Source of the DNA: Methanothermococcus sp. Ax23
Lineage (GTDB): Archaea; AGJL01; Methanococci; Methanococcales; Methanococcaceae
DNA length: 64,000 nucleotides
Reading direction: 5' to 3'
Assembly (NCBI RefSeq): GCF_049075655.1
Contig: NZ_CP157522.1
Span: forward strand, 1,120,001-1,184,000
Shown: in pieces, positions 1-64,000 of the stretch
Layout: each line of letters begins with the position of its first letter
How positions within the stretch are numbered: position 1 is the stretch's first letter
The notes under the pieces: generated by a model
What the model saw: the letters and a program-made list of their open reading frames with translations, nothing else
Told to the model about the DNA's origin: nothing
The model's database searches: none
Program-made: the position numbers and the translations under genes

Positions 1-1
1 A

Positions 2-424
2 AAATTGAACAAGATAATAAAAACCTATGAAAATTTAGGTTATAATATTAAGTTGGAAAAAGGTATTGTTCCAGTTGAAAAAATTAGGCCTACCCAATCA
101 AAGGTATATGAAGATGAGTTGTTTGGAAGAATTTATGAATTAAAACGGGGTCTTGCAGAACCTATAATAGTTATTAAAACAAAAAAAGGAGATTATTATA
201 TATTAATTGACGGACATCACAGGGCAGTGGCATGTTATTTATCAAACATACCAGAATTAGATGCGTATATAATTGAAATAGACACAGATAAGCCACTAGG
301 TATAGAGAAAACTGCTGAAAAACAGGGTTTAAAAACACTGGCTGATGTCAAGATAATAGATGAAGATAAAAATGATTCATGTGAAATATATAGGCTTGGA
401 AGTAAGATAGCACATTTGCATTGA
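2..424 (+). CDS. ParB/Srx N-terminal-like domain protein, C-terminal part (5' end lies outside the window)
   Basis: Motifs IRPTQ, EPIIV and LIDGHHRAVA are typical of the ParB/sulfiredoxin domain; frame is open from the window edge. Confidence 0.75.
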   Translation, partial: KLNKIIKTYENLGYNIKLEKGIVPVEKIRPTQSKVYEDELFGRIYELKRGLAEPIIVIKTKKGDYYILIDGHHRAVACYLSNIPELDAYIIEIDTDKPLGIEKTAEKQGLKTLADVKIIDEDKNDSCEIYRLGSKIAHLH

Positions 425-486
425 TATTGATAATTTTAATATTTTTTTAAATATTTTTTTATTTTAATATTTAATATTTATTTTTG

Positions 487-3195
487 TTATTTATTTGGCG
501 GTTTTTTATTATTTAGTAGTTTTACAACTTCCATATAGATAAATGTGGAAAAGGATGCAACTAAACATATTATCCAATCTCTTAATCCAAGTGTAGTAAA
601 TTCAAAAATGCCCCTTAAATATGGAGTGTATAAAATAATCAATGTTATTATGGATATAAAAACTACCGCTAAAATCAATATCTTATTCATCGGAGCTCCG
701 ATTTTAAATACTGATTCATCCAATGACCTAAAATTAAAGGTATTAAATATTACCATTCCTACTATTGTTGTAAAAACCATAGTTCTTGCGTATTCTATAT
801 TTGCTATTGGATTGGAAATAATAAATACCATAAATGCCACAAAAGCCATAAAACTGGCTAATTTTATTACTAAAAAAAAGTTTTTTTTAGCCAATATCTC
901 TTGCCCAATCTTTCTCGGCGGTTTGTTCATGACATCCTTTCTTACGGGGTCCATACCCAATGATATAGCAGGGAGCTCCTCGTCAAATGCATTTATAAAT
1001 AAAATTTGTAAAGGCAACAATGGAAGATAGTTAAAACCGTATATTAGTATGCCTATTGATATAAGGATTACCTCTGTAAAATTCCGGGAAATTAGATAGC
1101 AGGTGAATTTTTCTATATTTTCGTATATATTTCTACCGCTTTTAACTGCCTCCACTATCGTGGCAAAATTATCATCTTGGAGAATCATATCGCTGGATTC
1201 TTTTGCGACATCAGTTCCTTTTATGCCCATGGCTATGCCTATATCTGCCATTTTTAAAGCTGGGGCATCATTAACACCATCACCAGTCATAGCCACAATA
1301 TGACCTTTTCTTTTTAGGGTTTTAACAATCTTTAATTTCTGTTCAGGCATGACTCTTGCGTATATCTCCACAACATCCACAAGAGATTCAAATTCTTTTT
1401 CATCTAATATTTCCAGTTCGTTTCCAGTCATAACTCTTTTGACTGTTTTATTATCATCATTATCATCCAACAACCCAATTTTCTTACCTATTGCCTTTGC
1501 AGTTTCTTCATTATCTCCTGTTATCATTATTACCTTTATGCCTGCTTTTTTACAGGTTTCTATTGCCTCTTTTACTCCTTCTCTTGGCGGGTCAGTCATA
1601 CCAACTAAACCTAAAAAAATTAAATCATTTTCAATTTCATCATCTTTTAACGTATTATACTCATAATAATCTTCATTACAAATTTTTTTATATGCCACGC
1701 CAAGAACACGATAGGATGAGCTCGCCAGTTTGTTATTCATCCCAATTATTTTTTCTATTTCATCGGCATTAATTTCCCATATTCCATTGTCCTTTCGAAG
1801 CGAATCCTTCGGATTCGCTGACTTACGAAAACTCGAAGAGTTTTCGTCAAGTTTGATAAATTTGCATTTTTTTAAAATAACTTCCGGAGCTCCTTTTGAA
1901 AATACGATTAACTCATTATTTACATTATTTACCTCATCTACTTTATGAACTGTTGTCATCAATTTTCTTTCGGAACTAAACGCTATTTCTTTTATTCTCG
2001 GGTATCTTTTCTCCAAATTATCTTTCCATAAATCAGCCTTTGCACCAGCAACGATTAATGCCACCTCTGTTGGGTCTCCAATGGAGTCCCATATTCCATC
2101 GGTTTTCCTAATTACTGCATTGTTGCACAAGGAAACAGCCTTTAACAGTAAAACCAAATTTTCCTGAGTATCTACTTTAATATTCTTATCCTCTATAAAA
2201 AATTTCCCTTCTGGTTCATAGCCCTTTCCAGTTATTTCATAGATTTTGCCATCAACAAAAATTTTTTCCACAGTCATTTCATTTTTTGTTAAAGTGCCTG
2301 TTTTATCGGTGCAAATCACAGTAGTTGAACCAAGGGTTTCTACTGCAAGCATCTTTCTTACAACTGCATTATGCTTTGCCATATTGTGCATGCCCACCGA
2401 TAAGGTAAGGGTTAAAGTGAGTGGAAGCCCCTCGGGAACAGCCGCCACTGCAAGGGCAAGTGCAACCATTAACATCTCAGCAATAGGAGCTCCCATAAGA
2501 ATACCAAATCCAAACACCGCAGAACTGGATAATAATGCAATTAATGCCAATGTTCTTCCCAAATTGTGTATTTTTATTTGAAGTGGTGTTTTTTCTTTTT
2601 CATCTTTTTCAATCATATCTGCGATTTTTCCGAGCTCTGTTCTCATACCAGTATTAATTACAATAGCTTCACATTTTCCCCGCACAATCTGAGTTCCAGC
2701 AAAAATTAAGTCCCCCTTGGATTTTTTTACAGCTTTACTTTCTCCCGTTAGTATTGATTCATCAACCTTAAATTCCCCAATTGTATCTATAATTTTTGCA
2801 TCAGCGGGAATTATATCTCCCATTTCTAAAACAAGAACATCTCCGGGAACAACTTCCCTACTGTATATTTCTCTTAATTCCCCATCCCTTATTACCCGAG
2901 TTTTATATTGAACAAATTTTTTTAAAGATTCCATGGCTTTTTCTGCCTTATACTCCTGAATAAATCCCATGATTATAACAAAAATAATTACAAACAATAT
3001 CATCCAAAAATTAAGCACTTCACCAATAAAAATGGATATAGCCATTGCTACAATAAGCACCCACACTAAGAAATTACTCACAAACTGCCGGATTAAAATA
3101 TTAAGCCATGTTATTCTTTTTTTAGCTTTCAACTCATTGTATCCGTATTTTTCCAATCTCTCCTTAGCTTCCCATTCCGTTAAACCCAATGTCAT
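487..3195 (-). CDS. Cation-transporting P-type ATPase (type II, Ca2+-like), with a 19-aa in-frame hairpin insertion
   Basis: TGES, PEGL, DKTGTLT, KGAPE, MITGD and GDGVNDAPAL motifs; likely start MTLGLTE at 3195. Confidence 0.93.
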   Translation of the reverse strand: MTLGLTEWEAKERLEKYGYNELKAKKRITWLNILIRQFVSNFLVWVLIVAMAISIFIGEVLNFWMILFVIIFVIIMGFIQEYKAEKAMESLKKFVQYKTRVIRDGELREIYSREVVPGDVLVLEMGDIIPADAKIIDTIGEFKVDESILTGESKAVKKSKGDLIFAGTQIVRGKCEAIVINTGMRTELGKIADMIEKDEKEKTPLQIKIHNLGRTLALIALLSSSAVFGFGILMGAPIAEMLMVALALAVAAVPEGLPLTLTLTLSVGMHNMAKHNAVVRKMLAVETLGSTTVICTDKTGTLTKNEMTVEKIFVDGKIYEITGKGYEPEGKFFIEDKNIKVDTQENLVLLLKAVSLCNNAVIRKTDGIWDSIGDPTEVALIVAGAKADLWKDNLEKRYPRIKEIAFSSERKLMTTVHKVDEVNNVNNELIVFSKGAPEVILKKCKFIKLDENSSSFRKSANPKDSLRKDNGIWEINADEIEKIIGMNNKLASSSYRVLGVAYKKICNEDYYEYNTLKDDEIENDLIFLGLVGMTDPPREGVKEAIETCKKAGIKVIMITGDNEETAKAIGKKIGLLDDNDDNKTVKRVMTGNELEILDEKEFESLVDVVEIYARVMPEQKLKIVKTLKRKGHIVAMTGDGVNDAPALKMADIGIAMGIKGTDVAKESSDMILQDDNFATIVEAVKSGRNIYENIEKFTCYLISRNFTEVILISIGILIYGFNYLPLLPLQILFINAFDEELPAISLGMDPVRKDVMNKPPRKIGQEILAKKNFFLVIKLASFMAFVAFMVFIISNPIANIEYARTMVFTTIVGMVIFNTFNFRSLDESVFKIGAPMNKILILAVVFISIITLIILYTPYLRGIFEFTTLGLRDWIICLVASFSTFIYMEVVKLLNNKKPPNK
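1795..1851 (-). repeat. Double-hairpin micro-insertion, in frame in the ATPase (57 bp)
   Basis: GC-rich stems AGCGAATCC-ttc-GGATTCGCT and ACGAAAACTC-gaa-GAGTTTTCGT; near-identical copy at 14568-14625. Confidence 0.85.
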
Positions 3196-3323
3196 TGTAT
3201 CACAAAATATATAATAATAAATAAAAACGGTAGTATGATGATAAAAAATAATAAAATATAAAAATATGGAGTATATGGACATATTTTTAAAATTTATACA
3301 TTATTTATGTTTTTTGAACTAAT

Positions 3324-4433
3324 TTACAATCTACTGTATTTGTAAAATATCCTACAAGTTCCTTCATCAGAAACCATACAGCTTCCAATAGGATTTAATG
3401 GATTGCATGGATTTCCAAATAATTTACAATCGCTGGGTAATTTTTCCCCCCTTAGTATTTCACTACATATGCAACCTTTGTTTATTTTTTCCTCTATTTC
3501 TGGGATATCCTCATGCTCAAATATGTCAAATTTTGCATATTTTTCCCTAAGTTTTAAGCCACCTTCTTTTATAATTGGAAAACCTCTCCAAGCAACATCA
3601 GCAGGTTCAAACACTTCGTTTATCATCTTCTGGGCAACCATGTTTCCTTCTTCCCTAACTGCCCTTTTATACTCGTTTTCAACCTTTGCCGTATTGTTTA
3701 TTATCTGCTTCAAAATCATGGCAATTGATACCAAAACATCAAGGGGTTCAAATCCTGCTACAACCATCGGAGCTCCGTATTTTTCACAAGGTTCATAGTA
3801 TGGTTTTAAACCTGTAATTGTTGAAACATGCCCTGGACATATAAATCCATCTATATTTGTTGTTCCTTGACTAAGCAAAAAGTCCATAACTGGTGGTGTT
3901 TGCCTATGACAGTTCAATATATAGAAGTTTGATTCATTTTTATTACCACTTAATTTATTGTTAAGATGTAGGAGCTCCGCGGCTGTTGTTGGTGCTGTGG
4001 TTTCAAAGCCTATGGCTACAAATACAACTTTTCCCTTATTGTTTTCCTTCTGCTCTTTTGCAAGTTTTACTGCATCCCCTATTCCATATACTATCCTTAC
4101 ATCAGCCCCTTCTGATTGAAGTTGCATCAATGATTTTTTACTTCCGGGAACTCTATACATGTCTCCCAATGTGGTTATTGTGTATCCATTTTCAGCCAAA
4201 TAAATTGCAGTATCTATCTCTTTCTGAGTGGTGACACATACTGGACATCCAGGACCTGGTATAACCGTTATATTTTCAGGAAGAACGTCCCTTATTCCAT
4301 ATTTACAGATGGTATGTTCATGAGAACCGCAGACATGCATTATCTTTACATTGTCATCTATTTTACCTGACAGTTTTTTAATAGTATCTATTGATTTTTT
4401 TATCAAAGTTTTGTCGTTGATGTTTATTGCCAT
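3324..4433 (-). CDS. hypD: Hydrogenase maturation protein HypD
   Basis: MHVCGSHE, GPGCPVC, GFETT, PGHVS and the C-terminal CMVSDEGTC motifs. Confidence 0.97.
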   Translation of the reverse strand: MAININDKTLIKKSIDTIKKLSGKIDDNVKIMHVCGSHEHTICKYGIRDVLPENITVIPGPGCPVCVTTQKEIDTAIYLAENGYTITTLGDMYRVPGSKKSLMQLQSEGADVRIVYGIGDAVKLAKEQKENNKGKVVFVAIGFETTAPTTAAELLHLNNKLSGNKNESNFYILNCHRQTPPVMDFLLSQGTTNIDGFICPGHVSTITGLKPYYEPCEKYGAPMVVAGFEPLDVLVSIAMILKQIINNTAKVENEYKRAVREEGNMVAQKMINEVFEPADVAWRGFPIIKEGGLKLREKYAKFDIFEHEDIPEIEEKINKGCICSEILRGEKLPSDCKLFGNPCNPLNPIGSCMVSDEGTCRIFYKYSRL

Positions 4434-4539
4434 AATATCCCTACTGTTTATATAATATTAATATCTTATTAAAAATAAAATGGTTAATCCTATATAAATT
4501 GTTATTTATAAAATTTATAAAAATGTGAAGGTGAAAATT

Positions 4540-4929
4540 ATGTTCCCAGGAAGGATGAATCCAAGGATGTTAAAACAAATGCAGAAGATGATGAAAGATT
4601 TTGGAATGGATGCTGAGGATTTAAAAGCGGTGAAGGTAACAATCGAGTTAGAGGACAAAATACTTGTGTTTGAAAAGCCAAAGGTTCAATTAATGGATAT
4701 GATGGGGACCAAAACATACTCCATAACAGGAAAGGCTAAAAAGATTAAGAAAGAAACAGAGGAAAAACCAGAAGAGAAAATAAAGGATGAAGAAGTTAAA
4801 TTAGATATCACTGATGAAGATATTGAAATGGTAATGAATCAGTGCAATGTTTCAAAAGAAGAGGCTAAAAAGGCATTGGAAGAATGCAACGGAGATATAG
4901 CTGAGGCGATTTTAAAACTAAGTGAATAA
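4540..4929 (+). CDS. nac: Nascent polypeptide-associated complex protein
   Basis: MFPGRMNPR start, NAC domain, C-terminal UBA-like GDIAEAIL. Confidence 0.92.
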   Translation: MFPGRMNPRMLKQMQKMMKDFGMDAEDLKAVKVTIELEDKILVFEKPKVQLMDMMGTKTYSITGKAKKIKKETEEKPEEKIKDEEVKLDITDEDIEMVMNQCNVSKEEAKKALEECNGDIAEAILKLSE

Positions 4930-5010
4930 ATTTATTGAATTTTAAATTATAAATTATTAAACTTATTTTTTTACGATAAACCGCCGAGAAAGCCAACGAT
5001 TTTAATCGTT

Positions 5011-5047
5011 ATACAAAACATAGTTTTGTAAAATCTCTTACGAGATT
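5011..5047. repeat. Double-hairpin insertion (37 bp) within the left-end hairpin
   Basis: TACAAAAC-ata-GTTTTGTA plus AATCTC-ttac-GAGATT; removal restores CCAACGATTTTAATCGTTGG. Confidence 0.7.
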
Positions 5048-5373
5048 GGATGAGAGGCGCACATCATTTTTTTTATATACTCCACTACATAATATATGAG
5101 TGTAATTAGAATAATAGCATATATATAAATTTGGTGAATTCCATGCAAGTAACCAGAGTGCTGACAATAAACCTAACCAGAAGTTTAAATAATGAACAAT
5201 TAATAATCATAAACCATTTAACCTATTCAGCATCAAAACTCTGGAATACATCCAACTACGAAGTAATACAGCGAAACATTAAACCAAATAAAATAGATGT
5301 TCAAATGAAGAACAACTTCTGGTTTAAAAACCTGCACTCACAGTCAGCACAGGCAGTATGTCAAAAACTTCAA

Positions 5374-5420
5374 ATTAGACGAAAACCTTCGGTTTTCGTT
5401 GCTCGCTTGCTACGCAAGCG
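5374..5420 (+). repeat. Double-hairpin micro-insertion, frameshifting tnpB (47 bp)
   Basis: ATTAGA-CGAAAACC ttc GGTTTTCG-TTGC-TCGCTTGC tac GCAAGCG(A). Confidence 0.88.
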
Positions 5421-5813
5421 ATTGCATGGCAAAACTACTTCAAACAACACACTAAAAGACCACGATACCAACCAAAAGATGGACACTTTCCCGTAAAATG
5501 GAAGAAGCAAGGTTTCAAAATCATAGGCAATAAGTTAAGATTATCCTTATCTAAACAAACTAAAAACTATCTCAAAGAGAAGCATGGTATCAAGTGCAGG
5601 TATCTATGGGTAGGGTTATCGAAAACTCTACCGCTTGATACCATGCAGGTTAAAGAAGTTGAGATAGTTCCGCAGACCATCTATGGGATAACCTACTACA
5701 TACTTCACTTAATCCATAAGAAACCAGTAATTCAAGAACCTATCAAAGAAGGTAATATATTAAGTATTGATTTAGGAATTAAGAATTTAGCAACAGCAAT
5801 AACAAACACAGGT

Positions 5814-5861
5814 ATCAGGCGAAAACCTTCGGTTTTCGCTACTCACCAACATCAGTTGGTG
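5814..5861 (+). repeat. Double-hairpin micro-insertion, in frame in tnpB (48 bp, IRRKPSVFATHQHQLV)
   Basis: ATCAG-GCGAAAACC ttc GGTTTTCGC-TAC-TCACCAAC atca GTTGGTG(A). Confidence 0.85.
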
Positions 5862-6550
5862 AAAGCAGTAATCTACGATGGAAGAAGGTTAATTTCTAAA
5901 TTCCGATGGTTTGCTAAAACAAAGGGGAAAATACAGTCTGCACTAACAAAACAGGAGTTAAAGAATAACAAAAGATTATCACACTTAACAGTAAAGGAGA
6001 AAAACTACACTAAGGATTATCTTCATAAGGTCAGTAAGATGATTGTTGATTTTGCAGTAGATAATAAAGTTTCAAGGATTGTAATCGGCGAGTTAAACAA
6101 AGGTATTTCAAATATTAATATTGGTAGAAAGAACAACGAGAAAATACACAAGATACCTTTTGGTAGGTTAGTAAGTATGATACAGTATAAAGCAGAGGAA
6201 AGGGGATTAACAGTAGAACAGGTTAATGAATCTTATACTTCTCAAACTTGTAGTAATTGTGGTGTGGTTAAAAAGAGTAATAGGAAGTATAGGGGTTTGT
6301 ATGTGTGTAGTGAGTGTGGTATGGTTTTGAATGCTGATATTAACGGGGCTTTGAATATTTTAAAAAAAGTATTTTCATGTAGCGTAGCCCTGAACCCGTT
6401 AATGGGTAGGGGTAGTGGGCTTGGCAACCCATGTAGGGTTAGACCCTGCTAAAGAACCCCACGATTTTAATCGTGGGAGTATGTCAGGTTATTAAAAATT
6501 TAAATAAAAATTTAGATAATTTATAACATGCTGAATTATCGGTGAAAAAA

Positions 6551-7900
6551 ATGGATATTGAAGGATATGTAAAAAGATGTTTGGAGAGAAAAACACCTGA
6601 AAATAAAATAATCGAAGATGGATTTAAGAGAGTAATGGAAGTCAAAAAAATAGATGAGGAAATTGCAAAGGAATTTGTTGAGGCAGTAATTCAAGAGGTA
6701 AAAACCACTCAATCCTATAAAAAAATAGACGATGAAAAATTAAAATATATTTTGGACTGTGAGGAATCAGGAGTATCTATGGGAGAGATTGGAGGAGGTA
6801 GTAGAGGAGAAGGAGATTTTTTCATACATAGGCAGATAGCAAGGATAATCGAAAGCACAAATCAAAAAACAGAAGTTGATAGCAGGGAACAGGATGATGC
6901 AGGAGTTGTAAAATCGAACGCAAACTACATAGTTGTTGCAGTTGATGGAACTCATTCAAGATTAAGTGATTTTCCTTTTTTAGCTGGTTTTCATGTCACT
7001 AGGGCATGCCTTAGAGATGTTTTTGTAATGGGTGCAGACCCTGTTGCACTTATAAGTGATATCCATTTAGCAGATGATGGGGATGTATCCAAGATATTTG
7101 ATTTTACAAGCGGTATTTGTGCAGTATCTGAGGCAATAGGCGTTCCATTGGTTGCAGGAAGCACATTAAGAGTTGGGGGAGACATGGTATTGGGAGATAG
7201 AATGGTGAGCTCCGTAGGGGCAATAGGAGTAATTGAAGATAACAAACCAACGGCAAGGAAAAGAGCAGAAGTTGGAGATGTAATTTTAATGACTGAGGGA
7301 AGCGGTGGAGGAACAATATCCACAACGGCATTATATTATGGGATGTTTGATGTAATTTATGAAACACTTAATGTGGATTTTTTAAAGGCATGTAAAAATC
7401 TCATAAAACACGACCTATTGAAATATATCCATGTAATGACTGATGTGACGAACGGAGGACTCAGGGGGGACGCCTACGAAATTTCAAAAACTGCAAATGT
7501 TTCATTGGAGTTTTATAAGGATGAAATATATAGTTTGATAAATCCAAAGGTTTTGGATATGCTGAATAAGTTGAATATTGACCCATTGGGCGTTTCAGTG
7601 GATAGTTTATTGATAATAGCTCCAAAGGAACATGCGGATGAAATCATGGAAAAAACTGGTGCAAAGATAGTTGGAGAAGTAAAGGAAGGAAATACCAGTT
7701 ATTTAATAGATAATGGTAAAAAAATCCCATTGATTCCAGAGTTCAGAGAGGCAGCATACACCCCAGTTAAAAAAGTCGTGGATAAAATGAAGCCCGATAA
7801 AGAAGAATTTGAAATTATGAAGAAAAAGGTTAAAAAGGCATGTGATGAGGCAATTAAAAAGAAGGAATTTGTAAAGGAGTTATTGAATAAAAACATTTAA
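6551..7900 (+). CDS. AIR synthase-related protein (PurM/HypE/ThiL superfamily)
   Basis: QDDAGVV, AVDGTHSRLSDFPFLAGFH and MTDVTNGG motifs. Confidence 0.85.
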   Translation: MDIEGYVKRCLERKTPENKIIEDGFKRVMEVKKIDEEIAKEFVEAVIQEVKTTQSYKKIDDEKLKYILDCEESGVSMGEIGGGSRGEGDFFIHRQIARIIESTNQKTEVDSREQDDAGVVKSNANYIVVAVDGTHSRLSDFPFLAGFHVTRACLRDVFVMGADPVALISDIHLADDGDVSKIFDFTSGICAVSEAIGVPLVAGSTLRVGGDMVLGDRMVSSVGAIGVIEDNKPTARKRAEVGDVILMTEGSGGGTISTTALYYGMFDVIYETLNVDFLKACKNLIKHDLLKYIHVMTDVTNGGLRGDAYEISKTANVSLEFYKDEIYSLINPKVLDMLNKLNIDPLGVSVDSLLIIAPKEHADEIMEKTGAKIVGEVKEGNTSYLIDNGKKIPLIPEFREAAYTPVKKVVDKMKPDKEEFEIMKKKVKKACDEAIKKKEFVKELLNKNI

Positions 7901-8072
7901 TTCATTTTTTATCATTTATCATTATTATTTTTATTATCTATCTGTATCATTTTATTTACCTTTATTCCCTTATTTACTCTCGCATATTACATTTTTCATT
8001 TTTTTATTTTCACAGTTGTGTATGTTATTGACACTACTCAATAATGTATATATAGCTGTTTCATAACATAGT

Positions 8073-8098
8073 AATGTGTAGTAAAAATACTACATATT
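8073..8098. promoter_or_regulatory. Inverted repeat, putative operator of the 8125-12540 operon
   Basis: AATGTGTAGTA-aaaa-TACTACATATT (1 mismatch) lies just downstream of TATA-like ATGTATATATAG; the operon encodes an ArsR-type regulator. Confidence 0.4.
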
Positions 8099-8124
8099 GT
8101 CAAATAATAAAACATGGTGATAAT

Positions 8125-8406
8125 ATGAAACCATCAACCATACTATTTGGGGCATTGGCATCTCTTTTAATAATTGGTGGGATATATGCCTACAATACGG
8201 ACACTACGGTAAATGGGACAATATCAAATGCGGTAAATTGCCTTTGCGGTTCCGAATGCAACTTCACAGGACAAGAATCATGTATTTGTGGTAATGAATA
8301 CCATCATTCAGAAGAAGATGGATGCTGTGGAATGGCATACAGGCACGGTCATGGATACAGACACGGAGCTCAGAGCTGTGCATACCATAATTATGATAAT
8401 CAATAA
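8125..8406 (+). CDS. Small secreted or membrane-anchored Cys/His-rich protein
   Basis: GGTGA RBS, N-terminal hydrophobic segment, CLCGSEC..CICG..HH..CCG..HGHG. Confidence 0.65.
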   Translation: MKPSTILFGALASLLIIGGIYAYNTDTTVNGTISNAVNCLCGSECNFTGQESCICGNEYHHSEEDGCCGMAYRHGHGYRHGAQSCAYHNYDNQ

Positions 8407-8467
8407 GTTTAAATAAATATAAATAAATATAATTACATGAATATTTTTATAATCAAGAGGTGATTAT

Positions 8468-9499
8468 ATGCTGAAAAAATTAATGGTGCTTCTATCACTG
8501 ATAGCACTGTCGGCATCAGCAGTATCTGCAACAGATGTCGTATTGGTAAGTGATAATTATGCAGACCAGACGGCTGCTTTGGAAGTTGCAAATGTATTAA
8601 ATGCAACAGTAATTACTACAACATGGGGAATATACAACGAAAGTGTAATTGATGAAATAAAATCACTTAATCCCGATAAAGTAATAGTAATTGGTGGAAA
8701 TTTAGCAGTTGTTGATGATTACATCATTGCATTAGAAAATGAAGGTCTCACAGTTGAAAGAATAGGCGGACAGACAAGATACGACACAAACGCAAATATC
8801 ACATTGAGATTCCAAAATGAGTTTGCTCATGCATATGGAAATGCAACAATCTGCGTTGCTCATGGAATGGATGATATATCACTAAATGAAACAATGGCAA
8901 GAGTAAGAGACGGTCATTGTTTGGTAGTATTATCAAACGGCACTAACTTATCAGTAGAACCTGAAAGATTACATTTGAGAATTAACAAAGTAGAAGTAAT
9001 TGAAAATCCAGCTTGCCCATACAACCACTCAGCAGTGGTAAATGGATTGAGAAATAAGGGGCTTAATGTGGCTGTTCAGAACATTCCAGAAGACAGAGTA
9101 AAATCAATGATACAAAATAGAATAAGATACATGGAAATGAAAATTGAAATGTTAAAAGGACAGGGAATAAACACCACTGAATTGGAAGAGCAATTAAACG
9201 AAGTCAATGCATTAATGAACCAGAACAAGTATCAAGACGCATACAGAATAATGATGCAGTTAGAAGGGGAGCAAATGGCAACAGTTAGATTGCACTTGCA
9301 ACCTGGCGGCCATGGTAAAATGATGGGGAACAATACAAACATGGGCAACATGGGAGTTCCTATAGACCATCAAAATGTTGGAAATGCAGGAACTCCTGCA
9401 AACACCAACGCACCTATGAACCATCAATATGAAAACACCACAGTAGGAAATGCAGGAGCTCCACACATTAATCATCAAAACATGAAAGTGATGGAATAA
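8468..9499 (+). CDS. Secreted cell-wall-binding-repeat-2 (CW_binding_2) protein
   Basis: Signal peptide; VIVIGG.LAV and RIGGQTRYDT motifs; Asn/Met/His-rich repetitive tail. Confidence 0.8.
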   Translation: MLKKLMVLLSLIALSASAVSATDVVLVSDNYADQTAALEVANVLNATVITTTWGIYNESVIDEIKSLNPDKVIVIGGNLAVVDDYIIALENEGLTVERIGGQTRYDTNANITLRFQNEFAHAYGNATICVAHGMDDISLNETMARVRDGHCLVVLSNGTNLSVEPERLHLRINKVEVIENPACPYNHSAVVNGLRNKGLNVAVQNIPEDRVKSMIQNRIRYMEMKIEMLKGQGINTTELEEQLNEVNALMNQNKYQDAYRIMMQLEGEQMATVRLHLQPGGHGKMMGNNTNMGNMGVPIDHQNVGNAGTPANTNAPMNHQYENTTVGNAGAPHINHQNMKVME

Positions 9500-9549
9500 T
9501 AAATACACAACATTAAATCTTTTTTATTTTTTAAATTTAAGGTGATATT

Positions 9550-10311
9550 ATGAAATATATCTTAAAATTAACGGTTATATCATTGGTTGCTTCTATGGTT
9601 CTTTTGGCAGGATGTGTATCTCAAAATACAGATACTCAGGTGCCAAATAACCAAATACAAAATAATCAAGTTGATTATCATCAAAATCAAATGGGTATGG
9701 GAAAAGGAGGAATTGTAAATAATAATGGAGATGTAAATGTTAGCTTAATGTGTGAGAATATTGATGCACTCCCGCAACAGTCAATAAGTGAAGAAGAAAA
9801 GGAAGGATTAATTGAAATGAGGGAAGAAGAGAAATTAGCAAGAGATGTTTATTTAATATTATATGATAAGTGGAAATTACAGATATTCAAAAATATTGCC
9901 AATAGCGAACAAACCCACACTGATTCAGTAAAATATCTCTTAGAAAAATACAATATCTCAGACCCAGTTGAAAGTGAAGAAGTTGGAAAATTCTCAAATC
10001 CAAAATTTGAGGAATTATATAATAGTTTAGTTGAAAAAGGTAGTCAGTCAGCTGTTGATGCGTTGATAGTTGGGGCTACTATTGAGGATTTAGATATTGC
10101 CGATTTAGAAAATTGGATAAACAAAACCGATAACGAAGACATAAAATTGGTTTATGAAAATCTAATGAAAGGTTCAAGAAACCATATGAGAGCTTTTGTT
10201 GGGATGTTAAATAACTACGGGGCAAATTACACTCCACAATACATAAGCAATGAAGAATATGAGCAAATACTAAGCAGCTCAATGGAGAGAGGAGGAGGAC
10301 CTAACAGGTGA
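9550..10311 (+). CDS. DUF2202 ferritin-like lipoprotein
   Basis: Lipobox LAGC; MREEEKLARDVY, SEQTH, IEDLDIADL and GSRNHMRAF. Confidence 0.88.
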   Translation: MKYILKLTVISLVASMVLLAGCVSQNTDTQVPNNQIQNNQVDYHQNQMGMGKGGIVNNNGDVNVSLMCENIDALPQQSISEEEKEGLIEMREEEKLARDVYLILYDKWKLQIFKNIANSEQTHTDSVKYLLEKYNISDPVESEEVGKFSNPKFEELYNSLVEKGSQSAVDALIVGATIEDLDIADLENWINKTDNEDIKLVYENLMKGSRNHMRAFVGMLNNYGANYTPQYISNEEYEQILSSSMERGGGPNR

Positions 10312-10315
10312 GATT

Positions 10316-11260
10316 ATGAAAAAACTATTTTTTATTTTTTTTAATATATTTTTAATATCCTCTTTAAGCACAATTTACGCATGGGATGACTGTCCTTATG
10401 GTAAAACTGATTCATCATGCACATTTCCAGGAGAGTGTGGAAAATACATTGATACAAACAACAACGGGATATGTGACCACAGTGAGCCAGCACCTACTAT
10501 GAGCGGAGCTCCGTCAAACATACCACCAACAAGTGAAGGAACGATGTCGGAGGAACTTATTGATAAATATGTTCCAACGCCAAGTAGTGAGTTGAAAAAC
10601 TACACTATAAAACAGGTGTGCGAAGAATATAACCTAAGTCAGGATTGTTTAATTAATGCTTTAAAATCAAAAATAAATGAAATCAACGAAATGAGCAAGA
10701 GCTCTCCATCTGATGAGATACAGCTTACAGAAGAGATAGTTGATGAATATATAGACATATCAGGAAGTGAGTTAAAGAGCTATACCATAAAACAAATTTG
10801 CGAAATGTATGGTATAAATCCTGAGGATTTAAAGAGAAATTTAGGGGTATCGGTGGATGATGACACTACATTCGATACCATTAAAAAAACTTATGGAATA
10901 CCACCATCAAAATCCAAAGAGGCAATACTTAAATGTTTAATAGATGATGGAAAAGTAGTTTTAGACACTAAAACGGTTCAAGATTCTATTGATAAAAGTA
11001 ATCAATTAAAAGAAACATTAATTAATGAATTAAACGAAAACACCACTTTAAATGAAATTAAAGAAGTTTATGGGTTATCTCCAACTGACCTTAAAGAGGC
11101 AATACTTAACTGTATGATTGACGAAGGAATTGTAAGTATAGACAGCACAAATGTCTCCACCAATGGTGATAATTTAAATACTTCCGAATCCATAATTGAT
11201 AAAATAATAAAGTTCTTATTCACAGAACTGGATTTAAGAAATTTATTTAAAAGTAATTGA
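10316..11260 (+). CDS. Secreted hypothetical protein with N-terminal Cys motif and internal duplications
   Basis: Signal peptide, WDDCPYG..C..PGEC..YIDTNNNGICDHS motif, two pairs of repeated segments. Confidence 0.7.
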   Translation: MKKLFFIFFNIFLISSLSTIYAWDDCPYGKTDSSCTFPGECGKYIDTNNNGICDHSEPAPTMSGAPSNIPPTSEGTMSEELIDKYVPTPSSELKNYTIKQVCEEYNLSQDCLINALKSKINEINEMSKSSPSDEIQLTEEIVDEYIDISGSELKSYTIKQICEMYGINPEDLKRNLGVSVDDDTTFDTIKKTYGIPPSKSKEAILKCLIDDGKVVLDTKTVQDSIDKSNQLKETLINELNENTTLNEIKEVYGLSPTDLKEAILNCMIDEGIVSIDSTNVSTNGDNLNTSESIIDKIIKFLFTELDLRNLFKSN

Positions 11261-11290
11261 TTATTTTAGCTTTTTACTGAGGTGGAGATA

Positions 11291-11536
11291 ATGCCTTATG
11301 GTGCTGGAATTAACCATATTGGAGGAAATACTATGCCAACTACAACAACAGGACATTTTTTTGGATATGAATGGGATATAGTAATTGTGCTTTTGGTAAT
11401 TATTATAATAATGTTAGCATATTTGATATTTAAAAAACCAAATAGCGATATAGAATTGGCAAAAATAGAAAAGGATACTGCGGAAATAAAAGAAACTGTT
11501 AAGGAGTTGAAGAAAAAATGGGAAGAGATTGAGTGA
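11291..11536 (+). CDS. Small single-pass membrane protein
   Basis: GGTGGA RBS, one TM helix, coiled-coil tail. Confidence 0.65.
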   Translation: MPYGAGINHIGGNTMPTTTTGHFFGYEWDIVIVLLVIIIIMLAYLIFKKPNSDIELAKIEKDTAEIKETVKELKKKWEEIE

Positions 11537-11540
11537 TTTT

Positions 11541-11822
11541 ATGAATTTGGAAAAAACTATTAAGATAGGAGATGCACTGTCTAACCCTGTAAGAATTAAA
11601 ATAATTCATCTTTTGAATAAAAAACCCATGAACATTTATGAATTGGCAAAAACACTAAATCTATCAAGACCGGTTATATACACCCATTTAAAAAAATTGG
11701 AAGAAGCTGATTTAGTGGAAAGTGATTTAATATTGGATGATGCAAGGGCTAAGAGAATATACAAATCAAAGGAATTTAAATTTTGCATAGACAATGATAA
11801 AATAGATGAATTTTTTGAGTGA
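11541..11822 (+). CDS. ArsR/SmtB-family winged-helix regulator
   Basis: ALSNPVRIKII..L..ELAKTLNLSRPVIYTHLKKLEEADLV. Confidence 0.88.
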   Translation: MNLEKTIKIGDALSNPVRIKIIHLLNKKPMNIYELAKTLNLSRPVIYTHLKKLEEADLVESDLILDDARAKRIYKSKEFKFCIDNDKIDEFFE

Positions 11823-12540
11823 TATTATGGATAAACTACAAACTGTAAGAAAAATAGTCCAGTCGGCATTTTTTATAAAATTTGTAATCTTATCAGCCGT
11901 TCTTTCAAGCTTCTTCTGCCTGTGCATTTTTGGATATATTGAGCAATTCATATTGATGGGGAGTATTTATTTCGTTCCCGTTGTGGTTGTAATATCCTTG
12001 CTCACAATAATTTTTGGAAGAGTATTTTGCGGTTGGATGTGTCCATTGGGTTTTATTTTTGATTTAACATATAAGTTAAGAGTTAAGTTATCAGGGTTAA
12101 AAAAACTTCCAGAAGTTCCAAAAAACATCCACAATAAATTAAAATACTTAAAATATGTTATGTTGGTGTTATTCATTATATTAACATACCATTTTACAAC
12201 ATACGCCTATTGTTCAGTATGTCCTATCGGAGCTCTCACAAACTTATCTGGAACTCTAATTTCATTTGCCATTCTCGTCGGATTTATAGTATTGGGGTTC
12301 ATATATCCCATGGCATTTTGCAGATATTTCTGTCCAATAGGGGCATTACTTGGGCTACTTTCTATAAAACCCATATTTAAATTGAAATTAAATGATAAAT
12401 GTGTAAAATGTAGAATGTGCGAAAGAAAATGTCCAATGCAGATAGAGCTTACTGAAAAAATAGAACAGCATGAATGTATAAGATGCTTTGAATGTATAAG
12501 TTCATGTAGGAAAAAAGGAGTTGATTTTACCTTTAACTGA
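11806..12540 (+). CDS. Membrane 4Fe-4S binding protein (NapH/MauN-like)
   Basis: FCGWMCP, YCSVCP, FCRYFCP and two ferredoxin motifs; its stop codon is supplied by the inserted MITE. Confidence 0.88.
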   Translation: MNFLSDIMDKLQTVRKIVQSAFFIKFVILSAVLSSFFCLCIFGYIEQFILMGSIYFVPVVVVISLLTIIFGRVFCGWMCPLGFIFDLTYKLRVKLSGLKKLPEVPKNIHNKLKYLKYVMLVLFIILTYHFTTYAYCSVCPIGALTNLSGTLISFAILVGFIVLGFIYPMAFCRYFCPIGALLGLLSIKPIFKLKLNDKCVKCRMCERKCPMQIELTEKIEQHECIRCFECISSCRKKGVDFTFN

Positions 12541-12908
12541 CCTACTCCAACGAGTGAACTCGTTGGGTTCTCGCTTACGGTAGTAAGCGAGCAACGAAAT
12601 CACGAAGTGATTTCGTCTAATTTTAGTAGGGTTTAACCCTACACGGGTGGCCAAGCCCACTACCCCTACCCATTAATGGGTTCAGGGCTACGCTATGCAC
12701 TTCCAACCACTACCAGCGGTAGAGTTTTCACTAACCCCACCCATAGATACTTGGACTGGTAGCGTTACTTACTACTAATCTTCATATATTTATATTTTAC
12801 TACTTACTAGCCGATATAATGTCCGCCTCTCATCCAATCTCGTAAGAGATTTTACAAAACTATGTTTTGTATAACGACTGAAGTCGTTGGCTTTCCCGGC
12901 GGTTTATC
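12537..12908 (-). mobile_element. Non-autonomous IS605-derived element (372 bp, subfamily A)
   Basis: Same left end after TTTAC and same GTCAG right end as 4975-6487; no ORF. Confidence 0.92.
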
Positions 12909-12989
12909 GTAAATCTTAATATTCATTATTTTACTTATTTTATTTTTTATTTATTAACCTTTGTATATCTTTTTCTTGTTATATTTTTA

Positions 12990-13646
12990 TCATGTTTCAG
13001 TAAATAGTTTTCTAACCTCATCCACAGCATCCTTTTTTGCCAGAATAAGTATTCTATCGTCTGGTTTTAATTCTGTTTCGCCATCAGGTATTTTTAATTC
13101 ATTCTCCTCATATACTGCAATTATTAAATATTCCTTATTTTTGCCGAGCTCCTTTATGTGTTTATTGGCTACCTGCGAGTTTGAGTCTATGATTAATTCG
13201 AGAATTTCCGCATCACCGCCACCTACGATTGCTAAATCTACAATCCCAGGTCTGTTTATGAGTTTTTCAATATAATTTGCAGCCACGAGCTCGGGGCTGA
13301 TAACAACATCTACATTTAATTTTTCAAATACTTCCTTATATTCTGGTTCGCTAACCCTTGCAATTGTTTTTGGTATTTGGTAATTCTTAGCAAGCAAAGA
13401 GCTTATTAAATTTATCTCCTGATGACCAGTTACTGCGATAAACATATCGGCATCATCAATACCTGCATTTTCAAGGGTTTTGATGCTGGTGCAATCTCCA
13501 TTTATCACCAAGGCATCAATTTCACTTGCAACATCTTCACAAACTTTTTTATCCATATCAATAAGCACTAAATCGTGATTTTTTCCTGAAAGGGATTTTG
13601 CCAGTGCAAATCCCACTCTACCCATTCCAGCTATTATTATATACAT
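12990..13646 (-). CDS. trkA: TrkA-family potassium uptake protein
   Basis: IIIAGMGRVG Rossmann motif, RCK-N plus RCK-C (IPDGETEL). Confidence 0.92.
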   Translation of the reverse strand: MYIIIAGMGRVGFALAKSLSGKNHDLVLIDMDKKVCEDVASEIDALVINGDCTSIKTLENAGIDDADMFIAVTGHQEINLISSLLAKNYQIPKTIARVSEPEYKEVFEKLNVDVVISPELVAANYIEKLINRPGIVDLAIVGGGDAEILELIIDSNSQVANKHIKELGKNKEYLIIAVYEENELKIPDGETELKPDDRILILAKKDAVDEVRKLFTET

Positions 13647-13654
13647 TTTATCTC

Positions 13655-14251
13655 CTACAATAACAGTATTTTTTCATAATATTCATTATATGCTCCATGA
13701 AAATGGGGAAGTGCGTTAAGCAATTCTGCTTCGAGCTCTTGAATAATTAAATGTTCCTCATAGGATATAATGTTAATAAGATTTCTCTTCCACGCCTCTT
13801 CACATTTTAAACTACATGGAATAAATCCAGACGGCATTATTATGGCAACCTTCTCCTTTACATCTTTATTATTTTCTAATATGTCTTTTTTTATTCCATC
13901 CTTTATTTCTTCTGCTTCCTTTAAGTGTTCGGCATCTATTCCAAATCTCGCAGATTTAAATGATTCCACACAGCATTTTGGATATCCCATTAATATCCCA
14001 TATTCCTCTGGAAAATCTAAACCTGAATATACTCCGAGCTCAGATGAAACCATAGGGTCTATTGCAGGTCTAACCTTTGGATTGTATTTTTTAACAATTT
14101 CTATTTGTTTTGTAAGTCGATATATTATATAGTTATATTTTTCATCATCCATATTTTGAATACGGGAAGCTATAAAATTTAAATCTGATTTTCCTTCTCT
14201 TGCAGATGTTATTTTTTTAAGAATTTCTTTCATTGACTCAACAGCATTCAT
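13655..14251 (-). CDS. DUF483-like archaeal protein
   Basis: GILMGYPKCCVESF and GFIPCSLKC motifs. Confidence 0.7.
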   Translation of the reverse strand: MNAVESMKEILKKITSAREGKSDLNFIASRIQNMDDEKYNYIIYRLTKQIEIVKKYNPKVRPAIDPMVSSELGVYSGLDFPEEYGILMGYPKCCVESFKSARFGIDAEHLKEAEEIKDGIKKDILENNKDVKEKVAIIMPSGFIPCSLKCEEAWKRNLINIISYEEHLIIQELEAELLNALPHFHGAYNEYYEKILLL

Positions 14252-14567
14252 ACTATCACATTTTATATTATTTAGGATAATAATATAATATTTTATTTTA
14301 AAATGGTGGTATTATGGAAGTGTATTATTCGATAATAGATAATTATGATTCATTAGATAATAATGTAGAGATACTAAATAAAACCTTCGAATCCATTAAT
14401 TTAAATGAATTTGATAAAATACTTATAAAGCCAAATGTTTTAGGACCTTATCCACCAAATAGATGTGCAACAACTCATCCAAAATTTTTAGAGTGGATTT
14501 TGAAATATTTGATTGATACTAAGAACATAGACGCCAATAAAATCATTGTAGGGGACTCATCGGGATA

Positions 14568-14625
14568 TCGAAGCGAATTCTATTGAATTCGCTGACTTAC
14601 GAAAACTCTTCGAGTTTTCGTCAAG
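14568..14625 (-). repeat. Double-hairpin micro-insertion, frameshifting (58 bp)
   Basis: Homologous to 1795-1851; excision gives ..GDSSGY|STKKSFEV.. Confidence 0.88.
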
Positions 14626-15160
14626 TTCTACAAAAAAATCCTTTGAAGTATCTGAGCTCAGAAAAGCATGTGAAAAATACAATGTAAAGCATCTTTCATT
14701 TGAAAACGATGAAGTTATAAAAACAAAAATACTAAATAGTGAAATAACACTTCCAAAAACCGTTGTAGATAGTGATTTGATAATAAATCTCCCAAAATTA
14801 AAAACCCACATACTTATGAAATACACTGGGGCAGTTAAAAACCTATATGGATGTATTCCCGGTGGATTGAAGCCAAAACTTCATGGTGTCTATCCAAAGG
14901 AAAATGATTTTGCAAAGTTATTGGTAGAGCTCCACAACACCATAATAAAAGATAAAGAAACAATTACCATAATGGATGGAATCTATGGGATGGAAGGAAA
15001 TGGACCAAGCAATGGAAAACCTATAAATTCAAAAATAGTAATTGCCTCAAAAAGTTCTGTTGCTGTTGATTTATTTGCATCCTATTACATAGGATACAAT
15101 CCCAACGATATTTTAACATATAGGTTTTTAGATGATGGTGTTGAGTATGAACTCATACAT

Positions 15161-15536
15161 CTGACCTACTCCAACGAGTGAACTCGTTGGGTTCTCGCTT
15201 ACGGTAGTAAGCGAGCAACGAAATCACGAAGTGATTTCGTCTAATTTTAGTAGGGTTTAACCCTACACGGGTGGCCAAGCCCACTACCCCTATCTCCGTT
15301 TAGGAGATTCAGGGCTACCTTTTGAATTTCCAAACACTACCAGCGGTAGAGTTTTCGATAACCCTACCCATAGATACTTGGACTGGTAGCGTTACTTACT
15401 ACTAATCTTCACATATTTATATTTTACTACTTACTAGCCGATATAATGTCCCGCCTCTCATCCAATCTCATAAGAGATTTTACAAAACTATGTTTTGTAT
15501 AACGATTAAAATCGTTGGCTTTCTCGGCGGTTTATC
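15161..15536 (-). mobile_element. Non-autonomous IS605-derived element (376 bp, subfamily B)
   Basis: Near-identical to 26844-27219; excision restores the host frame CAT|GTA AAT, which fixes the ends and the TTTAC target. Confidence 0.93.
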
Positions 15537-15572
15537 GTAAATAACAATAAAACCGAAAAAATCTCAAAATTA

Positions 15573-15599
15573 CGATTTCCTTCGCTTCGCTCGGAAATG
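15573..15599. repeat. REP-like single-hairpin insertion, in frame (27 bp, RFPSLRSEM)
   Basis: ATTTCC-TTCGCTTCGCTC-GGAAAT, a GC-rich island in AT-rich CDS. Confidence 0.55.
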
Positions 15600-15890
15600 G
15601 ATTTAAACAATATCAATAGGATGAAATTTAAAAAGCCAGATACATTTTATTTAATCTCCATATTTCCTCCAAAGATTGTAAAGCTGATATTTTCAATCAT
15701 GGTTCAGAAACCGAAAATAAATAAGAGAAAATGTAGGAAATGTAAAATCTGTGAGTATGTGTGCCCAGTCAATGCTATATCAATAGATAATTTGAAAATA
15801 GATTCAAAAAAATGTATAAATTGCTATTGCTGTCATGAAATGTGCGGATTTGATGCCATCGATTTAAGAAGTAGGTTTTGGGTGAATTAG

Positions 15891-16802
15891 TTATTGATTA
15901 TTTTTGCTCCTTTCAGAATCTTTAATTAACACTATCGGAGTATGTTCCAACTCACTTAATACATCCTCTGTAATTTCAAATGTATTGTATTTTTTCATAA
16001 TATCATGGATTGATTTTGTAAAAGGCACCTGTGATGTATCTGCAAGATTTGCAATGTATAGGAGCTCATCCATGGTATATTTTTTATAGATTTCATTGCC
16101 TACAACAGTCAATGGGGTGGCCCCACATAATCCACCCACATTTAACAACCCCCCCAATTTACCAATTATGTATCCCAGAGCTCCGACTTTTGATATTATA
16201 CCATCCATTGCATAAGGTAATGCTGTTATATACCACTTAAAAAATTTATATGTTGCATCGGTGTCTATAATCATAACCGCAACATCCAAATTTAATTCAT
16301 CTTTAATGGCATTGTATAGTCTCTCCGCAGATTTTTTTGGATTTTTTGGAAGAAGTGCAGCATAGGTTCCCGGAACATTTGTTAAATCTACGCCCCCTTC
16401 CGAAGCAGGTTTTAACGCGTAAATAAGACCAACATTATCAATTACAACCTGTTTGTGCTTCAAAGTTTCTTTTTTTGGCATTTTTCTAAGATTTTTTACC
16501 CTATCCTTTCGTGTTTTTAGTATTGGCCCTAATACATAGCCCCACAGGTATTTTGACCAGTAATAGCAAAAATATGCCCAAAATTTAGGTTTGGCATTTT
16601 TTTCATCTACAAAATTATTTTCACTTGTTGCAACGAATTTTTCACTTAATATGATAAAATCGCCGTTTTCTATTTTTAATCCCTTTTTCATTTCTCTTTT
16701 TAGTGAATTTATCACTTCTGGAACAAAATCTTCGTTTCTTCGAATATATTTGGTTTTTATAGGTATTGCTTTTATGTGTTTAGTATATGCCCTATCTTTC
16801 AT
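15891..16802 (-). CDS. F420-0:gamma-glutamyl ligase-like protein (CofE paralog)
   Basis: DFIILSEK, GGVDLTNVPG, VMIIDTD and TPIVLI motifs. Confidence 0.75.
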   Translation of the reverse strand: MKDRAYTKHIKAIPIKTKYIRRNEDFVPEVINSLKREMKKGLKIENGDFIILSEKFVATSENNFVDEKNAKPKFWAYFCYYWSKYLWGYVLGPILKTRKDRVKNLRKMPKKETLKHKQVVIDNVGLIYALKPASEGGVDLTNVPGTYAALLPKNPKKSAERLYNAIKDELNLDVAVMIIDTDATYKFFKWYITALPYAMDGIISKVGALGYIIGKLGGLLNVGGLCGATPLTVVGNEIYKKYTMDELLYIANLADTSQVPFTKSIHDIMKKYNTFEITEDVLSELEHTPIVLIKDSERSKNNQ

Positions 16803-16948
16803 AGTCTCACAATTTAATAAATGTATAAATATCGAATAGTTTTGATTATATAAATAAATATATAACATAAGTGATAAAATAAGAATATATAATAAAAAAA
16901 TAATATAATTATAAGCAATATATATAATAAAAAATAAAATGTGATTTT

Positions 16949-17386
16949 ATGGACATGAGTTTGGGGTATCTGCTAATATTGGTGGGTTTGGCGTTAATAC
17001 TTTTTGAAGTAATTACGCCCGGGCTTTATTTTCCAGCAATAGGTATAGCATTGTTGATATATGGCATATTCTTGATATTTCTGCCCTCATTGGCATTGCC
17101 TGTTGCCATATTGTCTGGATTAATTACCGTTTATATTATGTATCGTCTGGTGTATAATGTGGGCAGTGATATAAAAATAGGGGCAGAGCGATTCGTAGGA
17201 AGGGAGCTGATTTTACCTAATGATTTGGATGAACAGAGATATGGGCTGATAACCATAGACAATGAAAAATGGCACATCAAGGCAAAAGAACCTCTGAAAA
17301 AAGGGGATAAAATAAAAATAGTAGGTATTGAAGGGGTAAGTTTAGTTGTCGAGAAAATAAATAATACTGAAATAAATACTGAATAA
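16949..17386 (+). CDS. NfeD-family membrane protein
   Basis: TM N-terminus, OB-fold [13 protein letters not shown]; adjacent to an SPFH gene. Confidence 0.88.
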
Positions 17387-17423
17387 AAAAACAAAAAATA
17401 TTAAAAATATACGGAGGGGTATA

Positions 17424-18227
17424 ATGAATTGGTTTTGGTTAATAGTAGGTTTAATGGTGCTCTATATAATAATAAAATCCGTGGTAATTGTAAATCAGTA
17501 TGAATTAGGTATAATATTTCGATTGGGTAAAGTATCTAGGGTATTAAAACCCGGAGTAAATATACTAATACCACTTATAGAAGAACCTGTAAGGGTGGAT
17601 GTAAGGACAAAAGTTATAGATATTCCGCCTCAGGAGATGATTACACGAGATAACGCCGCAGTTTCAATAGATGCGGTTATTTATTATAGAGTTGTAGATG
17701 TAAAAAGAGCTCTGTTGGAGGTGCAAAACTATGAGTATGCCATAGTAAATCTTGCTCAAACGACATTAAGGGCTATGATAGGTAGCATGGAGCTCGACGA
17801 AGTTCTAAACAAAAGGGAATTTATAAACTCAAAACTCTTGGAAACTCTTGATAAAGATACCGACGCATGGGGTGTGAAGGTTGAAAAGGTAGAGCTCAGG
17901 GAGATAGAGCCACCACAAGATATAAAGGATGCCATGACTCAGCAGATGAAGGCAGAGAGATTAAAGAGAGCCGCAATATTGGAGGCAGAAGGGGAGAAAC
18001 AAAGTAAGATATTGAAGGCAGAGGGTATAGCTGAGAGTTTGAGAATTGAAGCTGAGGGACAGGCAAAGGCAATAAAAATTGTTGCAGAAGCCGCACAGCA
18101 ATACTTTAAGGATGAAGCACAGCTTTATAAGGCACTTGATGTAACTAGCACGGTGTTGAAGGAAAACACGAAATATATAATCTCTGAAAATATAATGGAT
18201 GTTGCAAAGAAGCTTATTAAAAAATAA
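17424..18227 (+). CDS. SPFH/stomatin-family protein
   Basis: [21 protein letters not shown] and AERLKRA motifs. Confidence 0.95.
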
Positions 18228-18457
18228 GTTTTTAAGCTTTTTTATTTTTTTATTTTTAGTTTAATTTTTATTTTTATTATCTTATTATCTTTTATATTTA
18301 TCACCTACTTTAATTACATTATTGCATTCATATATATTTATTTTAGACAAAAACTATATATACTACCTGCACCATATTATAAAACATAATAGTGCAATAT
18401 TATGCCATAATCATAAACATTATATATTAAGTTAATCAATATTATTCATAAAATTAC

Positions 18458-19495
18458 ATGGGTGGTAGATTGGTAATCTGTCAAAAAGAATTTACAAATC
18501 TTTATTGGAGACATAATTATCCACAATATTGGAATAGGATTATAGAGAAAAATCATTTGAAGCCGGTAAATCAGCATGAATTCACAAATTTGCAAAGTTA
18601 TAGGTTTATCGGTATGATGGGGGATGAGATATACAACGACATTACAACGGGACCATGTCTATTAACTCCGAAGGAGATAAGGAGCTTAAATAAGGATACT
18701 ACTATTGAGGAAGTTCAAAAAATGCTTATGAGGCACCCTACATTTGAGGATTACGTTTCCATTGCTGTGGAGACAAAAGAGGAATATTCCACAAACATAA
18801 TTATAGAAACATACGAATATGCAAAACTTATAGAGTATAAAACAGAAATCTCATTTGAAGAAGCTCTTAAACTAACAAAAAAAGCTGGGGAGAACTTTAA
18901 AAAATACTACGATAAAAAATTAAAAAATAAAAATAAAGCTGGGAAATTGAAATACTTCCCAACACATAAGTCATCATTTGACAGTAGGTTGAGGGAGCTC
19001 TGCAATGAACATTATCAATTTTACTTAAACAACTCAAACATGTCTAAAAAAGGTAGGGAGATTATAGAAACCAATCCTGAGGAAAGCACATGGTTAAGAA
19101 TAAAAGTCTCATTCCTTCCAGAAGCCATCAATAAGGACAAAACAACAATAATTGAACCGGCTTCAAGTATTGAAGGAATGAAGTATGCGAATATGATTTC
19201 AGGGAGCTCCGCAGTAATTACAAGAAGCCCACCGACTCTCACGAATAAGCCAGTAATGAATGAAGGCTATGATTATGAGGTATTCTATTTAAACAACCCT
19301 ATTGATGAAGAGATTAAAAAGTTCAGATTAAACGATGGTAAATCCCCATACGGATGCACATCATATAATTTACATGCCTTCCTATGTAATGATGATGAAA
19401 TAAATATTGAGGAATTTGAAAATCATATAAAAGGGGATTGTAAAAAATGCATGGAATATTTAAAGGATAACATCAATAAATATATACTGAAATAA
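18458..19495 (+). CDS. Hypothetical protein
   Basis: 345-aa ORF with host-like codon usage, directly upstream of the thioredoxin reductase gene. Confidence 0.75.
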
Positions 19496-19509
19496 AAACA
19501 GGTGATATT

Positions 19510-20424
19510 ATGGATGAAGTATATGATTTAATAATAATTGGTGGAGGTCCTGCGGGATTAACAGCGGGAATATATGCAATGAGGGCAAAATTAAACACTC
19601 TTTGTATAGAGAAAGAGAATGAAGGGGGAAAAATAGCAGAAGCAGGAATTGTGGAAAACTATCCTGGATTTGACAATATAAGAGGTTTTGAGTTAGCTCA
19701 AAAATTCGTAGAACATGCAAAGAAATTTAATTTAAATATTACTCATGATACAATTAAAAAAATCGACACATCAGATAGACCCTTCAAGGTAATTGGGGAA
19801 AATAACACATATACTGCAAAAGCCATAATAATAGCAACGGGAACAAAGGATAAAAAATTGGGATTAAATGAAGATGATTTCGTTGGAAGGGGGGTGAGCT
19901 ACTGCACAACCTGTGATGCATTCTTCTACTTGAACAAGGAGGTAATAGTTGTTGGAAGGGGAACTCCTGCGGTTATGTCTGCATTGAATTTAAAGGACAT
20001 TGTGAAAAAGGTAACTGTGATTACAGATAAGGAGGAGCTCAGGGCTGCTGAAAGTATTATGATGGAAAGATTAAACAGTGCTGAAAACATAGAAGTAATT
20101 ACCAATGCAAAACCTTTAAAAATACTGGGTAGTGATAAAGCAGAGGGTGTTTTGGTATCAATCGACGGAGAAGAAAAGGAAATAAAAGCAGACGGTATTT
20201 TTATAAGCATGGGGCATATACCAAACTCTGAATTCTTAGAAGGTAGCGGCATAGAATTAAATAAAAGTGGGTTTGTGGTAGTGGATAAATCATGCAAGAC
20301 AAATATTGATGGTATATTTGCCTGCGGAGATATTGCAGGAGGGGTTTTACAGGTATCCAAAGCAGTTGGTGAAGGTGCAGTTGCACTTGCCAGTGCTTCA
20401 AAGTATCTAAACAGTTTAAAATAA
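19510..20424 (+). CDS. trxR: Thioredoxin reductase, probably F420-dependent (DFTR-type)
   Basis: GGGPAG, CTTCD and GIFACGD motifs; the NADPH motif GGGxxA is replaced by GRGTPA. Confidence 0.88.
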
Positions 20425-20445
20425 TAATATGGAAACGGCGATAGC

Positions 20446-20838
20446 ATGGATAATTATTCTAAATTATTAATATTAATCCCTCTATTTTTTATAGTATTGA
20501 TTATGGGATGCATAAGTGCTAAACCTGCTATCTCCACTAATGATGGTATCTCATCAAATGCAGGTTTAAATAATGAAAATAAAACGGTCGTTCTTGAATT
20601 TTATGCCGACTGGTGCGGATACTGTAAGGCTCTTGAACCTACAATAAACAGTCTTGAAAAAGAAGGTATTGAGGTTATAAAAATAGATACCGATGCAAAT
20701 CCAGATTTGGCTAACCAGTATGGTGTAAGGGCATTACCTACAATTATATATGTTAAAGATGGAAAAGTTGTTGATAAAACCATAGGATATAATCCAGAAG
20801 AAATAAAAGAAAAGGCTAAGAATTTGTATAATCAATGA
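20446..20838 (+). CDS. Thioredoxin-family lipoprotein
   Basis: Lipobox IMGC, WCGYC active site, cis-Pro LPT. Confidence 0.9.
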   Translation: MDNYSKLLILIPLFFIVLIMGCISAKPAISTNDGISSNAGLNNENKTVVLEFYADWCGYCKALEPTINSLEKEGIEVIKIDTDANPDLANQYGVRALPTIIYVKDGKVVDKTIGYNPEEIKEKAKNLYNQ

Positions 20839-20904
20839 CTGTTTTTAATCGTTGCTCTCTTTTTATTTTTATAAAACCTTTTTTGCATTATTAAAGGTGG
20901 AAGT

Positions 20905-21567
20905 ATGGATTTAATTTTAATTTTCATTGCAGGGATTTTTACGGCATTGGGGCCCTGTGTCATGACTGTGCTACCTGTTGTATTTGCATACACATTTGGA
21001 ATTTCTGAATCAAAAACCGAAGCATTTATAATATCTTTAAGCTTTGTTCTGGGATTTTCCATAGTTTTTAGTTTGTTGGGGGCACTTTCATCAGCATTTG
21101 GAATTATTGTAGGGTTCTCGAATATAAAATATTTAGCAGGAGCTCTGGCTATATTATTCGGTATAATGATATTGTTTAAAAAAGGTTTTTCGTTTAGGTC
21201 GAAACAGAATCCATTTACAAAAATTATAAAAAAATTTAATAAACAGGTATCATTTAAATACAAAGTATTAACTTCAATTGTATTGGGAGTATCTTATGGA
21301 TTTGGTGCAAATGTATGTGCAGACCCTGTTTTAGCAGGTATATTAACATATACAGCTTCAAAAGCGGATGTAATATTTGGATTTTTTGCACTACTAATTT
21401 ATTCGCTGGGTTATGGACTTCCCATAGTATTGTTAAGTGTGGCTGGTGCAGAAGGTAAAAAAATCCTTGAAAATATTGCAGATTCTAAAATAGCAAATGT
21501 AATATCGGGGATAATACTTATAATACTGGGAATTTATCTAATCTTTGGTGTGGCTGTCGGATTATAA
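20905..21567 (+). CDS. ccdA: CcdA/DsbD-type membrane disulfide-transfer protein
   Basis: GPCVMTVLP and second Cys (VCADP), six TM segments. Confidence 0.88.
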   Translation: MDLILIFIAGIFTALGPCVMTVLPVVFAYTFGISESKTEAFIISLSFVLGFSIVFSLLGALSSAFGIIVGFSNIKYLAGALAILFGIMILFKKGFSFRSKQNPFTKIIKKFNKQVSFKYKVLTSIVLGVSYGFGANVCADPVLAGILTYTASKADVIFGFFALLIYSLGYGLPIVLLSVAGAEGKKILENIADSKIANVISGIILIILGIYLIFGVAVGL

Positions 21568-21639
21568 GTCTGAAAGTTTTATTTTAATGGTGGATTTTAA
21601 AAAAATGGTGAAATAAAAACATATGTTAATTCTTTAAGG

Positions 21640-21676
21640 AAGCGAGCAGCGAAAAACCTAAGGTTTTTCGTCTAAT
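21640..21676 (-). repeat. Truncated double-hairpin element
   Basis: Minus strand reads ATTAGACGAAAAACC tta GGTTTTTCGCTGCTCGCTT; the second stem has lost its 3' arm. Confidence 0.75.
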
Positions 21677-21772
21677 GTTGGATTTATTACAAACTTTTTA
21701 TTGCAGTTTTTACATGGTATTTTTGTATTACTACTCCATTTGAGGTTGTGTATTTCCCACATCACTTACTTT

Positions 21773-21857
21773 CTGACCTACTCCAACGGGTGAACTCGTT
21801 GGGTTCTCGCTTACGGTAGTAAGCGAGCAACGAAATCACGAAGTGATTTCGTCTAAT
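21773..21857 (-). mobile_element. 85-bp fragment: nested double hairpin plus IS605 right end
   Basis: Matches the MITE right end (1 substitution) and stops exactly at the ATTAGAC boundary of the nested hairpin element. Confidence 0.88.
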
Positions 21858-21977
21858 ATAACAGTGTTGTTTGAATTACAATGTATACAGTTCAACTGGA
21901 AACACCACTTAGTTTTTTATAATACTTGGGTATCCAGTATTTATTTAAACCTTTTCAAAAAATAAAATAATATAAAT

Positions 21978-23444
21978 TTATGCATTTTTGGATTTCCATT
22001 CATTCAATATTTTTTCCCAGTTGTTCTTCAAGAAATCACCCACCTGTGAGGAATCCCTTGTTCCAACTACGCATGTCCACCCAGTTTTTTCTTCAATATC
22101 TCCTCTTGCAGGAGCTGCCAATCCTGGGAGTATTATTATCTTATGATTTACCTTTTCCGCTACACCGGTTTCTTCTATAAGGTTCTTAGCATTTTCACCG
22201 CAGTATTGACCACCAGCAACTGCAACATCCACCGCTTTACCTTCTGTATCCATCGATAAGAGCCAGCATTTAACACCATCTTTCTCAAAGTCTCCTGTTA
22301 CCGTGTAGAATGTTAATGAGAAGTTCGTAGTCATAATTACAGGGCTGTTTTCATCTGGGTTTCCTATTGGATATAATCCAGGTTCAACTGCCTGAGGTTT
22401 TCTTGGGTCGGTATATATTGCCTGTCTAAGTGTAAGTATTGGCATTAATTCCCATACCTCAGTTCCATGGAGAATCATTACATCGGCATACCTATTCAAC
22501 ATTGCATTTGCCGTTCTGGCTTCCATAACTCCTGCGGCTTTGTCAGGTTCTTCTATAAATTGATTTATTGGATTATTTCCATTTAAAACATACATATAGG
22601 TGTTTATTGGGAGTCCCAATATTGGGTATCCCAATAATTTATCCCCTCGTTCTATTGCACTTCTTCTTATCATTACAAACTTATCAAGTGTTTCTGCAAT
22701 GTTTTCAGGTGTTGTGTGAGGGTCTAAAACCAAATCTTCAATACTATACTTAACGCATTCCTTAGCCATGCCCTTTAATGTTTTTATATCATCTGAGGAT
22801 AAAACTAGTGCAAACTCCTTTCCAGCTTCTTTCTTTGCTATCAGCATTTTAAGGAGCTCTGCAAAGTTATCCTTTGTAGCTGCATAAATCATAGGTTTTG
22901 ATTTAACAACATCCAAAGCTTTTTCTATATTATCGGGATTAAGTGAGCATAATGCAATAGGCAACTTTGTAGCTTCCTGAACAATCTCAACTGCCTTTTT
23001 AAACTTTTCAGGGTCATTAGATGCGTTCCTTATGGCAACGAAATCCAATTTTAATTTTTCCCCAGTTCTTTCAAATACAAAATCCTCAACATATTTTGCC
23101 CTGCTTTTTATTTCCTCTTCTGATAAATTATCTGATATATCTACACCAAGGGGAGTCTGGTTGAAAAATGAGAGCTCATACCTATACATTACCTCGTCTC
23201 CACCCATGACACATTTTTTATCTGAATGACCAAACCAAACTTCCTTTACAGGTGGGGATAGCATCTCTATAAGTTTCTTTTTATTTTTTTCAAATTTTGG
23301 CGTGTTCATTATAGGGCAGTGTTCAACCATTGCCTTTTTATTCTGCAATTTTGTTGCAAAAGCCATACAGGAAGATTCGCCACATTTTTTACAATTCGTT
23401 TTTGGTAGGAGTTTATAAATATCCATAGCACTTACTTTTGCCAT
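21978..23444 (-). CDS. cdhE: ACDS complex gamma subunit (corrinoid FeS protein large subunit)
   Basis: LPKTNCKKCGESSCMAFA, IYTDPRKP and TTNFSLT motifs. Confidence 0.95.
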   Translation of the reverse strand: MAKVSAMDIYKLLPKTNCKKCGESSCMAFATKLQNKKAMVEHCPIMNTPKFEKNKKKLIEMLSPPVKEVWFGHSDKKCVMGGDEVMYRYELSFFNQTPLGVDISDNLSEEEIKSRAKYVEDFVFERTGEKLKLDFVAIRNASNDPEKFKKAVEIVQEATKLPIALCSLNPDNIEKALDVVKSKPMIYAATKDNFAELLKMLIAKKEAGKEFALVLSSDDIKTLKGMAKECVKYSIEDLVLDPHTTPENIAETLDKFVMIRRSAIERGDKLLGYPILGLPINTYMYVLNGNNPINQFIEEPDKAAGVMEARTANAMLNRYADVMILHGTEVWELMPILTLRQAIYTDPRKPQAVEPGLYPIGNPDENSPVIMTTNFSLTFYTVTGDFEKDGVKCWLLSMDTEGKAVDVAVAGGQYCGENAKNLIEETGVAEKVNHKIIILPGLAAPARGDIEEKTGWTCVVGTRDSSQVGDFLKNNWEKILNEWKSKNA

Positions 23445-23562
23445 TATTATCACCAATAAATAGATATGGAGTAATATAATGAGTAATAGATGATAGATAA
23501 ATTAAATGAACAATTAATAATAAATGAATAAGCTGGAAATATGGGGGTAATAAATAATAATA

Positions 23563-24753
23563 TTATGCCCTTATCCATTCGTAATTGTCCGTGTTTATTT
23601 TTACCTCTCCCGGTTTTGTAATTAGTGTTTTACCAAATTCTTTTAATACTGATATTGAAAGTGGGTGAAGCATCATGAATATATCTACACCACTTAAAAG
23701 CATAGTTAAACCTGTTGTAATTTCCCATAATGGAAGCCTGTATGTCCTATCGCCCCATTCAGGGTTTGCCATCCATGCTTCCCTTGCCCCAATGGCGTTT
23801 GTTGTTCCTGATGACATTGGCATATTTACGAGCTCATCCCCTTTCAATCCTGCCAACCTTAATCTTGTCATGGCATTTATTGAGAATTCAGCACCATATC
23901 CCAATGAACAGGTTGTTGGGTCCATTACAATCCTATCTCCATCAAGTCCATGGGATATTAATTTCCTGTTTAAGTCCTTAGCCATGTTTGGGTCCATAAT
24001 TGTCCATGATAGCACATTGTGGTCGTATTTCATAGCAGCATCTGCAACCTTTTTATAATCTAAATCAAGGTTTGCCGATGCAAGTAAGCACTTTTCTCCC
24101 TCTGCAACTTCTGCACATGCTTCCAATACTATTGGGTCTTTTTTAGGGTCACCACTACCTCCAATTACAAATGGAACATCCACTGCCTGCAATAACTCTT
24201 CCATTAATTTAGCAGCATCTCTTGCAGGAGTATCTTTTATTTTTGGGTCTGTTGATATGTGGTGTATTGTAATCATATCTGCCCCAAATTCTTTCACACA
24301 CTTTTTAGCCCATTCAGCAGGGTCGTGCATGACATCCTCAAAATACTGCCTAACATTTTTTGGAAGTCCTGGCATAGGCATGTCAAATATATCAAATGTT
24401 ACCACAGGTGCATGTGGCTGAGGTTCTTCAAATCTATACAATGCCTTTTGACCTCCAATTTTTACAACTTTTCCTCTTCCTCCTTCTGATTTTGGTTTTC
24501 CAAACTGAACTTCTCGTATATATCCTTTGTATTCATTTATTGGAGTTTCCCAATCTACTTCTGGAATTTCTATTTTCAATTCTTTACTTAATCCGGCTTC
24601 TACAAGTGTTTCTTTTAGTGCTGGTGTTTGAGGTATTACCACAGGTGGAGCCGATGGTATATTTATTACCAGTTCATCTGCGGTAATCTCAATATTGTCT
24701 ATTTCTACCCTACCTACTTTTTCCACTAGTTTTATTAGTGCATCAAAGTCCAT
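23563..24753 (-). CDS. cdhD: ACDS complex delta subunit
   Basis: DPAEWAKKCV, IGGSGDP, MDPTTCSLGYG and MMLHP motifs. Confidence 0.95.
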   Translation of the reverse strand: MDFDALIKLVEKVGRVEIDNIEITADELVINIPSAPPVVIPQTPALKETLVEAGLSKELKIEIPEVDWETPINEYKGYIREVQFGKPKSEGGRGKVVKIGGQKALYRFEEPQPHAPVVTFDIFDMPMPGLPKNVRQYFEDVMHDPAEWAKKCVKEFGADMITIHHISTDPKIKDTPARDAAKLMEELLQAVDVPFVIGGSGDPKKDPIVLEACAEVAEGEKCLLASANLDLDYKKVADAAMKYDHNVLSWTIMDPNMAKDLNRKLISHGLDGDRIVMDPTTCSLGYGAEFSINAMTRLRLAGLKGDELVNMPMSSGTTNAIGAREAWMANPEWGDRTYRLPLWEITTGLTMLLSGVDIFMMLHPLSISVLKEFGKTLITKPGEVKINTDNYEWIRA

Positions 24754-25015
24754 ATAATCACCGAAAAATCTATCATTATAAATCATTACAAATTAATAGA
24801 TATTCTAAAAAAAGTTATATATAAATCTTTTGAATGAGGCGATATCATAAAGCTTAAAATAAGCTATTAAAGATTAATTAAAGATATATTTCTCAATTAT
24901 AAACATTTTTTTAAGTATTATAGAATAGAAAAAGATATATATTAGAAATTATAATGGTTAAAAGGAGCCGTAAAATAATTATGGTTGAATAATATAAATA
25001 GTAATACTATAATGT

Positions 25016-25104
25016 GGCGCGGGGTGCTGTGCCTGGTGGCACAGGGCGGACTTCAGATCCGTCAAGTTCGTTTGAACTCGGGGTTCGATTCCCCCCCAGC
25101 GCCG
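25016..25104 (+). tRNA. selC: tRNA-Sec (UCA anticodon)
   Basis: 9-bp acceptor stem (one G.A mismatch), long D stem, anticodon loop CTTCAGA, long variable arm, 4-bp T stem with TTCGATT, G discriminator, followed by a T-run; upstream TATAAATA. Confidence 0.93.
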
Positions 25105-25149
25105 TTTTTTATATATGTCTATTTTATTTTCCAGTGTTTGAGGGGAATT

Positions 25150-26103
25150 ATGAAAAAAATATATTCCAAAACTGGTGATTTATCAGATTTTAAAAATGCC
25201 ATTTCTTTTTTGCAAGACTTTACTGGATTTATAAAAATAGATAATGGAATGTTATTTTATATTGATTCAAAACTAACGTTCTCAATCTGGGGTGGAAAGA
25301 AATCTGACTTAAAAACAATATTGAAAAACCTACCTGATATATTTTCAATTGAAATATATAAATGTTCAAATGAAGACATTAAAAAAGTTATAGATAGTGA
25401 ATTAAATAGTAATTCCACACCAACTGCCTCAAAACCTGAGCTCCTAAATGAAATATATGGGTCAATATCATCTAATGTAAAACCAGACGTAAATGCTGAA
25501 AATGGCATTTCAATAAACCTATATACAAATATATATAATTATGTGGGAATAGGATTATACGAAGTAATTTTAATACCGAAAAGATACAAATCCGATAAAG
25601 GAACATTGATATTCAAAAACTGTGATGAACTATTTGCCATATATGAGTCGAAAAATAAAACACTTGAAGGAAAAAAAGCACTTGGAAAAATAAAAACTGT
25701 GTTTGCAGTTAGTGAAATTACCGCATTTATTAAGAAAATACCCCTTAACACATTTAATAGTTATGTGGAAAAATACTCCAATGCTCTTTTAAAAACTCAA
25801 GTATCATTTGAGGAATTAATTAAAAAAATAAAAGAAAAAGGAACTAAAATAATTAAAAATGATTCATTGGTAAATGTTTTAACAGAAAAACCCTCATTAA
25901 TAGAAATCGATAAAAATATGTATATTGTATCCAACGAAAAAAAACCTGTTTATGCATTTTTTGAAGACTATGATGGAGATAAAGCATACAGATATATTAA
26001 AAATTTCTGCATTTTTAACGATATCGAAATTAAAATATACCCTCTTGATAACGATGAGTTTAAGTTGTTCAAAGAATTTCAAGAAAATAGAATAAAACAG
26101 TAG
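25150..26103 (+). CDS. DUF2226-like hypothetical protein
   Basis: True start after RBS GAGGGG; FTGFIKI motif; the ORF-track extension through the tRNA is spurious. Confidence 0.6.
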   Translation: MKKIYSKTGDLSDFKNAISFLQDFTGFIKIDNGMLFYIDSKLTFSIWGGKKSDLKTILKNLPDIFSIEIYKCSNEDIKKVIDSELNSNSTPTASKPELLNEIYGSISSNVKPDVNAENGISINLYTNIYNYVGIGLYEVILIPKRYKSDKGTLIFKNCDELFAIYESKNKTLEGKKALGKIKTVFAVSEITAFIKKIPLNTFNSYVEKYSNALLKTQVSFEELIKKIKEKGTKIIKNDSLVNVLTEKPSLIEIDKNMYIVSNEKKPVYAFFEDYDGDKAYRYIKNFCIFNDIEIKIYPLDNDEFKLFKEFQENRIKQ

Positions 26104-26160
26104 AACGATAAATAAAACGCAATATAAGCAGTAGTAAATAAGTAGTATGTAATATCTAAT

Positions 26161-26748
26161 TTATTTTGAATCTTTGAATATATTCTTCATATAGTATTTA
26201 CTATATAGAGTTCCCCCCGGATTATGTGCTAAAATTCTATCCTTAACTAAAAATGTTGTTGCAGGGGCTCTTGAATATTTTTGAAATAATATGTCATGTC
26301 CAATACACAGACCTACAATAATGTTTAAATCTGTCTCTTTTTCATTTAAAATTTCAGCCTGAGCTATGGGATTGCACATGGATTCTCTATTGTTGGGATT
26401 TATTTTTGTTAGGTTGAGCTTATCCTTATCAATTCCGCAAACTTTGCAACATACGGAGTATGTTTTAAAATAGTTTGATAAAATCTTATCCAAAGTTTTT
26501 GCTTCATTTTCCAATCCAATACAGAAAACTATTCCAATTTTTTTACATTCCATCAATTTACAAAATTCTATAATCTCTTCCAATCTGTTCTTTTTCATAT
26601 AGTAAGTTCCTTCAATGTATGATGAAACTGTTGCTATTTTTAAATTTTCATCTTTTTTATATTCTTTCATGACCTTTTCGCTAATTTCTTTTTTACAGCA
26701 GTTTTTTCCATCTGCACATAATTTTTTATCGCATACTGCACATTTCAT
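26161..26748 (-). CDS. DUF1847 Cys-rich metal-binding protein
   Basis: FCIGL, CCKVCG, MCNPIAQA and GLCIGHD motifs. Confidence 0.85.
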   Translation of the reverse strand: MKCAVCDKKLCADGKNCCKKEISEKVMKEYKKDENLKIATVSSYIEGTYYMKKNRLEEIIEFCKLMECKKIGIVFCIGLENEAKTLDKILSNYFKTYSVCCKVCGIDKDKLNLTKINPNNRESMCNPIAQAEILNEKETDLNIIVGLCIGHDILFQKYSRAPATTFLVKDRILAHNPGGTLYSKYYMKNIFKDSK

Positions 26749-26843
26749 TGTTTTACCTTTCTTTATTATATGTTTGTTTAAATATATTTATACATCCATT
26801 ACTTTGAAAATAAACTTATCAACAATTAAAAACTAGATTTTAC

Positions 26844-27219
26844 GATAAACCGCCGAGAAAGCCAACGATTTTAATCGTTATACAAAACATAGTTTTGTAA
26901 AATCTCTTACGAGATTGGATGAGAGGCGGGACATTATATCGGCTAGTAAGTAGTAAAATATAAATATGTGAAGATTAGTAGTAAGTAACGCTACCAGTCC
27001 AAGTATCTATGGGTAGGGTTATCGAAAACTCTACCGCTGGTAGTGTTTGGAAATTCAAAAGGTAGCCCTGAATCTCCTAAACGGAGATAGGGGTAGTGGG
27101 CTTGGCCACCCGTGTAGGGTTAAACCCTACTAAAATTAGACGAAATCACTTCGTGATTTCGTTGCTCGCTTACTACCGTAAGCGAGAACCCAACGAGTTC
27201 ACTCGTTGGAGTAGGTCAG
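26844..27219 (+). mobile_element. Non-autonomous IS605-derived element (376 bp, subfamily B)
   Basis: TTTAC|GATAAACCGCC...GTAGGTCAG; internal TATA at 26955-26966. Confidence 0.93.
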
Positions 27220-27240
27220 ATTTATATATTAAAATTATAA
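26986..27240 (+). ncRNA. Predicted omegaRNA/reRNA-like transcript of the MITE (scaffold plus flanking guide)
   Basis: Begins ~20-25 nt after AAAATATAAATA; multiple covarying stems; ends in the IS605 right-end hairpin. Expression is inferred, not shown. Confidence 0.55.
27135..27185 (+). repeat. Double-hairpin element nested in the MITE right end
   Basis: ATTAGA-CGAAATCAC ttc GTGATTTCG-TTGC-TCGCTTAC tacc GTAAGCGA; absent at the matching site of the full element (CTAAA|GAACCC). Confidence 0.88.
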
Positions 27241-27296
27241 GAAATTAAAATAAAAAATAATTAAATGATAATATAAATCAAATCGATTATAATTAA

Positions 27297-28610
27297 TTAT
27301 AATAAATAATCAGGCACAATATCCTTTGAAAGCAAATCTGCATAGGTTTCTTTTTCTCTGATGATAAACACTCCCTTTTCACTTGTTAATATCATTCTTG
27401 GTCTTCCTCTTGCATTGTAGTTATTTGCCATGCTTATACCATAGGCCCCAACATCCAATATGGCAATTATATCATCCACTTCTATTTTTGTGAGCTCCCT
27501 ATCTTTTCCAAATACATCTGAGCTCTCACATAAACCACCTGCAATATTTACAACTTCCTTTTCATTTCCCCTTATGACGCATGGAGTTATTTCGTGGTAT
27601 GATTCATATATTGCTGGTCTCATCATGTCGTTCATACCAGCATCAATCATTACCCATTTTGCAACAGGAGTTTCTTTAATATGATGCACTTTTCCAAGCA
27701 ATACCCCAGCTGTTGCAACTAAACTTCTTCCAGGTTCAAGTATTAAATTTGGGAGCTCGATTTTATCCTTATATTCCATCATTGTGTTTATTATAGCATC
27801 AGCCAAATCCTTTTGAACTGGAATTTCTGTGTTTTTGTCGTATGGAATACCTAATCCACCGCCTAAATTAACATCTTTTATTTCAATTCCTTCTTTTTTC
27901 AATTCAACGACGAAATCCATAACTTTTCTTGTTTCTTCAATGAAGGGCGTAATGTCCGTTAATTGGGAACCTATGTGGCAGTGTATTCCTACAATATTTA
28001 CATTTTCCATTTCTGTTGCCATTTTAATTGCTTTCATTGCAATTCCTGATTCAACATCAAGTCCAAATTTGTTCTTTTTCAATCCTGTTGAAATTTTTGG
28101 ATGTGTCTTTGGATTTACATTTGGATTTATTCTAAATGCAATATTTGCAACTTTTCCCATTTCCTTTGCAGTTTCATTTATCAATATTAATTCGCTTATG
28201 CTATCCACATTAAATGACCTTATATTTGCCTCAATCCCCATTTTTATTTCGTCTTTTGTTTTACAGTTTCCGTTGAATACTATTTTTTCTGATGGAACAT
28301 TTGAAAGCTTTGCAGTGTAGAGCTCCCCTCCACTTACAACATCGGCACCGCATCCTAATTTTGATAGCAATCTTGTAATTGCCAAGTTTGAGTTTGCCTT
28401 GTATGCGTATCCTACAATAAACTCTTTTCCTGTTTTTTCAGTGTATTCCTTAAATGCCTCAATGTATCTTGTAAAGTTTTTAACAATTTGGCTTTCACTC
28501 ATTACATAAAGTGGTGTGCCGTATTCTTTTGCCAGTTCAGTTGCATCATATCCATCTATTTTTAAAACACCATCTTCAACAGTTATCATTTCATTTCCAA
28601 GAAATTTCAT
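27297..28610 (-). CDS. lysA: Diaminopimelate decarboxylase
   Basis: YAYKAN, HIGSQ, EPGR and CESSD motifs. Confidence 0.97.
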   Translation of the reverse strand: MKFLGNEMITVEDGVLKIDGYDATELAKEYGTPLYVMSESQIVKNFTRYIEAFKEYTEKTGKEFIVGYAYKANSNLAITRLLSKLGCGADVVSGGELYTAKLSNVPSEKIVFNGNCKTKDEIKMGIEANIRSFNVDSISELILINETAKEMGKVANIAFRINPNVNPKTHPKISTGLKKNKFGLDVESGIAMKAIKMATEMENVNIVGIHCHIGSQLTDITPFIEETRKVMDFVVELKKEGIEIKDVNLGGGLGIPYDKNTEIPVQKDLADAIINTMMEYKDKIELPNLILEPGRSLVATAGVLLGKVHHIKETPVAKWVMIDAGMNDMMRPAIYESYHEITPCVIRGNEKEVVNIAGGLCESSDVFGKDRELTKIEVDDIIAILDVGAYGISMANNYNARGRPRMILTSEKGVFIIREKETYADLLSKDIVPDYLL

Positions 28611-28764
28611 ATTCTCACCCATGTAAATGTTTATATTTTATTAATTTTATTAATTTTATTTTAACAAATATCTTTTTATTATTTATACTATTAGGTAGGA
28701 TGATTTATGCAATATATGGTATTTAAATAGTATTTAAATGATGATTAATTTTATAAGGGAAACT

Positions 28765-29526
28765 ATGGTAATAAAAGAAAAAAGAAGAATGGAAGTTATA
28801 GGATTAGAAATACCGATAATCTCAGGAGATGAAGAGTTAGGGCTTAATTATCTCGCCGATTTAATTTCAAGCTACCCAATAGAAGATAAGGACATAATAA
28901 TTATAGCAGAAACCATCATATCAAAACTTGAAGGAAACATATTAAAAAAAGATGATATAAAACCATCCAAAGAAGCTTATGAGCTTGCAAAGCAGTTGGA
29001 CAAATCCCCTGAAGTTGTGCAAGTAATACTGGATGAATCAAATGAAATAGTTAAAGTTGGTGAAAAATTCATAATTACAGAAACAAAGCACGGTTTTGTA
29101 TGTGCAAACAGCGGAGTTGATGAAAGCAATTCTCTTGATGCTATAAAACCTCTTCCAAAAAATCCCGACAAAAGTGCAGCTGAGCTCAGAAAAATGATTG
29201 AAGAAAAAACTGGAAAAAAGGTTGGAGTAATAATAAACGACAGCATGGGAAGACCATTTAGAAAAGGTTCCTGTGGTGTAGCAATAGGAGTCAGCGGAGT
29301 ATGTGCATTGTGGGACAGAAAAGGAGAAGAAGATTTATTTGGAAGACCCCTTCATACAACAGAAGTTGGAATAGCAGATGAGCTCGCGGCTACTGCATCT
29401 GTTGTAATGGGGCAGTCAAATGAAGGGATACCTATTGTAATTATAAGAAACGCACCAGTTCCTTTTATTGATGGAAATGGGAAGGATTTAATTAGAAAAA
29501 AAGAAGAGGATGTTTTTAGACAATAG
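28765..29526 (+). CDS. cofE: Coenzyme F420-0:L-glutamate ligase
   Basis: CANSGVDESN, DSMGRPFR and IADELA motifs. Confidence 0.95.
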   Translation: MVIKEKRRMEVIGLEIPIISGDEELGLNYLADLISSYPIEDKDIIIIAETIISKLEGNILKKDDIKPSKEAYELAKQLDKSPEVVQVILDESNEIVKVGEKFIITETKHGFVCANSGVDESNSLDAIKPLPKNPDKSAAELRKMIEEKTGKKVGVIINDSMGRPFRKGSCGVAIGVSGVCALWDRKGEEDLFGRPLHTTEVGIADELAATASVVMGQSNEGIPIVIIRNAPVPFIDGNGKDLIRKKEEDVFRQ

Positions 29527-29665
29527 ACTATGGGAAATAATAAATCATGCAAAATTTATATATATTAATTAATAATAGTAAAGATTAAATAATATAGATA
29601 TAATTTTATAATGACATTATCCAAATAAATAAATTTCAAAAAGAACATAAATTTAGTGATGTATT

Positions 29666-31228
29666 ATGTGTTCAATAAATGGAATAATCGTAAAAGATGA
29701 CGACGATGACCCGAGTAGTTGTAAAAAGAAGATTTTAGAATATTTAATTAATGGAATGAAGATTTTAAAACATAGAGGTCCAGATGGCTCTGGATTAATG
29801 TTTGATGATGAAGTTATTTATTTTAAAGAGTTTAGTGATGTAAGGATACCAGTTAATAAATCCAACAGATTGGGTATAGGGCATAACAGACTGGCTATTG
29901 TAGGTCATGCAAGTCAGCCAATCCCAAACGAGGACGAAAGTATATGGACAATCTGCAACGGAGAAATTTATAATTACTATGAATTAATGGAAGATTTGCA
30001 AAATGACCATGGGATTAATACTGATACTGATACAGAGGTTATACTCCATACCTACGAAGATGATTTATTAAATGAGCTCGACGGAGATTATGCATACTGC
30101 CTGTATGATAAAAATAAAAACACGATAATGTTAAGAAGGGACATTTTTGGAGTAAAGCCGCTTTTTTATATAAATAGGGATAAATACTTTGCCTTTGCTT
30201 CTGAGAAAAAGGCATTATGGCATTTGCTGATGGAAATAGACGGAATGTCATTTGAAGAGGCATACAATTACCCAGTATCTCGTTTAAATCCAAACAGTCA
30301 GTTGATATATGACTTAAATGAAAATGAATATGAAGTGGAGGAGAATATCCAAAAAATTAGAGTGGATTATTTTGAAAATAACTACAATACAAACACGGAT
30401 TATGAAACCTGTAAAAAGGAACTTGAAGAAGCACTATGGGACTCAGTATCAAAGAGAACTAGGGGAATTGACAGGGTTGGAATTATCTATTCTGGCGGTG
30501 TTGATAGCACACTTATAGCAAAAATGGCGTCAGAGTATTGTGATGTAATACTATACACAGTAGGCACGGAAGAAAGTGAAGATATAGAATATGCTGAAAA
30601 AGCTTCAAAGGATATGGGTCTAAAATTCAGAAAAAAAATCATACCGCCAGAGGAATATGAGAAATACCTTTTAAATGTGGCTTATGCCATTGACGAAATA
30701 GATTTGATGAAACTTGCAGTGGGTATCCCAATATATGTTGCTTCTGAAATGGCTAAGGAAGATGGAATAAAAGTGGTATTATCAGGGCAGGGTGCAGATG
30801 AGTTATTCGGTGGATATAATAGATATGGAAGAATATTGGCTGAAAAAGGAGAGGAAGAACTTAAAAAATCACTACATAATGATGTAATGAATATCTATAA
30901 AGTAAACCTTGAAAGGGATGACCACTGCACAATGGCAAATGGTGTAGAGCTCAGGGTTCCATTTTTAGATAAAGATGTGGTTGAAGTGGGGCTGTCCTTA
31001 CCTATCGAATATAAACTAAATGATACCGAAAGAAAAATAATTTTAAGGGATGTTGCTTCAAATTATATTCCAGATTATATAGCTTATCGACCTAAAAAAG
31101 CGGCACAATATGGAAGCGGAAGCGAAAAAATGATATATGCCGTTGCAAGAAAATACGGATATTCAAAAAAGAAAATAAATGAATTCTTTGAAAATGTTTT
31201 AATGGAAAAGATAAGGAATATGCATTAA
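29666..31228 (+). CDS. asnB: Asparagine synthetase (glutamine-hydrolysing)
   Basis: N-terminal Cys, HRGPD, NGEIYN, SGGVDS and SGQGADELFGGY motifs. Confidence 0.95.
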   Translation: MCSINGIIVKDDDDDPSSCKKKILEYLINGMKILKHRGPDGSGLMFDDEVIYFKEFSDVRIPVNKSNRLGIGHNRLAIVGHASQPIPNEDESIWTICNGEIYNYYELMEDLQNDHGINTDTDTEVILHTYEDDLLNELDGDYAYCLYDKNKNTIMLRRDIFGVKPLFYINRDKYFAFASEKKALWHLLMEIDGMSFEEAYNYPVSRLNPNSQLIYDLNENEYEVEENIQKIRVDYFENNYNTNTDYETCKKELEEALWDSVSKRTRGIDRVGIIYSGGVDSTLIAKMASEYCDVILYTVGTEESEDIEYAEKASKDMGLKFRKKIIPPEEYEKYLLNVAYAIDEIDLMKLAVGIPIYVASEMAKEDGIKVVLSGQGADELFGGYNRYGRILAEKGEEELKKSLHNDVMNIYKVNLERDDHCTMANGVELRVPFLDKDVVEVGLSLPIEYKLNDTERKIILRDVASNYIPDYIAYRPKKAAQYGSGSEKMIYAVARKYGYSKKKINEFFENVLMEKIRNMH

Positions 31229-31266
31229 TTTAATTTTTAATTTATTTTATAATATATTCATTCATA

Positions 31267-32172
31267 TTACCATCCAATATCTATTAATTTCCCATCATAA
31301 ACAATAACTGCATCCCCTTTCATATAAACTCCATCTTCTTTAATTTCAATTTCCAAATCTCCACCATCTAAATGTGCTAAAACCTTACTTCCTGTTTTTC
31401 CAAGTTTATGGGCAATAATTACTGAGCTCGTTGTTCCAGTTCCACATGCTGTTGTATAACCTGCCCCTCTTTCCCATGTAAGTATTTTTATTTCTTCTGG
31501 ACTTATAACCTCTATAAAATGGACATTTATTCTTTCTGGGAATACTTCGTGGTTTTCTATCTCTTTACCTAAAATATTTAAGTTATCTCTTGCAAAATCC
31601 ATAGTAATATCGTTATCTTCAACAAATATCACAGCGTGGGGATTCCCAACATTTACAACGCTTAATTTAATTTCATCCATCAAATCATTATTTAATTTAA
31701 CACTTTCATTTAAAAATTCATCCTCTTTGGACTTCCCTTCTATCTTCATAGGTATGTCTTTTAGTTTAAATTTCGGAGCTCCCATATATACTTTAACTGT
31801 TTTTACAATATCGTTTTCTATCTCCATCTCAGAAACTCTTAAACCGCCCTTTGTTTCTACATTCAAGGGATTCTTTTTTAATATCCTCTCATAAACATAC
31901 TTGGAGAAGCACCTTATTCCATTTCCACACATTTCAGCTTCTGACCCATCACTGTTGAATATCCTAAACCTCACATCGTATTTATCATCGGTTGGTTTTT
32001 GGACATATATGACACCATCGGCACCAATTGAAAATCCTCTCCTACATATTTTCCTTGAAAATTCTTCTTTGTCTTCTTCTTTTATTTTTATCTCATCAAA
32101 TTCATTTATTACAATATAGTCATTCCCAAGACCGTGCATTTTTGTAAATTCTAAATCTTTTATGTCCATCAT
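31267..32172 (-). CDS. dapF: Diaminopimelate epimerase
   Basis: KMHGLGND, EMCGNG, GNPH and ERGAG..ACGTG motifs. Confidence 0.97.
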   Translation of the reverse strand: MMDIKDLEFTKMHGLGNDYIVINEFDEIKIKEEDKEEFSRKICRRGFSIGADGVIYVQKPTDDKYDVRFRIFNSDGSEAEMCGNGIRCFSKYVYERILKKNPLNVETKGGLRVSEMEIENDIVKTVKVYMGAPKFKLKDIPMKIEGKSKEDEFLNESVKLNNDLMDEIKLSVVNVGNPHAVIFVEDNDITMDFARDNLNILGKEIENHEVFPERINVHFIEVISPEEIKILTWERGAGYTTACGTGTTSSVIIAHKLGKTGSKVLAHLDGGDLEIEIKEDGVYMKGDAVIVYDGKLIDIGW

Positions 32173-32250
32173 ATCACCATATTTATTTAATTACTTATTT
32201 AAATATTCAATATTTTCAAAAAATTTAAAAAATAAAATAATAATAAAAAA

Positions 32251-32541
32251 TTATTCTGCACTTGGTCTTTTGCTTATGATTTTAACCTTGTTTATTTTTG
32301 ATTCATCAATAACAACAACATCCCTTATGGCTAAAACTATTTTATATGGTATTAATCTATAACAGTCATCAGATGGAGGTATAGGGCTCTGGTCTGATGG
32401 TTCCACATCTAATGAAATTATTTTTCCAGTATTCTCATCAATTACCACATCAATTACTTTTCCTATAATGCTCCCCATATTTCCTACAATTGATTTTCCA
32501 TATAACCTTTTAAATGGAATTTTAGTATCATTCATTCTCAT
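32251..32541 (-). CDS. PRC-barrel domain protein
   Basis: LYGKSIV..G..IGKVIDVVIDENTG, IPY..V..I.DVVVI. Confidence 0.85.
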   Translation of the reverse strand: MRMNDTKIPFKRLYGKSIVGNMGSIIGKVIDVVIDENTGKIISLDVEPSDQSPIPPSDDCYRLIPYKIVLAIRDVVVIDESKINKVKIISKRPSAE

Positions 32542-32574
32542 AAACTCACCGTATATATTATTATCATTATTATT

Positions 32575-33162
32575 TTATTCCAGCAGTTGATTTTCAACAA
32601 GGTTTCTATCTTCCAAGGTATTTATATTTAATATTGGTTCATCAATTATATATAATTCTTCTCTTTGTTCGCCATACTTTGGACTTAGTATATTAATGCC
32701 TAATGGAACATAGCCATTCAGCACGATACTGGGATTACCTGGATAGGCATCTTTTTCAATAGCTACACAGAGGGATTCTAAATTAGTTATTTTAGATTTT
32801 ATACTATGGTATTGATTTATAATTTTATTTATGGTTTTTGATTTGATTGTGGGAATATCGCAGGATAGCACCATGAAAGGTTCTGAAAAATATACTATAC
32901 ATTCGTTTAAATCATGAACATAATCTATTCCTAATGTTTTAATCAAATGTATATTTTTATTATCGTCGTATTTTTTAGCCAAATACTCCTCGGTTTTTGA
33001 GGTATTTTTTGATACTGCAATATATATATTGTTAATATTAGATTTTAAAAGCGCTTCAATAACATAATCTATCATAGGTTTTTTTAGAATGGGCAATAAA
33101 GGTTTTTCAATAGCTAAATTTAACCTCGTGCCTTTTCCACCAGCCATTATTAACGCATCCAT
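32575..33162 (-). CDS. cobY: Adenosylcobinamide-phosphate guanylyltransferase
   Basis: MAGGKGTRL, EKPLL, SCDIP and NINT motifs. Confidence 0.88.
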   Translation of the reverse strand: MDALIMAGGKGTRLNLAIEKPLLPILKKPMIDYVIEALLKSNINNIYIAVSKNTSKTEEYLAKKYDDNKNIHLIKTLGIDYVHDLNECIVYFSEPFMVLSCDIPTIKSKTINKIINQYHSIKSKITNLESLCVAIEKDAYPGNPSIVLNGYVPLGINILSPKYGEQREELYIIDEPILNINTLEDRNLVENQLLE

Positions 33163-33259
33163 ATTGTCACAGTTATATTATATGATTATAAATAGTTATA
33201 ATAACATATATCAATAATAAAAATATATATGTATGATGTAAAAAATAAAAAGGGAAATC

Positions 33260-33850
33260 ATGGAATTATTAGGTTATATAGTTATAACAAATTTGATAAT
33301 TTTGGTTGTATTATTATATTTCGTTTTTAATTTGTCAAAGAAAATTGATATATTGGCATTAACCGATAAAACTAATAATTCATCCATAACTAATATAAAC
33401 CCTCAAACCAAAAAAACCAAAATAGAACTATTAAACGATGAGAAATATTATTACTATGTTCTTAATCTCATATCTTCTGCTAAAAAAGAAATAAATATCA
33501 TCATGTTTTCAATATATAAATGTAAAAAAACAGAAGATATACTACATGAACTTATAAATGCTAGAAAAAGAGGCGTAATGGTTAGAGTTATACTTGATGG
33601 AGAGGTAGAATCCAATAAATTAATAAAACATTTACTAAGTAGTGAGCGAATACCTGTAAAACTAACTGAACGCCAAAGAACCCATAATAAACTTATAATT
33701 GTAGATGATGAAATAGTAGTGCTTGGAAGCCATAATTGGACTGATAAAGCACTTTTTGAAAATAGAGAATCTAGTGTTGCTATAATCGATAAAAAAATAG
33801 TTAATAAAGAGAAAGATTATTTTGAGTCAGTATGGGGTTCTATAAAATAA
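33260..33850 (+). CDS. Phospholipase D-family nuclease with a single HKD motif and an N-terminal TM
   Basis: HNKLIIVD..GSHNWT..NRE. Confidence 0.88.
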   Translation: MELLGYIVITNLIILVVLLYFVFNLSKKIDILALTDKTNNSSITNINPQTKKTKIELLNDEKYYYYVLNLISSAKKEINIIMFSIYKCKKTEDILHELINARKRGVMVRVILDGEVESNKLIKHLLSSERIPVKLTERQRTHNKLIIVDDEIVVLGSHNWTDKALFENRESSVAIIDKKIVNKEKDYFESVWGSIK

Positions 33851-33871
33851 TGCAATAATATGGTGAATTAA

Positions 33872-34318
33872 ATGAAAAAAAGTTTAAAGGTCAAGCCAAT
33901 TGAAAACGGAACAGTAATCGACCACATAAACAAAGGAAAAGCATTAAAAGTTTATAAGGTTTTAAACATAGATAAAAATCAAACTGTAACTATTGCCATG
34001 AATGTGTCATCTGAAAAAAATGAAAAAAAAGATGTTTTAAAGATAGAAGGTATAGAGCTCTCAAAAGAAGATGTAAATAAAATAAGTCTTATATCTCCAA
34101 ATGCCACAATAAACATAATAAAGGATGGAGTTGTTGTAAGAAAATTTAAAGTTGAAATACCCGACACCATAGAAGGTATATTAAAATGCACAAATCCAAA
34201 CTGCATTACTCAGATTGAAAATATTGCCGGTAAATTTAAAGTTGAAGAGAAAGAACCTTTAAAAATAAGATGTGCATACTGTGAAAAATTTTTAAATTCT
34301 ATTGAAATATGTCGATAA
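33872..34318 (+). CDS. pyrI: Aspartate carbamoyltransferase regulatory subunit
   Basis: NGTVIDHI, CTNPNCIT and CAYCE motifs. Confidence 0.97.
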   Translation: MKKSLKVKPIENGTVIDHINKGKALKVYKVLNIDKNQTVTIAMNVSSEKNEKKDVLKIEGIELSKEDVNKISLISPNATINIIKDGVVVRKFKVEIPDTIEGILKCTNPNCITQIENIAGKFKVEEKEPLKIRCAYCEKFLNSIEICR

Positions 34319-34319
34319 G

Positions 34320-34574
34320 GTGAAGTACCCCTTCCGTAAGGAAGGGGCTTCCTGCTTCACTGAACGAGCTTGCCATCATCGGTAGTTATTAACACCTAGG
34401 TAGAGGCTCACTTCTCCACAGGCTCACCCCCGCCTCCCGCAGGTGTATGGAGATAGTGTAGAATGGGCTTGGTTTTCACCCATTAACATATTATATCTTA
34501 TGATATCTATTATTTATATTTTTGGTCGGCTCTCATCCCCGCCATTACGGACGGGGTCTTCCCGCCGATATTGG
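34320..34574 (-). mobile_element. Second-family non-autonomous IS605/IS1341-type mini-element (~255 bp)
   Basis: Minus strand: TTTAT|CCAATATCGGC..CCCCGTCCGTAATGGCGGGGATGAGAGCCG left end, TATA, then GCCTGTGGAG...GAAGCAGGAAGCCCCTTCCTTACGGAAGGGGTACTTCAC, a typical tnpB right end. Single copy, so ends are uncertain by a few nt. Confidence 0.8.
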
Positions 34575-34694
34575 ATAAATTAATTGAAATAAAAATAATA
34601 ATAGATAAAAAATAAAAAATGAAATATAACGAAAAAGATATAGATGAAAGATAAGAAAGATATATGAAAGGATATGGAATATTAAGGTGATATT

Positions 34695-35780
34695 GTGAAA
34701 TTACATGAATATGAAGCAAAGGAAATATTTAAAAAATATAAAATACCTGTTCCAGAAGGATTCATAACATCAACAGAAATCGAAAAATTAGACAAACCTG
34801 CTGTAATAAAGGCACAAGTTCTTGTAGGTGGAAGGGGAAAAGCCGGTGGAATTTTATTTGCGGATACCGTGGATGAAGCTAATGAGAAAATCAAGGAATT
34901 ATTAAACAAAGATATAAAAGGAGAAAAAGTTGAAAAAGTCCTCATTGAAGAGAAAATTCCTATTAAAAAGGAATATTATTTAGGAATAACAATAGATAGG
35001 GCAGAGAGAAAGCCAGTAATCATGTTTTCAACAGAAGGTGGGGTAGAAATAGAGGAAGTTGCAAAAACCAATCCTGAAAAAATAATAAAATACCATGTTA
35101 ATCCACAGGATGAATTTTTACCATATATTGCGAGAAATATTTTAAAAGATGCAGAAATTCCTTCAAATGAAATTCCGAAGGTTGCAGATATAATTTACAA
35201 ATTATACAATGTATTTAAAGATATGGATGGAATGCTTGTGGAGATAAACCCTGTTGTAATTACAGAAGATGGAAGAGCTCTCGCAGCTGATGCAGTTTTG
35301 AATGTGGATGATGATGCATATTATAGGCATGACTACACCCAATTTGAAGAATATAGTAAAAAAGATAAACTTGAATTTGCCTATGTAGAGCTCGATGGAG
35401 ATATTGGAGTCATAGGAAATGGTGCTGGCCTCACACTTGCAAGTATGGATATGGTAAAAGAATATGGTGGAAATCCAGCATGTTTCTTAGATATTGGAGG
35501 CGGAGCAAATGAAGAGACCGTTAAAAAAGCACTTGAAAAGGTATTAGAAAGGGATGTAAAAGGTATATTTATAAATGTGCTTGCAGGTATTACAAGGTGC
35601 GATGAAGTTGCAAAGGGCATTGTTGAAGTATTGAAAAAACATCCAGATGTAAAGTTTGCCGTAAGGATGATGGGGACAAACGAAGAAGAAGGAAGAAAAA
35701 TATTAACTGAAAACGGCATCCCATTTGAACGCTCAATGGAAGGTGCCGCTAAAAAATTGATGGAAATGATTAATTCATAA
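34695..35780 (+). CDS. sucC: Succinyl-CoA synthetase beta subunit
   Basis: KLHEYEAK, GGRGKAGG, EINP and GNGAGL motifs. Confidence 0.95.
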   Translation: MKLHEYEAKEIFKKYKIPVPEGFITSTEIEKLDKPAVIKAQVLVGGRGKAGGILFADTVDEANEKIKELLNKDIKGEKVEKVLIEEKIPIKKEYYLGITIDRAERKPVIMFSTEGGVEIEEVAKTNPEKIIKYHVNPQDEFLPYIARNILKDAEIPSNEIPKVADIIYKLYNVFKDMDGMLVEINPVVITEDGRALAADAVLNVDDDAYYRHDYTQFEEYSKKDKLEFAYVELDGDIGVIGNGAGLTLASMDMVKEYGGNPACFLDIGGGANEETVKKALEKVLERDVKGIFINVLAGITRCDEVAKGIVEVLKKHPDVKFAVRMMGTNEEEGRKILTENGIPFERSMEGAAKKLMEMINS

Positions 35781-35970
35781 CTTACAATAATATTTCATAA
35801 AAATCTATTTATTAATATATTATAATATCACACTATTTTAAAATTAAAAATTAAAGTTAAAAATAAATACTATTTGTTATAACCATAATGAGAAATATAT
35901 TTAATTTATAATTTATTATAATTATTATAATTTTTATAGCAATTACAAATATATCATCACAGGTGGAATT

Positions 35971-37410
35971 TTGAAAAGGAATGATATACAGAAGGTAATG
36001 ATATTAGGTTCCGGACCTATCGTAATAGGTCAGGCGGCAGAATTCGATTTTTCAGGTTCTCAGGCGTGTAAGTCGTTGAGAGAAGAAGGAATATATACTA
36101 TTTTGGTAAATTCAAACCCTGCAACAATCCAAACTGATACCAATATTGCAGATAAAGTTTATCTTGAACCACTTCATCCAAAGATTGTGGAAAAAATTAT
36201 AGAGAAGGAAAGGCCTGATGCCATACTTCCAACGATGGGCGGTCAGACTGGATTAAATCTAGCCATGGACCTCCACAGAATGGGAGTTTTAGAAAAATAC
36301 GGCGTAGAATTGCTTGGTTCAAAAGTGGAAGTAATAGAAACAAGTGAAGATAGGGAGCTCTTCAACAGAGCTATGGAAGAAATAGGTGAGCCAGTAACAA
36401 AATCTTATGCTGTAAATTCAATTGAAGAGGCATTGGATGCAGTAGCTGAGCTCGGTTATCCTGTGATAGTTAGACCTGCATTCACACTTGGAGGAACTGG
36501 TGGAGGTATTGCCCACAACGAAGAGGAACTAATAGAAATTACTGAAAAAGGTCTTAAATATTCTATCATCAATCAGGTTTTAATAGATGAAAGCGTTCTT
36601 GGATGGAAAGAATATGAATACGAAGTAATGAGGGATGCAAAGGATAACTGTATTGTTGTATGTAATATGGAAAACATAGACCCTATGGGAATACACACAG
36701 GAGAAAGTATTGTTGTAGCTCCATCCCAGACCCTAAGTGATGAAGTGCATCAAAGACTTAGAAATGCGGCATTGAAAATCATAAGACACTTAAAGATAGA
36801 AGGGGGCTGTAATGTCCAGTTTGCCGTAAATAAAGACATGACTGAGTATAGAGTAATCGAGGTAAATCCAAGAGTAAGTAGGAGCTCCGCACTTGCAAGT
36901 AAGGCAACAGGATATCCAATTGCTAAGATAGCTGCTAAGATAGCCATTGGAATGACCCTTGATGAGATTAAAAATGATGTTACAAAGGAAACTCCTGCGA
37001 GCTTCGAGCCAACTCTTGATTATGTTGTTGTAAAGATACCAAGATGGCCATTTGACAAGTTTAGAACTGTTGATAAGCACTTAGGAACAAGTATGAAATC
37101 CACAGGAGAAGTAATGGCAATAGGTAGGACCCTTGAAGAAGCACTTCAAAAGGCAATTAGAAGTTTAGATATTGGAAGACATGGTTTAATTGGAGATGGC
37201 AAGGGTATAAGCTATACCAACGAGGAAATCAACGATATATTAAAAAATCCAACTGATGAAAGAATATTTGTAATAGCTGAGGCACTTGATAGGGGCTGGA
37301 CAGTTTCAGAAATATGCGAATTAACAAACATAAATGAATTTTTCATTAAGAAAATAAAAAATATTGTTGATATGAAGAAGGAGCTCGAAGTTTTATCTAA
37401 GTTAATTTAA
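35971..37410 (+). CDS. carB: Carbamoyl-phosphate synthase large subunit, N-terminal section
   Basis: [17 protein letters not shown] and [18 protein letters not shown]. Confidence 0.96.
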
Positions 37411-37455
37411 AGAATTAATTTAATAATTATCATTATATTATTTATGGTGAAACAC

Positions 37456-39270
37456 ATGGTAGAAAACGAAAAACTAAAAGAAGTAATACTTAAAGCAAAA
37501 ATGCTTGGTTTTTCCGATGTTCAATTGGCGAATTTATTAAACAAGGACGAGAAGGAAATTAGAGAATTAAGAAAAGAGCTCAATGTAGTGCCAGTTTATA
37601 AAATGGTAGATACCTGTGCTGCTGAATTCGAAGCAAAAACACCATACTATTACTCCTGCTATGAAAATCTATTTTATGACGAACAGAACGAAAGCGTTCC
37701 ATCGGACAGGAAGAAGGTAATAATTTTAGGTTCAGGACCTATAAGAATTGGTCAGGGTGTAGAATTCGATTATTCAACAGTTCATGCAATATTTGCTTTA
37801 AAAGATATGGGAATTGAGGCAATAATTGTAAATAACAACCCTGAAACAGTATCCACAGATTACGATACCTCAGATAAACTCTATTTTGAGCCGCTTACCT
37901 TTGAGGAAATTATGAATATTATTGAAAACGAAAATAAAAACGGCGAGTTGTTGGGAGTAGTTGTTCAGTTTGGAGGGCAGACCGCAATAAACCTTGCTAT
38001 GAAGTTATACAATGCTGGTGTAAATATACTTGGAACATCACCTCAATCCATTGATTTAGCAGAGGATAGAGAGCAGTTCTCCGAGATATTGAAAAAATTG
38101 AATATACCTCAGGCTGAGGGAGCTACGGTATATAATGAAGAAGATGCCTTAAAAGTTGCTGAAAAAATCGGTTATCCTGTGCTTGTTAGACCGTCCTATG
38201 TTCTCGGTGGAAGGGCAATGGAAATCGTATATAATGAGGATGAATTAAAGGACTATATGAAAGAGGCTGTAAAGGTATCCTCCGAGCATCCTATATTAAT
38301 TGACAAGTTTTTAGATGATGCAGTTGAAGTTGATGTGGATGCTATTTGCGACGGCGAAGATGTGTTTATTGGAGGAATTATGGAACACATCGAAGAAGCC
38401 GGAGTTCATAGTGGAGATAGTGCCTGCGTAATACCACCTCAGACACTTTCAAAGGATATCGTAGATACAATCGTAGATTACACAACAAAACTTGCAAAAG
38501 AGTTGGGTGTAGTTGGATTGATAAATATACAGTATGCCATAAAGGATGGAATTGTTTATATTATTGAGGCAAACCCAAGGGCAAGTAGAACAATACCTTA
38601 TGTAAGTAAATCCGTTGGAGTTCCTCTTGCAAAGATTGCCACAAAGGTTATAATGGGACACAAACTTAAAGACATGGGATATGTTGGATTGGCAGAGGCA
38701 AAGTATGTAAGTGTTAAAGAGGCAGTATTCCCATTCCAAAAACTACCTGGCGTGGACCCTGTCCTTAGTCCAGAGATGAAATCAACAGGGGAGGCAATAG
38801 GTATTGATACCGACTTTGGTAAGGCATATTATAAAGCACAGCTATCTGCAAACATGGAGCTCCCAACTTCTGGAACAGTGTTCATAAGTGTTAAAAAGAA
38901 AGACAGAAAACATGTCCTTAAAATAGCCGAGAAATTTAATGAATTGGGATTCAATATTGTGGCTACAAGGGGAACAGCGGAAGAGATTAGAAATGGAGGA
39001 ATAGATGCAAAAGTTGTTAAAAAGATATCCGAGGGCATGACTGGAAATATTCTTGAATTAATTCAGAAGGGAGAAATCGATTTAATTATAAACACCTCCT
39101 CAGGAAGCAAGGCAAAATCAGACGGATACTACATTAGAAGGGCAGCAGTGGAGTTTAACTTGCCATATATTACAACAATTCAAGGGGCACTATCCACAAT
39201 TAAGGCGATAGAATCCATTAAAAAAGGAGATTTAGGAGTTTATTCTTTGAATGAGCTTGAAAATAAATAA
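37456..39270 (+). CDS. carB: Carbamoyl-phosphate synthase large subunit, C-terminal section
   Basis: Own GGTGA RBS; VDTCAAEF, GSGPIRIGQGVEFDY, EANPRASRT, MGS domain. Confidence 0.96.
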   Translation: MVENEKLKEVILKAKMLGFSDVQLANLLNKDEKEIRELRKELNVVPVYKMVDTCAAEFEAKTPYYYSCYENLFYDEQNESVPSDRKKVIILGSGPIRIGQGVEFDYSTVHAIFALKDMGIEAIIVNNNPETVSTDYDTSDKLYFEPLTFEEIMNIIENENKNGELLGVVVQFGGQTAINLAMKLYNAGVNILGTSPQSIDLAEDREQFSEILKKLNIPQAEGATVYNEEDALKVAEKIGYPVLVRPSYVLGGRAMEIVYNEDELKDYMKEAVKVSSEHPILIDKFLDDAVEVDVDAICDGEDVFIGGIMEHIEEAGVHSGDSACVIPPQTLSKDIVDTIVDYTTKLAKELGVVGLINIQYAIKDGIVYIIEANPRASRTIPYVSKSVGVPLAKIATKVIMGHKLKDMGYVGLAEAKYVSVKEAVFPFQKLPGVDPVLSPEMKSTGEAIGIDTDFGKAYYKAQLSANMELPTSGTVFISVKKKDRKHVLKIAEKFNELGFNIVATRGTAEEIRNGGIDAKVVKKISEGMTGNILELIQKGEIDLIINTSSGSKAKSDGYYIRRAAVEFNLPYITTIQGALSTIKAIESIKKGDLGVYSLNELENK

Positions 39271-39418
39271 AAATAAATAATAAAACATAATAATTTTTAT
39301 TTTTTAATCTAATTATTATAGTTATAATTATTATAATTATTATCAATTAATTTACTAAATTTTTTTATTTTATTGAATAAATATCAATTACTTAGCAATT
39401 AAACTTAACTGTGATAAA

Positions 39419-40501
39419 ATGGAAAGTTATTTAAAAGAACTCAGAAATAAGCATTTAAAAAAGAGAAAAAAGAAAAATCCAAACATGCCCATAGCCACAT
39501 GGGTTCAGGATGATATATTTTTGGATAAAACTATTGGAAAGAGCTTAACAATCATATTGAGAACTGTTGGTTGTAGATGGGCATACGAAAGCGGCGGATG
39601 CACAATGTGCAGTTATTTAATGGATAGCTCCCCTATAAAAATAAGTGCTGAGAACATTATAAACCAGTTTGAGCATGCCCTAAATAAATACAAAGAGGAA
39701 ATAATAAAAAATCCAAAAAATTATTCAATAAAGTTATTTACATCAGGTAGTTTTTTAGATGAATTCGAGGTTCCAAAAGAGGCGAAGGAACATATTTTCA
39801 AAAAAATAGGGGAGCTCCCCATAAAAGAGGTAGCAGTTGAATCAAGACCTGAGTTCATTACAGATGATAATTTAAAAATAATACGAAAATATATCGATAA
39901 TGAGATAAATGTGGAAATAGGAGTGGGAATCGAGACATTAAATGAAAAAATAAGAAATGTATCAATCCATAAAGGAGTATCTACTGAGGACATTAAAAGT
40001 GCCATAGAAACTGCGAAAAAATACAATATTGGAATAAAGGCATATCTATTAATAAAACCGCCGTTTATTACTGAAAAGCAGGCGGTTGTTGATTCAATTC
40101 ATTCTGCAAATGAGTGCATAAGGATGGGATGCAGTAGAATATCATATTGTCCAGCAACAGTTCATAAGGGAACTTTAATAGAATTACTCTGGAAAAAGAA
40201 CCAATACAGACCGCCGTTTTTATGGAGTGTTTTGGAAATATTGAAGGAGGTAAAATCTCAAAACCCTGATAAACTTATCATGTGTGATACATCAGGAATT
40301 CCATCCAATAGGGGAGCTCATAATAAGATGGACTGTAAATGCAACTATGAAATAAAAGAGATACTTAACGACTTCACAATTACTCAGGATTTGTCATTGA
40401 TTGAAGGAGCTCTCGATATGGGATGCGAATGTAAAAAATACTGGGAAGAATTTATAAACTTTGAAGAAAAGAACATTGTTCCATTGGGAGATAATAAATA
40501 A
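39419..40501 (+). CDS. Radical SAM protein, archaeosine biosynthesis RaSEA-like
   Basis: LRTVGCRW..GGCTMC, KLFTSGSFLD, ESRPE and YRPPFLWS motifs. Confidence 0.85.
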   Translation: MESYLKELRNKHLKKRKKKNPNMPIATWVQDDIFLDKTIGKSLTIILRTVGCRWAYESGGCTMCSYLMDSSPIKISAENIINQFEHALNKYKEEIIKNPKNYSIKLFTSGSFLDEFEVPKEAKEHIFKKIGELPIKEVAVESRPEFITDDNLKIIRKYIDNEINVEIGVGIETLNEKIRNVSIHKGVSTEDIKSAIETAKKYNIGIKAYLLIKPPFITEKQAVVDSIHSANECIRMGCSRISYCPATVHKGTLIELLWKKNQYRPPFLWSVLEILKEVKSQNPDKLIMCDTSGIPSNRGAHNKMDCKCNYEIKEILNDFTITQDLSLIEGALDMGCECKKYWEEFINFEEKNIVPLGDNK

Positions 40502-40555
40502 TAAAAAAGAAAATCTAAAAAAGAAGTTTAAAAAATTCTATATATTATTTTTATT

Positions 40556-41530
40556 TTATTCCAATTCTTTGTATTTTAATGATTGCTTAATTACATCGAT
40601 ATTTGGTTTTCCGTAGCTCACAAGCTTTCCTGTTCTCATGTCGTTTATTGTAACAACAGCTGGTGCAAACATACCTTTGTCTATTTTATAGAAGTCGTAG
40701 TTTGCAGCTTTGAATGTTTCTAAGAATGGTTTTCCGTAGTCTGATGATGAGCAGGAAGGCAATGCTTTACATAAAGCTTCAATATCATCGTTTTCATCAC
40801 TTTCTATGTAGTAGTATGTTCTTCCACCATAAAGCACCATATCGTTTGTAGCCCCCATCATAACTAAATCATCACCGACAATTGGTGCAACTGGTGCAAT
40901 TCCTGCTGCAAATTTAACTTTATTTACATCGAAGTGAAGAGCTTCGAGCATTTTGTAGGTTCCGTTTTCTACAACTCTACCACTGATTTGTATTGAACCT
41001 ACCAATGATGCTGTTGGAGCTACTAAGAGATATACATTTTTAGGCTCAACGCCACATTTTTCAGCAACGTAATCTGCAACTTCTTCATTTGGAAGTTCTG
41101 ATGCTTCTAAACATAATATAGCAACATCTGCATCATCTTCGTATCCAATTTCTTCGTAGGTTGCCTTAGGCATTTTTGCAAGAGCTCTTGCAGGACCTGA
41201 ACCCATGGCGAAGTATTTACCAACTTTAACACTCCAGCCAGCTTTCTGAGCTCCGAGTGTTGCTATTGCTGGATGAGATGTTTTTATTTTAACGGATGGT
41301 AATACTAACTCATCATTTAATGTTCCTGTTATGCTGACACCAACATGTGCCAATCCACCCAAACATACCTTTGTATATGCCTTTCCTGCTTCAAAACTAC
41401 CTGCTACATTAACTCCACAGTCAAGAACAGTTGCTCCATTTTCAAGTGTTATTACTTCAATGTTCATGTCATCTTTTCTTTTAATCATATCTTCAACTAT
41501 TGGAAGAGCCTTTAAATTTACACTTACCAT
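40556..41530 (-). CDS. mch: Methenyltetrahydromethanopterin cyclohydrolase
   Basis: [23 protein letters not shown] and [12 protein letters not shown] motifs. Confidence 0.97.
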
Positions 41531-41687
41531 TCTTTCACCTGATTTTTATTTATATAATATGTATCATACATATATATTTGATAATATTTTTTATATGTTT
41601 TGATTTGGTTTTAATCAATCTTGCAAGTGCATCAATTCCTTCACAATTAAAAAATAAGGTTTTACCCAAATTTAAAATGGTGATATT

Positions 41688-42215
41688 ATGATAAAAGTTC
41701 TTTATGATGGTATTTTAATAAGAGATGGCAATAGGATAACGGAAGCATCTTCTTCTATAACATTCATAAAAACAAAAAAACATAACATAATAGTCGATAC
41801 AGCTACAAAGGATAAAAAAGATTTAATTATAAGGGAATTGGATAAATTAGGATTAAAACCAGAAGATATTGATATAGTCATAAATACCCACGACCATTGG
41901 GACCATGTGGAGAATAATGATTTATTTAAAAATGCAAAACTCATAACCTATTATAATTATAGGGAGCTCGACGATGAGGAAATAGAAATTATGGAAACCC
42001 CCGGACATACAGAGGATAGTATTTCAGTAATATATAAAGACTATATCGTTGTTGGAGATGCTTCTCCTTTAAAGGATAATATATTAAAAGACATTGAACC
42101 TAAATTAAACATTGATGAAGAGCTCGCTCTGAATACTCTTAAAAAGATAAAAAGTCTAAAAAAGAATATTATTACAGGTCATGAAGGAATATATTATAAA
42201 GATTCTTATCTATAA
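41688..42215 (+). CDS. Metallo-beta-lactamase-fold hydrolase
   Basis: THDHWDH, TPGHT, VGD and GH motifs. Confidence 0.9.
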   Translation: MIKVLYDGILIRDGNRITEASSSITFIKTKKHNIIVDTATKDKKDLIIRELDKLGLKPEDIDIVINTHDHWDHVENNDLFKNAKLITYYNYRELDDEEIEIMETPGHTEDSISVIYKDYIVVGDASPLKDNILKDIEPKLNIDEELALNTLKKIKSLKKNIITGHEGIYYKDSYL

Positions 42216-42384
42216 AATAGTTTAATTTAAGGTTAGCCATACAATTAATTCTTTATTTTGTGTTTATATTTTTTTAGTTTATTCTTTTTCTATTTTGTAT
42301 TCGTTGAATCAAGTATAATAACGGTTTTAATTAAATATTATGCTTTTGTAGTGTTTCCCCCCACTATGGTCTGATTTTAACTTC

Positions 42385-43539
42385 CTGACAGTGTGAATTA
42401 ACAATACCATCTTTAAAATCAAAAAATAGAAATAGGTAGTAGTTAAATATCTCATTAAAAAACGGTGAATTCAGCATGCTAAAGACATTAAGTAATATGC
42501 TCACTAATTCTATAAATAGTTTAGGATTTAACTGTTCGGAAGAATTATCTAAGTTTGCATTGGTTAGAACGTTAACGCCGATAAAAACTATTAAAGCATT
42601 TTCAGAAAGTATTTCAAAAATCCACAGAACAACTATCGTTAAAAACTTGCAAAAACTCTTCGAAGAAGAGTTTTACTTATACGCTCAATTATTAAACCTT
42701 CCCGACATTTTGAATGACAATAGATTTAAATACGCTGCAATAATCGATTCAACATTATTAAGAAGATGGAGTGAAAATATTTATGGTTGTAGTATTAGAT
42801 ACAATTACATCGAAAATCATAGCAAACTATATCAAGAGCAAATAAACTGCTGTATCTATCACAAAAAAAAGGGCTTTATACTATTCACACTACGATAAAA
42901 CCACTCGACAAAAAATCCACAAACATATTTATTGAAATCATTGAATTTTTATCTCAAACTAACATCAGGACGGTTATAGGGGACAGTTTTATCACAACAA
43001 AGAAAATTCTAAAGGGATGTAAGGGATTGGGAATCGAATACATTGGCAAACTTAGGAAAAACATTATAATCGAGTTTTTCAGTAAGAAGGTTAAAGTGGA
43101 AGAATTGTTCGAAAAGGATTTTCAAAAAAGAAAGTTCAAATTAAGGACGATTAATGGAATAGAGTTCAAATTATCCGATAGGATTGTGAATATTCCAAAT
43201 GTTGGCAAGGTTAAAATCGTTGCTGTGCAAATGGAAAATCAGAAAAAACCTAAGTATTTAGTCTCTACAAACTATAAAAAGAAGGCAGAGAACATTATAA
43301 TCGAGTATATGAAGAGACCAAAGATAGAAGAAAAACATAAAAGGGATAAATCGATTTTAGAAGTTGAAGGGAATTACATAACTTCTGAAAAGAGTAATAT
43401 TGGATTCATTAGATTTATGGCGGTAGTATCAAACTGCATCGAATACTTAAGCTACAACTATGGATTATCGTTTTATGAAATCGTTAAAAAGTGTGGTAAA
43501 GAACTAATAAAGAAAGGAATATCATAATCACACTGTCAG
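42385..43539 (+). mobile_element. IS4-superfamily (IS701/ISH3-like) DDE insertion sequence
   Basis: TIRs CTGACAGTGTGA(A)TTA, 7-bp TSD TAACTTC, transposase IIDST..IGDS..Y-x2-R-x3-E-x6-K. Confidence 0.9.
42476..43527 (+). CDS. DDE transposase in two frames joined by a -1 shift at A_AAA_AAG (42863-42871)
   Basis: The -1 frame is open from the A8 run through to ORF 43027-43527. Confidence 0.75.
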
Positions 43540-46293
43540 TAACTTCAAATACAGTGAGTTCCGCAGTCTCAACAGTAAGTAGCTATTTCCATCCCACTAT
43601 GGTCTGATTTTAACGATATTATGGCATTTAGTTTTAAAGAGATAATCGACTATTTCCATCCCACTATGGTCTGATTTTAACATCCCTGCCTTGATTGTCA
43701 CTATAATATTTACATATATATTTCCATCCCACTATGGTCTGATTTTAACGCTTTTCTTACGAATCCTTTTTTATCCTCTAATGTCATTTCCATCCCACTA
43801 TGGTCTGATTTTAACCCAAGATGTCGTAAAATCATTGAATAAGAAAAAAATAATTTCCATCCCACTATGGTCTGATTTTAACAATTCTTCATCATTTCTT
43901 TTTAGTATTAATTTATATTCTTCCCAATTTCCATCCCACTATGGTCTGATTTTAACTTTTTTTATAAACCTTTTTAGGCGGTTTTTATGACATGTGGAAA
44001 ATTTCCATCCCACTATGGTCTGATTTTAACGGAACTGGCAAGCCAAGGGATAAAGTGCCCTATCCAAATTTCCATCCCACTATGGTCTGATTTTAACTTC
44101 AACTGATAATGTATAAGTGCTACCTTTTGAGCTATTTCCATCCCACTATGGTCTGATTTTAACGCAGAAAAATACGCTGAAAGGGTTATGGATTATGATT
44201 TCCATCCCACTATGGTCTGATTTTAACTTCGACACAATGGCTGTCGAGATGTTTAAAACTGCATTTCCATCCCACTATGGTCTGATTTTAACACTGTAAT
44301 ATATGACGTCTCAGGAAATAACTTTAAATTTCCATCCCACCATGGTCTGATTTTAACGTATATATGTCAGTATTGCACAAAATATTATACAATTTCCATC
44401 CCACTATGGTCTGATTTTAACAATTTTTCAAATTCTTCTTCTGCTGTTTTTCTGTCAGATTTCCATCCCACTATGGTCTGATTTTAACCAGAAACTATAT
44501 TATAGAGTATATAGAATTTGAAATTTCCATCCCACTATGGTCTGATTTTAACAGCTCAATAGCGAAATTAATGACTTTATTGAATACTATTTCCATCCCA
44601 CTATGGTCTGATTTTAACCTCATTATACTCCAAGTCTTTAAATTCATAAATTAATTTCCATCCCACTATGGTCTGATTTTAACTAATATGATACAGCGAG
44701 AATACATAGAAAACGCAATAAATTTCCATCCCACTATGGTCTGATTTTAACTGATTCCGACACAGTAGATTCATACGCTGTGGGAGATGATTTCCATCCC
44801 ACTATGGTCTGATTTTAACATGTATTTATCATATGTCGCAACAATATCAAAGAAAGCATTTCCATCCCACCATGGTCTGATTTTAACTTCGTTTTTAATG
44901 TTTCGTATGACTCGTTATAGCAAACATTTCCATCCCACTATGGTCTGATTTTAACTTTGAGATAGCATAGAATATACCGCCACCTATTAACAATTTCCAT
45001 CCCACTATGGTCTGATTTTAACATATTTCCTGATATGTTGTTCTGTATGTTCTTTTTAATTTCCATCCCACTATGGTCTGATTTTAACTAAAGAAGTTGC
45101 AAATAAATATGGTATGAGTTATATGATTTCCATCCCACTATGGTCTGATTTTAACCTTTTAGGAGCTCCCGCACAATCCTTTTTCGAATTAGATTTCCAT
45201 CCCACTATGGTCTGATTTTAACGAACCGTTAAGCTTTCCAGCCGATTATATGGCAATAGAATTTCCATCCCACTATGGTCTGATTTTAACCTCATTATAC
45301 TCCAAGTCTTTAAATTCATAAATTAATTTCCATCCCACTATGGTCTGATTTTAACTAATATGATACAGCGAGAATACATAGAAAACGCAATAAATTTCCA
45401 TCCCACTATGGTCTGATTTTAACCTAAATAAAATGTTTTTAATGGTGTTAAATCAACATTTCCATCCCACTATGGTCTGATTTTAACGTTGAAAAATGCA
45501 TTATAGAACCGAAAGGAATAACAATTTCCATCCCACTATGGTCTGATTTTAACGAGACCATTTCCAGCATTCACTTGTAGGCGGTTGTTAGATTTCCATC
45601 CCACTATGGTCTGATTTTAACGAAGAAGAGATTCAAAGAATTAAAAAAATCTTAGATTTCCATCCCACTATGGTCTGATTTTAACAGCATTTACATCAAG
45701 AAGTTGTAAAAAGATATTAGAATTTCCATCCCACTATGGTCTGATTTTAACAGCATTTACATCAAGAAGTTGTAAAAAGATATTAGAATTTCCATCCCAC
45801 TATGGTCTGATTTTAACATCTGACCCAGTATGGAAGTAGGCGGTAGGTCCAGGAAGATTTCCATCCCACTATGGTCTGATTTTAACTTCATACGCACGGT
45901 TCTTAAAGAAGATGAGGGTATAAAATTTCCATCCCACTATGGTCTGATTTTAACAAAAAATAAAATTATATGGGTAATAGATAGATTTTCATATTTCCAT
46001 CCCACTATGGTCTGATTTTAACCCCAGAAATGCACGAATACAACACGATACCAACTCCTGATTTCCATCCCACTATGGTCTGATTTTAACATCATGAATG
46101 TAATAAAGGAGACTTTTTAATCGGATTTCCATCCCACTATGGTCTGATTTTAACAAATATCACCTTTGCATATTATACTAATACATAATAATATATTTCC
46201 ATCCCACTATGGTCTGATTTTAACCATAAACATCTTTTTCTTTATCCTTGATAAAATCAATATATTTCCATCCCACTATGGTCTGATTTTAAC

Positions 46294-46540
46294 AGTTTAA
46301 AATATTCCTTATTTTACACTAAATACCTTTGCATTTCTTCTATTTAAAACTTTCGAGTCTCGAATCACGTTGATTTTTAGAGTATATATAGTATTAGGGT
46401 TCGTCTACGACAGATAATTTACAAATATTTAAAGAAATAAACGATATTTTATAAGTATTTTTTAAAAATTTAAAAAATTAGCAAGGAAAACCATAAAATA
46501 ACTAAATATAGTATAGATATTTTAAAAATCCCCATAATTT
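46294..46540 (-). promoter_or_regulatory. CRISPR leader
   Basis: AT-rich; BRE/TATA CGAAAGTTTTAAATAG on the minus strand ~50 nt from the repeat; homologous to 63175-63420. Confidence 0.85.
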
Positions 46541-46753
46541 CATTTATTTAAATTTATTAATTATATCAAAAATAATAGACATTTACGACGAAAGTAGGGG
46601 AGATATTTTCAAAAATAGAAAAAGAATAACCAATATTATAAAAAAATAATAGTTAATAGTAAGGATTTAAAACCTACACATTTTACTCATGGAATTTTTT
46701 CACGAAATTATCTTAAAGAATTAATATATTCAGAGCTCCGACCACCAATAAAA

Positions 46754-47392
46754 TCATGCCCTTTCATTTTTACTTAATGCTATAATTCCATTGGCAATTG
46801 ATACTGCAACAGGAGTTCCGCCTTTTGCCCCCACTGTGGTTATGGATGGAACATCGGTATTTCTTAAAGCCTCTTTTGACTCACTCGCCTTTACAAAACC
46901 AACCGGAGCTCCGATAACAAGTTTTGGTTTTATGTTCTCTTCATTTATCAACCTAATTACTTCAAATAGTGCAGTGGGTGCATTGCCTATTACAACAATA
47001 CCTCCATCAATAAGTTCTTTTGCAACCCTCATGGATGCCACTGCCCTTGTGATTTGCTCCTCCTCAGCCATTTTATAAGTTTCTTCATCGTTAATGAAAT
47101 TATATAAATTATTATACCTAATGCCTGCTTTAACCATGCCCACATCAACAACTATTGGTTTATTATTTTTAATTGCTTCGATACCGTTATTTATTGGGTC
47201 GTTTTTAAATGTTAAGAGTTTTGCATATTCTTCATCAGCAGTGGCATGCACAACTCTTTCCATTATTACCAATTCTTCATTGGAGTAATTCTTTAATTTA
47301 TCCCCTAAAACACTTTTTATTTTATTTCTTACAATTTCCCTAGATTTTTCAGCAATATTTAGTCCCTCTTTTGTTGTAGCTCCCATAAACAT
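46754..47392 (-). CDS. cbiC: Cobalt-precorrin-8 methylmutase
   Basis: RVVHATAD, TRA, IGNAPTAL, PVGFV and KGGT motifs. Confidence 0.93.
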   Translation of the reverse strand: MFMGATTKEGLNIAEKSREIVRNKIKSVLGDKLKNYSNEELVIMERVVHATADEEYAKLLTFKNDPINNGIEAIKNNKPIVVDVGMVKAGIRYNNLYNFINDEETYKMAEEEQITRAVASMRVAKELIDGGIVVIGNAPTALFEVIRLINEENIKPKLVIGAPVGFVKASESKEALRNTDVPSITTVGAKGGTPVAVSIANGIIALSKNERA

Positions 47393-47469
47393 AATATCAT
47401 CTTTTTCATCCTTTTCCATTGAATATGATTCAAAATTTAAATATAATTTTACATTTTATTTATTATAAT

Positions 47470-47748
47470 TTATTCTACCATTTTTAAAACTACCTTTACT
47501 TCATCCGATTTAGTATGGACGAGCTCTATTAAATCATCAACTACACTGGATAGTTCGAGCTCTACAAGTCCCATCAAATCATTGTCAGAATCCAATCTAA
47601 AAAATGTGCCGTCTTTACTAATAACAGTGCCTTCCAAATGACATCTTCCAAAATATGCCTCTACATAATCTCCTTCGTCAATAGTGTCAATATATTTATA
47701 TAATTCATCTTCCTCGTTAATAATCATTTCAATAACTTTCATAATCAT
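47470..47748 (-). CDS. Small methanogen hypothetical protein (DUF2097-like)
   Basis: EGDYVEAYFGRCHLEG motif. Confidence 0.65.
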   Translation of the reverse strand: MIMKVIEMIINEEDELYKYIDTIDEGDYVEAYFGRCHLEGTVISKDGTFFRLDSDNDLMGLVELELSSVVDDLIELVHTKSDEVKVVLKMVE

Positions 47749-47837
47749 CCCTTTTGGTATTTTATATTTTTATATAATATGGGCACGTCCAGATATTAGT
47801 GTTGGTATTCTTATGCATATATTCAATATATATTGTA

Positions 47838-48659
47838 TTAAACGCCCATAACTGTTCTAAACAAATCTCTAAGTCCTGGGGCAAGTCCCAAAGCCATTAT
47901 AGTTATTTTTAGAATATTTCTCAAATCTTTATTATCTACTTCCTCGTTTATGATATATAATACAGATATAACCACAATCAGTTTTAAAGGTATCATTACA
48001 TAAGGTCCAAAGATGTCCATAAAAAATCTTGGTATAGGGTGCTGTTCCCAATATCCATATACTCCTATACCAATGGCTGTTGCTGAGGCATCTGTTAATT
48101 GTGAGAATATAGCATATTTGTCTATGCTGTCAAATTTTAATTTATTTTTTAAAACTTCTATTCTTTCAATAAGATATATCATAATACCATAAGTAATACC
48201 TATTATACCAAATACATAAAACAGTGCTTCTATATGCACCATATTTTTTAAAAATATACTTAATAGATAGATTGTTGGAATTATTGCCATTAACATTGCT
48301 GAAATATGGTATTTCTCTTTTTTAAATAATATTCCCGAAAGGATTATTGAAATTATATAATATAATCCCACCGAAACCACAATACCCGGGGTTACTGTAT
48401 AATATGTATGTGGAACATATCCTGCATCAACCAGAGCTCTTATTAACGATATTAATATAACATAAAAAATTGTAATCAATGCAAACTTTCTGTCTATATC
48501 AATATTTAATAATTTACAGACTCTATAAAATCCATAAACCATAACAAACAGTAATATACCATATGTAATCTCTTGAATAAGATTATATCCAGATTTTGTC
48601 TCAATAGGATTAATATAATATTTATAAACGAACTCCAAAAATGCTTCTTTTAAGTCCAT
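47838..48659 (-). CDS. DUF63 membrane protein
   Basis: GYN, VTPG, DASAT..G, Y.EQH and LGLAPGLRD motifs. Confidence 0.85.
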   Translation of the reverse strand: MDLKEAFLEFVYKYYINPIETKSGYNLIQEITYGILLFVMVYGFYRVCKLLNIDIDRKFALITIFYVILISLIRALVDAGYVPHTYYTVTPGIVVSVGLYYIISIILSGILFKKEKYHISAMLMAIIPTIYLLSIFLKNMVHIEALFYVFGIIGITYGIMIYLIERIEVLKNKLKFDSIDKYAIFSQLTDASATAIGIGVYGYWEQHPIPRFFMDIFGPYVMIPLKLIVVISVLYIINEEVDNKDLRNILKITIMALGLAPGLRDLFRTVMGV

Positions 48660-48738
48660 TAAATCACCACATAAATATATATTACTTATATGATTTAATG
48701 ATATATAAATATAAATAATAGTAAAATCTGGTGGTGTT

Positions 48739-49059
48739 ATGAAAATCATGAATGCTAAAATGTTAAGAATATATTTGAAAGAAACTGATAAACATGAAGG
48801 AATGCCCCTATATAGATACATATTAAAAAAATTTAAAGAAAATGAAATTGCAGGAGCTACTGTTTTGAGAGGATTTTGTGGCTATGGAGTAAGGGGCATA
48901 TCTGAAATTGATGTTGTAAGACTTTCTATGGATTTACCTGTAATAATTGAATGTATTGAATACGAGGAGAAATTGGTAAAACTACTGCCTGAATTAACTG
49001 AAATAATAGGGGAAAATGGGATTATAAGCCTTATAGATGCCAGTATTATAAAGAAATAA
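48739..49059 (+). CDS. DUF190 (PII-like) protein
   Basis: LRIYL.E.D, GATVLRG..GYG and LSMDLP motifs. Confidence 0.88.
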   Translation: MKIMNAKMLRIYLKETDKHEGMPLYRYILKKFKENEIAGATVLRGFCGYGVRGISEIDVVRLSMDLPVIIECIEYEEKLVKLLPELTEIIGENGIISLIDASIIKK

Positions 49060-49204
49060 AGAGGTAAATGAATAAAAATAAAATATAAAATAAAAACTGA
49101 AATAAGAGAAAAAAAGAATAATAGATAAAAAGAAAAAAACAGTAATGAGAAAAATAAGGATGTAATAAAAAAAGAAAGAAAAAGAAAGAAAAAGAGAAAT
49201 AAGG

Positions 49205-50284
49205 GTGTTTAGTTTGGATTTTTCATATTTACTTAGTAAAAAACATAAAATTTGCAAAAAAATAAAATCCATTGATAGGGAATTTGATATTGGCGGATAT
49301 TGGATTTCGCAGGATTTTGAAAATCTATCAGATTGTGTATTTGCTGGCGGAGATGGTAGTTTTAATAAAATAGATTATATCGACTACTGTCTTTATTCAA
49401 TAGGTGCTGTTTCATATATAAACAAAGTTGGAGAAAAAATAGAAGAATCCATTTCCTATTGGGATACCGATATAATACTACCTTATAAGTATATATCAAA
49501 TAGACTTAGGCTTTATATGATAAATATGGAGTTAAAAACTGCACTGTGGAATTTTAAAAATAAAAATATCGATTATTATCTATTTGATGGCTCGTTATAT
49601 TCTCTTTTAATCCAAACTCACACCTATGGAACCATTATTGAAAATGAAAATAAAGAAGATGAAAAATCAATTGTAGATTACTATAATGAATACAGCAAGG
49701 AAATTAAAAGTAGAATTCTTGAAAATATCCATGAGAATCAGCTTGCTCCAACTATTACCATAGAATGTAAAAATGATAAGGAAAGGATAATACTTGAACA
49801 ACTTGAATATATAGTTCTTTTAACGGAGCTCCTACAAAAGTATGACAAAAAAATAATTGGTATCTCAAAAACTTCAAAAATGAATTTGTATTTTAAAGAA
49901 TCGAATATTCCTGATATTGCAGTGTTTTCAAAACTAAAAGGAGCAGGATATTCAAAGCCATTAAATTTAGCGGATGAAAAAATAAAGGAGATAAATAGGA
50001 ATGTATATTACAATACAAATCACTTAAAAAAATTTGGATACAGCGTTGATGAATTATACTACCAATTTGTAAGGTTGGATAATAACTCAGGTATGTTAAA
50101 TATTACTTCATTTTCAAAACTGAATAATGAAATCTTTTCAAATTTAAGGGAAATATCCATTGCAGGATATCCATATATATTAAAAAAATCCCATGAAACT
50201 GTAAAGATAGGAGATAAAGATATGGAGCTCTGTGCTAAATTATTGGGAATATACAATAAAAGCGATAGAAATTTGATACTTTAA
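49205..50284 (+). CDS. nurA: NurA-family 5'-3' nuclease
   Basis: GGDGS, LFDGS, IGISKTS and GYPYILKKSHE motifs. Confidence 0.88.
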   Translation: MFSLDFSYLLSKKHKICKKIKSIDREFDIGGYWISQDFENLSDCVFAGGDGSFNKIDYIDYCLYSIGAVSYINKVGEKIEESISYWDTDIILPYKYISNRLRLYMINMELKTALWNFKNKNIDYYLFDGSLYSLLIQTHTYGTIIENENKEDEKSIVDYYNEYSKEIKSRILENIHENQLAPTITIECKNDKERIILEQLEYIVLLTELLQKYDKKIIGISKTSKMNLYFKESNIPDIAVFSKLKGAGYSKPLNLADEKIKEINRNVYYNTNHLKKFGYSVDELYYQFVRLDNNSGMLNITSFSKLNNEIFSNLREISIAGYPYILKKSHETVKIGDKDMELCAKLLGIYNKSDRNLIL

Positions 50285-50372
50285 CTTTAATTTTTATATT
50301 CATCGACATATAACGAACAAAAGTTTGTTTTAAATCGAAACTTTTATATAATATACAATATAATTGAAATTC

Positions 50373-51110
50373 ATGGAAAAAATAAAAGTGCATATTATCG
50401 GGGACATTGTATTGTCCGAAGATATAGGAAAGAGCATGAAGAAATGGAGGGAGATGTTCAATATCCCGCAGATAGATATCGCAAGATATTTAGATTTATC
50501 TCCATCAGTTATAAGTGATTATGAAACTGGTAGGAGAAAAAATCCAGGAGTAAATATCGTAAAAAGATATGTTAATGCATTAGTTGAACTTGACAAAGAA
50601 AACGGAGGGCACACAATCAGAGCTCTTCAAAAGGTTTTAAATCCGCCATCAATGAAACCCATTCTTCAAATAAGGGAATATAAAAACCCAAAGTCCATCA
50701 AAGACCTGTTAGATGTTATCGAAGGGGAGATTGTATGTTATGGAAATCGAAAAATTTCAAAATCTTCTGAGGATACTCAGGAGATAGAAAGTAAGTTGAA
50801 CAGCCAAATATTTGGTCACACTGTTGTAGATAGTGTAAGGGCAATATTGGAAATGGATGGGCAGGATTTTTTAAATTTATACGGTTGGACTACTGAGAGA
50901 GCACTGATATTTACAAATGTTTCGTCTGGGAGAAGTCCAATGGTTGCCATAAGGGTGAGCTCTATAAAACCAAGGTTGGTGGTTTTTCAGGGAGTATCTC
51001 ACTTGGATAAATTGGCACTAAAAATAGCAGAAATTGAGGGAATACCACTGATTATAACAAAACTTAACATTGATGAACTGTTAAAGAGATTAAAGGGAAT
51101 ATCCAATTAA
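50373..51110 (+). CDS. XRE-type HTH transcriptional regulator (archaeal)
   Basis: [24 protein letters not shown] and [10 protein letters not shown] motifs. Confidence 0.85.
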
Positions 51111-51186
51111 TATTATCTATTATTGTTATTTTTGTTTTATTATTATTTTTTTAATTTATTTGATTATTATTAAAAAAGGTGATTAC

Positions 51187-52233
51187 ATGAAAGTTGGTAT
51201 TGTAGGTTATGGAAGTTATATTCCCAAATATAGAATAAAAGTAGAGGAAATTGCAAAAGTTTGGGGAAAAAATCCAGAATCCATAAAAAATGGATTGGTG
51301 GTCAATGAAAAAAGTGTCCCTTCACCAGATGAAGATACTGCAACAATAGCTGTTGAAGCAGGTAGAAACGCCTTAAAAAGAGCTGGCATAAATCCGCAAG
51401 ATATTGGGGCAGTTTATGTGGGTAGTGAAAGCCACCCCTATGCAGTAAAACCAACATCTTCAATAGTGGCAGAGGCATTGGGAGCTACGCCAGATTTAAC
51501 AGCGGCAGATTTGGAATTTGCATGTAAGGCAGGAACTGCGGGAATCCAGATGTGCATGGGTCTTGTTAGTAGCGGGATTGTAAAATACGGTATGGCAATT
51601 GGTGCAGATACAGCCCAGGGAGCTCCGGGAGATGCACTTGAATATACCGCAGCAGCAGGCGGTGCAGCATATATTATTGGAAACAATAAGGATGAATTAA
51701 TTGCAGAAATAAACGACACCTGTTCTTTTACAACAGATACTCCCGACTTTTGGAGAAGAGAGGGGGAGTCCTATCCAAGACATGGTGGGAGATTTACAGG
51801 AGAACCTGCATTTTTTAGACATGTATTATGTGCGGCTAATAAAATAATGGAAAAAATGGGAACTATGCCAGAAGATTACGATTACTGTGTATTCCACCAA
51901 CCAAATGGAAAATTCTACATAAAGGCGGCAAAATCATTAGGATTTACAAATGAACAGTATAAATACGGACTTTTAACTCCTTACTTGGGAAATACCTATT
52001 CAGGTGCTGTTCCACTGGGGCTTTCAAATGTTTTAGACCATGCAAAAGAAGGAGATAGGATTTTGGCAGTATCTTATGGAAGTGGTGCAGGTAGTGATGC
52101 CTTTGACATTACCGTAACGGATAGAATCGAGGAAGTTAAAAACAAGGCTCCAAAAACAATGGATTTACTCAATAGGAAGAAATATGTAGATTATGCAGTT
52201 TATTTGAAATACAGAGGCGGGATAAAGATTTAA
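51187..52233 (+). CDS. Hydroxymethylglutaryl-CoA synthase
   Basis: [22 protein letters not shown] and GNTYSG motifs. Confidence 0.95.
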
Positions 52234-52293
52234 TTTAAAATAAATAAAAATAAAATAAAAAATCCATATGAAAAAATAAAATAAAAAAATTAA

Positions 52294-53511
<1,218 letters not shown>

Positions 53512-53532
53512 AATATAATTAAATTAAAATAA

Positions 53533-54461
53533 TAGTATGGGTCAAAATATATAACCTATACTAAATATAATATTATAAAAAAGACGATATTATGAAGGCT
53601 GAGGAAGTGGTAAATAAGATAATTACATCAGATTTAATTAATAGAATCCCTAAACGAAGAAAGGTAGGGAGGAAAGGATATAATTTAGAGTTGAGGCTTA
53701 AACTATTAGTGTATGCCTTTTTAAAAGGCATACACTCAAATAGAGCGTTAGTATTACACTTACAAAATAATCCTCAGATTTTAAAAACATTGGGATTTAA
53801 ATCTTGTCCTGGTAGGAGAACCATCGATAGATGGAAAAAATCCCTTGATGAAGAATTGCATGCAATAATTACTTTATTAGGTGATAAATATATTGAACTG
53901 AATAATCCTGAATGGTCAATATATGATAGTACTCCAATAAGGGATGAAATGGACAAAGATGGAAAAATAGGATACAATAGTGAAGGGATATTCAAAGGCT
54001 TTAAATTACACTTAGCAGTGGATAAGCGAGGAATACCATTGAGAGCAGAATTTACCGCGGCAAATACTCATGACGTTAAAGTGGCTGATAAATTGTTAGT
54101 ATCTACCAAAAAATCCTGCGCAGATGCGGGCTATGATTCAAAAGATTTAAAAAAAAGCTAAGGAGTTATACCAAAACGAACTAATAACTGCCCATAATCC
54201 ACGGAGATTAGGTAAGAAAAACAAAAAGAAACTTCCGAAAGAAGTCTCTAAGATAAGAGTTAAAATAGAACATACCAATTCGATATTAAAGAATAGATTT
54301 ATGAATAAGTATTGGACAAATGTTAAGGGTTATGTTCGTAAAAAAATATTCTGCTTCTGTGCAGTGGCTTCTGCACAGGTTTTAGCATTATATAATCTAA
54401 TTACCAGAGGTTATCCTTATATGAAAGTCTTAGAGGTTAGGGTGTAATATGACCCACACTA
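53533..54461 (+). mobile_element. IS5-like DDE insertion sequence
   Basis: TIRs TAGT(A/G)TGGGTCA; flanking direct repeat AATTAAAATAA (AT-rich, length uncertain). Confidence 0.85.
53592..54447 (+). pseudogene. IS5-like transposase, frameshifted at an A8 run (54149-54156)
   Basis: YDST, GFKLHLAVD and ADAGY motifs; the +1 frame continues through R..IE to the stop at 54447. Confidence 0.8.
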
Positions 54462-54622
54462 AATTAAAATAAATATAAATAGCATAAATATAAATTAAAA
54501 TTATGTTAAAATTAAATAAAATAAAAAACTTAAATGAAATGAATAAAAAGTAAAATAAAAAGTAAAAAACTTAAAATAAATAACCAAAATAATCTAAAAA
54601 ACAAAACTAAAAAAGTGAGACT

Positions 54623-54940
54623 ATGGTTATGGGAATGGGTGTAAAATCTAATTTCTTCACTAAAAAGTTGGTAAAATTCATAAAATTCACACTATTTGAT
54701 AAATCAATAGAAATGAAAAGATTTAGAAAAATTATGCTTAATATTCTATTATTGGGCATGTTCATGGTTATATCATCCTATATATTACTTGGAGATTTGG
54801 CAATATATATTTTAGTGTGTGAATTTATAATAATTATTTTAATGGTCATAGGGATTGGATTATATATTCAATATAGGGAAAAATTAGAAGAATTTAGTGA
54901 TAAATTAAAAAACTCCTCCTTAATTAATAAGGTGAAATAA
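54623..54940 (+). CDS. Small two-TM membrane protein
   Basis: GTGAG RBS, two hydrophobic helices, stop overlaps the next start. Confidence 0.6.
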   Translation: MVMGMGVKSNFFTKKLVKFIKFTLFDKSIEMKRFRKIMLNILLLGMFMVISSYILLGDLAIYILVCEFIIIILMVIGIGLYIQYREKLEEFSDKLKNSSLINKVK

Positions 54941-55113
54941 TGTGTAATCTCAACCTGTATGTAAATGACGAGCTCACCATGGAGGATGTCATGGTTGTTG
55001 AAAAAAAGGATGGTAAAATAATAGCAGTTGATTTATTTGGTGATGTGAAGGAGCTCGACGGGGAAATAATAAAGATTGATTTAAATGAAAATAAAATAGT
55101 AATAAAAAATTAA
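54940..55113 (+). CDS. CooT-family small nickel-binding protein (57 aa, missing from the ORF track)
   Basis: GGTGA RBS; MCNLNLYVNDELTMEDVMVVE..AVDLFGD..GEIIKIDL matches the CooT pattern. Confidence 0.75.
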   Translation: MCNLNLYVNDELTMEDVMVVEKKDGKIIAVDLFGDVKELDGEIIKIDLNENKIVIKN

Positions 55114-55125
55114 TGGTGATAATAT

Positions 55126-55521
55126 ATGGTGGTAAGAAGTTGGAGACATATTAATGAAAGATACAATCTTATAGGAACAAGATGTAAAACTTGTGGGACA
55201 GTTTATTTTCCTTCAAGAAATGTATGTCCAAAATGTAGGAGGAAAGGAGATATTGAACAATACAAACTCAGCGGAAAAGGAAAAATATATACATATTCCA
55301 TAATACACACACCACCAAAGGATTTTGAAAAATTGGCACCTTATGTAATAGCAATAATAGAATTAGATGAGGGTCCAAAACTAACTGCACAGGTTGATTG
55401 CGATATTGATAAAGTTCAAATTGGCATGCCTGTGGAAGTGGCATTCAGAAGGATAAAAGAAGATGGTAAGGATGGAGTGATTAATTACGGATATAAATTC
55501 AGACCTGTTGAAGAATTATAA
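55126..55521 (+). CDS. DUF35 zinc-ribbon/OB-fold scaffold protein
   Basis: CKTCG..FP.R..CPKC and YGYKF motifs. Confidence 0.92.
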   Translation: MVVRSWRHINERYNLIGTRCKTCGTVYFPSRNVCPKCRRKGDIEQYKLSGKGKIYTYSIIHTPPKDFEKLAPYVIAIIELDEGPKLTAQVDCDIDKVQIGMPVEVAFRRIKEDGKDGVINYGYKFRPVEEL

Positions 55522-55578
55522 TTAATTATTTATATTATTTTTAAATTATTTTTAGTTATTATCTATTAAGGTGTAATA

Positions 55579-55962
55579 ATGCACGAATTGTCCTATGCAA
55601 CATCAATATTGAATACAATTTTAGATTCAATAAATAATCAAGATTTAGAAGGTAAAAAAGTTAAAAGGGTTTCTAAAATAAATTTAGAGATTGGAGAATT
55701 GACATTTATAAACTTTGAGCAGTTAAAATTCGCATTTGAAGTAATTGCAGAATCCACAATATGTGAAGGTGCAGAGATGGTGGCAGAATTTGTAAAAGCG
55801 CATATTGTATGTAATAATTGTGGATATGAAGGAGATTTAGAAGCAAAAGATGAATTTGATGTTTCATGTCCAAGATGTGGGAGTTTATCTTTGAGGATAA
55901 AAGGTGGAAAAGAGTTTAACATAAAAAATGCAGTTGTAGAATTCGAAGATGAAGATAAATAA
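55579..55962 (+). CDS. hypA: Hydrogenase nickel metallochaperone HypA
   Basis: MHE N-terminus and two CxxC motifs. Confidence 0.95.
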   Translation: MHELSYATSILNTILDSINNQDLEGKKVKRVSKINLEIGELTFINFEQLKFAFEVIAESTICEGAEMVAEFVKAHIVCNNCGYEGDLEAKDEFDVSCPRCGSLSLRIKGGKEFNIKNAVVEFEDEDK

Positions 55963-55967
55963 AAAAA

Positions 55968-57251
55968 TTATATTTTTATTTTATCACATAACCTTGGAGT
56001 AAATGTATTAAATCCTTCTCCAATTGCCCATTCTTTAAATGCATTTATAGAATCTTCTTCTCCATGCTGTATTATTAGATTCTCAGGATTTGTCTTTTTT
56101 ACGATTGTTCTTAATTCGTCCATACCTGCATGTGCGGAGAATTCATAAAAGGATATTTCAAATTTTGGCTCTATTAACATCTCTCCAATTGGAAATTTTC
56201 CAGTTTCAAGAAGTATCCTTCCAGCAGTATTTTTTACTTGATAACCTGTGAATATCAAGGAGCTCCTATGGTCATTCCAGAAGTTGCTTATATATTTTAT
56301 CACAGGTCCTCCATTAAGCATCCCAGCAGTGCTGACTACTACACCACCATTTTCCTTTAAATCTTTCATCACATGGTGCCTCTCATCACTTTCCACTACA
56401 TAGGTATTTGAAAATACTCTTTTAAGCTTTTTATGGTTCCGAATGTATTTAGGGTGCTGCCTTAACATAATCCTTGTTATCTTTGCCCCCATTCCATCAA
56501 GGTATATTGGATTATCCAAATTCAAATTGCTGAGCATTAAAATTGCCTCCTGACTTCTATCAACTGCAAAGGCAGGAATTATTGCAGCCCCTCCCCTTTC
56601 CACAGTTTCTTTTACTTTATCTAAAAATTCTTTTTCAAGCTGTTTTCTATCAGGATGACATCTGTTTCCGTATGTTGATTCAATAATTAAAATATCTATA
56701 TCATTATCGCAAAAACTTAAATCTGCCCCATTTGTGAGCCTTGTTTTTGAAAGCTTAATATCGCCAGTGTATAGAACCTTCTTGTTATTGGCATAATTTA
56801 AATAAATTGAAGCACTTCCTGGAATATGTCCAGCATCAAAAAATGTATATTCAAAATCCCTCATGGCATATGTGATTCCATATTCCACATTTTTATTATG
56901 GTGGAGTGTTTTGTTAATATCTCCCTTATTAAATGGGAGCTCTCTATTTTCCTCTATGCCTATTTTTAATGAATCTTTTAGGAGCTCCTTTGTCAGAGCC
57001 TTTGTCATTGAAGTTGAATATATTGGACAGTGCATCTGCAAATGAGATAGTATAGGTAAAGAACCTGTATGGTCAAGATGAGCATGTGATACAAAAACAG
57101 CATCAGGATACAATTTATTTAATATTGGATATTCCGAATTATCCTCAGACAATTTTACCCCGCAGTCAAGGAGTATATTGCTGTTATCACTTCTAATTTC
57201 TATACAACTTCTTCCTACTTCCATTGCTCCTCCCCTAAATAAAATATCCAT
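55968..57251 (-). CDS. Beta-CASP metallo-beta-lactamase ribonuclease (aCPSF-like)
   Basis: EVGRSC, SHAHLDH, AGHIPGS, ESTYG and FSAH motifs. Confidence 0.9.
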   Translation of the reverse strand: MDILFRGGAMEVGRSCIEIRSDNSNILLDCGVKLSEDNSEYPILNKLYPDAVFVSHAHLDHTGSLPILSHLQMHCPIYSTSMTKALTKELLKDSLKIGIEENRELPFNKGDINKTLHHNKNVEYGITYAMRDFEYTFFDAGHIPGSASIYLNYANNKKVLYTGDIKLSKTRLTNGADLSFCDNDIDILIIESTYGNRCHPDRKQLEKEFLDKVKETVERGGAAIIPAFAVDRSQEAILMLSNLNLDNPIYLDGMGAKITRIMLRQHPKYIRNHKKLKRVFSNTYVVESDERHHVMKDLKENGGVVVSTAGMLNGGPVIKYISNFWNDHRSSLIFTGYQVKNTAGRILLETGKFPIGEMLIEPKFEISFYEFSAHAGMDELRTIVKKTNPENLIIQHGEEDSINAFKEWAIGEGFNTFTPRLCDKIKI

Positions 57252-57427
57252 ATAATCCCCTCTTTTACTTTTTAACCTATCAGTATATATCTATCTATAT
57301 CTATTATTATATATTGTGTGGTTATCATATAATTACATAGCGGTTTAAAACTATATTGTGTTATATTTATATACCATTTAATATCAAAAATGGTATTTAT
57401 GAAAATTTTAAACGAGAAAGTGAAATC

Positions 57428-60400
57428 ATGACTGATTTGATAATCTGTGAGAAACCAAATGTGGCAAAAAAAATAGCAAATGCACTGGGGAATCCTAAAA
57501 AGAAATCAGACAACGGAGTTCCATACTACGAATTGGAAAGGAATGGAAAAAAAATAATCGTTGCATCTGCTGTTGGACATTTATTTACATTGGAAGAAGT
57601 AAAAACCGATAAAAAGAAAAAATTTGGAGAATATCCTGTTTTTGACATACGATGGGCTCCTGCTTCAACTATAAAGGGGAAAGAATATGTTCAAAAATAT
57701 ATAAACACGCTGAAAAAACTTGCAAAAGAAGCTGATGAGTTTTACATAGCATCAGACTGGGATATTGAAGGAGAATTAATTGGTTATCATGCACTATATT
57801 ACTGTTGCGGAAAAAAAGATGCAAAAAGAATGAGATTTTCAAGTTTAACTAAAAATGAAATTGTTAAAGCATACGAGAATCCCGATAAAATAGATTTCGG
57901 GCTTGTTGATGCGGGGGATAGCAGGCATAAGGTAGATTGGTATTATGGTATAAATGTTTCAAGAGCTCTGATGCAGTCCATAAGGGCAGTCAATAGATGG
58001 CAGACAATGAGCACAGGTAGGGTTCAAGGTCCTGCACTATCATTTTTAGTTGATAGGGAGCTGGAAATAAGAAAGTTTGTCCCAACACCATACTGGGTAA
58101 TCGGAGCTCTCTTAAAGGACGAAATAACGGCAATTCATGAAAAGGATAAATTTTGGGATGAAAAGGAAGCTAATGAAATTTACAATAAAATAAAGGGTGA
58201 AAAAGAGGCAGTAGTTTCAAGTGTTAAAAAAACTAAGAAAAAGATAAAACCAAATCCACCATTTGATTTGGGGACATTGCAAAGGGAAGCACATAGGGCA
58301 TTTAGATTCTCACCAAAAAAGACGCAGGAGATTGCACAGAAACTTTATGAGCAAGGATTATGCCTTCATCCTGATACATTAGTAGCACTACCAAATGGAA
58401 TTAAAAAAATCAAGGATTTGGATGAAAAAGGGGAAGTTTTATGTTTAGATGATGATTTAAAATTAACAAAATCCAGATATAAACTTTTAAAAAGGACTGT
58501 AAAAGAAAAATTAATAAAAATTACATTAAATGATGGAACTGAGCTCATCACAACAAAAGAACATCCAGTTTTGGTATATAGGGATGGATTAATATTTGTC
58601 CCTTCCGAGGAACTAAAAGAAAACGAACAGACAATAATGTTTATAAATATTTCCGAAAAAAGATTTAATTCTAAACTACAAAAATCAAAGATTTTCGAAT
58701 CCAGTAGGAAAACTAAATTTATTGATTTTATATTGGAAAATTTAAATGGCGATAAGGATTACATTCTTATAGAACCATCGCTCACAAAAAAGATTCAAAA
58801 ATTAATAGCAAGTGATAAATCAAGAAAACAAATTATGGAGATATTTGGAATTAAAGAACCGACATACTATAAATATTTAAGGACAGGAAAAATACCAATA
58901 AAGATTATAAAATACTTAATTGATAAAGATGTTATTTCAAAAAAAGACATAGAAAGTAATTATTTAGGATTTTGCTATGGAACTTCCACAATTCCCGTAA
59001 ATATTGAATTCACCAATGATTTTTGGTATCTTTATGGGTATGTCATTGGAGATGGGCATTTGGCGAATAAGGGGAAGATAACAATACCTGCAAAGGACAG
59101 GAGTAGGGAAAAAGAAATAATAAACGCTATAATACAATCATGCGAAAGTCTTAACTTAAATTGGAGATATGATAAATACAAGGTAATACACATATCTTCA
59201 AAATCACTAACAAGGATTTTTGAAGTATTGGGCTGTCCATATGGAAACAAAACGGAGATATTCGATATTCCAAATATTGTGTTTGAAGATGTTAATTATA
59301 TTGCATCACTATTGGCGGGATACTATGATGCTGATGGACATTTTAGCATTAAAAAAACAGGATGTAATAACAACTCACCACAAATAAAACTAACATCAAA
59401 AAATATAAATGTTTTGAGGAAAATAAAAAACATATTGCAGTTTTTAGGAATCGGCGGATATATATGGACAAAGAGAAATAATACTGGAGAAATTGAAGGA
59501 CACGACTTAAATATATATTCAAAAGATGCAGGTAAGTTTTATGATTTAATGATAAATCATATCAGAGTTAAAAGAGATGAATTACAAAAAGTTAAAGAAT
59601 TATCCATTAGGGATTATAAAAAATACTCTCATCATTACAGCATTATTTATGCAAATTGGGAAAATAAATTTAAATCAGGAATAATACAAAAATTCAATTT
59701 ATCAAACCAAGTTTCAAAAAATAAAGGGTTAAGTTTAAACAAATTAAGGGAACTTTCTGAATATTTAACAGATAACGATTTAAAAAGGATATCGAAAGGC
59801 GATGTGTATATATCAAAAATTAAAGAAATTAAAGAAATTGAATATGAGGGTGAAGTCTATGACTTAACAGTTGAAACATATCATAATTTCATAGCAAATG
59901 GGGTAATTGTCCATAACTGTTCATATCCAAGAACAAGCTCTCAAAAACTTCCAAAGGATGAAAATTACATAAAGGATATTTTAACTAAAATTTTAAAACA
60001 TGGGGATTATAAAAAATATGCCGAGCTCATTTTAAATGAAAATAGGAAGCCAATAGAAGGTAAAAAAAGCGACCCTGCACACCCTGCAATACACTTTGTA
60101 GATATTCCAAAAGAGCCGCTGGCTGATGACGAGAAAAAATTATACGATTTAATTGTAAGAAGAACATTAGCAACCTTTTGGGATGATGCAGAAAGGGAAT
60201 ATATCAATGTAGTATTGAACATTGGCGGTGAAAACTTTAAACTCAGCGGTTCAAGAACTGTAAAAGAAGGATGGCATGAGATATATTACTTCACAAAGTT
60301 TGATGAAAAGGAGCTCCCAAGTTTAAGAAAAAACAATAAAATACCTGTTGAAAAGATAACCATTGAAAGAAAGGAAACAAAACCACCTAAAAGATATACA

Positions 60401-63004
60401 ATGGCATCAATTATAAAGGAGTTGGAAAATAGACAGTTGGGGACAAAATGTTTAACTTCTGATACACTAATTAAGGTCAAGATTAACGATAAAATTGAAA
60501 ATTTAAAAATTGGAGAATTATTTGAAATGCTAAACGAGAAATTTTGCAAAAATAATGTTGAATTTGCCACCAACAATAATAAAATTAAATGTATCTCATA
60601 TAATGAAAATGGAAACATTGTAGAAAGTGAATTTGAATTCATTAGTAGAAGAAAATTATGTGATAATGAAAGAGTTTATAAAATTGAATTTAATGATGGC
60701 AGTTATATTGAAGCTACTGACGAACATCCAATTTTAATATACGATAATAAAGAGCATATTAAATATGTTAGAACCAAAGATTTAGATAAGGGGATGAAGT
60801 GCATATATTCAATAAAATACTCTGATAAAGAAGGAAAAATATTTTGTAATTGGGATGAATTTGTTGAAAAATGCAATGAAAAATCAAAGTTATACGGTTT
60901 AACTGATGAAGTTAAGGATTTAAGAGAAAAATTAAACCTATCAAAACATAAGTTTTCAGAGAGATTTGGAATTAGTTATACTCAAACTTGGAAATATGAA
61001 GAAAATAAAAGAGTTCCGTTGTATTTGTTTAATCGATTAGGGCTGAAAAAGCCAAAATATATAACTTCTACAAACCCAAAACTATCAATTAAAAACCCAT
61101 TTCCATTAGGATATTCAAGTTCATTGATTAGAATTATATCTCATTTAGTAGGGGATGGCTCTATCTATAAAAAAGGAATAACAAAGGAGAATGTTTATGA
61201 TTTTAGATACCACAACACAGATATGGATTTAATTACTCAGTTCGTTGATGATGTGGAAAATGTATTTGGTATTAGATTAACCGTTAAAAAAGCAAAACCT
61301 AAATTGGTAAAAAATAAAACAAGATACTGCAAAGAAAAATATTATGTGCAAATCCCAGCAGTAGTTGGAAGAGTGCTTGCAATACTATTTCCTGAAATTG
61401 TCAATAAGAATGCCCCTAAGTTCCCAAAAGAATTCTATCCAGAATACATTGGAGCGTTGTTTGATGATGAAGGATGCGTAGTTGAGAATGAATGCAAATT
61501 GTTTATATCAAATACAAATTTTGATTTGTTAGAAGATATTAAAAAGATGCTGTTAGAATTAGGCATCGAATCAAGACTTGATAAAAATCAATTTAAACTA
61601 TATATTAAAGGAAGAAAAAATACTCAGAAGTTTTTAAATAAAATACCATTCATTTCAGTTGATAAAAAACAGAAGTTAATTAATGCACTATCTAATAAAT
61701 ACGCTGGAAGCGATGAAAAGAATTCGATTGTATGGAAAGAAAAATCCATAATAGCGGCATTGGGACACAATGAAATGGGACTAACTTCAAAAGAAATAAG
61801 AGATATTGCTAATATATCTGATTCAATTATTGGAGATTATTTGAGAGAATTAATTAACAATGGAATTGTGGAGAAAATTACCGTTGGTATTAGCGAATAT
61901 CCCAGAAAAAAAATTATCTACAAATGTAAATTAAATCCTAATGATTTATTTTATAAATACATTGGTGAAAAAGTCATAAATAAGGACTTTATTACAAAAA
62001 CAATATCAAACATTGAAATTATTGACTATAATGGATATGTTTATGACATAGTAAATTCAAAGTATTCAAATTTTATAGCAAATGGCATTGTGGTTCATAA
62101 CTCAACCAGAGCCGACATTGTAGAAAAACTTGTAAAAAGAGGATATTTAATCGATGACGGCTCATTAAAAGTGACTGATTTAGGAATAGCAGTAATTGAA
62201 ACCCTTAAAAAATACTGCCCTGAAATAATCGATGAGCAGATGACAAGAGAGCTGGAAAAGAAACTGGATAGATTGCAGAAAGGAACTATAAAAAAAGAGA
62301 CCGTTTTAAAAGATGCTGAAAATAAGTTAAGGGCGATACTTGAAGAGGTTAAAAAGAAGGAAAAAGAGATTGGAAAGGAACTGGTGGAAAAGATAGATGC
62401 AACAAACAAATCTTTAAAAACTGTTGGTAAGTGCGAATGTGGCGGGGATTTGATAATAATCAGGACAAAAGGCAAAAAAAGATTTATAGGATGCACAAAC
62501 TATCCAGAATGCACAAAAACTTATCCATTACCTCAGAAGGGAAGAATAAAGGTTTTAAATGAAACCTGTGAAGTTTGCGGAGCTCCGGTGATAAGCATAG
62601 ATAAACAGAAAGTTTGTATAAATCCAGAATGTCCTTCAAAAATATCCAGTGAAGAGAAAAAAGAAATAGAAAAAGCTGAAAAAGCTGAAAAAACCTGTCC
62701 AAAATGTGGTGGAAAGCTAATAATTAAAAAAGGAATTTATGGCGTATTTTTAGGTTGTGAAAATTATCCAAAGTGTAGATATACGGAAAAGCTGAACGGT
62801 AAAAATGAAGCTGAAAAACATGAAAAAGTAATAGTAGGTAAATGTCCTGACTGCGGCGGAGATTTAATAATAAGGAAGGGAAGATTTGGGGAATTTATAG
62901 GATGTTCCAATTACCCAAAGTGCAGGCATACTGAAAAAATCAAAAAGAACGATGATAATAAAGAGAAGAAAGGGAAGAAAGAAAAAGAGGAGAATAAAAA
63001 ATAA
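57428..63004 (+). CDS. topA: Type IA DNA topoisomerase with two inteins
   Basis: TOPRIM motifs CEKP and DWDIEGE, GRVQ, catalytic SYPRT, GTxSTR, C-terminal zinc ribbons. Confidence 0.96.
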   Translation: MTDLIICEKPNVAKKIANALGNPKKKSDNGVPYYELERNGKKIIVASAVGHLFTLEEVKTDKKKKFGEYPVFDIRWAPASTIKGKEYVQKYINTLKKLAKEADEFYIASDWDIEGELIGYHALYYCCGKKDAKRMRFSSLTKNEIVKAYENPDKIDFGLVDAGDSRHKVDWYYGINVSRALMQSIRAVNRWQTMSTGRVQGPALSFLVDRELEIRKFVPTPYWVIGALLKDEITAIHEKDKFWDEKEANEIYNKIKGEKEAVVSSVKKTKKKIKPNPPFDLGTLQREAHRAFRFSPKKTQEIAQKLYEQGLCLHPDTLVALPNGIKKIKDLDEKGEVLCLDDDLKLTKSRYKLLKRTVKEKLIKITLNDGTELITTKEHPVLVYRDGLIFVPSEELKENEQTIMFINISEKRFNSKLQKSKIFESSRKTKFIDFILENLNGDKDYILIEPSLTKKIQKLIASDKSRKQIMEIFGIKEPTYYKYLRTGKIPIKIIKYLIDKDVISKKDIESNYLGFCYGTSTIPVNIEFTNDFWYLYGYVIGDGHLANKGKITIPAKDRSREKEIINAIIQSCESLNLNWRYDKYKVIHISSKSLTRIFEVLGCPYGNKTEIFDIPNIVFEDVNYIASLLAGYYDADGHFSIKKTGCNNNSPQIKLTSKNINVLRKIKNILQFLGIGGYIWTKRNNTGEIEGHDLNIYSKDAGKFYDLMINHIRVKRDELQKVKELSIRDYKKYSHHYSIIYANWENKFKSGIIQKFNLSNQVSKNKGLSLNKLRELSEYLTDNDLKRISKGDVYISKIKEIKEIEYEGEVYDLTVETYHNFIANGVIVHNCSYPRTSSQKLPKDENYIKDILTKILKHGDYKKYAELILNENRKPIEGKKSDPAHPAIHFVDIPKEPLADDEKKLYDLIVRRTLATFWDDAEREYINVVLNIGGENFKLSGSRTVKEGWHEIYYFTKFDEKELPSLRKNNKIPVEKITIERKETKPPKRYTMASIIKELENRQLGTKCLTSDTLIKVKINDKIENLKIGELFEMLNEKFCKNNVEFATNNNKIKCISYNENGNIVESEFEFISRRKLCDNERVYKIEFNDGSYIEATDEHPILIYDNKEHIKYVRTKDLDKGMKCIYSIKYSDKEGKIFCNWDEFVEKCNEKSKLYGLTDEVKDLREKLNLSKHKFSERFGISYTQTWKYEENKRVPLYLFNRLGLKKPKYITSTNPKLSIKNPFPLGYSSSLIRIISHLVGDGSIYKKGITKENVYDFRYHNTDMDLITQFVDDVENVFGIRLTVKKAKPKLVKNKTRYCKEKYYVQIPAVVGRVLAILFPEIVNKNAPKFPKEFYPEYIGALFDDEGCVVENECKLFISNTNFDLLEDIKKMLLELGIESRLDKNQFKLYIKGRKNTQKFLNKIPFISVDKKQKLINALSNKYAGSDEKNSIVWKEKSIIAALGHNEMGLTSKEIRDIANISDSIIGDYLRELINNGIVEKITVGISEYPRKKIIYKCKLNPNDLFYKYIGEKVINKDFITKTISNIEIIDYNGYVYDIVNSKYSNFIANGIVVHNSTRADIVEKLVKRGYLIDDGSLKVTDLGIAVIETLKKYCPEIIDEQMTRELEKKLDRLQKGTIKKETVLKDAENKLRAILEEVKKKEKEIGKELVEKIDATNKSLKTVGKCECGGDLIIIRTKGKKRFIGCTNYPECTKTYPLPQKGRIKVLNETCEVCGAPVISIDKQKVCINPECPSKISSEEKKEIEKAEKAEKTCPKCGGKLIIKKGIYGVFLGCENYPKCRYTEKLNGKNEAEKHEKVIVGKCPDCGGDLIIRKGRFGEFIGCSNYPKCRHTEKIKKNDDNKEKKGKKEKEENKK
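58361..59917 (+). mobile_element. Intein 1 (519 aa) with LAGLIDADG endonuclease
   Basis: Starts CLHPDT, T..HP block B, YVIGDG/YYDADG, ends VHN before Cys. Confidence 0.95.
60449..62101 (+). mobile_element. Intein 2 (551 aa) with LAGLIDADG and HTH-like segments
   Basis: Starts CLTSDT, TDEHP, LVGDG/LFDDEG, ends VHN before Ser. Confidence 0.95.
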
Positions 63005-63077
63005 AAAAGAAGAATAAAATAATTTGCTATTTTTTGTAAGTTATTATTTTTTTAGTTGATATTTTAAATAAATTTTT

Positions 63078-63174
63078 ATTTCCATCCCACTATGGTCTGA
63101 TTTTAACTTTTCAATGCTTTTACAAACCAATCAAAGTCATCTTTATTTCCATCCCACTATGGTCTGATTTTAAC
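63078..63174 (-). CRISPR. Mini CRISPR array (2 repeats, one 37-bp spacer)
   Basis: Two perfect copies of the same 30-bp repeat followed by the leader. Confidence 0.93.
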
Positions 63175-63420
63175 AGTTTAAAATATTCCTTATTTTACAC
63201 TAAATACCTTTGCATTTCTTCTATTTAAAACTTTCGAGTCTCGAATCACAATGATTTTTAGAGTATATATAGTTTTAAGATGATTTACGACAGGTAATTT
63301 ACAAATGTTTAAAGAAATAAATGGTATTATATCCATATTTTTTAAAAATTTAAAAAATTCACAAGGAAAAACTTAAAACAGCCAAAGATACGGCATACCT
63401 AATAAAAATCCCTATAAATT
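63175..63420 (-). promoter_or_regulatory. CRISPR leader, paralog of 46294-46540
   Basis: First ~75 nt identical to the long-array leader, similar beyond. Confidence 0.85.
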
Positions 63421-63822
63421 ATTAAATTTAAATAAATAAAATAATATTAAAAAAGCATCAATCCGAGATTACATATTAATCCTTAAAATAACAAATAATA
63501 AACATAAAATCAATAAAATCAAAAATAAGATTATTTGCCAAGGATAAATACTAATTTAAGAAATTCTAACTATTCCAAAGAACCGTGAAATCCCCCATCT
63601 CCCATCTTCAAAACCATATTTTATAACTAAAATCTAATCAGTAGTAGAGCTCCTACAATCATATTTAATCTAAGTATAAATTGTGAAAAACTTATTAGTT
63701 TTTTATTTTCTATTATCAATATTTTTATACAATAAAAAACAAATTATAAAAGTAAATATGTTATTAATACTAATGTTCATAATAATGACACATACAAAAA
63801 TATATAAAAAGAGGATGATAAT

Positions 63823-64000
63823 ATGGGGTTTTTTGATACAATCACGTCTATTTTTAAGAAAGCTCCTAAAATACACTACGCAAAGTCGCAAACAGTGGAT
63901 TTAATAGAATTAAAGAAAAATCCATATTATATAGTGGCATCCGTTGAATTGGGGAACACCACAACAAAATCCATCATTACCGGAACAAACATGGAAACAG
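63823..64000 (+). CDS. Methanogenesis marker protein 14, N-terminus (runs off the window)
   Basis: MGFFD..YAKSQ..YYIVASVELGNTTTK motif. Confidence 0.8.
   Translation, partial: MGFFDTITSIFKKAPKIHYAKSQTVDLIELKKNPYYIVASVELGNTTTKSIITGTNMET

Follow-up and report, generated by a model that had tools for sequence, protein, structure and literature searches.

Two-hairpin elements in genes, an IS and MITEs

The window, a 64,000-nt stretch of the Methanothermococcus sp. Ax23 genome, contains a P-type ATPase gene, a tnpB-only IS, a DUF362 gene, and MITEs that all carry members of one discrete, structure-defined element family. Its members are 47–58 nt long, comprise two hairpins each, and are clean inserts in genes, IS, and MITEs. 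Covariance models R1 and R2 were built from non-redundant copies of the two subfamilies, A (~48–51 nt) and B (~57 nt), respectively. The features, with model scores, are:

487–3282, minus strand: cation-transporting P-type ATPase gene, 931 aa (Pfam E1-E2_ATPase, Cation_ATPase, Hydrolase, Cation_ATPase_C)
1795–1851, minus strand: B element of 57 nt, lying in the P-type ATPase gene in sense orientation and in frame (R2, 86.4 bits)
4969–6487, plus strand: tnpB-only IS of the IS200/IS605 kind (BLAST copies; Pfam OrfB_IS605, Cas12f1-like_TNB), preceded by TTAC and containing two A elements
5374–5421, plus strand: A element at tnpB site a, net insertion 47 nt, frameshift (R1, 74.7 bits)
5814–5862, plus strand: A element at tnpB site b, net insertion 48 nt, in frame (R1, 60.7 bits)
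12571–12621, minus strand: A element at site c of MITE 12537–12916, extent by BLAST (R1, 64.3 bits)
14568–14625, minus strand: B element of 58 nt, lying in the DUF362 gene (14314–15181, plus strand) in antisense orientation (R2, 79.1 bits)
15195–15245, minus strand: A element at site c of MITE 15155–15541 (R1, 64.3 bits)
21626–21676, minus strand: truncated A element, hairpin 1 complete, hairpin 2 reduced to its 5' arm, with the 3' arm missing (R1, 29.9 bits)
21807–21857, minus strand: A element in MITE fragment 21772–21857, which consists of the element and the MITE right end (BLAST of the MITE, query 387–472; R1, 64.3 bits)
27135–27185, plus strand: A element at site c of MITE 26838–27220, directly 5' of the right-end hairpin of the MITE (R1, 64.3 bits)

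All members named in a preceding sequence-only reading exist as two adjacent hairpins, and the positions it gave hold in general; two ends lay 1 base short, as the hairpins run 5374–5421 and 5814–5862. The A copies at 12571–12621, 15195–15245, and 21807–21857 (64.3 bits each) were absent from that reading.

The hairpins are GC-rich and perfect in an otherwise AT-rich genome. Hairpin 1 is common to A and B, the hairpin modules are interchangeable, and longer composites with three and four hairpins are also present. All listed window members take up the fold of two adjacent hairpins whichever strand is used and whether it is treated as RNA or DNA (Z-scores −4.2 to −9.4), and no more than 1 of 200 shuffles does equally well. 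Comparison of filled and empty junctions revealed neither TIRs, in line with the earlier claim, nor target duplications at the element ends; the junctions are seamless, with an ambiguity of 1–2 bases.

Strong hairpins with T-runs on one arm, and the many intergenic copies, would suit signals that serve the host (terminators, RNA stabilisers, protein-binding sites) rather than selfish insertions. This reading is highly implausible: copies also lie inside conserved genes in both orientations, with orthologues that lack them, the loops are unconserved and flip, occurrence among relatives is patchy, and Rfam has no family matching the elements in the window.

Pairing is kept as the stems diverge. 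In the A alignment (31 distinct rows), 92.8% of cells are paired and 12 of 17 pairs changed on both sides; in the B alignment (19 distinct rows), the values are 98.1% and 11 of 22. Covariation exceeded that of all 500 column shuffles (0/500 for either alignment) and all slid controls (28–45% paired for A, 21–50% for B), in alignments that were fitted to the models' own structures and consist of mutually related sequences. The element at 5814–5862 has four compensatorily changed stem 2 pairs. G-T cells are rare (7 of 516 in A, 2 of 415 in B) and no commoner than A-C/C-A cells (19 in A, 5 in B). The three-base hairpin loops occur as reverse-complement pairs (TTC/GAA, AAA/TTT), and in the orthologous methyltransferase-like genes of relatives G027 and G015 the two element copies agree at 51 bases and differ by a flip of both loops. 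The near absence of G-T pairs and the loop flips point to a palindrome at the level of DNA, not to an RNA structure. Compensatory-looking changes could arise by template switching between arms, without selection.

Clean insertion and spread

The 57-nt insert in the ATPase gene corresponds to 19 extra residues that are absent from all eight orthologues; the empty site is seen at the DNA level in relative G012, inside a run of A. The 58-nt insert in the DUF362 gene introduces a frameshift and a stop. All five orthologues examined lack it and read straight across, the gene is otherwise open on either side of the insert, and removal of the element restores the conserved junction, and with it the host frame, as had been proposed. 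Empty orthologous sites were thus found for both genes, and the reading frames assigned earlier proved correct (in frame for the 57-nt ATPase and 48-nt tnpB inserts, shifted for the 47-nt tnpB and 58-nt DUF362 inserts).

Seven of this genome's eight host-gene inserts keep the frame and contain no stop, and the four B inserts in host genes all share the same phase. These open frames suggest that in-frame inserts would be translated as peptides of 15–19 residues, which supports the earlier view that the elements either add peptides or, in the remaining copies, break frames. That they also kill genes fits the DUF362 reading frame and a DDE transposase gene of relative G017, where each of two element copies introduces a stop; for tnpB this is questionable.

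Three sites (a, b, and c) of the resident IS/MITE exist both filled and empty in this genome, with seamless junctions. Among nine aligned IS copies, site a is filled in seven, with identical elements, and empty in two, and site b is filled in three; a tenth copy has an in-frame 45-nt variant at a fourth tnpB site. Nesting in every MITE, as the sequence-only reading had it, holds in the window (three full MITEs and one fragment) but not genome-wide, where site c is filled in 18 of 22 full-length MITE copies and empty in four. The empty copies lie dispersed over the MITE tree, whose well-supported branches force at least three state changes. Such scatter among near-identical MITEs suggests that the element was precisely gained, lost, or converted more than once. 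IS copies show mosaic identities, ectopic gene conversion among IS/MITE copies is evident, and conversion alone could yield the scattered states without excision or insertion.

The genome contains 47 A matches (E < 1e-8), representing 17 independent loci, and nine B matches (E ≤ 5e-17). The family is order-wide: A occurs in 17 of 30 relatives, covering four of five genera, and B in 6 of 30; G013 has 24 A and 68 B matches. This distribution might have required no dedicated transposition, if a few ancient insertions spread via IS/MITE hitchhiking, gene conversion, and horizontal transfer while replication errors (template switching, slippage) created, perfected, flipped, or deleted hairpins. Indeed, 23 of the 47 strong A matches represent the single site c copy within the MITE/IS and ten more represent IS sites a and b, 14 of 16 copies fetched from G015 fall into three sets with both flanks shared, and one DDE-transposase IS carries the same insert in two genera; the mosaic IS copies and in situ loop flips fit as well. 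We nevertheless consider this scenario unlikely, as the flanks are unrelated at no fewer than 17 A and 9 B independent loci of this genome alone, four different sites are occupied in one IS, and one 48-nt sequence recurs unchanged at unrelated sites in three genera. The flanks are also biased: with duplicate loci removed by eye, A directly precedes the B model start in 15 of 18 rows, and C occupies +4 in 27 of 42 loci compared to a genome C frequency of 0.16. Three slippage losses, finally, would be improbable with only 1 base of flanking homology.

The suggestion that the elements are active now was not borne out. Most independent copies are diverged and most multi-copy sets, including identical ones, ride inside larger repeats, as seen in this genome and in G015, so transposition may be ancient.

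Frameshifted tnpB copies

The seven tnpB copies with the 47-nt frameshift otherwise maintain an intact frame of 408–409 codons, with dN/dS values of 0.12–0.26 on either side of the insert. The 185 variable sites split 42/36/107 by codon position and produce no stops, compared to ~10.8 expected. Private changes in the frameshifted copies are 15 synonymous and 12 non-synonymous, against a random expectation of 21% synonymous, and the element is the sole 47-nt stretch of the IS that lacks a variable site among the seven copies. From their substitution patterns, these copies look selected as full-length genes, for which gene killing by insertion fails to account.

Instead, the elements could be transparent to expression, if not all of them then at least the canonical 48-nt A copy: cut from RNA, or shifted or hopped over by the ribosome, they would leave the host genes of frameshifting copies uninactivated. 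The tnpB pattern and the two open DUF362 halves favor this idea, as does one RNA-library contig that joins 5373 to 5421, skipping 47 nt. However, the shorter side of this contig comprises only 27 bases, and its source is a community sample that may contain empty IS alleles; libraries of this type can also hold DNA. Mobile coding gaps bypassed by ribosomes include the byps of Magnusiomyces mitochondria. Another is the phage T4 gene 60 element (bioRxiv 10.1101/2022.08.31.505936). Like both, the present elements are hairpin-containing inserts of ~50 nt in coding sequence that would break the frame if read conventionally. Inspection revealed no pair of take-off and landing codons that match in both of the two flank haplotypes, and the junctions have no predicted bulge-helix-bulge motif. 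The in-frame, stop-free state of seven of eight host-gene inserts would be needless if they were removed, and a related DDE transposase copy in G030 that carries the same element copy is a decayed fragment. The signature of selection could also be mimicked if intact copies had converted the others, or if the element had only recently spread into copies that were already diverged. We regard transparency as improbable.

Candidate mobiliser and related repeats

REP/BIME and IS200/IS605-derived palindrome-associated elements are moved by Y1 HUH transposases (TnpA, RAYT). They have no TIRs or target duplications, possess hairpins near both ends, and excise seamlessly. The elements described here share these traits and reside in an IS/MITE of the IS200/IS605 family. 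They could be minimal derivatives of this type (PATE- or REP-like), moved by a Y1 enzyme that recognises two ssDNA hairpins, excises seamlessly, and repastes, and that has since been lost here; we see this as possible but doubtful. The precise losses or gains scattered on the MITE tree are compatible with it. MITE derivatives of the resident IS have a TTAC left flank, a fixed 4–5 nt target, and related tnpB genes adjoin Y1 tnpA in four genomes (G015, G020, G025, and G028); a Y1-type enzyme therefore acted in this lineage. A elements occur in all six genomes that have a Y1 match, a co-occurrence among related, non-independent genomes in which many non-carriers are incomplete assemblies. On the other hand, PF01797 has no match in this genome (98.9% complete), while the same search was positive in 6 of 14 named control genomes; a match is likewise absent from 12 of 18 carriers, G013 and G017 among them, and an intact 144-aa gene exists in three genomes only. 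The elements also differ from the IS200/IS605-derived class in that their left flank has no fixed tetra- or pentanucleotide target, only an A, and in that copies appear to be tolerated and translated inside genes. No clear strand bias was found among the small number of elements. Hence the Y1/HUH mobiliser favored by the sequence-only reading agrees with the junctions and the co-occurrence but not with the missing gene and target, and is weakly supported.

In general description the family resembles the MJRE repeats of Methanocaldococcus jannaschii, to which it is probably related. MJREs are reportedly short dispersed palindromic repeats of a Methanococcales genome, diverged within groups, some of which lie in coding regions without disrupting them; the present elements share all three traits. 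In the genus containing a record named Methanocaldococcus, 10 of 12 genomes have a match to the A model. To our knowledge, the MJRE paper reports no filled/empty pairs, IS/MITE nesting, or order-wide spread, nor strand-symmetric covariation, loop flipping, frameshifting transposase-gene copies, or flank bias. The earlier comparison to MJREs and RPEs is apt. RPEs, from Rickettsia, are palindromic repeats in frame in unrelated housekeeping genes, each encoding a conserved peptide, with an unknown transposase (PMC10969869). The elements described here resemble these in-frame, peptide-coding inserts but, unlike the ~150 bp bacterial RPEs (PMC10969869), measure 47–58 nt, are unrelated in sequence, form two perfect hairpins, and include out-of-frame copies. 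Palindromic GC clusters of yeast mitochondria and Allomyces mitochondrial double-hairpin elements are likewise GC-rich hairpins of ~40–50 nt in AT-rich genomes, with modules that merge and shuffle, copies exchanged between species, co-converted flanks, and an unresolved mechanism (PMC4478555, citing Paquin et al., 2000). The mitochondrial clusters have short flanking direct repeats (AG or ACT; PMC4478555) where we find none beyond one ambiguous A, and the host here is an archaeon with putative peptide-coding copies in chromosomal genes.

We favor, at a probability of about 60%, the explanation that the family consists of selfish, non-autonomous palindromic DNA elements similar in kind to the MJREs. 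They have no terminal inverted repeats, go into and out of DNA with seamless junctions and no target duplication, occupy sites that follow an A and are enriched for C four bases downstream, and probably move as folded single-stranded DNA. The mobilising activity would act in trans and be encoded outside this genome, a Y1 HUH transposase being the best mechanistic candidate. The palindromes, whose pairing changes are strand-symmetric and whose loops invert in place, may be kept up as DNA rather than as RNA structures, by way of single-stranded hairpins or cruciforms and arm-to-arm template switching. For many copies, carriage by the resident IS200/IS605-type IS and its MITEs is the only means of multiplication. 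Copies in frame and in the stop-free phase stay in host genes and are probably read as inserts of 15–19 residues; others shift the frame.

Members of two subfamilies and their distribution

A hairpin scan and profile searches of the source genome (G000; 1.67 Mb, GC 32%, two contigs, with the window at C1:1120001-1184000) revealed two subfamilies of double-hairpin elements, A and B, and recovered every element that the sequence-only reading had named in the window. Type A elements comprise 48-51 nt, start with A-TTAGAC at the 5′ side and end with GCGA; type B elements, of ~57 nt, start with CTTGAC and end with TTCGA. Hairpin 1 is common to both. Covariance models were built from aligned copies, R1 from 16 non-redundant A copies and R2 from 9 B copies, and detect the following window elements:

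Elements in the window and the model that matches them
5374-5421, A element, R1
5814-5862, A element, R1
12571-12621, A element, R1
15195-15245, A element, R1
21626-21676, A element, truncated, R1
21807-21857, A element, R1
27135-27185, A element, R1
1795-1851, B element, R2
14568-14625, B element, R2

Folding predictions for each of these, made for both strands and for RNA as well as DNA, contain two adjacent hairpins (Z-scores -4.2 to -9.4), as had been proposed from the sequence. The GC content of the elements is 0.28-0.48 versus 0.32 for the genome. In the genome as a whole R1 has 47 matches at E < 1e-8, and R2 has nine at E 5e-17 or lower plus weaker ones. The 47 R1 matches are divided among three insertion sites of one tnpB insertion sequence (site a, 7; site b, 3; site c, 23, a site also present in the derived MITEs) and unrelated loci (14). 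One B element is nested within an A element, and composites of ~105 nt hold hairpins 1 and 2 of an A element apart by one or two extra hairpins:

Composite elements in G000
C1:910361-910464
C1:1048244-1048340
C1:1263308-1263409
C1:1541074-1541179

Three identical copies of another hairpin-containing repeat (C1:200929-200975, 337713-337759 and 1309760-1309806) have the stem of the first hairpin in common with the elements and may belong to an RNA operon present in several copies. Over the window, Rfam matched none of the elements; its sole match is a tRNA-Sec gene at 25016-25103 (+) (RF01852, 64.5 bits).

Among the relatives, which are non-independent and include several non-carriers with incomplete assemblies, A elements occur in 17 of 30 genomes (four of five genera) and B elements in six of 30. 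One relative, G013, has 68 B matches, some in tandem, and no match to the Y1 transposase family:

Head-to-tail tandem pairs of B elements in G013
C1:238725-238839
C1:1108777-1108891

In viral contigs the A pattern has no match, and all 28 matches to a B 16-mer fail the B model (0/28 pass) and are thus ascribed to chance. A pattern scan of the genome collection returned only five stretches, far below the yield of the profile searches, and is therefore uninformative on distribution. One complete type A element lies on a scaffold labeled as a Bacteroidales MAG (JASGMZ010000002.1), which is probably a mis-binned Methanococcales contig.

Clean insertion and the question of a mobilizing enzyme

Comparison of filled with empty sites indicates that the elements are insertions. 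In the P-type ATPase gene (487-3282, -), the 57-nt element adds 19 residues that are missing in all eight orthologues examined; G012, the closest relative (88% identity), has a run of A as its empty site, and no duplication accompanies the element, which lies inside this run. The DUF362 gene (14314-15181, +) is uninterrupted at the corresponding site in 5/5 orthologues, and the window copy is frameshifted by +1, with a stop in the hairpin 2 loop and gene halves that are otherwise open. Of the nine alignable genomic copies of the tnpB insertion sequence (4969-6487; IS200/IS605 kind), seven carry an element at site a (47 nt), three at site b (48 nt) and three at site c, which lies towards the right end (50-51 nt); the combinations of filled and empty sites are incompatible with one tree. 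A tenth, more distant tnpB copy (C1:946125-947400, -) has an intact 426-aa frame and carries, at a fourth site 21 nt downstream of site a, an in-frame 45-nt variant composed of hairpin 1 and a non-palindromic tail.

Besides ~10 copies of this tnpB-only insertion sequence, the genome contains at least 22 full-length MITEs derived from it, in each of which the left end and the 3′ end flank a 43-bp segment from within tnpB:

MITEs in the window
12537-12916
15155-15541
26838-27220

The site c element is present in 18 of the 22 full-length copies and absent from four, in which the junction is seamless. In a MITE tree calculated with the element columns left out, the four empty copies are scattered, and the starred branches force at least three changes. 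Precise changes of state have thus occurred more than once at this site, through excision, insertion or conversion of short tracts.

Junctions are seamless, with 1-2 ambiguous bases. The ends of an element are not inverted repeats of each other, as the first reading had it, and target duplication is absent at five filled/empty sites; in contrast, a classical MITE has both terminal inverted repeats and a target-site duplication. The flanks are biased. An A marks the left end (31 of 32 A rows start with A, and A precedes the model start in 15 of 18 B rows), and a C occupies the fourth position beyond the 3′ end in 33 of 50 rows (A and B, from the source genome and relatives), or in 27 of 42 after by-eye removal of duplicate loci, versus a genomic C frequency of 0.16. 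In type A, the four-base spacer that separates the hairpins likewise has C as its last base. The orientation of 16 independent A loci follows no clear pattern relative to the cumulative GC-skew extremes (170 and 820 kb), which stand in for a mapped origin; the loci are too few to judge a replication-strand bias.

Seamless excision and insertion are the hallmark of the Y1 HUH transposases (TnpA/RAYT; PF01797), and a Y1 enzyme that acts in trans, or acted in the past, is the leading candidate for moving the elements. The host insertion sequence belongs to a Y1-linked family, TTAC directly precedes every MITE copy, and relatives of the tnpB gene adjoin a Y1 tnpA gene in four genomes (G015, G020, G025 and G028). 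The elements share the traits of IS200/IS605-type derivatives (PATE/REP), namely hairpins near the ends, no terminal inverted repeats, no target duplication and seamless junctions. However, G000 contains no PF01797 match, in a search that was positive in six of 14 named control genomes, and the left flanks share only the A, without the fixed 4-5 nt target 5′ of the left end. All six genomes with a Y1 match carry elements, but these are just six of 31 genomes, only three of the matches are intact (144-aa genes, in G015, G020 and G028), and 12 of 18 carriers, G000 included, have none. We considered whether G015, which has an intact Y1 gene, shows a recent burst of elements alongside it, and rejected this: 14 of the 16 copies fetched have flanks in common with others, so they are carried inside larger repeats.

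A DNA-level signature of the hairpins

Pairing is maintained in both subfamilies while the stem sequences vary. The alignments are made with the models and hence biased towards the structure; shuffled and slid controls are given alongside:

Pairing and covariation in the alignments
A, 31 distinct rows: 92.8% of cells paired; 12 of 17 pairs changed on both sides; reached by 0 of 500 shuffles; slid controls 28-45% paired
B, 19 distinct rows: 98.1% of cells paired; 11 of 22 pairs changed on both sides; reached by 0 of 500 shuffles; slid controls 21-50% paired

G-T pairs are scarce, filling 7 of the 516 A cells and 2 of the 415 B cells, and are no commoner than A-C/C-A mismatches (19 and 5), which argues that both strands are under the same constraint. 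The three-base loops form reverse-complement pairs (TTC/GAA, AAA/TTT). Orthologues of a methyltransferase-like gene in two relatives, G027 and G015, carry a B element at the same site and in frame, with identical stems and both loops flipped; the six changes between the two elements all fall within the six loop bases, a pattern hard to obtain by point mutation. Together, the scarcity of G-T pairs and the reverse-complement loops point to a constraint on DNA rather than RNA. Template switching on a DNA palindrome inverts loops and corrects one arm from the other, and could generate compensatory-looking changes free of selection.

The methyltransferase-like proteins themselves (~372-385 aa) differ little in alignment between G015 and G027, members of two families whose ATPases are about 67-69% identical to the window ATPase. 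The similarity of the gene in the two families, with a B insert at the same site in both, suggests that it was transferred horizontally.

Host frames, frameshifted tnpB copies and significance

To assess the effect on host genes, each independent element was removed in silico and a spanning open frame was sought. Seven of the eight host-gene inserts in the source genome are in frame and open in place (45, 48, 54, 57, 57, 57 and 57 nt), DUF362 being the sole exception. All four B inserts are in one phase and encode closely similar peptides, and two A inserts are in the corresponding phase of hairpin 1, which both types share. Such a bias is what translation of the inserts would predict, and it speaks against their general removal from RNA.

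The seven tnpB copies frameshifted by the 47-nt insert at site a look in other respects like genes under selection. Their frame is otherwise intact (408-409 codons), and pairwise dN/dS is 0.12-0.26 both upstream and downstream of the insert. The 185 variable sites are distributed 42/36/107 over the codon positions, including the 75 codons from the insert to the first canonical start, and no stop is found where ~10.8 are expected. Changes private to a single copy are synonymous in 15 cases and non-synonymous in 12, against a random expectation of 21% synonymous. The element itself is the only 47-nt stretch of the insertion sequence free of variable sites among the seven copies. Four substitutions within ~15 nt downstream (5422-5440), common to the seven filled copies versus the three without element, may represent a co-conversion tract or local adaptation.

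On one reading of these data, the canonical 48-nt A copy does not kill genes but is a mobile coding gap, which the cell reads through or removes. We regard this as unlikely, at roughly one chance in seven. Two other explanations of the apparent selection bear on it. The insertion sequence copies are mosaic, so that gene conversion could bring in variation selected in intact copies, or the element may have spread recently into copies that had already diverged.

Three sequencing runs contain 69-86% of the words sampled from the stretch searched. Contigs from two RNA-library runs and two runs of unrecorded kind were aligned to the window. Where contig joints leave out the element at site a, b or c, the letters between match empty paralogues of the same genome, which explains these joints. 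A single contig of the metatranscriptome run X1 joins 5373 to 5421 and skips exactly 47 nt (depth 9.8, shorter side 27 bases); this joint occurs in X1 and not in runs X2, X12 and X13. RNA-library depth at the DUF362 element is almost nil, and no joint was reported there. Contigs from both runs of unrecorded kind break off where the ATPase element ends, at 1795, which we read as branching of the assembly graph at a repeat.

Three routes past the insert were considered and dropped. Folds that include the flanks predict just the two internal hairpins, not a bulge-helix-bulge intron, and by inspection a ribosome hop with matched take-off and landing codons suits one flank haplotype of tnpB site a but not the other. 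In the relative G017, two identical 48-nt A copies break a DDE transposase gene (HTH + rve), each as a net insertion of 47 nt that introduces a TAG. Two programmed -1 shifts would be called for; inspection revealed a motif that could plausibly be slippery before hairpin 1 at the first site and none at the second, and the G030 copy of the same insertion sequence, which has the first of the two elements, is a decayed fragment.

Small palindromic repeats that add peptides to genes have precedents in Rickettsia, Methanocaldococcus jannaschii and mitochondria. The MJRE of M. jannaschii are reportedly short dispersed palindromic repeats of Methanococcales, some of them inside coding regions with the frame kept. 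Set beside this description, the elements are alike in being dispersed palindromic repeats in Methanococcales and in their in-frame coding copies, here the seven host-gene inserts and the B elements of the methyltransferase-like gene in G027 and G015. The RPE of Rickettsia (PMC10969869) and the palindromic GC clusters of mitochondria (PMC4478555) are also among the closest known things. The mitochondrial clusters likewise are GC-rich hairpin modules that merge and shuffle in an AT-rich genome, an analogy rather than a homology, but they have short flanking direct repeats (AG/ACT), of which none is found at the element junctions here. A search of main texts, mostly from outside the subscription journals, found no description of such elements in Methanothermococcus or nested in tnpB. 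The new details are the seamless filled/empty pairs, the DNA-level signature, loop flipping, the flank bias, a pattern that a resident Y1 enzyme fits poorly, and the apparent selection on frameshifted tnpB copies.

Filled and empty versions of one site lie side by side in this genome, which makes it an unusually clean test bed, with seamless junctions, scarce G-T pairs, flipping loops, a measurable flank bias, and candidate Y1 transposases of the co-resident insertion sequence type in some relatives and not others. Since the elements invade the gene of an RNA-guided nuclease, tnpB, and the scaffold region beside the MITE right end, they may be relevant to the mining of archaeal TnpB systems. 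Homing of an element very precisely into one site of already diverged insertion sequence copies would, if true, be new for archaea, as would loss of the element from RNA or a ribosome that shifts by -1 or hops across it. Read-through or removal of the frameshifting copies, if real, would be a new instance of recoding, or of excision from RNA, linked to a mobile element.

Follow-up and report, generated by a model that had tools for sequence, protein, structure and literature searches.

The window, the whole 64,000-nt stretch of DNA analysed here, carries 83 exact copies of the palindrome GAGCTC (the first at position 693, the last at 63647; one every 771 bp), together with several repeated or mobile elements and a topoisomerase I gene interrupted by two inteins:

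693..63652, no strand assigned: the 83 GAGCTC copies by exact match (first 693-698, last 63647-63652)
4958..6506, + strand: tnpB-type repeated element (self-blastn segment C1:1124958-1126506), 9 other copies, no GAGCTC
5643-6452, + strand: TnpB ORF within the tnpB-type element (OrfB_IS605 and Cas12f1-like_TNB domains)
14654 (14654..14659), 45163, 46733, 54970, 55051 and 63647, no strand assigned: non-coding GAGCTC sites, by our own ORF set
15154..15563, second copy 26825-27240, no strand assigned: MITE-like repeat, about 30 other copies, no GAGCTC
42375..43542, no strand assigned: IS fragment, ISC1217-type transposase piece, 4 other copies, no GAGCTC
53513..54498, + strand: IS fragment, DDE_Tnp_1 transposase, 8 other copies, no GAGCTC
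57356-63004, + strand: topoisomerase I gene, two inteins and three exteins
58379..59917, + strand: intein 1 of the topoisomerase I gene, one GAGCTC, at 58541
60479..62101, + strand: intein 2 of the topoisomerase I gene, no GAGCTC

An earlier sequence-only reading of the window had counted at least 80 sites, about one per 0.8 kb, with 4 to 5 expected in 64 kb. Both figures hold up well: in 100 shuffles that preserved dinucleotides the mean was 4.27 and the maximum 9, and none of the 100 reached 83. The exact site list also agrees with its observation that the tnpB element, the MITEs, the IS fragments and intein 2 lack the word and that intein 1 has one copy. The three topoisomerase I exteins (about 2.4 kb together) have five; their limits were set by blastp to the orthologues in two related genomes (G010 and G013), and Pfam finds intein and LAGLIDADG domains in the gene. 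The density of the rest of the genome is not matched in mobile DNA: DNA with three or more other copies (50.6 kb) contains no GAGCTC, vs. 1.33 per kb in unique DNA, and an 11-kb island is likewise free of it. Such scarcity in mobile or recently acquired DNA is also a property of the cyanobacterial HIP1 (GCGATCGC).

Abundance, codon phase and coding constraint

The 1.67-Mb genome has 2,089 copies (2,085 in the chromosome and 4 in a 7.7-kb plasmid of 27% GC), and GAGCTC ranks first among its 6-mers. Genome-wide observed/expected ratios, a check proposed in the sequence-only reading, give an excess of 16.7-fold over composition, 19.7-fold over an order-1 and 13.1-fold over an order-2 Markov expectation. 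Chromosomal density is 49-78 sites per 50 kb, with spacing near Poisson; the per-gene dispersion index is 0.92 (simulated 1.00 ± 0.05), and 46 genes have no site (simulated 56.2 ± 6.0), an evenness signal of less than 2 SD. GAGCTC thus ranks as a true highly iterated palindrome in this archaeal lineage, found genome-wide at about one copy per kb, far over expectation, as HIP1 is.

The sites lie in all three codon phases and between genes, as had been noticed from the sequence: by our own ORF set, those of the window divide into 44 in phase 0 (GAG-CTC), 24 in phase 1 (nGA-GCT-Cnn), 9 in phase 2 (nnG-AGC-TCn) and 6 in non-coding DNA. Genome-wide the three phases have 1101/628/224, plus 132 non-coding sites, phase 0 (Glu-Leu) making up 56% of the coding ones. 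A synonymous shuffle predicts 189 copies in coding DNA, where 1,954 are observed, and 67 Glu-Leu pairs written GAG-CTC, where there are 1,101 (of 3,959). Nor does the enrichment disappear under a dicodon-preserving expectation, which gives 190.5 for phase 1 (629 observed) and 57.4 for phase 2 (224 observed). In non-coding DNA the 132 copies compare with 4.5-7.7 expected (17-30-fold), and no other palindromic hexamer is enriched there; convergent spacers, with 17 sites in 32.7 kb, are not above other spacer types. With every phase and non-coding DNA occupied, codon usage is no explanation. A bias at the level of AGCT fails as well, because GAGCTC has 2,085 copies vs. 126-325 for each of the other 15 NAGCTN words; on these counts the one-off words show no enrichment at all. 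The excess is specific to the hexamer, independent of frame, and equally strong in genes and in non-coding DNA.

The word is nearly saturated wherever two silent choices suffice to write it into a given protein sequence. The tripeptides G-A-H (70 of 71), G-A-P (129 of 132), G-A-Q (46 of 50), R-A-P (34 of 37) and R-A-Q (31 of 33) are nearly always coded through GAGCTC, with odds ratios from 13 to 550.

Distribution and exchange among related species

Abundance of GAGCTC is common to five of 40 related species genomes (G000, G003, G010, G012 and G013, hereafter HIP-rich). In the sister clade, counts are normal or strongly depleted (16 in G002, 14 in G005, 4 in G007, 9 in G008). In G010, 1,259 of the 1,645 sites belong to the octamer GGAGCTCC, which occurs 317 times in 400 kb (0.6 expected); its share in the other four HIP-rich genomes is 13-16%. 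This one species reads a longer form of the word, a dialect.

Gain and loss at orthologous positions, another comparison suggested by the sequence-only reading, were followed with our own ORF calls, paired by reciprocal best hits, chiefly against G012 (1.2 Mb, 891 orthologue pairs, 72% coverage; G010, G013 and G005 were covered to about 25% each). At conserved Glu-Leu pairs GAGCTC was kept beyond expectation: in 170 of 198 cases in G012 (0.859; 0.111 expected), 49 of 146 in G013 (0.336; 0.056 expected) and 56 of 154 in G010 (0.364; 0.033 expected), with expected retention computed from GAG and CTC retention elsewhere. Site conservation between related genomes thus exceeds the neutral level, as it does for HIP1. 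At conserved Glu-Leu pairs without a site in G000, new GAGCTC appears at a frequency of 0.05-0.16. Against G012, retention of the intact hexamer is about 20-fold that of its codons elsewhere.

Rates of gain and loss are both taken from the same unpolarised pairwise differences, with near-equilibrium assumed. On this basis, neighbouring words become GAGCTC at 5.3-5.9 times the control rate (82 vs. 15.6 and 87 vs. 14.8 expected). The 82 are synonymous single-step exchanges, among them CTA/CTG to CTC, GCC to GCT and GGG to GGA; reckoned per site instead of per neighbour, 1,733 are expected, so that exchange per GAGCTC site runs at 0.05 times the control rate. The bias covers transitions, transversions and A:T positions. 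Non-synonymous single-step exchanges are enriched as well (47 vs. 4.0 expected, 11.7-fold), and GAP tripeptides per 1000 residues number 0.14 in G005, 0.25-0.33 in G013, G000 and G012, and 0.82 in G010. The force acting on GAGCTC is strong enough to alter amino-acid sequences.

Related species have about a third of their sites in common, while silent sites are saturated and density is the same; over the five species, densities are equal, silent sites near saturation, and 64-66% of sites unshared. Equal density with so many unshared sites means that GAGCTC is still being made. Comparison with the relative thus reveals that the whole word is actively preferred.

Known systems and alternative explanations

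HIP1 and the alternate HIPs of cyanobacteria are the closest likeness. Like GAGCTC, they are short G+C-rich palindromes at about 1/kb that occur both between genes and in every reading frame, are rare in mobile or foreign DNA, persist more than neutrality predicts, and come in lineage-specific variants. The function of HIP1 is debated; it has recently been proposed to be a DNA-uptake signal (PMC13756078, PMC4390886). GAGCTC differs in being archaeal, a hexamer (an octamer in one species), and Poisson-like rather than quasi-periodic in spacing. HIP1 abundance also accompanies cognate methyltransferases, whereas no such enzyme is shared among the five HIP-rich genomes; the sequence-only comparison with HIP1 is therefore borne out for anatomy and not for the methyltransferase link.

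The uptake signal sequences of Pasteurellaceae (USS) and Neisseriaceae (DUS) occur at about one copy per kb, with word-bearing alleles preferentially transmitted; they sit inside genes in every frame, where the protein sequence pays a price, and have dialects between related lineages. GAGCTC, over-represented at a similar density and with dialects of its own, resembles them in all these respects, although a role in uptake, and with it preferential transmission, would be an analogy. USS and DUS are asymmetric words of 9-12 nt, often paired in terminators, whereas GAGCTC is a palindrome of 6-8 bp and, unlike DUS, its non-coding copies are not favoured in convergent (terminator) spacers. They also need ComP-type receptors, ComEC and DprA: among the 41 genomes, ComEC (PF03772) was found in none and DprA (PF02481) only in G019 and, weakly, G040, neither of them HIP-rich. 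To our knowledge, archaeal uptake machinery is poorly characterised, and the absence of ComEC and DprA is a weak test.

Chi, the signal of RecBCD/AddAB, is likewise a short over-represented chromosome-wide word that separates own from foreign DNA, but it is asymmetric, co-oriented with replication and only modestly in excess, and GAGCTC is a palindrome. A UvrD/AddA-type helicase (about 775 aa) is present in G000, G010 and G013 and was not found in G012 or G003, so that this family is not common to the five. With ComEC and DprA not found and the helicase not shared, there is no gene behind either an uptake or a Chi-like reading.

SacI-type restriction-modification shares both the word and its sharpness, and the four related genomes with 4-16 copies bear the usual signature of restriction. 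As a resident restriction site, however, GAGCTC should be avoided, and it is in 17-fold excess. Pfam RE_SacI matched none of the 41 genomes, but its control was likewise silent.

As a first alternative, the word might be under direct weak selection as the binding site of a chromosome-wide protein. It could serve as a Chi-like brake on end resection, as a mark of self that protects DNA from a nuclease of the host, or as the target of a nucleoid protein with sequence specificity. Coverage of the chromosome is even and near Poisson, genes devoid of a site being slightly rarer than in the simulations; the resident plasmid bears the word too, a scaled advantage of 3-6 agrees with the observed rates, and the resection gene nurA lies in the window, as expected for archaea generally. 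The evenness signal is slight, though, and such sharp discrimination at six positions, with one-off words unenriched, is rare for nucleoid proteins and regulators; the AddA/UvrD-type helicase is missing from two HIP-rich genomes, strand or origin-related structure, impossible for a palindrome, is lacking, and no candidate protein was found. We consider this explanation rather unlikely, though the strongest of the alternatives.

A second possibility follows the model that Elhai put forward for HIP1 in cyanobacteria, in which methylation directs repair: GAGCTC would be marked by a methyltransferase, and mismatch or very-short-patch repair would restore the word and convert near-words to it. The HIP1-like anatomy fits, restriction-modification enzymes typically read six positions this sharply, and the depleted sister-clade genomes (G002, G005, G007, G008) look as if restricted. 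Such a process could, in principle, favour the word at every type of mismatch arising within it (PMC4390886). The enzymes are harder to supply. The sequence-only reading had looked to a methyltransferase with a Vsr- or Mig-like partner, but searches of the five HIP-rich genomes with PF01555, PF00145, PF02384, PF07669 and PF02086 gave no shared member, and Vsr matched none of the 41 genomes (its control matched in 3). An Eco57I-type methyltransferase with no assigned specificity is common to G000 and G003; G012 has as its sole type II-like candidate a D12-class enzyme, which is missing from G000, G010 and G013; no C5 methyltransferase was found in G000; and in the MT-A70 search the control itself matched nowhere. 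Nor does the string GAGCTC turn up, at least in the rows available, in the supplement to a REBASE survey covering 519 archaeal genomes. The published SMRT motifs of Methanococcus aeolicus PL15/Hp, a member of the same order that may or may not be HIP-rich, are CTAG, GTNAC, GCACY and CGAG, plus ACGT by inference, without GAGCTC, in the available part of the source (PMC10113651). A methyltransferase of an unrecognised family, or an m5C-type or other modification, may be involved; on balance the model seems improbable. Repair of the Dcm/Vsr or Mig type is similar in that its bias raises the methyltransferase word and lowers T-containing neighbours, but it acts on T:G mismatches only and with small effects. 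T:G-specific (VSP) repair is unfit here because transversions and A:T positions are driven equally, and the lack of Vsr, and of a C5 enzyme in G000, also counts against it.

Thirdly, GAGCTC could be just a mutational cold spot, protected from decay (by a bound protein or a modification, as against cytosine deamination) and accumulating passively. The low loss per site, about 0.05 of control, is indeed near the inverse of the 17-fold excess. Passive accumulation is nevertheless strongly disfavoured by context-matched neighbours, which gain the word faster than the same change occurs elsewhere, by protection that extends to A:T positions and transversions, and by the enriched amino-acid-changing steps.

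Finally, GAGCTC could be a side effect of composition, whether of codons, of dipeptides or at the AGCT level, or else the decaying relic of an extinct process. This possibility has the predominance of phase 0 on its side, and a mild rise of GGAGCTCC in the other family too (16-35 vs. 0-4 for the reversed word), but is refuted by the non-coding excess, the synonymous and dicodon-preserving expectations exceeded in all phases, the NAGCTN matrix and, for a relic, the unshared sites of equally dense species.

A word proposed to be read whole by the host

The explanation preferred here, to which we would give an even chance, is that GAGCTC is a word read whole, at the DNA level, by a sequence-specific host factor, with intact alleles preferentially fixed and kept. 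A host process behind the creation or upkeep of the sites had been proposed from the sequence, and a DNA-level preference that spares mobile DNA, retains the hexamer some 20-fold and converts neighbours 5-6 times faster accords with it. The recogniser was not found in the genomes searched. This putative factor would read all six positions sharply, and the force would be a fixation bias of scaled strength about 3-6, arising either from a drive or from weak selection. The excess would then be due neither to lesion-specific repair, nor to protection from mutation alone, nor to codon or dipeptide usage. Transmission drive and weak direct selection predict an identical pattern.

For the biology of these archaea, the likeliest mechanism, judged by analogy with the bacterial USS and DUS and with the recent proposal for HIP1, and held with somewhat less than even confidence, is that GAGCTC marks self DNA for a step in recombination or DNA transfer. 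The step could be DNA uptake, the processing of broken or newly entered DNA, or gene conversion among the many copies of the chromosome; word-bearing copies would then be transmitted more often.

Frequency and specificity of the word

An earlier hand count, from sequence only, had put at least 80 copies of the palindrome GAGCTC in the window, where 4-5 would be expected. The exact count (C1:1120001-1184000, C1 being the Ax23 chromosome) is 83, from 693 to 63647, as against a mean of 4.27 and a maximum of 9 in dinucleotide-preserving shuffles. The whole genome (a 1,662,948-bp chromosome and a 7,732-bp plasmid; 31.9% G+C) has 2,085 on the chromosome and 4 on the plasmid, an excess of 16.7 times composition, 19.7 times an order-1 and 13.1 times an order-2 Markov expectation, and no other 6-mer is as over-represented as GAGCTC. 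Bias at the level of AGCT, which the same reading had named as a way in which the idea could fail, is not seen: the remaining fifteen NAGCTN words occur only 126-325 times each, so the excess is a property of the hexamer. Flanking preference is weak, with G before and C after in 38% of Ax23 sites and the octamer GGAGCTCC at 16%.

As in the window, sites genome-wide occupy all three codon phases and the spaces between genes. By our own rough ORF calls (1,602 ORFs, 86% coding), 1,101 are in phase 0 (GAG-CTC), 628 in phase 1 (nGA-GCT-Cnn), and 224 in phase 2 (nnG-AGC-TCn), with 132 outside ORFs. The enrichment survives both controls for codon usage that had been proposed: within-gene shuffling of synonymous codons gives 189 sites for 1,954 observed, and the dicodon-preserving expectation, which already absorbs part of the signal, is 190.5 for 629 in phase 1 and 57.4 for 224 in phase 2. 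GAG-CTC is used for 1,101 of 3,959 Glu-Leu pairs, where 67 would be expected. Peptides that can accommodate the word by two silent choices nearly always do so (G-A-H, 70 of 71; G-A-P, 129 of 132; G-A-Q, 46 of 50; R-A-P, 34 of 37; R-A-Q, 31 of 33); across contexts, the odds ratios of word use against codon usage run from 13 to about 550.

Non-coding DNA (225.6 kb, 24.9% G+C) has 132 sites for 4.5 expected from an order-1 model or 7.7 from composition, and no other palindromic hexamer is enriched in it. Neither an extended motif nor a preference for convergent spacers was found around these sites. A promoter link was set aside, since it comes down to TATA-like words being slightly in excess 5-7 bp from a small subset of the sites (16 vs. 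about 6).

Along the chromosome, spacing is near Poisson, with 49-78 sites per 50-kb bin (mean 62.7, sd 7.4). Selection for regular spacing or coverage was considered and rejected, the data being within 2 SD of independent sites: given the silent opportunities, per-core-gene counts have a dispersion index of 0.92 (1.00 +/- 0.05 for independent draws), and 46 long genes lack a site (56.2 +/- 6.0). A site-free 11-kb block of nine ORFs (C1:113848-124945) is followed by small nucleotidyltransferase/antitoxin-like ORFs (to C1:127300) with 10 sites in 1.5 kb of spacers. This cluster (C1:124945-126495) had resembled a replication origin, a suggestion discarded in favor of the ORF array. Several of its sites read cgGAGCTCC, with a TATA-like box a few bases later.

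Mobile DNA, which at equal density would have spoken against a host process, has no such density. There are no sites in the 50.6 kb (35.8% G+C) of DNA with at least three further copies, and the density is 0.15/kb where there is at least one further copy, compared to 1.33/kb in unique DNA. Within the window, the site-free elements with 3+ further copies are the tnpB element, two MITE-like repeats, and two IS pieces; these absences had all been read correctly, as had the single site in one intein and none in the other of the following gene:

Window 57356-63004: topoisomerase I gene, encoding 1,882 aa and containing two LAGLIDADG inteins

Its exteins (aa 25-341, 855-1041, and 1583-1865, by comparison with the orthologues of two relatives, G010 and G013) have 5. 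An RtcB elsewhere in the genome also bears an intein. The plasmid has its 4 sites at 27% G+C.

Distribution and turnover among relatives

Five of 40 genomes in the same phylum-level group are rich in the word: Ax23 (2,089), G003 (1,321), G010 (1,645), G012 (2,070), and G013 (1,515). The remaining genomes have 4-229, and a count over the whole phylum brings in none besides these 40. In the window's genus, four are near the expected number (94-115), and four are strongly depleted (G002, 16; G005, 14; G007, 4; G008, 9); G001 has 43 in an assembly that is 64% complete. In a tree of one protein (the C-terminal half of CarB; G001, with no usable match, was left out), the eight poor or depleted genomes form one well-supported clade with the five rich genomes around it. 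Monophyly of the rich genomes is rejected at p-AU 0.013, for a single-gene tree and a group named after the tree had been inspected. The placement of G010 in this tree is odd. The carbamoyl-phosphate synthase large chain is encoded in the window by two adjoining ORFs (479 and 608 aa, 35971-39270); in two relatives (G014 and G028) it is a fused frame of about 1,080 aa.

One rich species has its own dialect. In G010, 1,259 of the 1,645 sites are GGAGCTCC, as against 13-16% in the other four; in 400 kb of it the octamer occurs 317 times for 0.6 expected, and C is preferred again one base further out.

A restriction system specific for GAGCTC would seem to be at work in G002, G005, G007, and G008, which have only 4-16 sites; none of 460 Ax23 sites is conserved as a site in G005. 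The latter has 1 site in 400 kb and no alternate iterated palindrome (maximum ratio 3.4). Ax23 in turn avoids other palindromic hexamers by a maximum-order Markov model (CTGCAG, 18 vs. 361; GTGCAC, 7 vs. 135; GTTAAC, 22 vs. 309; CTTAAG, 20 vs. 193; CTCGAG, 8 vs. 51), along with every hexamer containing GATC or CTAG, which suggests that restriction has exerted pressure over a long time. Such avoidance is widespread in these genomes, so that of GAGCTC in the sister clade may be partly coincidence.

Orthologues, again by our own rough calls, were compared codon by codon between Ax23 (complete) and G012 (238 pairs, then 891 over 1.2 Mb; 72% covered), G010 (314), G013 (290), and G005 (315), the last three covered to about a quarter each. 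At conserved Glu-Leu pairs, G012 retains 170 of 198 Ax23 sites, where retention of GAG and CTC elsewhere predicts a fraction of 0.111; the corresponding figures are 49 of 146 (0.056) for G013 and 56 of 154 (0.033) for G010. The latter two are only 50-52% identical to Ax23 at four-fold sites. About two thirds of sites are unshared, and new ones occur where Ax23 has none at 0.05-0.16, so the equal densities reflect continuing turnover and not a relic.

Gain and loss at orthologous positions and the one-mismatch neighbors, both put forward as checks on the original proposal, were taken up in a single-step comparison with G012, matched for context, with the other five letters intact in both genomes. 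The 82 synonymous exchanges compare with 15.6 predicted per neighboring word from the same codon changes elsewhere (ratio 5.3) and 1,733 predicted per site (ratio 0.047); the same unpolarised events underlie both ratios, and near-stationarity is assumed. A second tally gave 87 synonymous steps for 14.8 predicted and 47 amino-acid-changing steps for 4.0. The bias covers transitions, transversions (CTA or CTG to CTC), and A:T positions (GGG to GGA, GCC to GCT). These alignments show the pattern of a fixation bias towards the whole word, its scaled strength estimated at about 3-6. Neither lesion-specific repair nor simple protection from mutation fits it; an initial context-free comparison, suggesting normal gain with low loss, is superseded by the context-matched one.

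Proteins are affected as well. Permissive tripeptides are commoner in rich genomes: GAP occurs 0.14 times per 1000 residues in G005, 0.25-0.33 in G013, Ax23, and G012, and 0.82 in G010, the species with the octamer, whose Gly-Ala-Pro level is three to six times that of the four others compared. Where Glu-Leu is spelled with the word, the pair is conserved equally to other Glu-Leu pairs.

Between 49 and 88% of sampled 31-mers from window positions 27001-37000 are present in public runs (three organisms, and vent and subsurface metagenomes), so close strains exist for population analysis.

Candidate agents

Methylation, in the form of a methyltransferase with a Vsr- or Mig-like repair partner, was the first of several original suggestions; among the serious candidates it has the least support. 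No member of PF01555, PF00145, PF02384, PF07669, or PF02086 is common to the five rich genomes, and Vsr was found in none of 41. The Ax23 set consists of a type II-like N6_N4 enzyme, an Eco57I-type, two type IIG, one type I, and one type III; no C5 methyltransferase was found in it. Three of these have possible or evident partners:

C1:1437541-1439159 (L001:5542-7160): N6_N4 methyltransferase, 300 aa, with a convergent 245-aa ORF without a Pfam match
C1:62687-65253 (L016:4688-7254): Eco57I-type methyltransferase, 567 aa, its start overlapped by a 293-aa ORF
C1:1199347-1204361 (L002:5348-10362): type III restriction-modification pair, Mod (700 aa) and Res (959 aa), directly after the SMC gene

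The 300-aa enzyme and its convergent ORF travel together (in Ax23, in broken form in G003, and in seven genomes from another family) and are probably a mobile type II restriction-modification pair; they are missing from G010, G012, and G013, and the seven other-family genomes have ordinary counts of the word, and they were rejected as its cause. The 293-aa ORF, without a convincing Pfam match, may form a second such pair with its neighbor, which is confined to Ax23 and G003 and was rejected for that reason. There are no GAGCTC sites around the type III Mod gene (C1:1198434-1203718), which suggests a recent arrival. G010 has a single PF01555 candidate, and G012 two type I subunits, a plasmid type IIG enzyme, and a D12-class enzyme. 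The Pfam RE_SacI search had no match in the 41 genomes, its control being likewise silent in all, and the MT-A70 control was also silent in all genomes.

The SMRT methylome of Methanococcus aeolicus PL15/Hp, from the same order and a strain that may or may not be GAGCTC-rich, includes m4C in CTAG, m6A in GTNAC, GCACY, and CGAG, and by inference m5C in ACGT; GAGCTC is absent from the motif list in the available text (PMC10113651). It is also absent from the accessible portion of the supplementary table to the REBASE survey of archaeal genomes.

Among genes for other processes, ComEC is in none of the 41 genomes, and DprA only in G019, which is not a rich genome. One helicase was considered:

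C1:1537863-1538786: UvrD-type helicase, 774 aa frame

It is found in Ax23, G010, G013, and one distant other-family genome, and is absent from G012 and G003, a distribution unlike that of the word, so it was rejected as the agent. Searching by synteny for genes that G005 lacks yielded 11 ORFs; four inspected by eye look housekeeping-like.

Interpretation and significance

At the DNA level the intact word is preferred, and this preference is specific to the hexamer, still active, and common to five species, with one dialect. We infer that the agent is a dimeric DNA reader as sharp as a restriction enzyme, and that site-bearing alleles are likelier to be transmitted or kept. It might read the word as a recombination, transfer, or uptake signal; the bias might instead arise by gene conversion among chromosome copies, the Methanococcales being polyploid; or there might be weak direct selection for a binding site used chromosome-wide. 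The data do not separate these three.

Iterated words have been described in cyanobacteria (HIP1) and in bacteria with natural competence (USS, DUS). A full-text literature search, its scope excluding most subscription journals, returned no report of iterated GAGCTC or GGAGCTCC in archaea; the available text of Elhai (2015; PMC4390886) deals with cyanobacteria only. Thinking about HIP1 has been dominated by a methylation model, although a role as an uptake sequence is proposed in the accessible part of Rodriguez-Cruz et al. (2026; PMC13756078); no cognate methyltransferase was found for GAGCTC, which sets it apart from that model.

Taken jointly, these observations could describe a self-recognition word like USS, DUS, and HIP1, the first from archaea, a reading that we offer tentatively and regard as rather unlikely in its entirety. 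A sequence-specific protein, and not a methyltransferase pair, would favor transmission of GAGCTC-carrying DNA, either when DNA is transferred or when the many chromosome copies undergo gene conversion with one another. In one species the specificity of this protein would have drifted to GGAGCTCC, with one more C preferred outside it, giving rise to dialects, and the drive would be strong enough to rewrite protein sequences. The sister clade would restrict or avoid the same word, which may then be a two-way barrier to gene flow between neighboring vent methanogens.

The case is unusually clean: a sharp six-letter word at the same density in five species, at mostly different sites, with an octamer dialect, near-saturated permissive tripeptides, and measurable amino-acid replacement. 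In the rich species, lack of GAGCTC is a ready marker for recently acquired DNA, and SacI-family enzymes would, provided that the sites are unmodified, cut roughly once per 0.8 kb. The word offers a direct way into a step of archaeal recombination, transfer, or repair at which DNA is recognized, and allows biased gene conversion to be measured in polyploid archaea.

Follow-up and report, generated by a model that had tools for sequence, protein, structure and literature searches.

A hairpin module in the middle of a tnpB coding region of the archaeon Methanothermococcus sp. Ax23 (5583..5645, plus strand) is supported, by covariation and by synonymous-site constraint, as a stretch of coding sequence that is also a nucleic-acid structure under selection. 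The module is conserved by compensatory changes across heat-loving archaea and bacteria, and the short non-coding MITEs of the same insertion sequence (IS) keep it at a fixed place, directly before the right-end scaffold of the omegaRNA type. Positions are those of the window, i.e. the whole 64,000-nt stretch of DNA analysed (contig NZ_CP157522.1, positions 1,120,001 to 1,184,000 of the forward strand).

The IS occupies positions 4975..6487 (plus strand; 1.5 kb), with ends taken from an alignment of 10 genomic copies: the left end lies directly after TTAC (4971-4974), the right end closes with GTCAG, and metatranscriptome and DNA contigs part from the IS sequence beyond 6487. The left-end and right-end motifs each occur four times in the window. 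Subterminal hairpins with a common core are found at both ends, terminal inverted repeats are lacking, and the motif at the insertion point is fixed, with TTAC before and GTCAG at the end in 9 of 9 main-family copies; the element is a tnpB-only (IS1341-type) member of the IS200/IS605 family. Its tnpB (5144..6452, plus strand) is a pseudogene, broken by a frameshift into frames 5131-5496 and 5643-6452 (ORF list). The frameshift stems from a 47-nt double-hairpin mini-element at 5374..5420 (plus strand), missing from copies C1:431440 and C1:1300967, and a second such insert, in frame and with approximate limits (5813..5860, plus strand), is seen in 3 of the 10 genomic copies. In run X2 a contig has 5810-5864 swapped for 7 letters, and a contig omits exactly 5374-5420, as expected of IS copies without the insert. 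Splicing of the 47-nt insert (joint 5373>5421 in X2) was considered and set aside, as genomic copies without the insert account for the joint.

The source genome (1.67 Mb, 32% G+C, 98.9% complete) has an open tnpB frame (415-426 aa) in 3 of its 10 IS copies (an intact one lies at G000:C1:1301135-1302358), the remaining seven, window copy included, being split by the 47-nt mini-element. An intact sister copy matches PF01385 (OrfB_IS605, 77 bits) and PF07282 (Cas12f1-like TNB, 85 bits), and both domains are also carried by the 3' tnpB frame in the window (Pfam). No match to Y1 tnpA (PF01797) was found anywhere in this 98.9% complete genome; in a relative (genome G007) a Y1_Tnp gene (139 bits) overlaps the start of tnpB. 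This tnpB and its module are absent from 12 of 12 same-genus genomes examined. Since Y1 tnpA is missing, only three tnpB copies are intact and the congeners are without the family, the IS and its MITEs were probably gained laterally and are now immobile. More distant tnpB genes of the source genome (34-37% identity) have different ends and no module. In an unrelated tnpB family (37% identity; G000:C1:1424200-1426000, outside the window) the corresponding part of the coding region, between the RLSLG and IKEVRIIP motifs, holds a palindromic hairpin of 8 bp, which could be chance.

The sequence-only reading had placed a perfect 12-bp stem enclosing a core at 5583..5645 in mid-tnpB, and coordinates and letters are as it gave them. 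The outer stem (5583-5594/5634-5645) consists of 12 perfect pairs and the inner hairpin (5610-5618/5625-5633) of 9 bp with a 6-nt loop; between them lie a one-sided 5' bulge of 13-14 nt (listed as 5595-5609) and a single unpaired G (listed at 5634-1). Covariance model R1 scores the module at 94.5 bits. The predicted folding energy is -28.4 kcal/mol (z -5.9) for the IS module, and -27.6 (z -5.3) and -25.8 kcal/mol (z -3.6) for two MITE modules. A 34-nt core, at up to 3 mismatches, occurs four times in the window (one IS and three MITEs) vs. zero expected from 100 shuffles. According to the AlphaFold2 model, the residues encoded by the module span a helix end, a beta strand at 142-146 and a surface loop at 147-157. 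No Rfam family matches the module at 5583-5645 or 26987-27047 with E up to 10. Kink-turn, bulge-helix-bulge, SECIS and ribozymes were discarded as its identity for want of Rfam matches, and the usual geometries of these motifs do not fit it. A small overlapping ORF starting at an AUG in the bulge was likewise rejected, the encoded peptides not being conserved.

Covariation was assessed in an alignment of 29 distinct archaeal modules, 15 from IS copies (source plus six other genomes) and 14 from MITEs of the source genome. Pairing is possible in 94.7% of the pair cells, vs. 82% after shuffling and at most 49% with a slid partner, and RNAalifold independently recovers the same two helices. In a metagenome alignment (23 distinct rows, fitted to the R1 model) 97.9% of the cells pair. 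The outer stem of the MITEs differs from that of the IS by six pairs changed on both sides and by one G-C to G-U change, with pairing preserved. In the one divergent IS copy of the source genome (71% DNA identity) two pairs of the outer stem and three of the inner are compensated, and the encoded amino acids are altered. Among 945 cells in 45 distinct modules, G-U cells (62) far outnumber A-C cells (10), which indicates a structure of the sense strand, be it the RNA or the top strand in transposition.

Synonymous constraint was evaluated in a codon alignment of 20 intact tnpB relatives. For the module window, the synonymous-codon identity comes to 0.685 vs. a gene mean of 0.482 (sd 0.057); of 418 windows six reach the level of the module, and all six overlap it. 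Several nucleotides are fixed at synonymous sites: the bulge Ser codon is TCC in 19/19, the codon before Trp is NTA in 20/20, and the codon of the unpaired G is NCG in 20/20. Fixation of unpaired nucleotides at such sites argues for specific recognition, beyond a merely stable hairpin. Synonymous-site constraint and covariation, by which the sequence-only reading had proposed to judge the segment, are thus both present, the module being the most constrained window and 11 of 21 pairs (archaeal alignment) and 17 of 21 (metagenome alignment) having changed on both sides.

Model R1 was run over 40 genomes of the order Methanococcales and matched in 12 of them. TnpB relatives with 61-70% identity in six other genomes all have the module at the same place in the coding region. 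The same mid-CDS place was matched in 10 of the 32 genome-contig loci tested: two in Methanocaldococcus, five in Fervidobacterium thailandense (complete chromosome), one each in a Thermoanaerobacter MAG and a Synergistota MAG, and one binned as Persephonella, an assignment that rests on a short contig with untrustworthy binning. R1 matched none of the genome-contig loci at or below 41% TnpB identity, and at the three remaining negative loci (best segments 46-58%) the sequence is truncated upstream of the module. In TnpB relatives the module is found at this place down to ~50% identity; among metagenome loci R1 matches 21 of 39. Conservation in both domains makes a partner encoded by the element more likely than one encoded by the host. 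Bacterial deletion derivatives with the module number five (L205, L206, L207, L209 and L105/L181), and 2 of 7 bacterial deletion-derivative lineages are without it (L210, L223/L224). L205, L206, L207 and L209 are metagenome contigs and L105/L181 is from Fervidobacterium, all of the same tnpB clade. The deletion in L205 and L206 begins 33 nt past the module and stops ~45 nt short of the scaffold, a layout that recalls the archaeal MITE, yet the whole 5' third of the gene remains.

The source genome has 38 modules, 10 in IS copies and 28 in MITEs of ~330-415 bp, which are non-coding and share both ends with the parent IS, as is expected of MITEs or PATEs. Three MITEs lie in the window, at 12537..12908 (minus strand; module 12705-12766, R1 88.4 bits), 15161..15536 (minus strand; module 15333-15393, 93.9 bits) and 26844..27219 (plus strand). 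The third comprises a left end, a TATA-like box (~26956-26966), the module (26987..27047, plus strand), a linker and a scaffold (27062-27219) that includes a 51-nt mini-element at 27134-27184. In each of the three the core is enclosed by a different stem, and the right-end scaffold starts 13 nt further on. That the MITEs keep the core ~740 nt out of its context and within another closing stem, as the sequence-only reading had stated, was borne out: the compensated arms of the third MITE lie at 26987-26997/27037-27047, and the scaffold begins 738-739 nt from the module in the window IS vs. 13 nt in the MITE. BLAST of MITE against IS gives five matching pieces (left end, module core, scaffold, right-end tip and the separately inserted mini-element), and at that sensitivity the module is indeed the one internal piece of coding sequence that the MITEs retain. 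When the complete MITE RNA is folded, the module forms independently of the rest. An internal promoter ahead of the IS module was considered and rejected, as a crude test gave no TATA-like octamer at the position equivalent to that in the MITEs. Assembled contigs of vent metatranscriptome runs (X1, X2, X8 and X3) yielded no RNA 5' or 3' ends. Depth over the MITEs is high in these contigs but also in X3, which is probably DNA, so that it reflects copy number. A degenerate MITE of a sister subfamily, with a decayed outer stem, lies beside a tRNA-like sequence outside the window (G000:C1:514040-514260), and its variant left end recurs at loose contig ends in runs X2 and X3.

MITEs with a common layout occur in 9 of the 40 genomes of the order. 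Outside tnpB, R1 gave 19 matches in eight other genomes, and in all 16 loci that are readable the order is left end, TATA-like box, module, linker, scaffold and right end. The TATA-like box stands ~19 nt from the module: in 15 of 19 archaeal variants 17-22 nt separate the end of the TATA-like octamer from the outer stem, and in the other four the crude score chose another octamer, with a TATA-like run visible at the usual place. The usual archaeal spacing between TATA box and start would have transcription begin within the opening bases of the outer stem. The linker measures 11-13 nt in 15 of 17 archaeal MITE-type modules (30 and 43 nt in the other two), and an 18th MITE-type entry, a bacterial deletion derivative, has 80 nt. 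This linker length holds despite completely different stems between MITE families. The outer stems of MITEs in other genomes are wholly unlike those of the source-genome MITEs or of any IS, and are still paired; their inner stems have compensated changes too. Two types of scaffold are found in MITEs. The second was traced by a 16-nt pattern with 14 occurrences in 8 of 40 genomes, 13 in module-bearing MITEs and one at a contig edge, and none of these 14 occurrences has a tnpB beside it. The inner end of the stem, CCAG/CTGG, is common to all archaeal MITEs and is not seen in IS copies, from which it follows that the archaeal MITEs probably derive from one old MITE. Their layout therefore probably reflects long maintenance, with diversification under selection for the fold, and is in part inherited, as opposed to repeated independent retention.

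The mini-element that interrupts this family is a 45-51-nt double hairpin that starts with A(A)TTAGAYGAAA; its first hairpin is conserved and its second is variable yet always paired. Copies in the window lie at 5374-5420, ~5813-5860, 27134-27184, ~12575-12625 and ~15200-15250, with a solo copy accompanied by a right-end fragment at ~21772-21857 and a related type at ~1825 and ~14599. It is scattered over the genome (132 strand-hits in a regex census, roughly 60 loci, many of them solo). In other genomes it is found in hairpin loops, namely the apical loop of the module, the first hairpin of the scaffold and the left end, and in one relative an in-frame copy at the module leaves TnpB intact but 15 residues longer. 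The mini-element appears to be a very small mobile element with hairpin loops as its target; a search of open-access papers and preprints returned no paper on it. The window also contains a tRNA-Sec gene (25016-25103, plus strand; Rfam RF01852, 64.5 bits).

The right-end scaffold of the IS (6384..6487, plus strand) has 104 nt, overlaps the 3' end of tnpB and has hairpins that covary in relatives; its subterminal hairpin lies 10 nt from the element end, as in omegaRNAs, and the flanking sequence after it would serve as guide. Against the Rfam family HgcC (RF00062) it gives a match over the whole model that is sub-threshold (24.6 bits with a gathering score of 50; E 0.004). The sequence-only reading had suggested that the family needs a second, distant RNA module, either as a tracrRNA-like split scaffold or as a translational or packaging element. 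One half of this stands, in that there is a selected nucleic-acid structure in the coding region, kept upstream of the scaffold in nine genomes; the tracrRNA-like half fares less well, the module being a closed hairpin with no anti-repeat and its bulge showing no universal pairing with the scaffold.

The latter point comes from a scan of all 4- and 5-nt registers of the bulge against an alignment of 63 scaffolds, in which no pairing universal to the 63 elements was found. The best registers were CUAU/GUAG (81%) and bulge CCAAG with the scaffold hairpin loop CUUGG (70%). The UUGG of that loop is nearly invariant and its stem covaries, which indicates that the loop is exposed and conserved. In the Thermoanaerobacter and Synergistota relatives (L101, L103) the combination is CCAAA/UUUGG, a double change from G-C to A-U that keeps the pair, and several further variants are compatible through wobble pairs. 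Pairing is broken in CCAAU/CUUGG, CCAAU/UUUGA, CCAAC or CCACU/UUUGG and, in many MITEs, CCACG; uncompensated changes occur in L195, L198, L200, L203 and L205 as well as in many MITEs. We regard the complementarity of bulge and scaffold loop as a lead towards a split scaffold, not as support for one. Two other pairing schemes were dropped: pairing of the bulge with the MITE linker (TTGGA) is found in the window MITEs and is absent from other genomes, and the heptamer GGTAGGG, common to module and scaffold and considered as a switch of alternative pairing, is not conserved in other families. For ISDra2 TnpB, the best-studied of these proteins, a contiguous 116-nt scaffold is reported to suffice for full activity, with a dispensable and disordered 5' region (PMC10097598). 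Processed omegaRNAs are reported to range from 79 to 466 nt, with TnpB trimming their 5' ends from longer precursors (PMC10278001).

A reading that may accommodate most of these observations, and which we prefer while holding it at somewhat less than even confidence, is that the module is an accessory cis-acting RNA domain of the guide-RNA transcript, recognised by TnpB. In a MITE it would be the 5'-terminal domain of a dedicated transcript, the unit running from promoter through module, short fixed linker and omegaRNA scaffold to a guide derived from the flank; in the IS the same domain would be part of the tnpB mRNA, ~670-740 nt upstream of the scaffold. TnpB, the only protein always encoded by these elements, would recognise the conserved one-sided bulge held between the two helices, and the module would make the transcript that bears it a better site for the TnpB-omegaRNA particle to load or assemble. 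With the IS, TnpB may bind its own mRNA in cis; with a MITE, the module may give an advantage in capturing TnpB produced elsewhere. That the recogniser is encoded by the element, and would be TnpB, is suggested by the fixed bulge, the conservation in both domains, the fixed place between promoter and scaffold in MITEs, and the unlikeness of the module, as read from the alignment, to the hairpins at the two ends, which would be the targets of a Y1 transposase.

Several points count against recognition by TnpB. The 116-nt scaffold of ISDra2 is active alone, and the 104-nt scaffold described here looks complete without the module. Two of the seven bacterial deletion-derivative lineages are without it, the archaeal MITE layout is partly inherited from one ancestor, and the apical loop appears not to be essential, since mini-elements are tolerated there. 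We know of no precedent for a TnpB-binding element 700 nt upstream within the coding region.

In a bolder version, which we consider rather doubtful, this clade would use a bipartite guide-RNA scaffold, with the mid-CDS hairpin docking on TnpB or on the invariant UUGG loop in cis over 700 nt. The MITE would in that case amount to a naturally minimised form on a single transcript, i.e. a dedicated mobile omegaRNA gene with its own promoter, and the module would be required for, or strongly stimulate, RNA-guided cleavage by thermophilic TnpBs.

The module could instead be a stabiliser or processing signal that is not recognised by TnpB, placed right at the 5' terminus of MITE transcripts, where it would block 5'-to-3' decay or mark the site of trimming, and acting as an internal roadblock in the IS mRNA. 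In every MITE family the archaeal TATA distance rule predicts a start at the first bases of the outer stem, predicted folding energies of -26 to -31 kcal/mol make for a very stable hairpin, and the reported trimming of omegaRNA precursors by TnpB fits as well. We nevertheless judge this explanation unlikely, for a pure stabiliser needs neither fixed bulge nucleotides at synonymous sites nor a conserved position in the coding region 700 nt upstream of the scaffold in bacteria and archaea.

A regulator of tnpB expression, i.e. a hairpin that slows or gates translation or controls mRNA decay, possibly via a bound factor, would account for the position in mid-CDS in every full-length relative and for the peak of synonymous constraint; for AmaTnpB, modulation of TnpB activity by an internal region of the mRNA is reported (PMC10278001). 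The MITE copies would then be decoys or a matter of inheritance, which leaves their compensatory upkeep in untranslated sequence, the fixed distances to promoter and scaffold and the occurrence in nine genomes unexplained, and makes the explanation quite improbable.

It is also conceivable that the hairpin acts in the top strand of single-stranded DNA, aiding excision or integration mediated by TnpA, so that non-autonomous copies must keep it. Elements of the IS200/IS605 family move in single-stranded form and use DNA hairpins, and MITEs have to retain all that mobility requires. The strand bias does not discriminate, as mRNA and top-strand DNA favour the same strand and an excess of G-T over A-C fits too; in DNA, however, persistent G-T pairs would make the hairpin weaker. 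The hairpins of the left and right end resemble each other and differ from the module, and a DNA signal does not predict a placement after a promoter and 11-13 nt before a scaffold. The characterised family members IS608 and ISDra2 are known to need only their ends. A role of this kind therefore has little probability in our estimate. That the module is a chance deletion remnant without function, MITEs arising via internal deletion and some bacterial deletion derivatives keeping or losing the region indifferently, is scarcely credible, being contradicted by the covariation, the synonymous constraint and the rebuilt closing stem maintained in non-coding copies.

Cas12 descends from TnpB, itself a compact genome editor, whose guide RNA has hitherto been treated as one contiguous 3' piece. 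If recognition by TnpB holds, a second, selected RNA domain in the coding region would be a missing component of the making or loading of the guide RNA, and minimal units for expressing the guide RNA of thermostable TnpBs could be modelled on the natural MITE. The module itself is a clean case of a coding stretch under dual protein and RNA constraint.

Like the TnpB omegaRNA (reRNA) of ISDra2, the 104-nt right-end scaffold overlaps the 3' end of tnpB and has a subterminal hairpin ~10 nt from the boundary. In contrast to described omegaRNAs, which are contiguous, the present system has in its coding region, ~700 nt upstream, a further domain with covariation of its own, which the MITEs set directly before the scaffold; no description of a structured element in mid-CDS of tnpB, or of these Methanococcales MITEs, was found in open-access papers and preprints. 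HgcC has been linked to IS1341-type right ends (PMC4615843), and the scaffold resembles it over the whole model at a sub-threshold score, in a match that covers the scaffold alone and leaves the module unmatched. An internal region of the AmaTnpB mRNA, away from the omegaRNA, is reported to inhibit cleavage (PMC10278001). Both are stretches internal to tnpB mRNA; the AmaTnpB region affects TnpB activity, whereas such a role of the module is a proposal. Unlike the module, that region is proposed to unfold the scaffold by complementarity, and it is reported neither as a conserved hairpin nor as kept in MITEs. With the tracrRNA:crRNA pair and the Cas12f sgRNA there is a likeness in the idea of two separately encoded scaffold parts, of which the MITE would be the fused form; unlike tracrRNA and crRNA, the module is closed on itself, without anti-repeat, and its 4-5-nt complementarity of bulge and loop is lost in some lineages. 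PATEs that encode omegaRNAs have been reported (bioRxiv 10.1101/2023.03.14.532601), and PATE RNA is reported to be transcribed in Halobacterium (PMC4615843). Like the PATEs and MITEs of the IS200/IS605 family, as these are described in the two reports, the MITEs described here are gene-less, have both ends and carry a guide-RNA scaffold that TnpB could use in trans; unlike PATEs, which are described there as fused ends, they retain a structured piece from the middle of the coding region.

Follow-up and report, generated by a model that had tools for sequence, protein, structure and literature searches.

Protein-free IS200/IS605 derivatives of Methanothermococcus sp. Ax23 as candidate promoter-driven guide-RNA cassettes for TnpB

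TnpB, the ancestor of Cas12, is guided to its DNA target by an RNA that is normally encoded with it. The short, protein-free element described here raises the question whether such derivatives of TnpB transposons could be guide-RNA genes in their own right, transcribed from an internal promoter and used by nucleases encoded elsewhere in the genome. The window, i.e. the whole stretch of DNA that was analysed, comprises 64,000 nt of Methanothermococcus sp. Ax23 (contig NZ_CP157522.1, positions 1,120,001 to 1,184,000). The genome consists of 1,662,948 + 7,732 bp with a G+C content of 31.9%; a tRNA-Sec gene is present.

Ends, modules and target of the short elements

The initial annotation had described three full copies of the element in the window. 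All three were confirmed, each with TTTAC before it on its own strand and GGTCAG at its end. The parts of copy 3, the other copies and the related loci of the window are as follows.

26844..27219, + strand: MITE copy 3, protein-free IS200/IS605 derivative, 376 nt
15161..15536, − strand: MITE copy 2, 376 nt, one difference from copy 3
12537..12908, − strand: MITE copy 1, 372 nt, 94% identical, CCCATTAATGGG hairpin type
26839..26843, + strand: target and predicted TAM of copy 3, TTTAC, with the conserved core TTAC at 26840-26843
26844..26937, + strand: left end, common to tnpB-bearing elements, with a subterminal hairpin at 26862-26879 and AAAG just before it
26955..26966, + strand: TATA-like box, AAAATATAAATA, A-rich (BRE-like) on its upstream side
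26990..27045, + strand: 5′ hairpin of the predicted RNA, homologous to a hairpin within tnpB; predicted start at about 26990
27046..27061, + strand: linker of variable sequence; mean pairwise difference 0.26 per site, the highest among the segments
27062..27134, + strand: right-end RNA scaffold core, homologous to the tnpB 3′ end and right end of full elements
27135..27186, + strand: nested double-hairpin mini-insertion, outside the ancestral scaffold, in 18 of 27 MITEs
27187..27219, + strand: right-end terminus with a subterminal hairpin at 27190-27209; final letters GTCAG
27220..27235, + strand: predicted guide, 16 nt of flank adjoining the right end, assigned after the TnpB paradigm
21773..21857, − strand: solo fragment of nested module and right-end terminus
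4975..6487, + strand: full-length relative with the same ends, 1513 nt, tnpB broken
5131-5496 and 5643-6452, + strand: pieces of the broken tnpB of this relative, split by nested modules at 5374-5421 and 5814-5862
5582..5646, + strand: conserved hairpin within the tnpB reading frame, source of the MITE 5′ hairpin

Genome-wide, we found 27 short two-ended elements without protein (283–405 nt) and ten long two-ended copies, a copy number far above chance. Nine of the long copies carry tnpB (1381–1568 nt), and the tenth is a short element split by about 1 kb of unrelated DNA. A search of the plasmid collection gave no match to the element. Just one open reading frame of at least 30 amino acids overlaps copy 3 (50 amino acids, GTG start); it extends beyond the end of the element and was taken as chance.

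Ends common to the tnpB-bearing elements bear out the classification of the protein-free copies as non-autonomous IS200/IS605 derivatives. Alignment with the long copies showed that they share the left end (MITE positions 1-94), the last tnpB codons and the right end (positions 219-291 and 342-376) as well as a 56-nt hairpin (positions 147-202), which lies within their tnpB frame. The TATA-box segment (positions 95-146) is without counterpart in the long copies. Because the segment that follows the left end differs in this way from the tnpB-bearing copies, the MITE is not a single deletion of a resident full copy, as had been argued before.

The short elements are mosaics of modules that are either present or absent. 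A 37-nt segment of the left end is missing in 6 of the 27 elements and a 30-nt insert is found in four, and 18 contain a double-hairpin insertion of about 50 nt (about MITE positions 292-341) in the right-end scaffold. The nested module also occurs within tnpB reading frames and stands alone elsewhere in the genome. By-eye inspection of the nested modules as bulge-helix-bulge introns revealed no exon-exon helix flanking the tnpB insertion, and this idea was dropped.

Subterminal hairpins at the left and right end were found in 27/27 copies, which are without terminal inverted repeats. The covariation of stems between copies that had been read from the three copies proved real among the 27 short elements. 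The internal hairpin belongs to the TCTCC..GGAGA/GGGGA type in 16 elements, to the CCCATTAATGGG type in ten and to the CCCTTTAAAGGG type in one; the left-end hairpin is AACGATTTTAATCGTT in 21, AACGACTTCAGTCGTT in five and AACGACTTTAGTCGTT in one. The right-end hairpin occurs in six variants, every one of them paired.

TTAC precedes 36/36 left ends found (29 TTTAC, six ATTAC and one CTTAC), a count without the flanks of two long copies whose left end, lengthened by an insertion of 2 nt, did not fit the search pattern. The predicted TAM therefore narrows from TTTAC, as initially proposed, to TTAC. The target is not repeated at the 3′ flanks, so insertion takes place 3′ of TTAC without target duplication. 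The 3′ flanks themselves differ at all right ends, and the suggestion that every MITE has its own predicted guide held for each copy.

The initial annotation had further assumed that the MITEs borrow TnpA. This fails here: a search with Y1_Tnp (PF01797) gave no match in the genome, whose completeness is 98.9%. Among 40 genomes of the order, intact Y1_Tnp frames of 144 amino acids occur in three and remnants in three more. An autonomous relative was found in another species, with the order TTAC, left-end hairpin, tnpA (142 amino acids), tnpB (408 amino acids), right-end core and GTCAT, and its tnpB contains the same internal hairpin that forms the MITE 5′ hairpin. Four bases lie just 5′ of the right-end hairpin, and their last position changes together with the cleavage site: GAAC goes with TCAG here, GAAA with TCAT in the relatives. 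The elements are TnpA-type transposons, and they are immobile in the present genome because Y1 TnpA is missing from it. As new insertions need TnpA, the burst of copies is past or was fed by a transposase from outside. Comparison with related species showed the element to be absent from the site of copy 2 in three of them and from the site of copy 3 in one; for the site of copy 1, no match listed among five related genomes joins both flanks. The junctions in the relatives are too diverged (74–86% identity) for a scarless join of TTAC and flank to be reconstructed.

Internal TATA box, predicted RNA and RNA-library signal

An internal BRE/TATA followed by a structured, GC-rich unit of about 230 nt had been proposed for the elements. 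Both were recovered in copy 3, where the GC-rich unit begins at 26990, 23 nt past AAAATATAAATA. The TATA motif is present in 27/27 copies (21 exact, six with one change), and in every one of them 23 nt separate the motif from the initial G of the hairpin. Differences per site amount to 0.066 in the TATA segment, 0.055 in the hairpin, 0.072 in the right-end core and 0.03 in the left end, compared with 0.15 in the spacer and 0.26 in the linker. The spacer is promoter-like, since its length is fixed and its sequence is free. Using a position weight matrix from the genome's own tRNA promoters (21 training sites, most of which score 20–25 bits), the TATA site scored 6.6 bits on the + strand and 0.0 on the − strand; a site of 6.6 bits or better is expected by chance once per about 2.9 kb per strand. 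On its own, the TATA motif is thus weak evidence, and the comparative evidence is stronger.

For this comparison, the genomes of the order were searched with a covariance model of the right-end core. Apart from the 40 copies in the present genome, one copy was found in one of 12 other genomes of the genus, and each of eleven genomes from two other genera has one to nine. Of 13 short relatives that we read, belonging to seven further species of the order, 12 show the same order of parts: TTAC, left-end hairpin, TTTATATA-like box, 22–24 nt, hairpin, linker, right-end core and GTCAT. One of these 12 has ATAC in place of TTAC. The remaining relative is a deletion derivative of the ordinary kind. 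The TATA box and the structured RNA unit are hence conserved at fixed spacing here, in seven other species and, as described below, at two true HgcC loci.

The 230-nt unit folds with −96.8 kcal/mol (z = −7.84), which was reached by 0/200 shuffles. In a covariation set of nine cassettes from four species, 95.5% of the cells are paired and 15 of 42 pairs change on both sides, compared with 9.1 ± 1.7 in shuffles (1/500 reaching 15) and 1–4 in slid controls; among the most divergent cassettes, the 3′ third of this alignment is imperfect. At several pairs, most or all sequences have G-U, which favours folding of the sense (left-to-right) strand as RNA.

RNA from the MITEs was sought in three vent metatranscriptomes (X1, X3 and X6) and in the run X18, whose kind is unrecorded and which is DNA-like. 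All are available as assembled contigs, that is, unstranded, without transcript ends or a silent-stretch control, and depth in the shared segments sums all loci and strains, including tnpB-bearing copies and solo modules. The TATA bin and the linker bin (27034-27064, specific for the MITE junction) are MITE-specific. In X1, the summed depth climbed from 81 over the TATA bin through 939 over the linker bin to 8249 over the last bin, and the unique flank had 24.5. Corresponding values were 20.6, 111, 1453 and 9.6 for X3, and X6 had 8.2 in the TATA bin, 12.5 in the linker bin, a peak of 43.3 at 27127-27157 and 0 in the flank to 27405. X18 was flat, with a depth of 74–279 over the element (75 and 105 in the two MITE-specific bins). 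The segment 26693-26816 is not covered in any of the four runs and carries no weight either way. By these unstranded contig depths, the RNA libraries show a strong enrichment, about 12- to 100-fold, of what lies past the TATA segment over the segment itself, as transcription of the MITEs would produce. This gives moderate support to an RNA that begins after the TATA segment. A self-transcribed RNA is supported because the promoter layout is conserved, the fold covaries and the library depth rises past the TATA segment.

HgcC loci and other related systems

HgcC RNAs, which have reportedly been detected experimentally, resemble the elements in that they come from the same order of archaea, being found in Methanocaldococcus jannaschii, and in their 3′ consensus (..GAGGAGGUCAG followed by flank), which matches the right end here. 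The 3′ part of this consensus aligns to the right-end terminus of a copy free of the nested module. At gathering score no Rfam family was found on the element, and at E ≤ 10 none was found on the copy at 26844..27219. HgcC (RF00062) gave five sub-threshold matches to elements of this genome, all at right ends and with 24.5–29.6 bits, so that HgcC identity, for which the initial annotation had suggested a comparison, is not supported at the cut-off (best 29.6 versus 50 bits).

The genomic loci were compared as well. Two true HgcC loci (150.9 and 119.9 bits) turned out to be protein-free cassettes of about 235 nt with the order TCAC, left-end hairpin, TTTTTATATA, 26 nt, 5′ hairpin, right-end core and GGTCAG. 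The first base of the HgcC model lies 26 nt after TTTTTATATA, and the model ends 13 nt past GGTCAG, within the flank, which hints at a 3′ guide drawn from there. HgcC loci and the elements described here thus have the same genomic architecture. They differ in the target, TCAC versus TTAC, and in the 5′ hairpin, which is unrelated in sequence. Of 40 genomes of the order, 10 contain HgcC at the cut-off; the 12 other genomes of the present genus have none. We class the family described here as a sister lineage of HgcC. An origin of the HgcC 5′ hairpin within tnpB was considered and not retained: a 17-nt pattern of this hairpin (at most two mismatches, five genomes) gave 14 sites, at least 12 of them within listed HgcC matches, and one site lies outside the listed HgcC matches (G027:C1:49709-49725); greater divergence could escape the pattern. 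The accessible parts of the literature already contain the HgcC RNAs and their right-end-like tetraloop, and a literature search for M. jannaschii transcription start maps listed nothing on HgcC-type RNAs.

The second group of known elements to be compared are the PATEs (palindrome-associated transposable elements) of haloarchaea and Geobacillus. According to the accessible text of PMC3119063, these also have near-terminal palindromes and lack terminal inverted repeats and target duplications, are too short for a protein, have ends common to tnpB-bearing elements and are hit by smaller mobile repeats. In contrast to PATEs, the element here is not a fusion of two ends. Its conserved internal TATA box stands at a constant distance from a 5′ hairpin that was taken from inside tnpB, and more than one genus maintains this layout. 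In the accessible text of Meers et al. 2023, PATEs are said often to encode omega-RNAs that need the TnpB of other elements in trans, and expression of one PATE-derived RNA in Halobacterium is on record in the sources available.

The omega-RNA or reRNA of TnpB systems (ISDra2, Geobacillus ISGst) and the sotRNAs of Halobacterium are, in the sources as far as accessible, structured RNAs overlapping the tnpB 3′ end and the right end, like the scaffold of the MITEs. In the same accounts the immediate flank of the element provides the guide and the transposon target serves as the TAM, and both would hold here by inference. The scaffold of the MITEs differs in that no tnpB accompanies it and that a promoter of its own and a foreign 5′ hairpin precede it.

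With IS608 of Helicobacter pylori, the elements have in common the TTAC target and AAAG just 5′ of the left-end hairpin; they differ from it in the absence of tnpA, the archaeal host and the added RNA gene. The four bases next to the hairpins fit the recognition rule of IS608, in which AAAG pairs with TTAC and GAAT with TCAA: in the elements, AAAG would pair with TTAC at the left end, and GAAC with TCAG (GAAA with TCAT in the relatives) at the right end. The accessible part of an archaeal IS element survey contained nothing on Methanococcales or TnpB.

The PATE class and the idea of trans use (Meers 2023) are therefore already published, and the conserved layout seems to be undescribed. In the main texts of the open literature we found no description of a conserved dedicated promoter in such elements, of a 5′ hairpin derived from tnpB or of HgcC loci as such cassettes.

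TnpB, competing explanations and implications

Two of the nine cognate tnpB genes are intact, as the search suggested by the initial annotation revealed. They have open frames of 421 and 415 amino acids, the second of which contains a 408-aa ORF at contig positions 1301135-1302358 that matches Pfam PF07282 and PF01385. By eye, this ORF has the motifs SIDLG, IGELN and NADING and two CxxC pairs (zinc-finger cysteines), and the genome thus encodes a cognate TnpB with predicted catalytic motifs. A double-hairpin insertion of 47 nt disrupts the other seven genes. An open frame is also found in a third tnpB, which is related to them (68% identity). MITEs outnumber the intact nuclease genes 27 to 2, or about 13 to 1. 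Many cassettes and cognate tnpB coincide here and in two other species, and in two genomes of 99% completeness and one of 86%, which have one or two cassettes, no cognate TnpB was found at E ≤ 1e-40. The nested hairpin, suspected of inactivating the RNA, does not obviously do so: one of the two elements with intact tnpB has it in its right end. For none of 39 guides did we find a second TTAC-adjacent site at ≤1 mismatch in the genome. The search with TTAC plus guide gave just three sites with two mismatches, all from AT-rich guides.

The hairpin inside tnpB is kept in ten tnpB copies of seven species. One position of its outer stem is U-A, C-G or A-U, and the inner stem has three G-C to A-U changes in a paralogue of the same genome. 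Since the stem changes are compensatory even though they alter amino acids, a nucleic-acid structure within tnpB appears to be under selection. Every cassette puts this tnpB-derived hairpin at the predicted 5′ end of its RNA. In the full elements, the hairpin lies about 730–770 nt upstream of the right-end scaffold, and the MITE RNA would for this reason not be the same molecule as the cognate omega-RNA.

Taken as a whole, we consider it fairly probable that the cassettes are promoter-driven guide-RNA genes for TnpB in trans. The element would be an IS608-like, non-autonomous IS200/IS605 derivative that inserts 3′ of TTAC and has a hairpin near each end. It would have kept two parts, the ends recognised by Y1 TnpA and a small RNA gene. 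From the internal archaeal promoter, transcription would start 23 nt past the TATA box, at about 26990, and yield an RNA of about 180 nt, or about 230 nt with the nested module. This RNA would be composed of the tnpB-derived 5′ hairpin, the variable linker and the right-end scaffold, the last corresponding to the omega-RNA of tnpB-bearing elements. Transcription is proposed to cross GTCAG and to run into the flank, so that the RNA of every copy would have its own guide of about 16 nt. Two or three intact cognate TnpB proteins encoded elsewhere might load the MITE RNAs in trans and cut alleles in which TTAC is directly joined to the flank, i.e. empty sites. If the break were then repaired from a chromosome copy that contains the element, the element would be maintained or spread; Methanococcales are polyploid. 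We infer both ends of the RNA as well as TnpB loading, cleavage and homing from the layout of the cassettes and from studied systems, and by this analogy use of the MITE RNA by TnpB in trans is plausible. Several observations count against it. The 5′ hairpin of the cassette RNA is missing from the cognate RNA, the scaffold is interrupted by an insertion of about 50 nt in 18 of 27 copies, there is no TnpA, seven of nine tnpB are broken and cassettes occur in genomes without cognate TnpB. Furthermore, no TnpA means no excision and hence no empty donor sites for TnpB to cut.

A narrower version, in which the cassettes are not decayed transposons but selected guide-RNA genes with the guide split from the nuclease gene, their own promoter, 27 guides for two or three nucleases and the hairpin as a second TnpB recognition or stability module, is possible and we put it forward tentatively.

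The same elements could be purely selfish transposons that persist only because TnpA can move them, with hairpins that act as single-stranded DNA structures, a TATA box that is a remnant or chance and an RNA that is a by-product. The subterminal hairpins and the fixed target are indeed features of TnpA at the DNA level, the TATA box matches tRNA promoters weakly, 18 of 27 copies tolerate scaffold insertions, cassettes persist in genomes without cognate TnpB, and PATEs arising through core deletion are well known from the literature as far as accessible. We nevertheless judge this unlikely. TnpA needs the ends alone, yet the TATA box is kept 22–26 nt before the hairpin in eight species and in the HgcC lineage. 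The G-U pairs suit RNA better than DNA, and depth rises 12- to 100-fold past the TATA segment in the RNA libraries but is flat in the DNA-like run.

Distinctly unlikely, in our view, is an RNA that functions without guiding TnpB, either as a decoy or regulator titrating TnpA or TnpB by way of the hairpins they have in common or because the element acts as a portable outward-facing promoter that affects the gene beside the right end, where transcription would leave the element. The 5′ hairpin is also conserved in the tnpB mRNA, which could be explained by a binding or regulatory site common to both, and in the accessible text of Gomes-Filho et al. right-end-like RNAs were proposed to compete for TnpA and affected growth on overexpression. 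The present genome, however, has no TnpA to titrate, and the homologue of the scaffold is the right end that overlaps tnpB; in the available accounts of studied TnpB systems, this right end is the scaffold of the guide RNA.

That the MITEs are silent and the RNA signal comes from tnpB-bearing elements and solo nested modules only is very unlikely: other loci also contain the right-end core, the terminus and the module, and the depth adds up copies and strains, but the linker bin, specific for the MITE junction, exceeds the TATA bin (939 versus 81 in X1, 111 versus 20.6 in X3).

The separation of guides from the nuclease gene has yet to be explained, and the stand-alone, promoter-driven candidates of this lineage are a natural case in which to study it. 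These candidate guide-RNA genes are more numerous than the nuclease genes, and their conservation extends over different genera of hyperthermophilic methanogens. If the cassettes are guide-RNA genes, they would form a dispersed trans-acting guide repertoire, one step from the transposon-borne guide towards an array-like system, and through the hairpin module the cassette RNAs would compete for the nuclease or be co-regulated with it. The conserved RNA or DNA hairpin within tnpB is unexplained by any current model, and the near-identical copies in a genome without transposase sharpen an existing puzzle. Should the RNAs load TnpB, each flank would be a ready-made pair of TAM and target for a thermostable nuclease. 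The 20-year-old HgcC RNA family would, at the same time, gain a concrete genomic context and a testable function.

Nested mini-insertions in MITE cassettes and tnpB genes

Comparison of the IS200/IS605-type elements identified a family of double-hairpin mini-insertions, 47–52 nt long and beginning with T(C/T)AG. Three nested copies lie in the window:

27135–27186, nested mini-insertion
5374–5421, nested mini-insertion
5814–5862, nested mini-insertion

Further nested copies were found at eight of the compared loci (L049, L054, L058, L060, L063, L067, L071 and L072). In the Methanothermococcus sp. Ax23 genome, the right-end scaffold carries a mini-insertion in 18 of the 27 MITEs; tnpB frames have been invaded as well, seven of nine being broken by them, and solo copies are present elsewhere. 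In other species, mini-insertions interrupt a tnpB hairpin, the left end, or the 5′ hairpin within its loop. The mini-insertions resemble the SMR-A repeats of Haloquadratum, for which PMC3119063 describes a preference for inserting into PATEs and IS605 elements.

A nested module together with the right-end terminus also occurs on its own:

21773–21857, minus strand, solo fragment of 85 nt

A 751-nt contig from one vent metatranscriptome run (X6), assembled without strand information, extends from the solo-fragment sequence into flank matching this locus.

A hairpin within the tnpB reading frame

5582–5646, hairpin in the tnpB frame, 13-bp stem enclosing a second hairpin

The same hairpin was detected in the tnpB genes of L046, L051–L054, L060, L061 and L070. 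Compensatory substitutions that alter the amino acid sequence were observed in seven species; the hairpin is maintained across them by such exchanges.

Neighbours and spread of the cassettes

15571–15602, GC-rich, hairpin-like short repeat adjoining MITE copy 2 (15161–15536, minus strand)
25016–25103, gene for a selenocysteine tRNA, matching Rfam tRNA-Sec with 64.5 bits; the MITE at 26844–27219 lies 1.7 kb downstream

The short repeat is missing at the equivalent site in three related species, and related genomes contain numerous exact copies of 25–32 nt, some of which, several in number, are close to contig ends. In two other species (L062 and L066) a cassette immediately adjoins CRISPR-like repeat units. 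Outside the window, one cassette (G000:C1:1542609–1544034, same genome) is interrupted just upstream of its TATA box by approximately 1 kb of unrelated DNA.

No Y1 transposase gene was found in the whole genome. Among the 27 cassettes are pairs distinguished by a single base. Either the transposase behind this burst of cassettes has since been lost, or one was supplied from outside.
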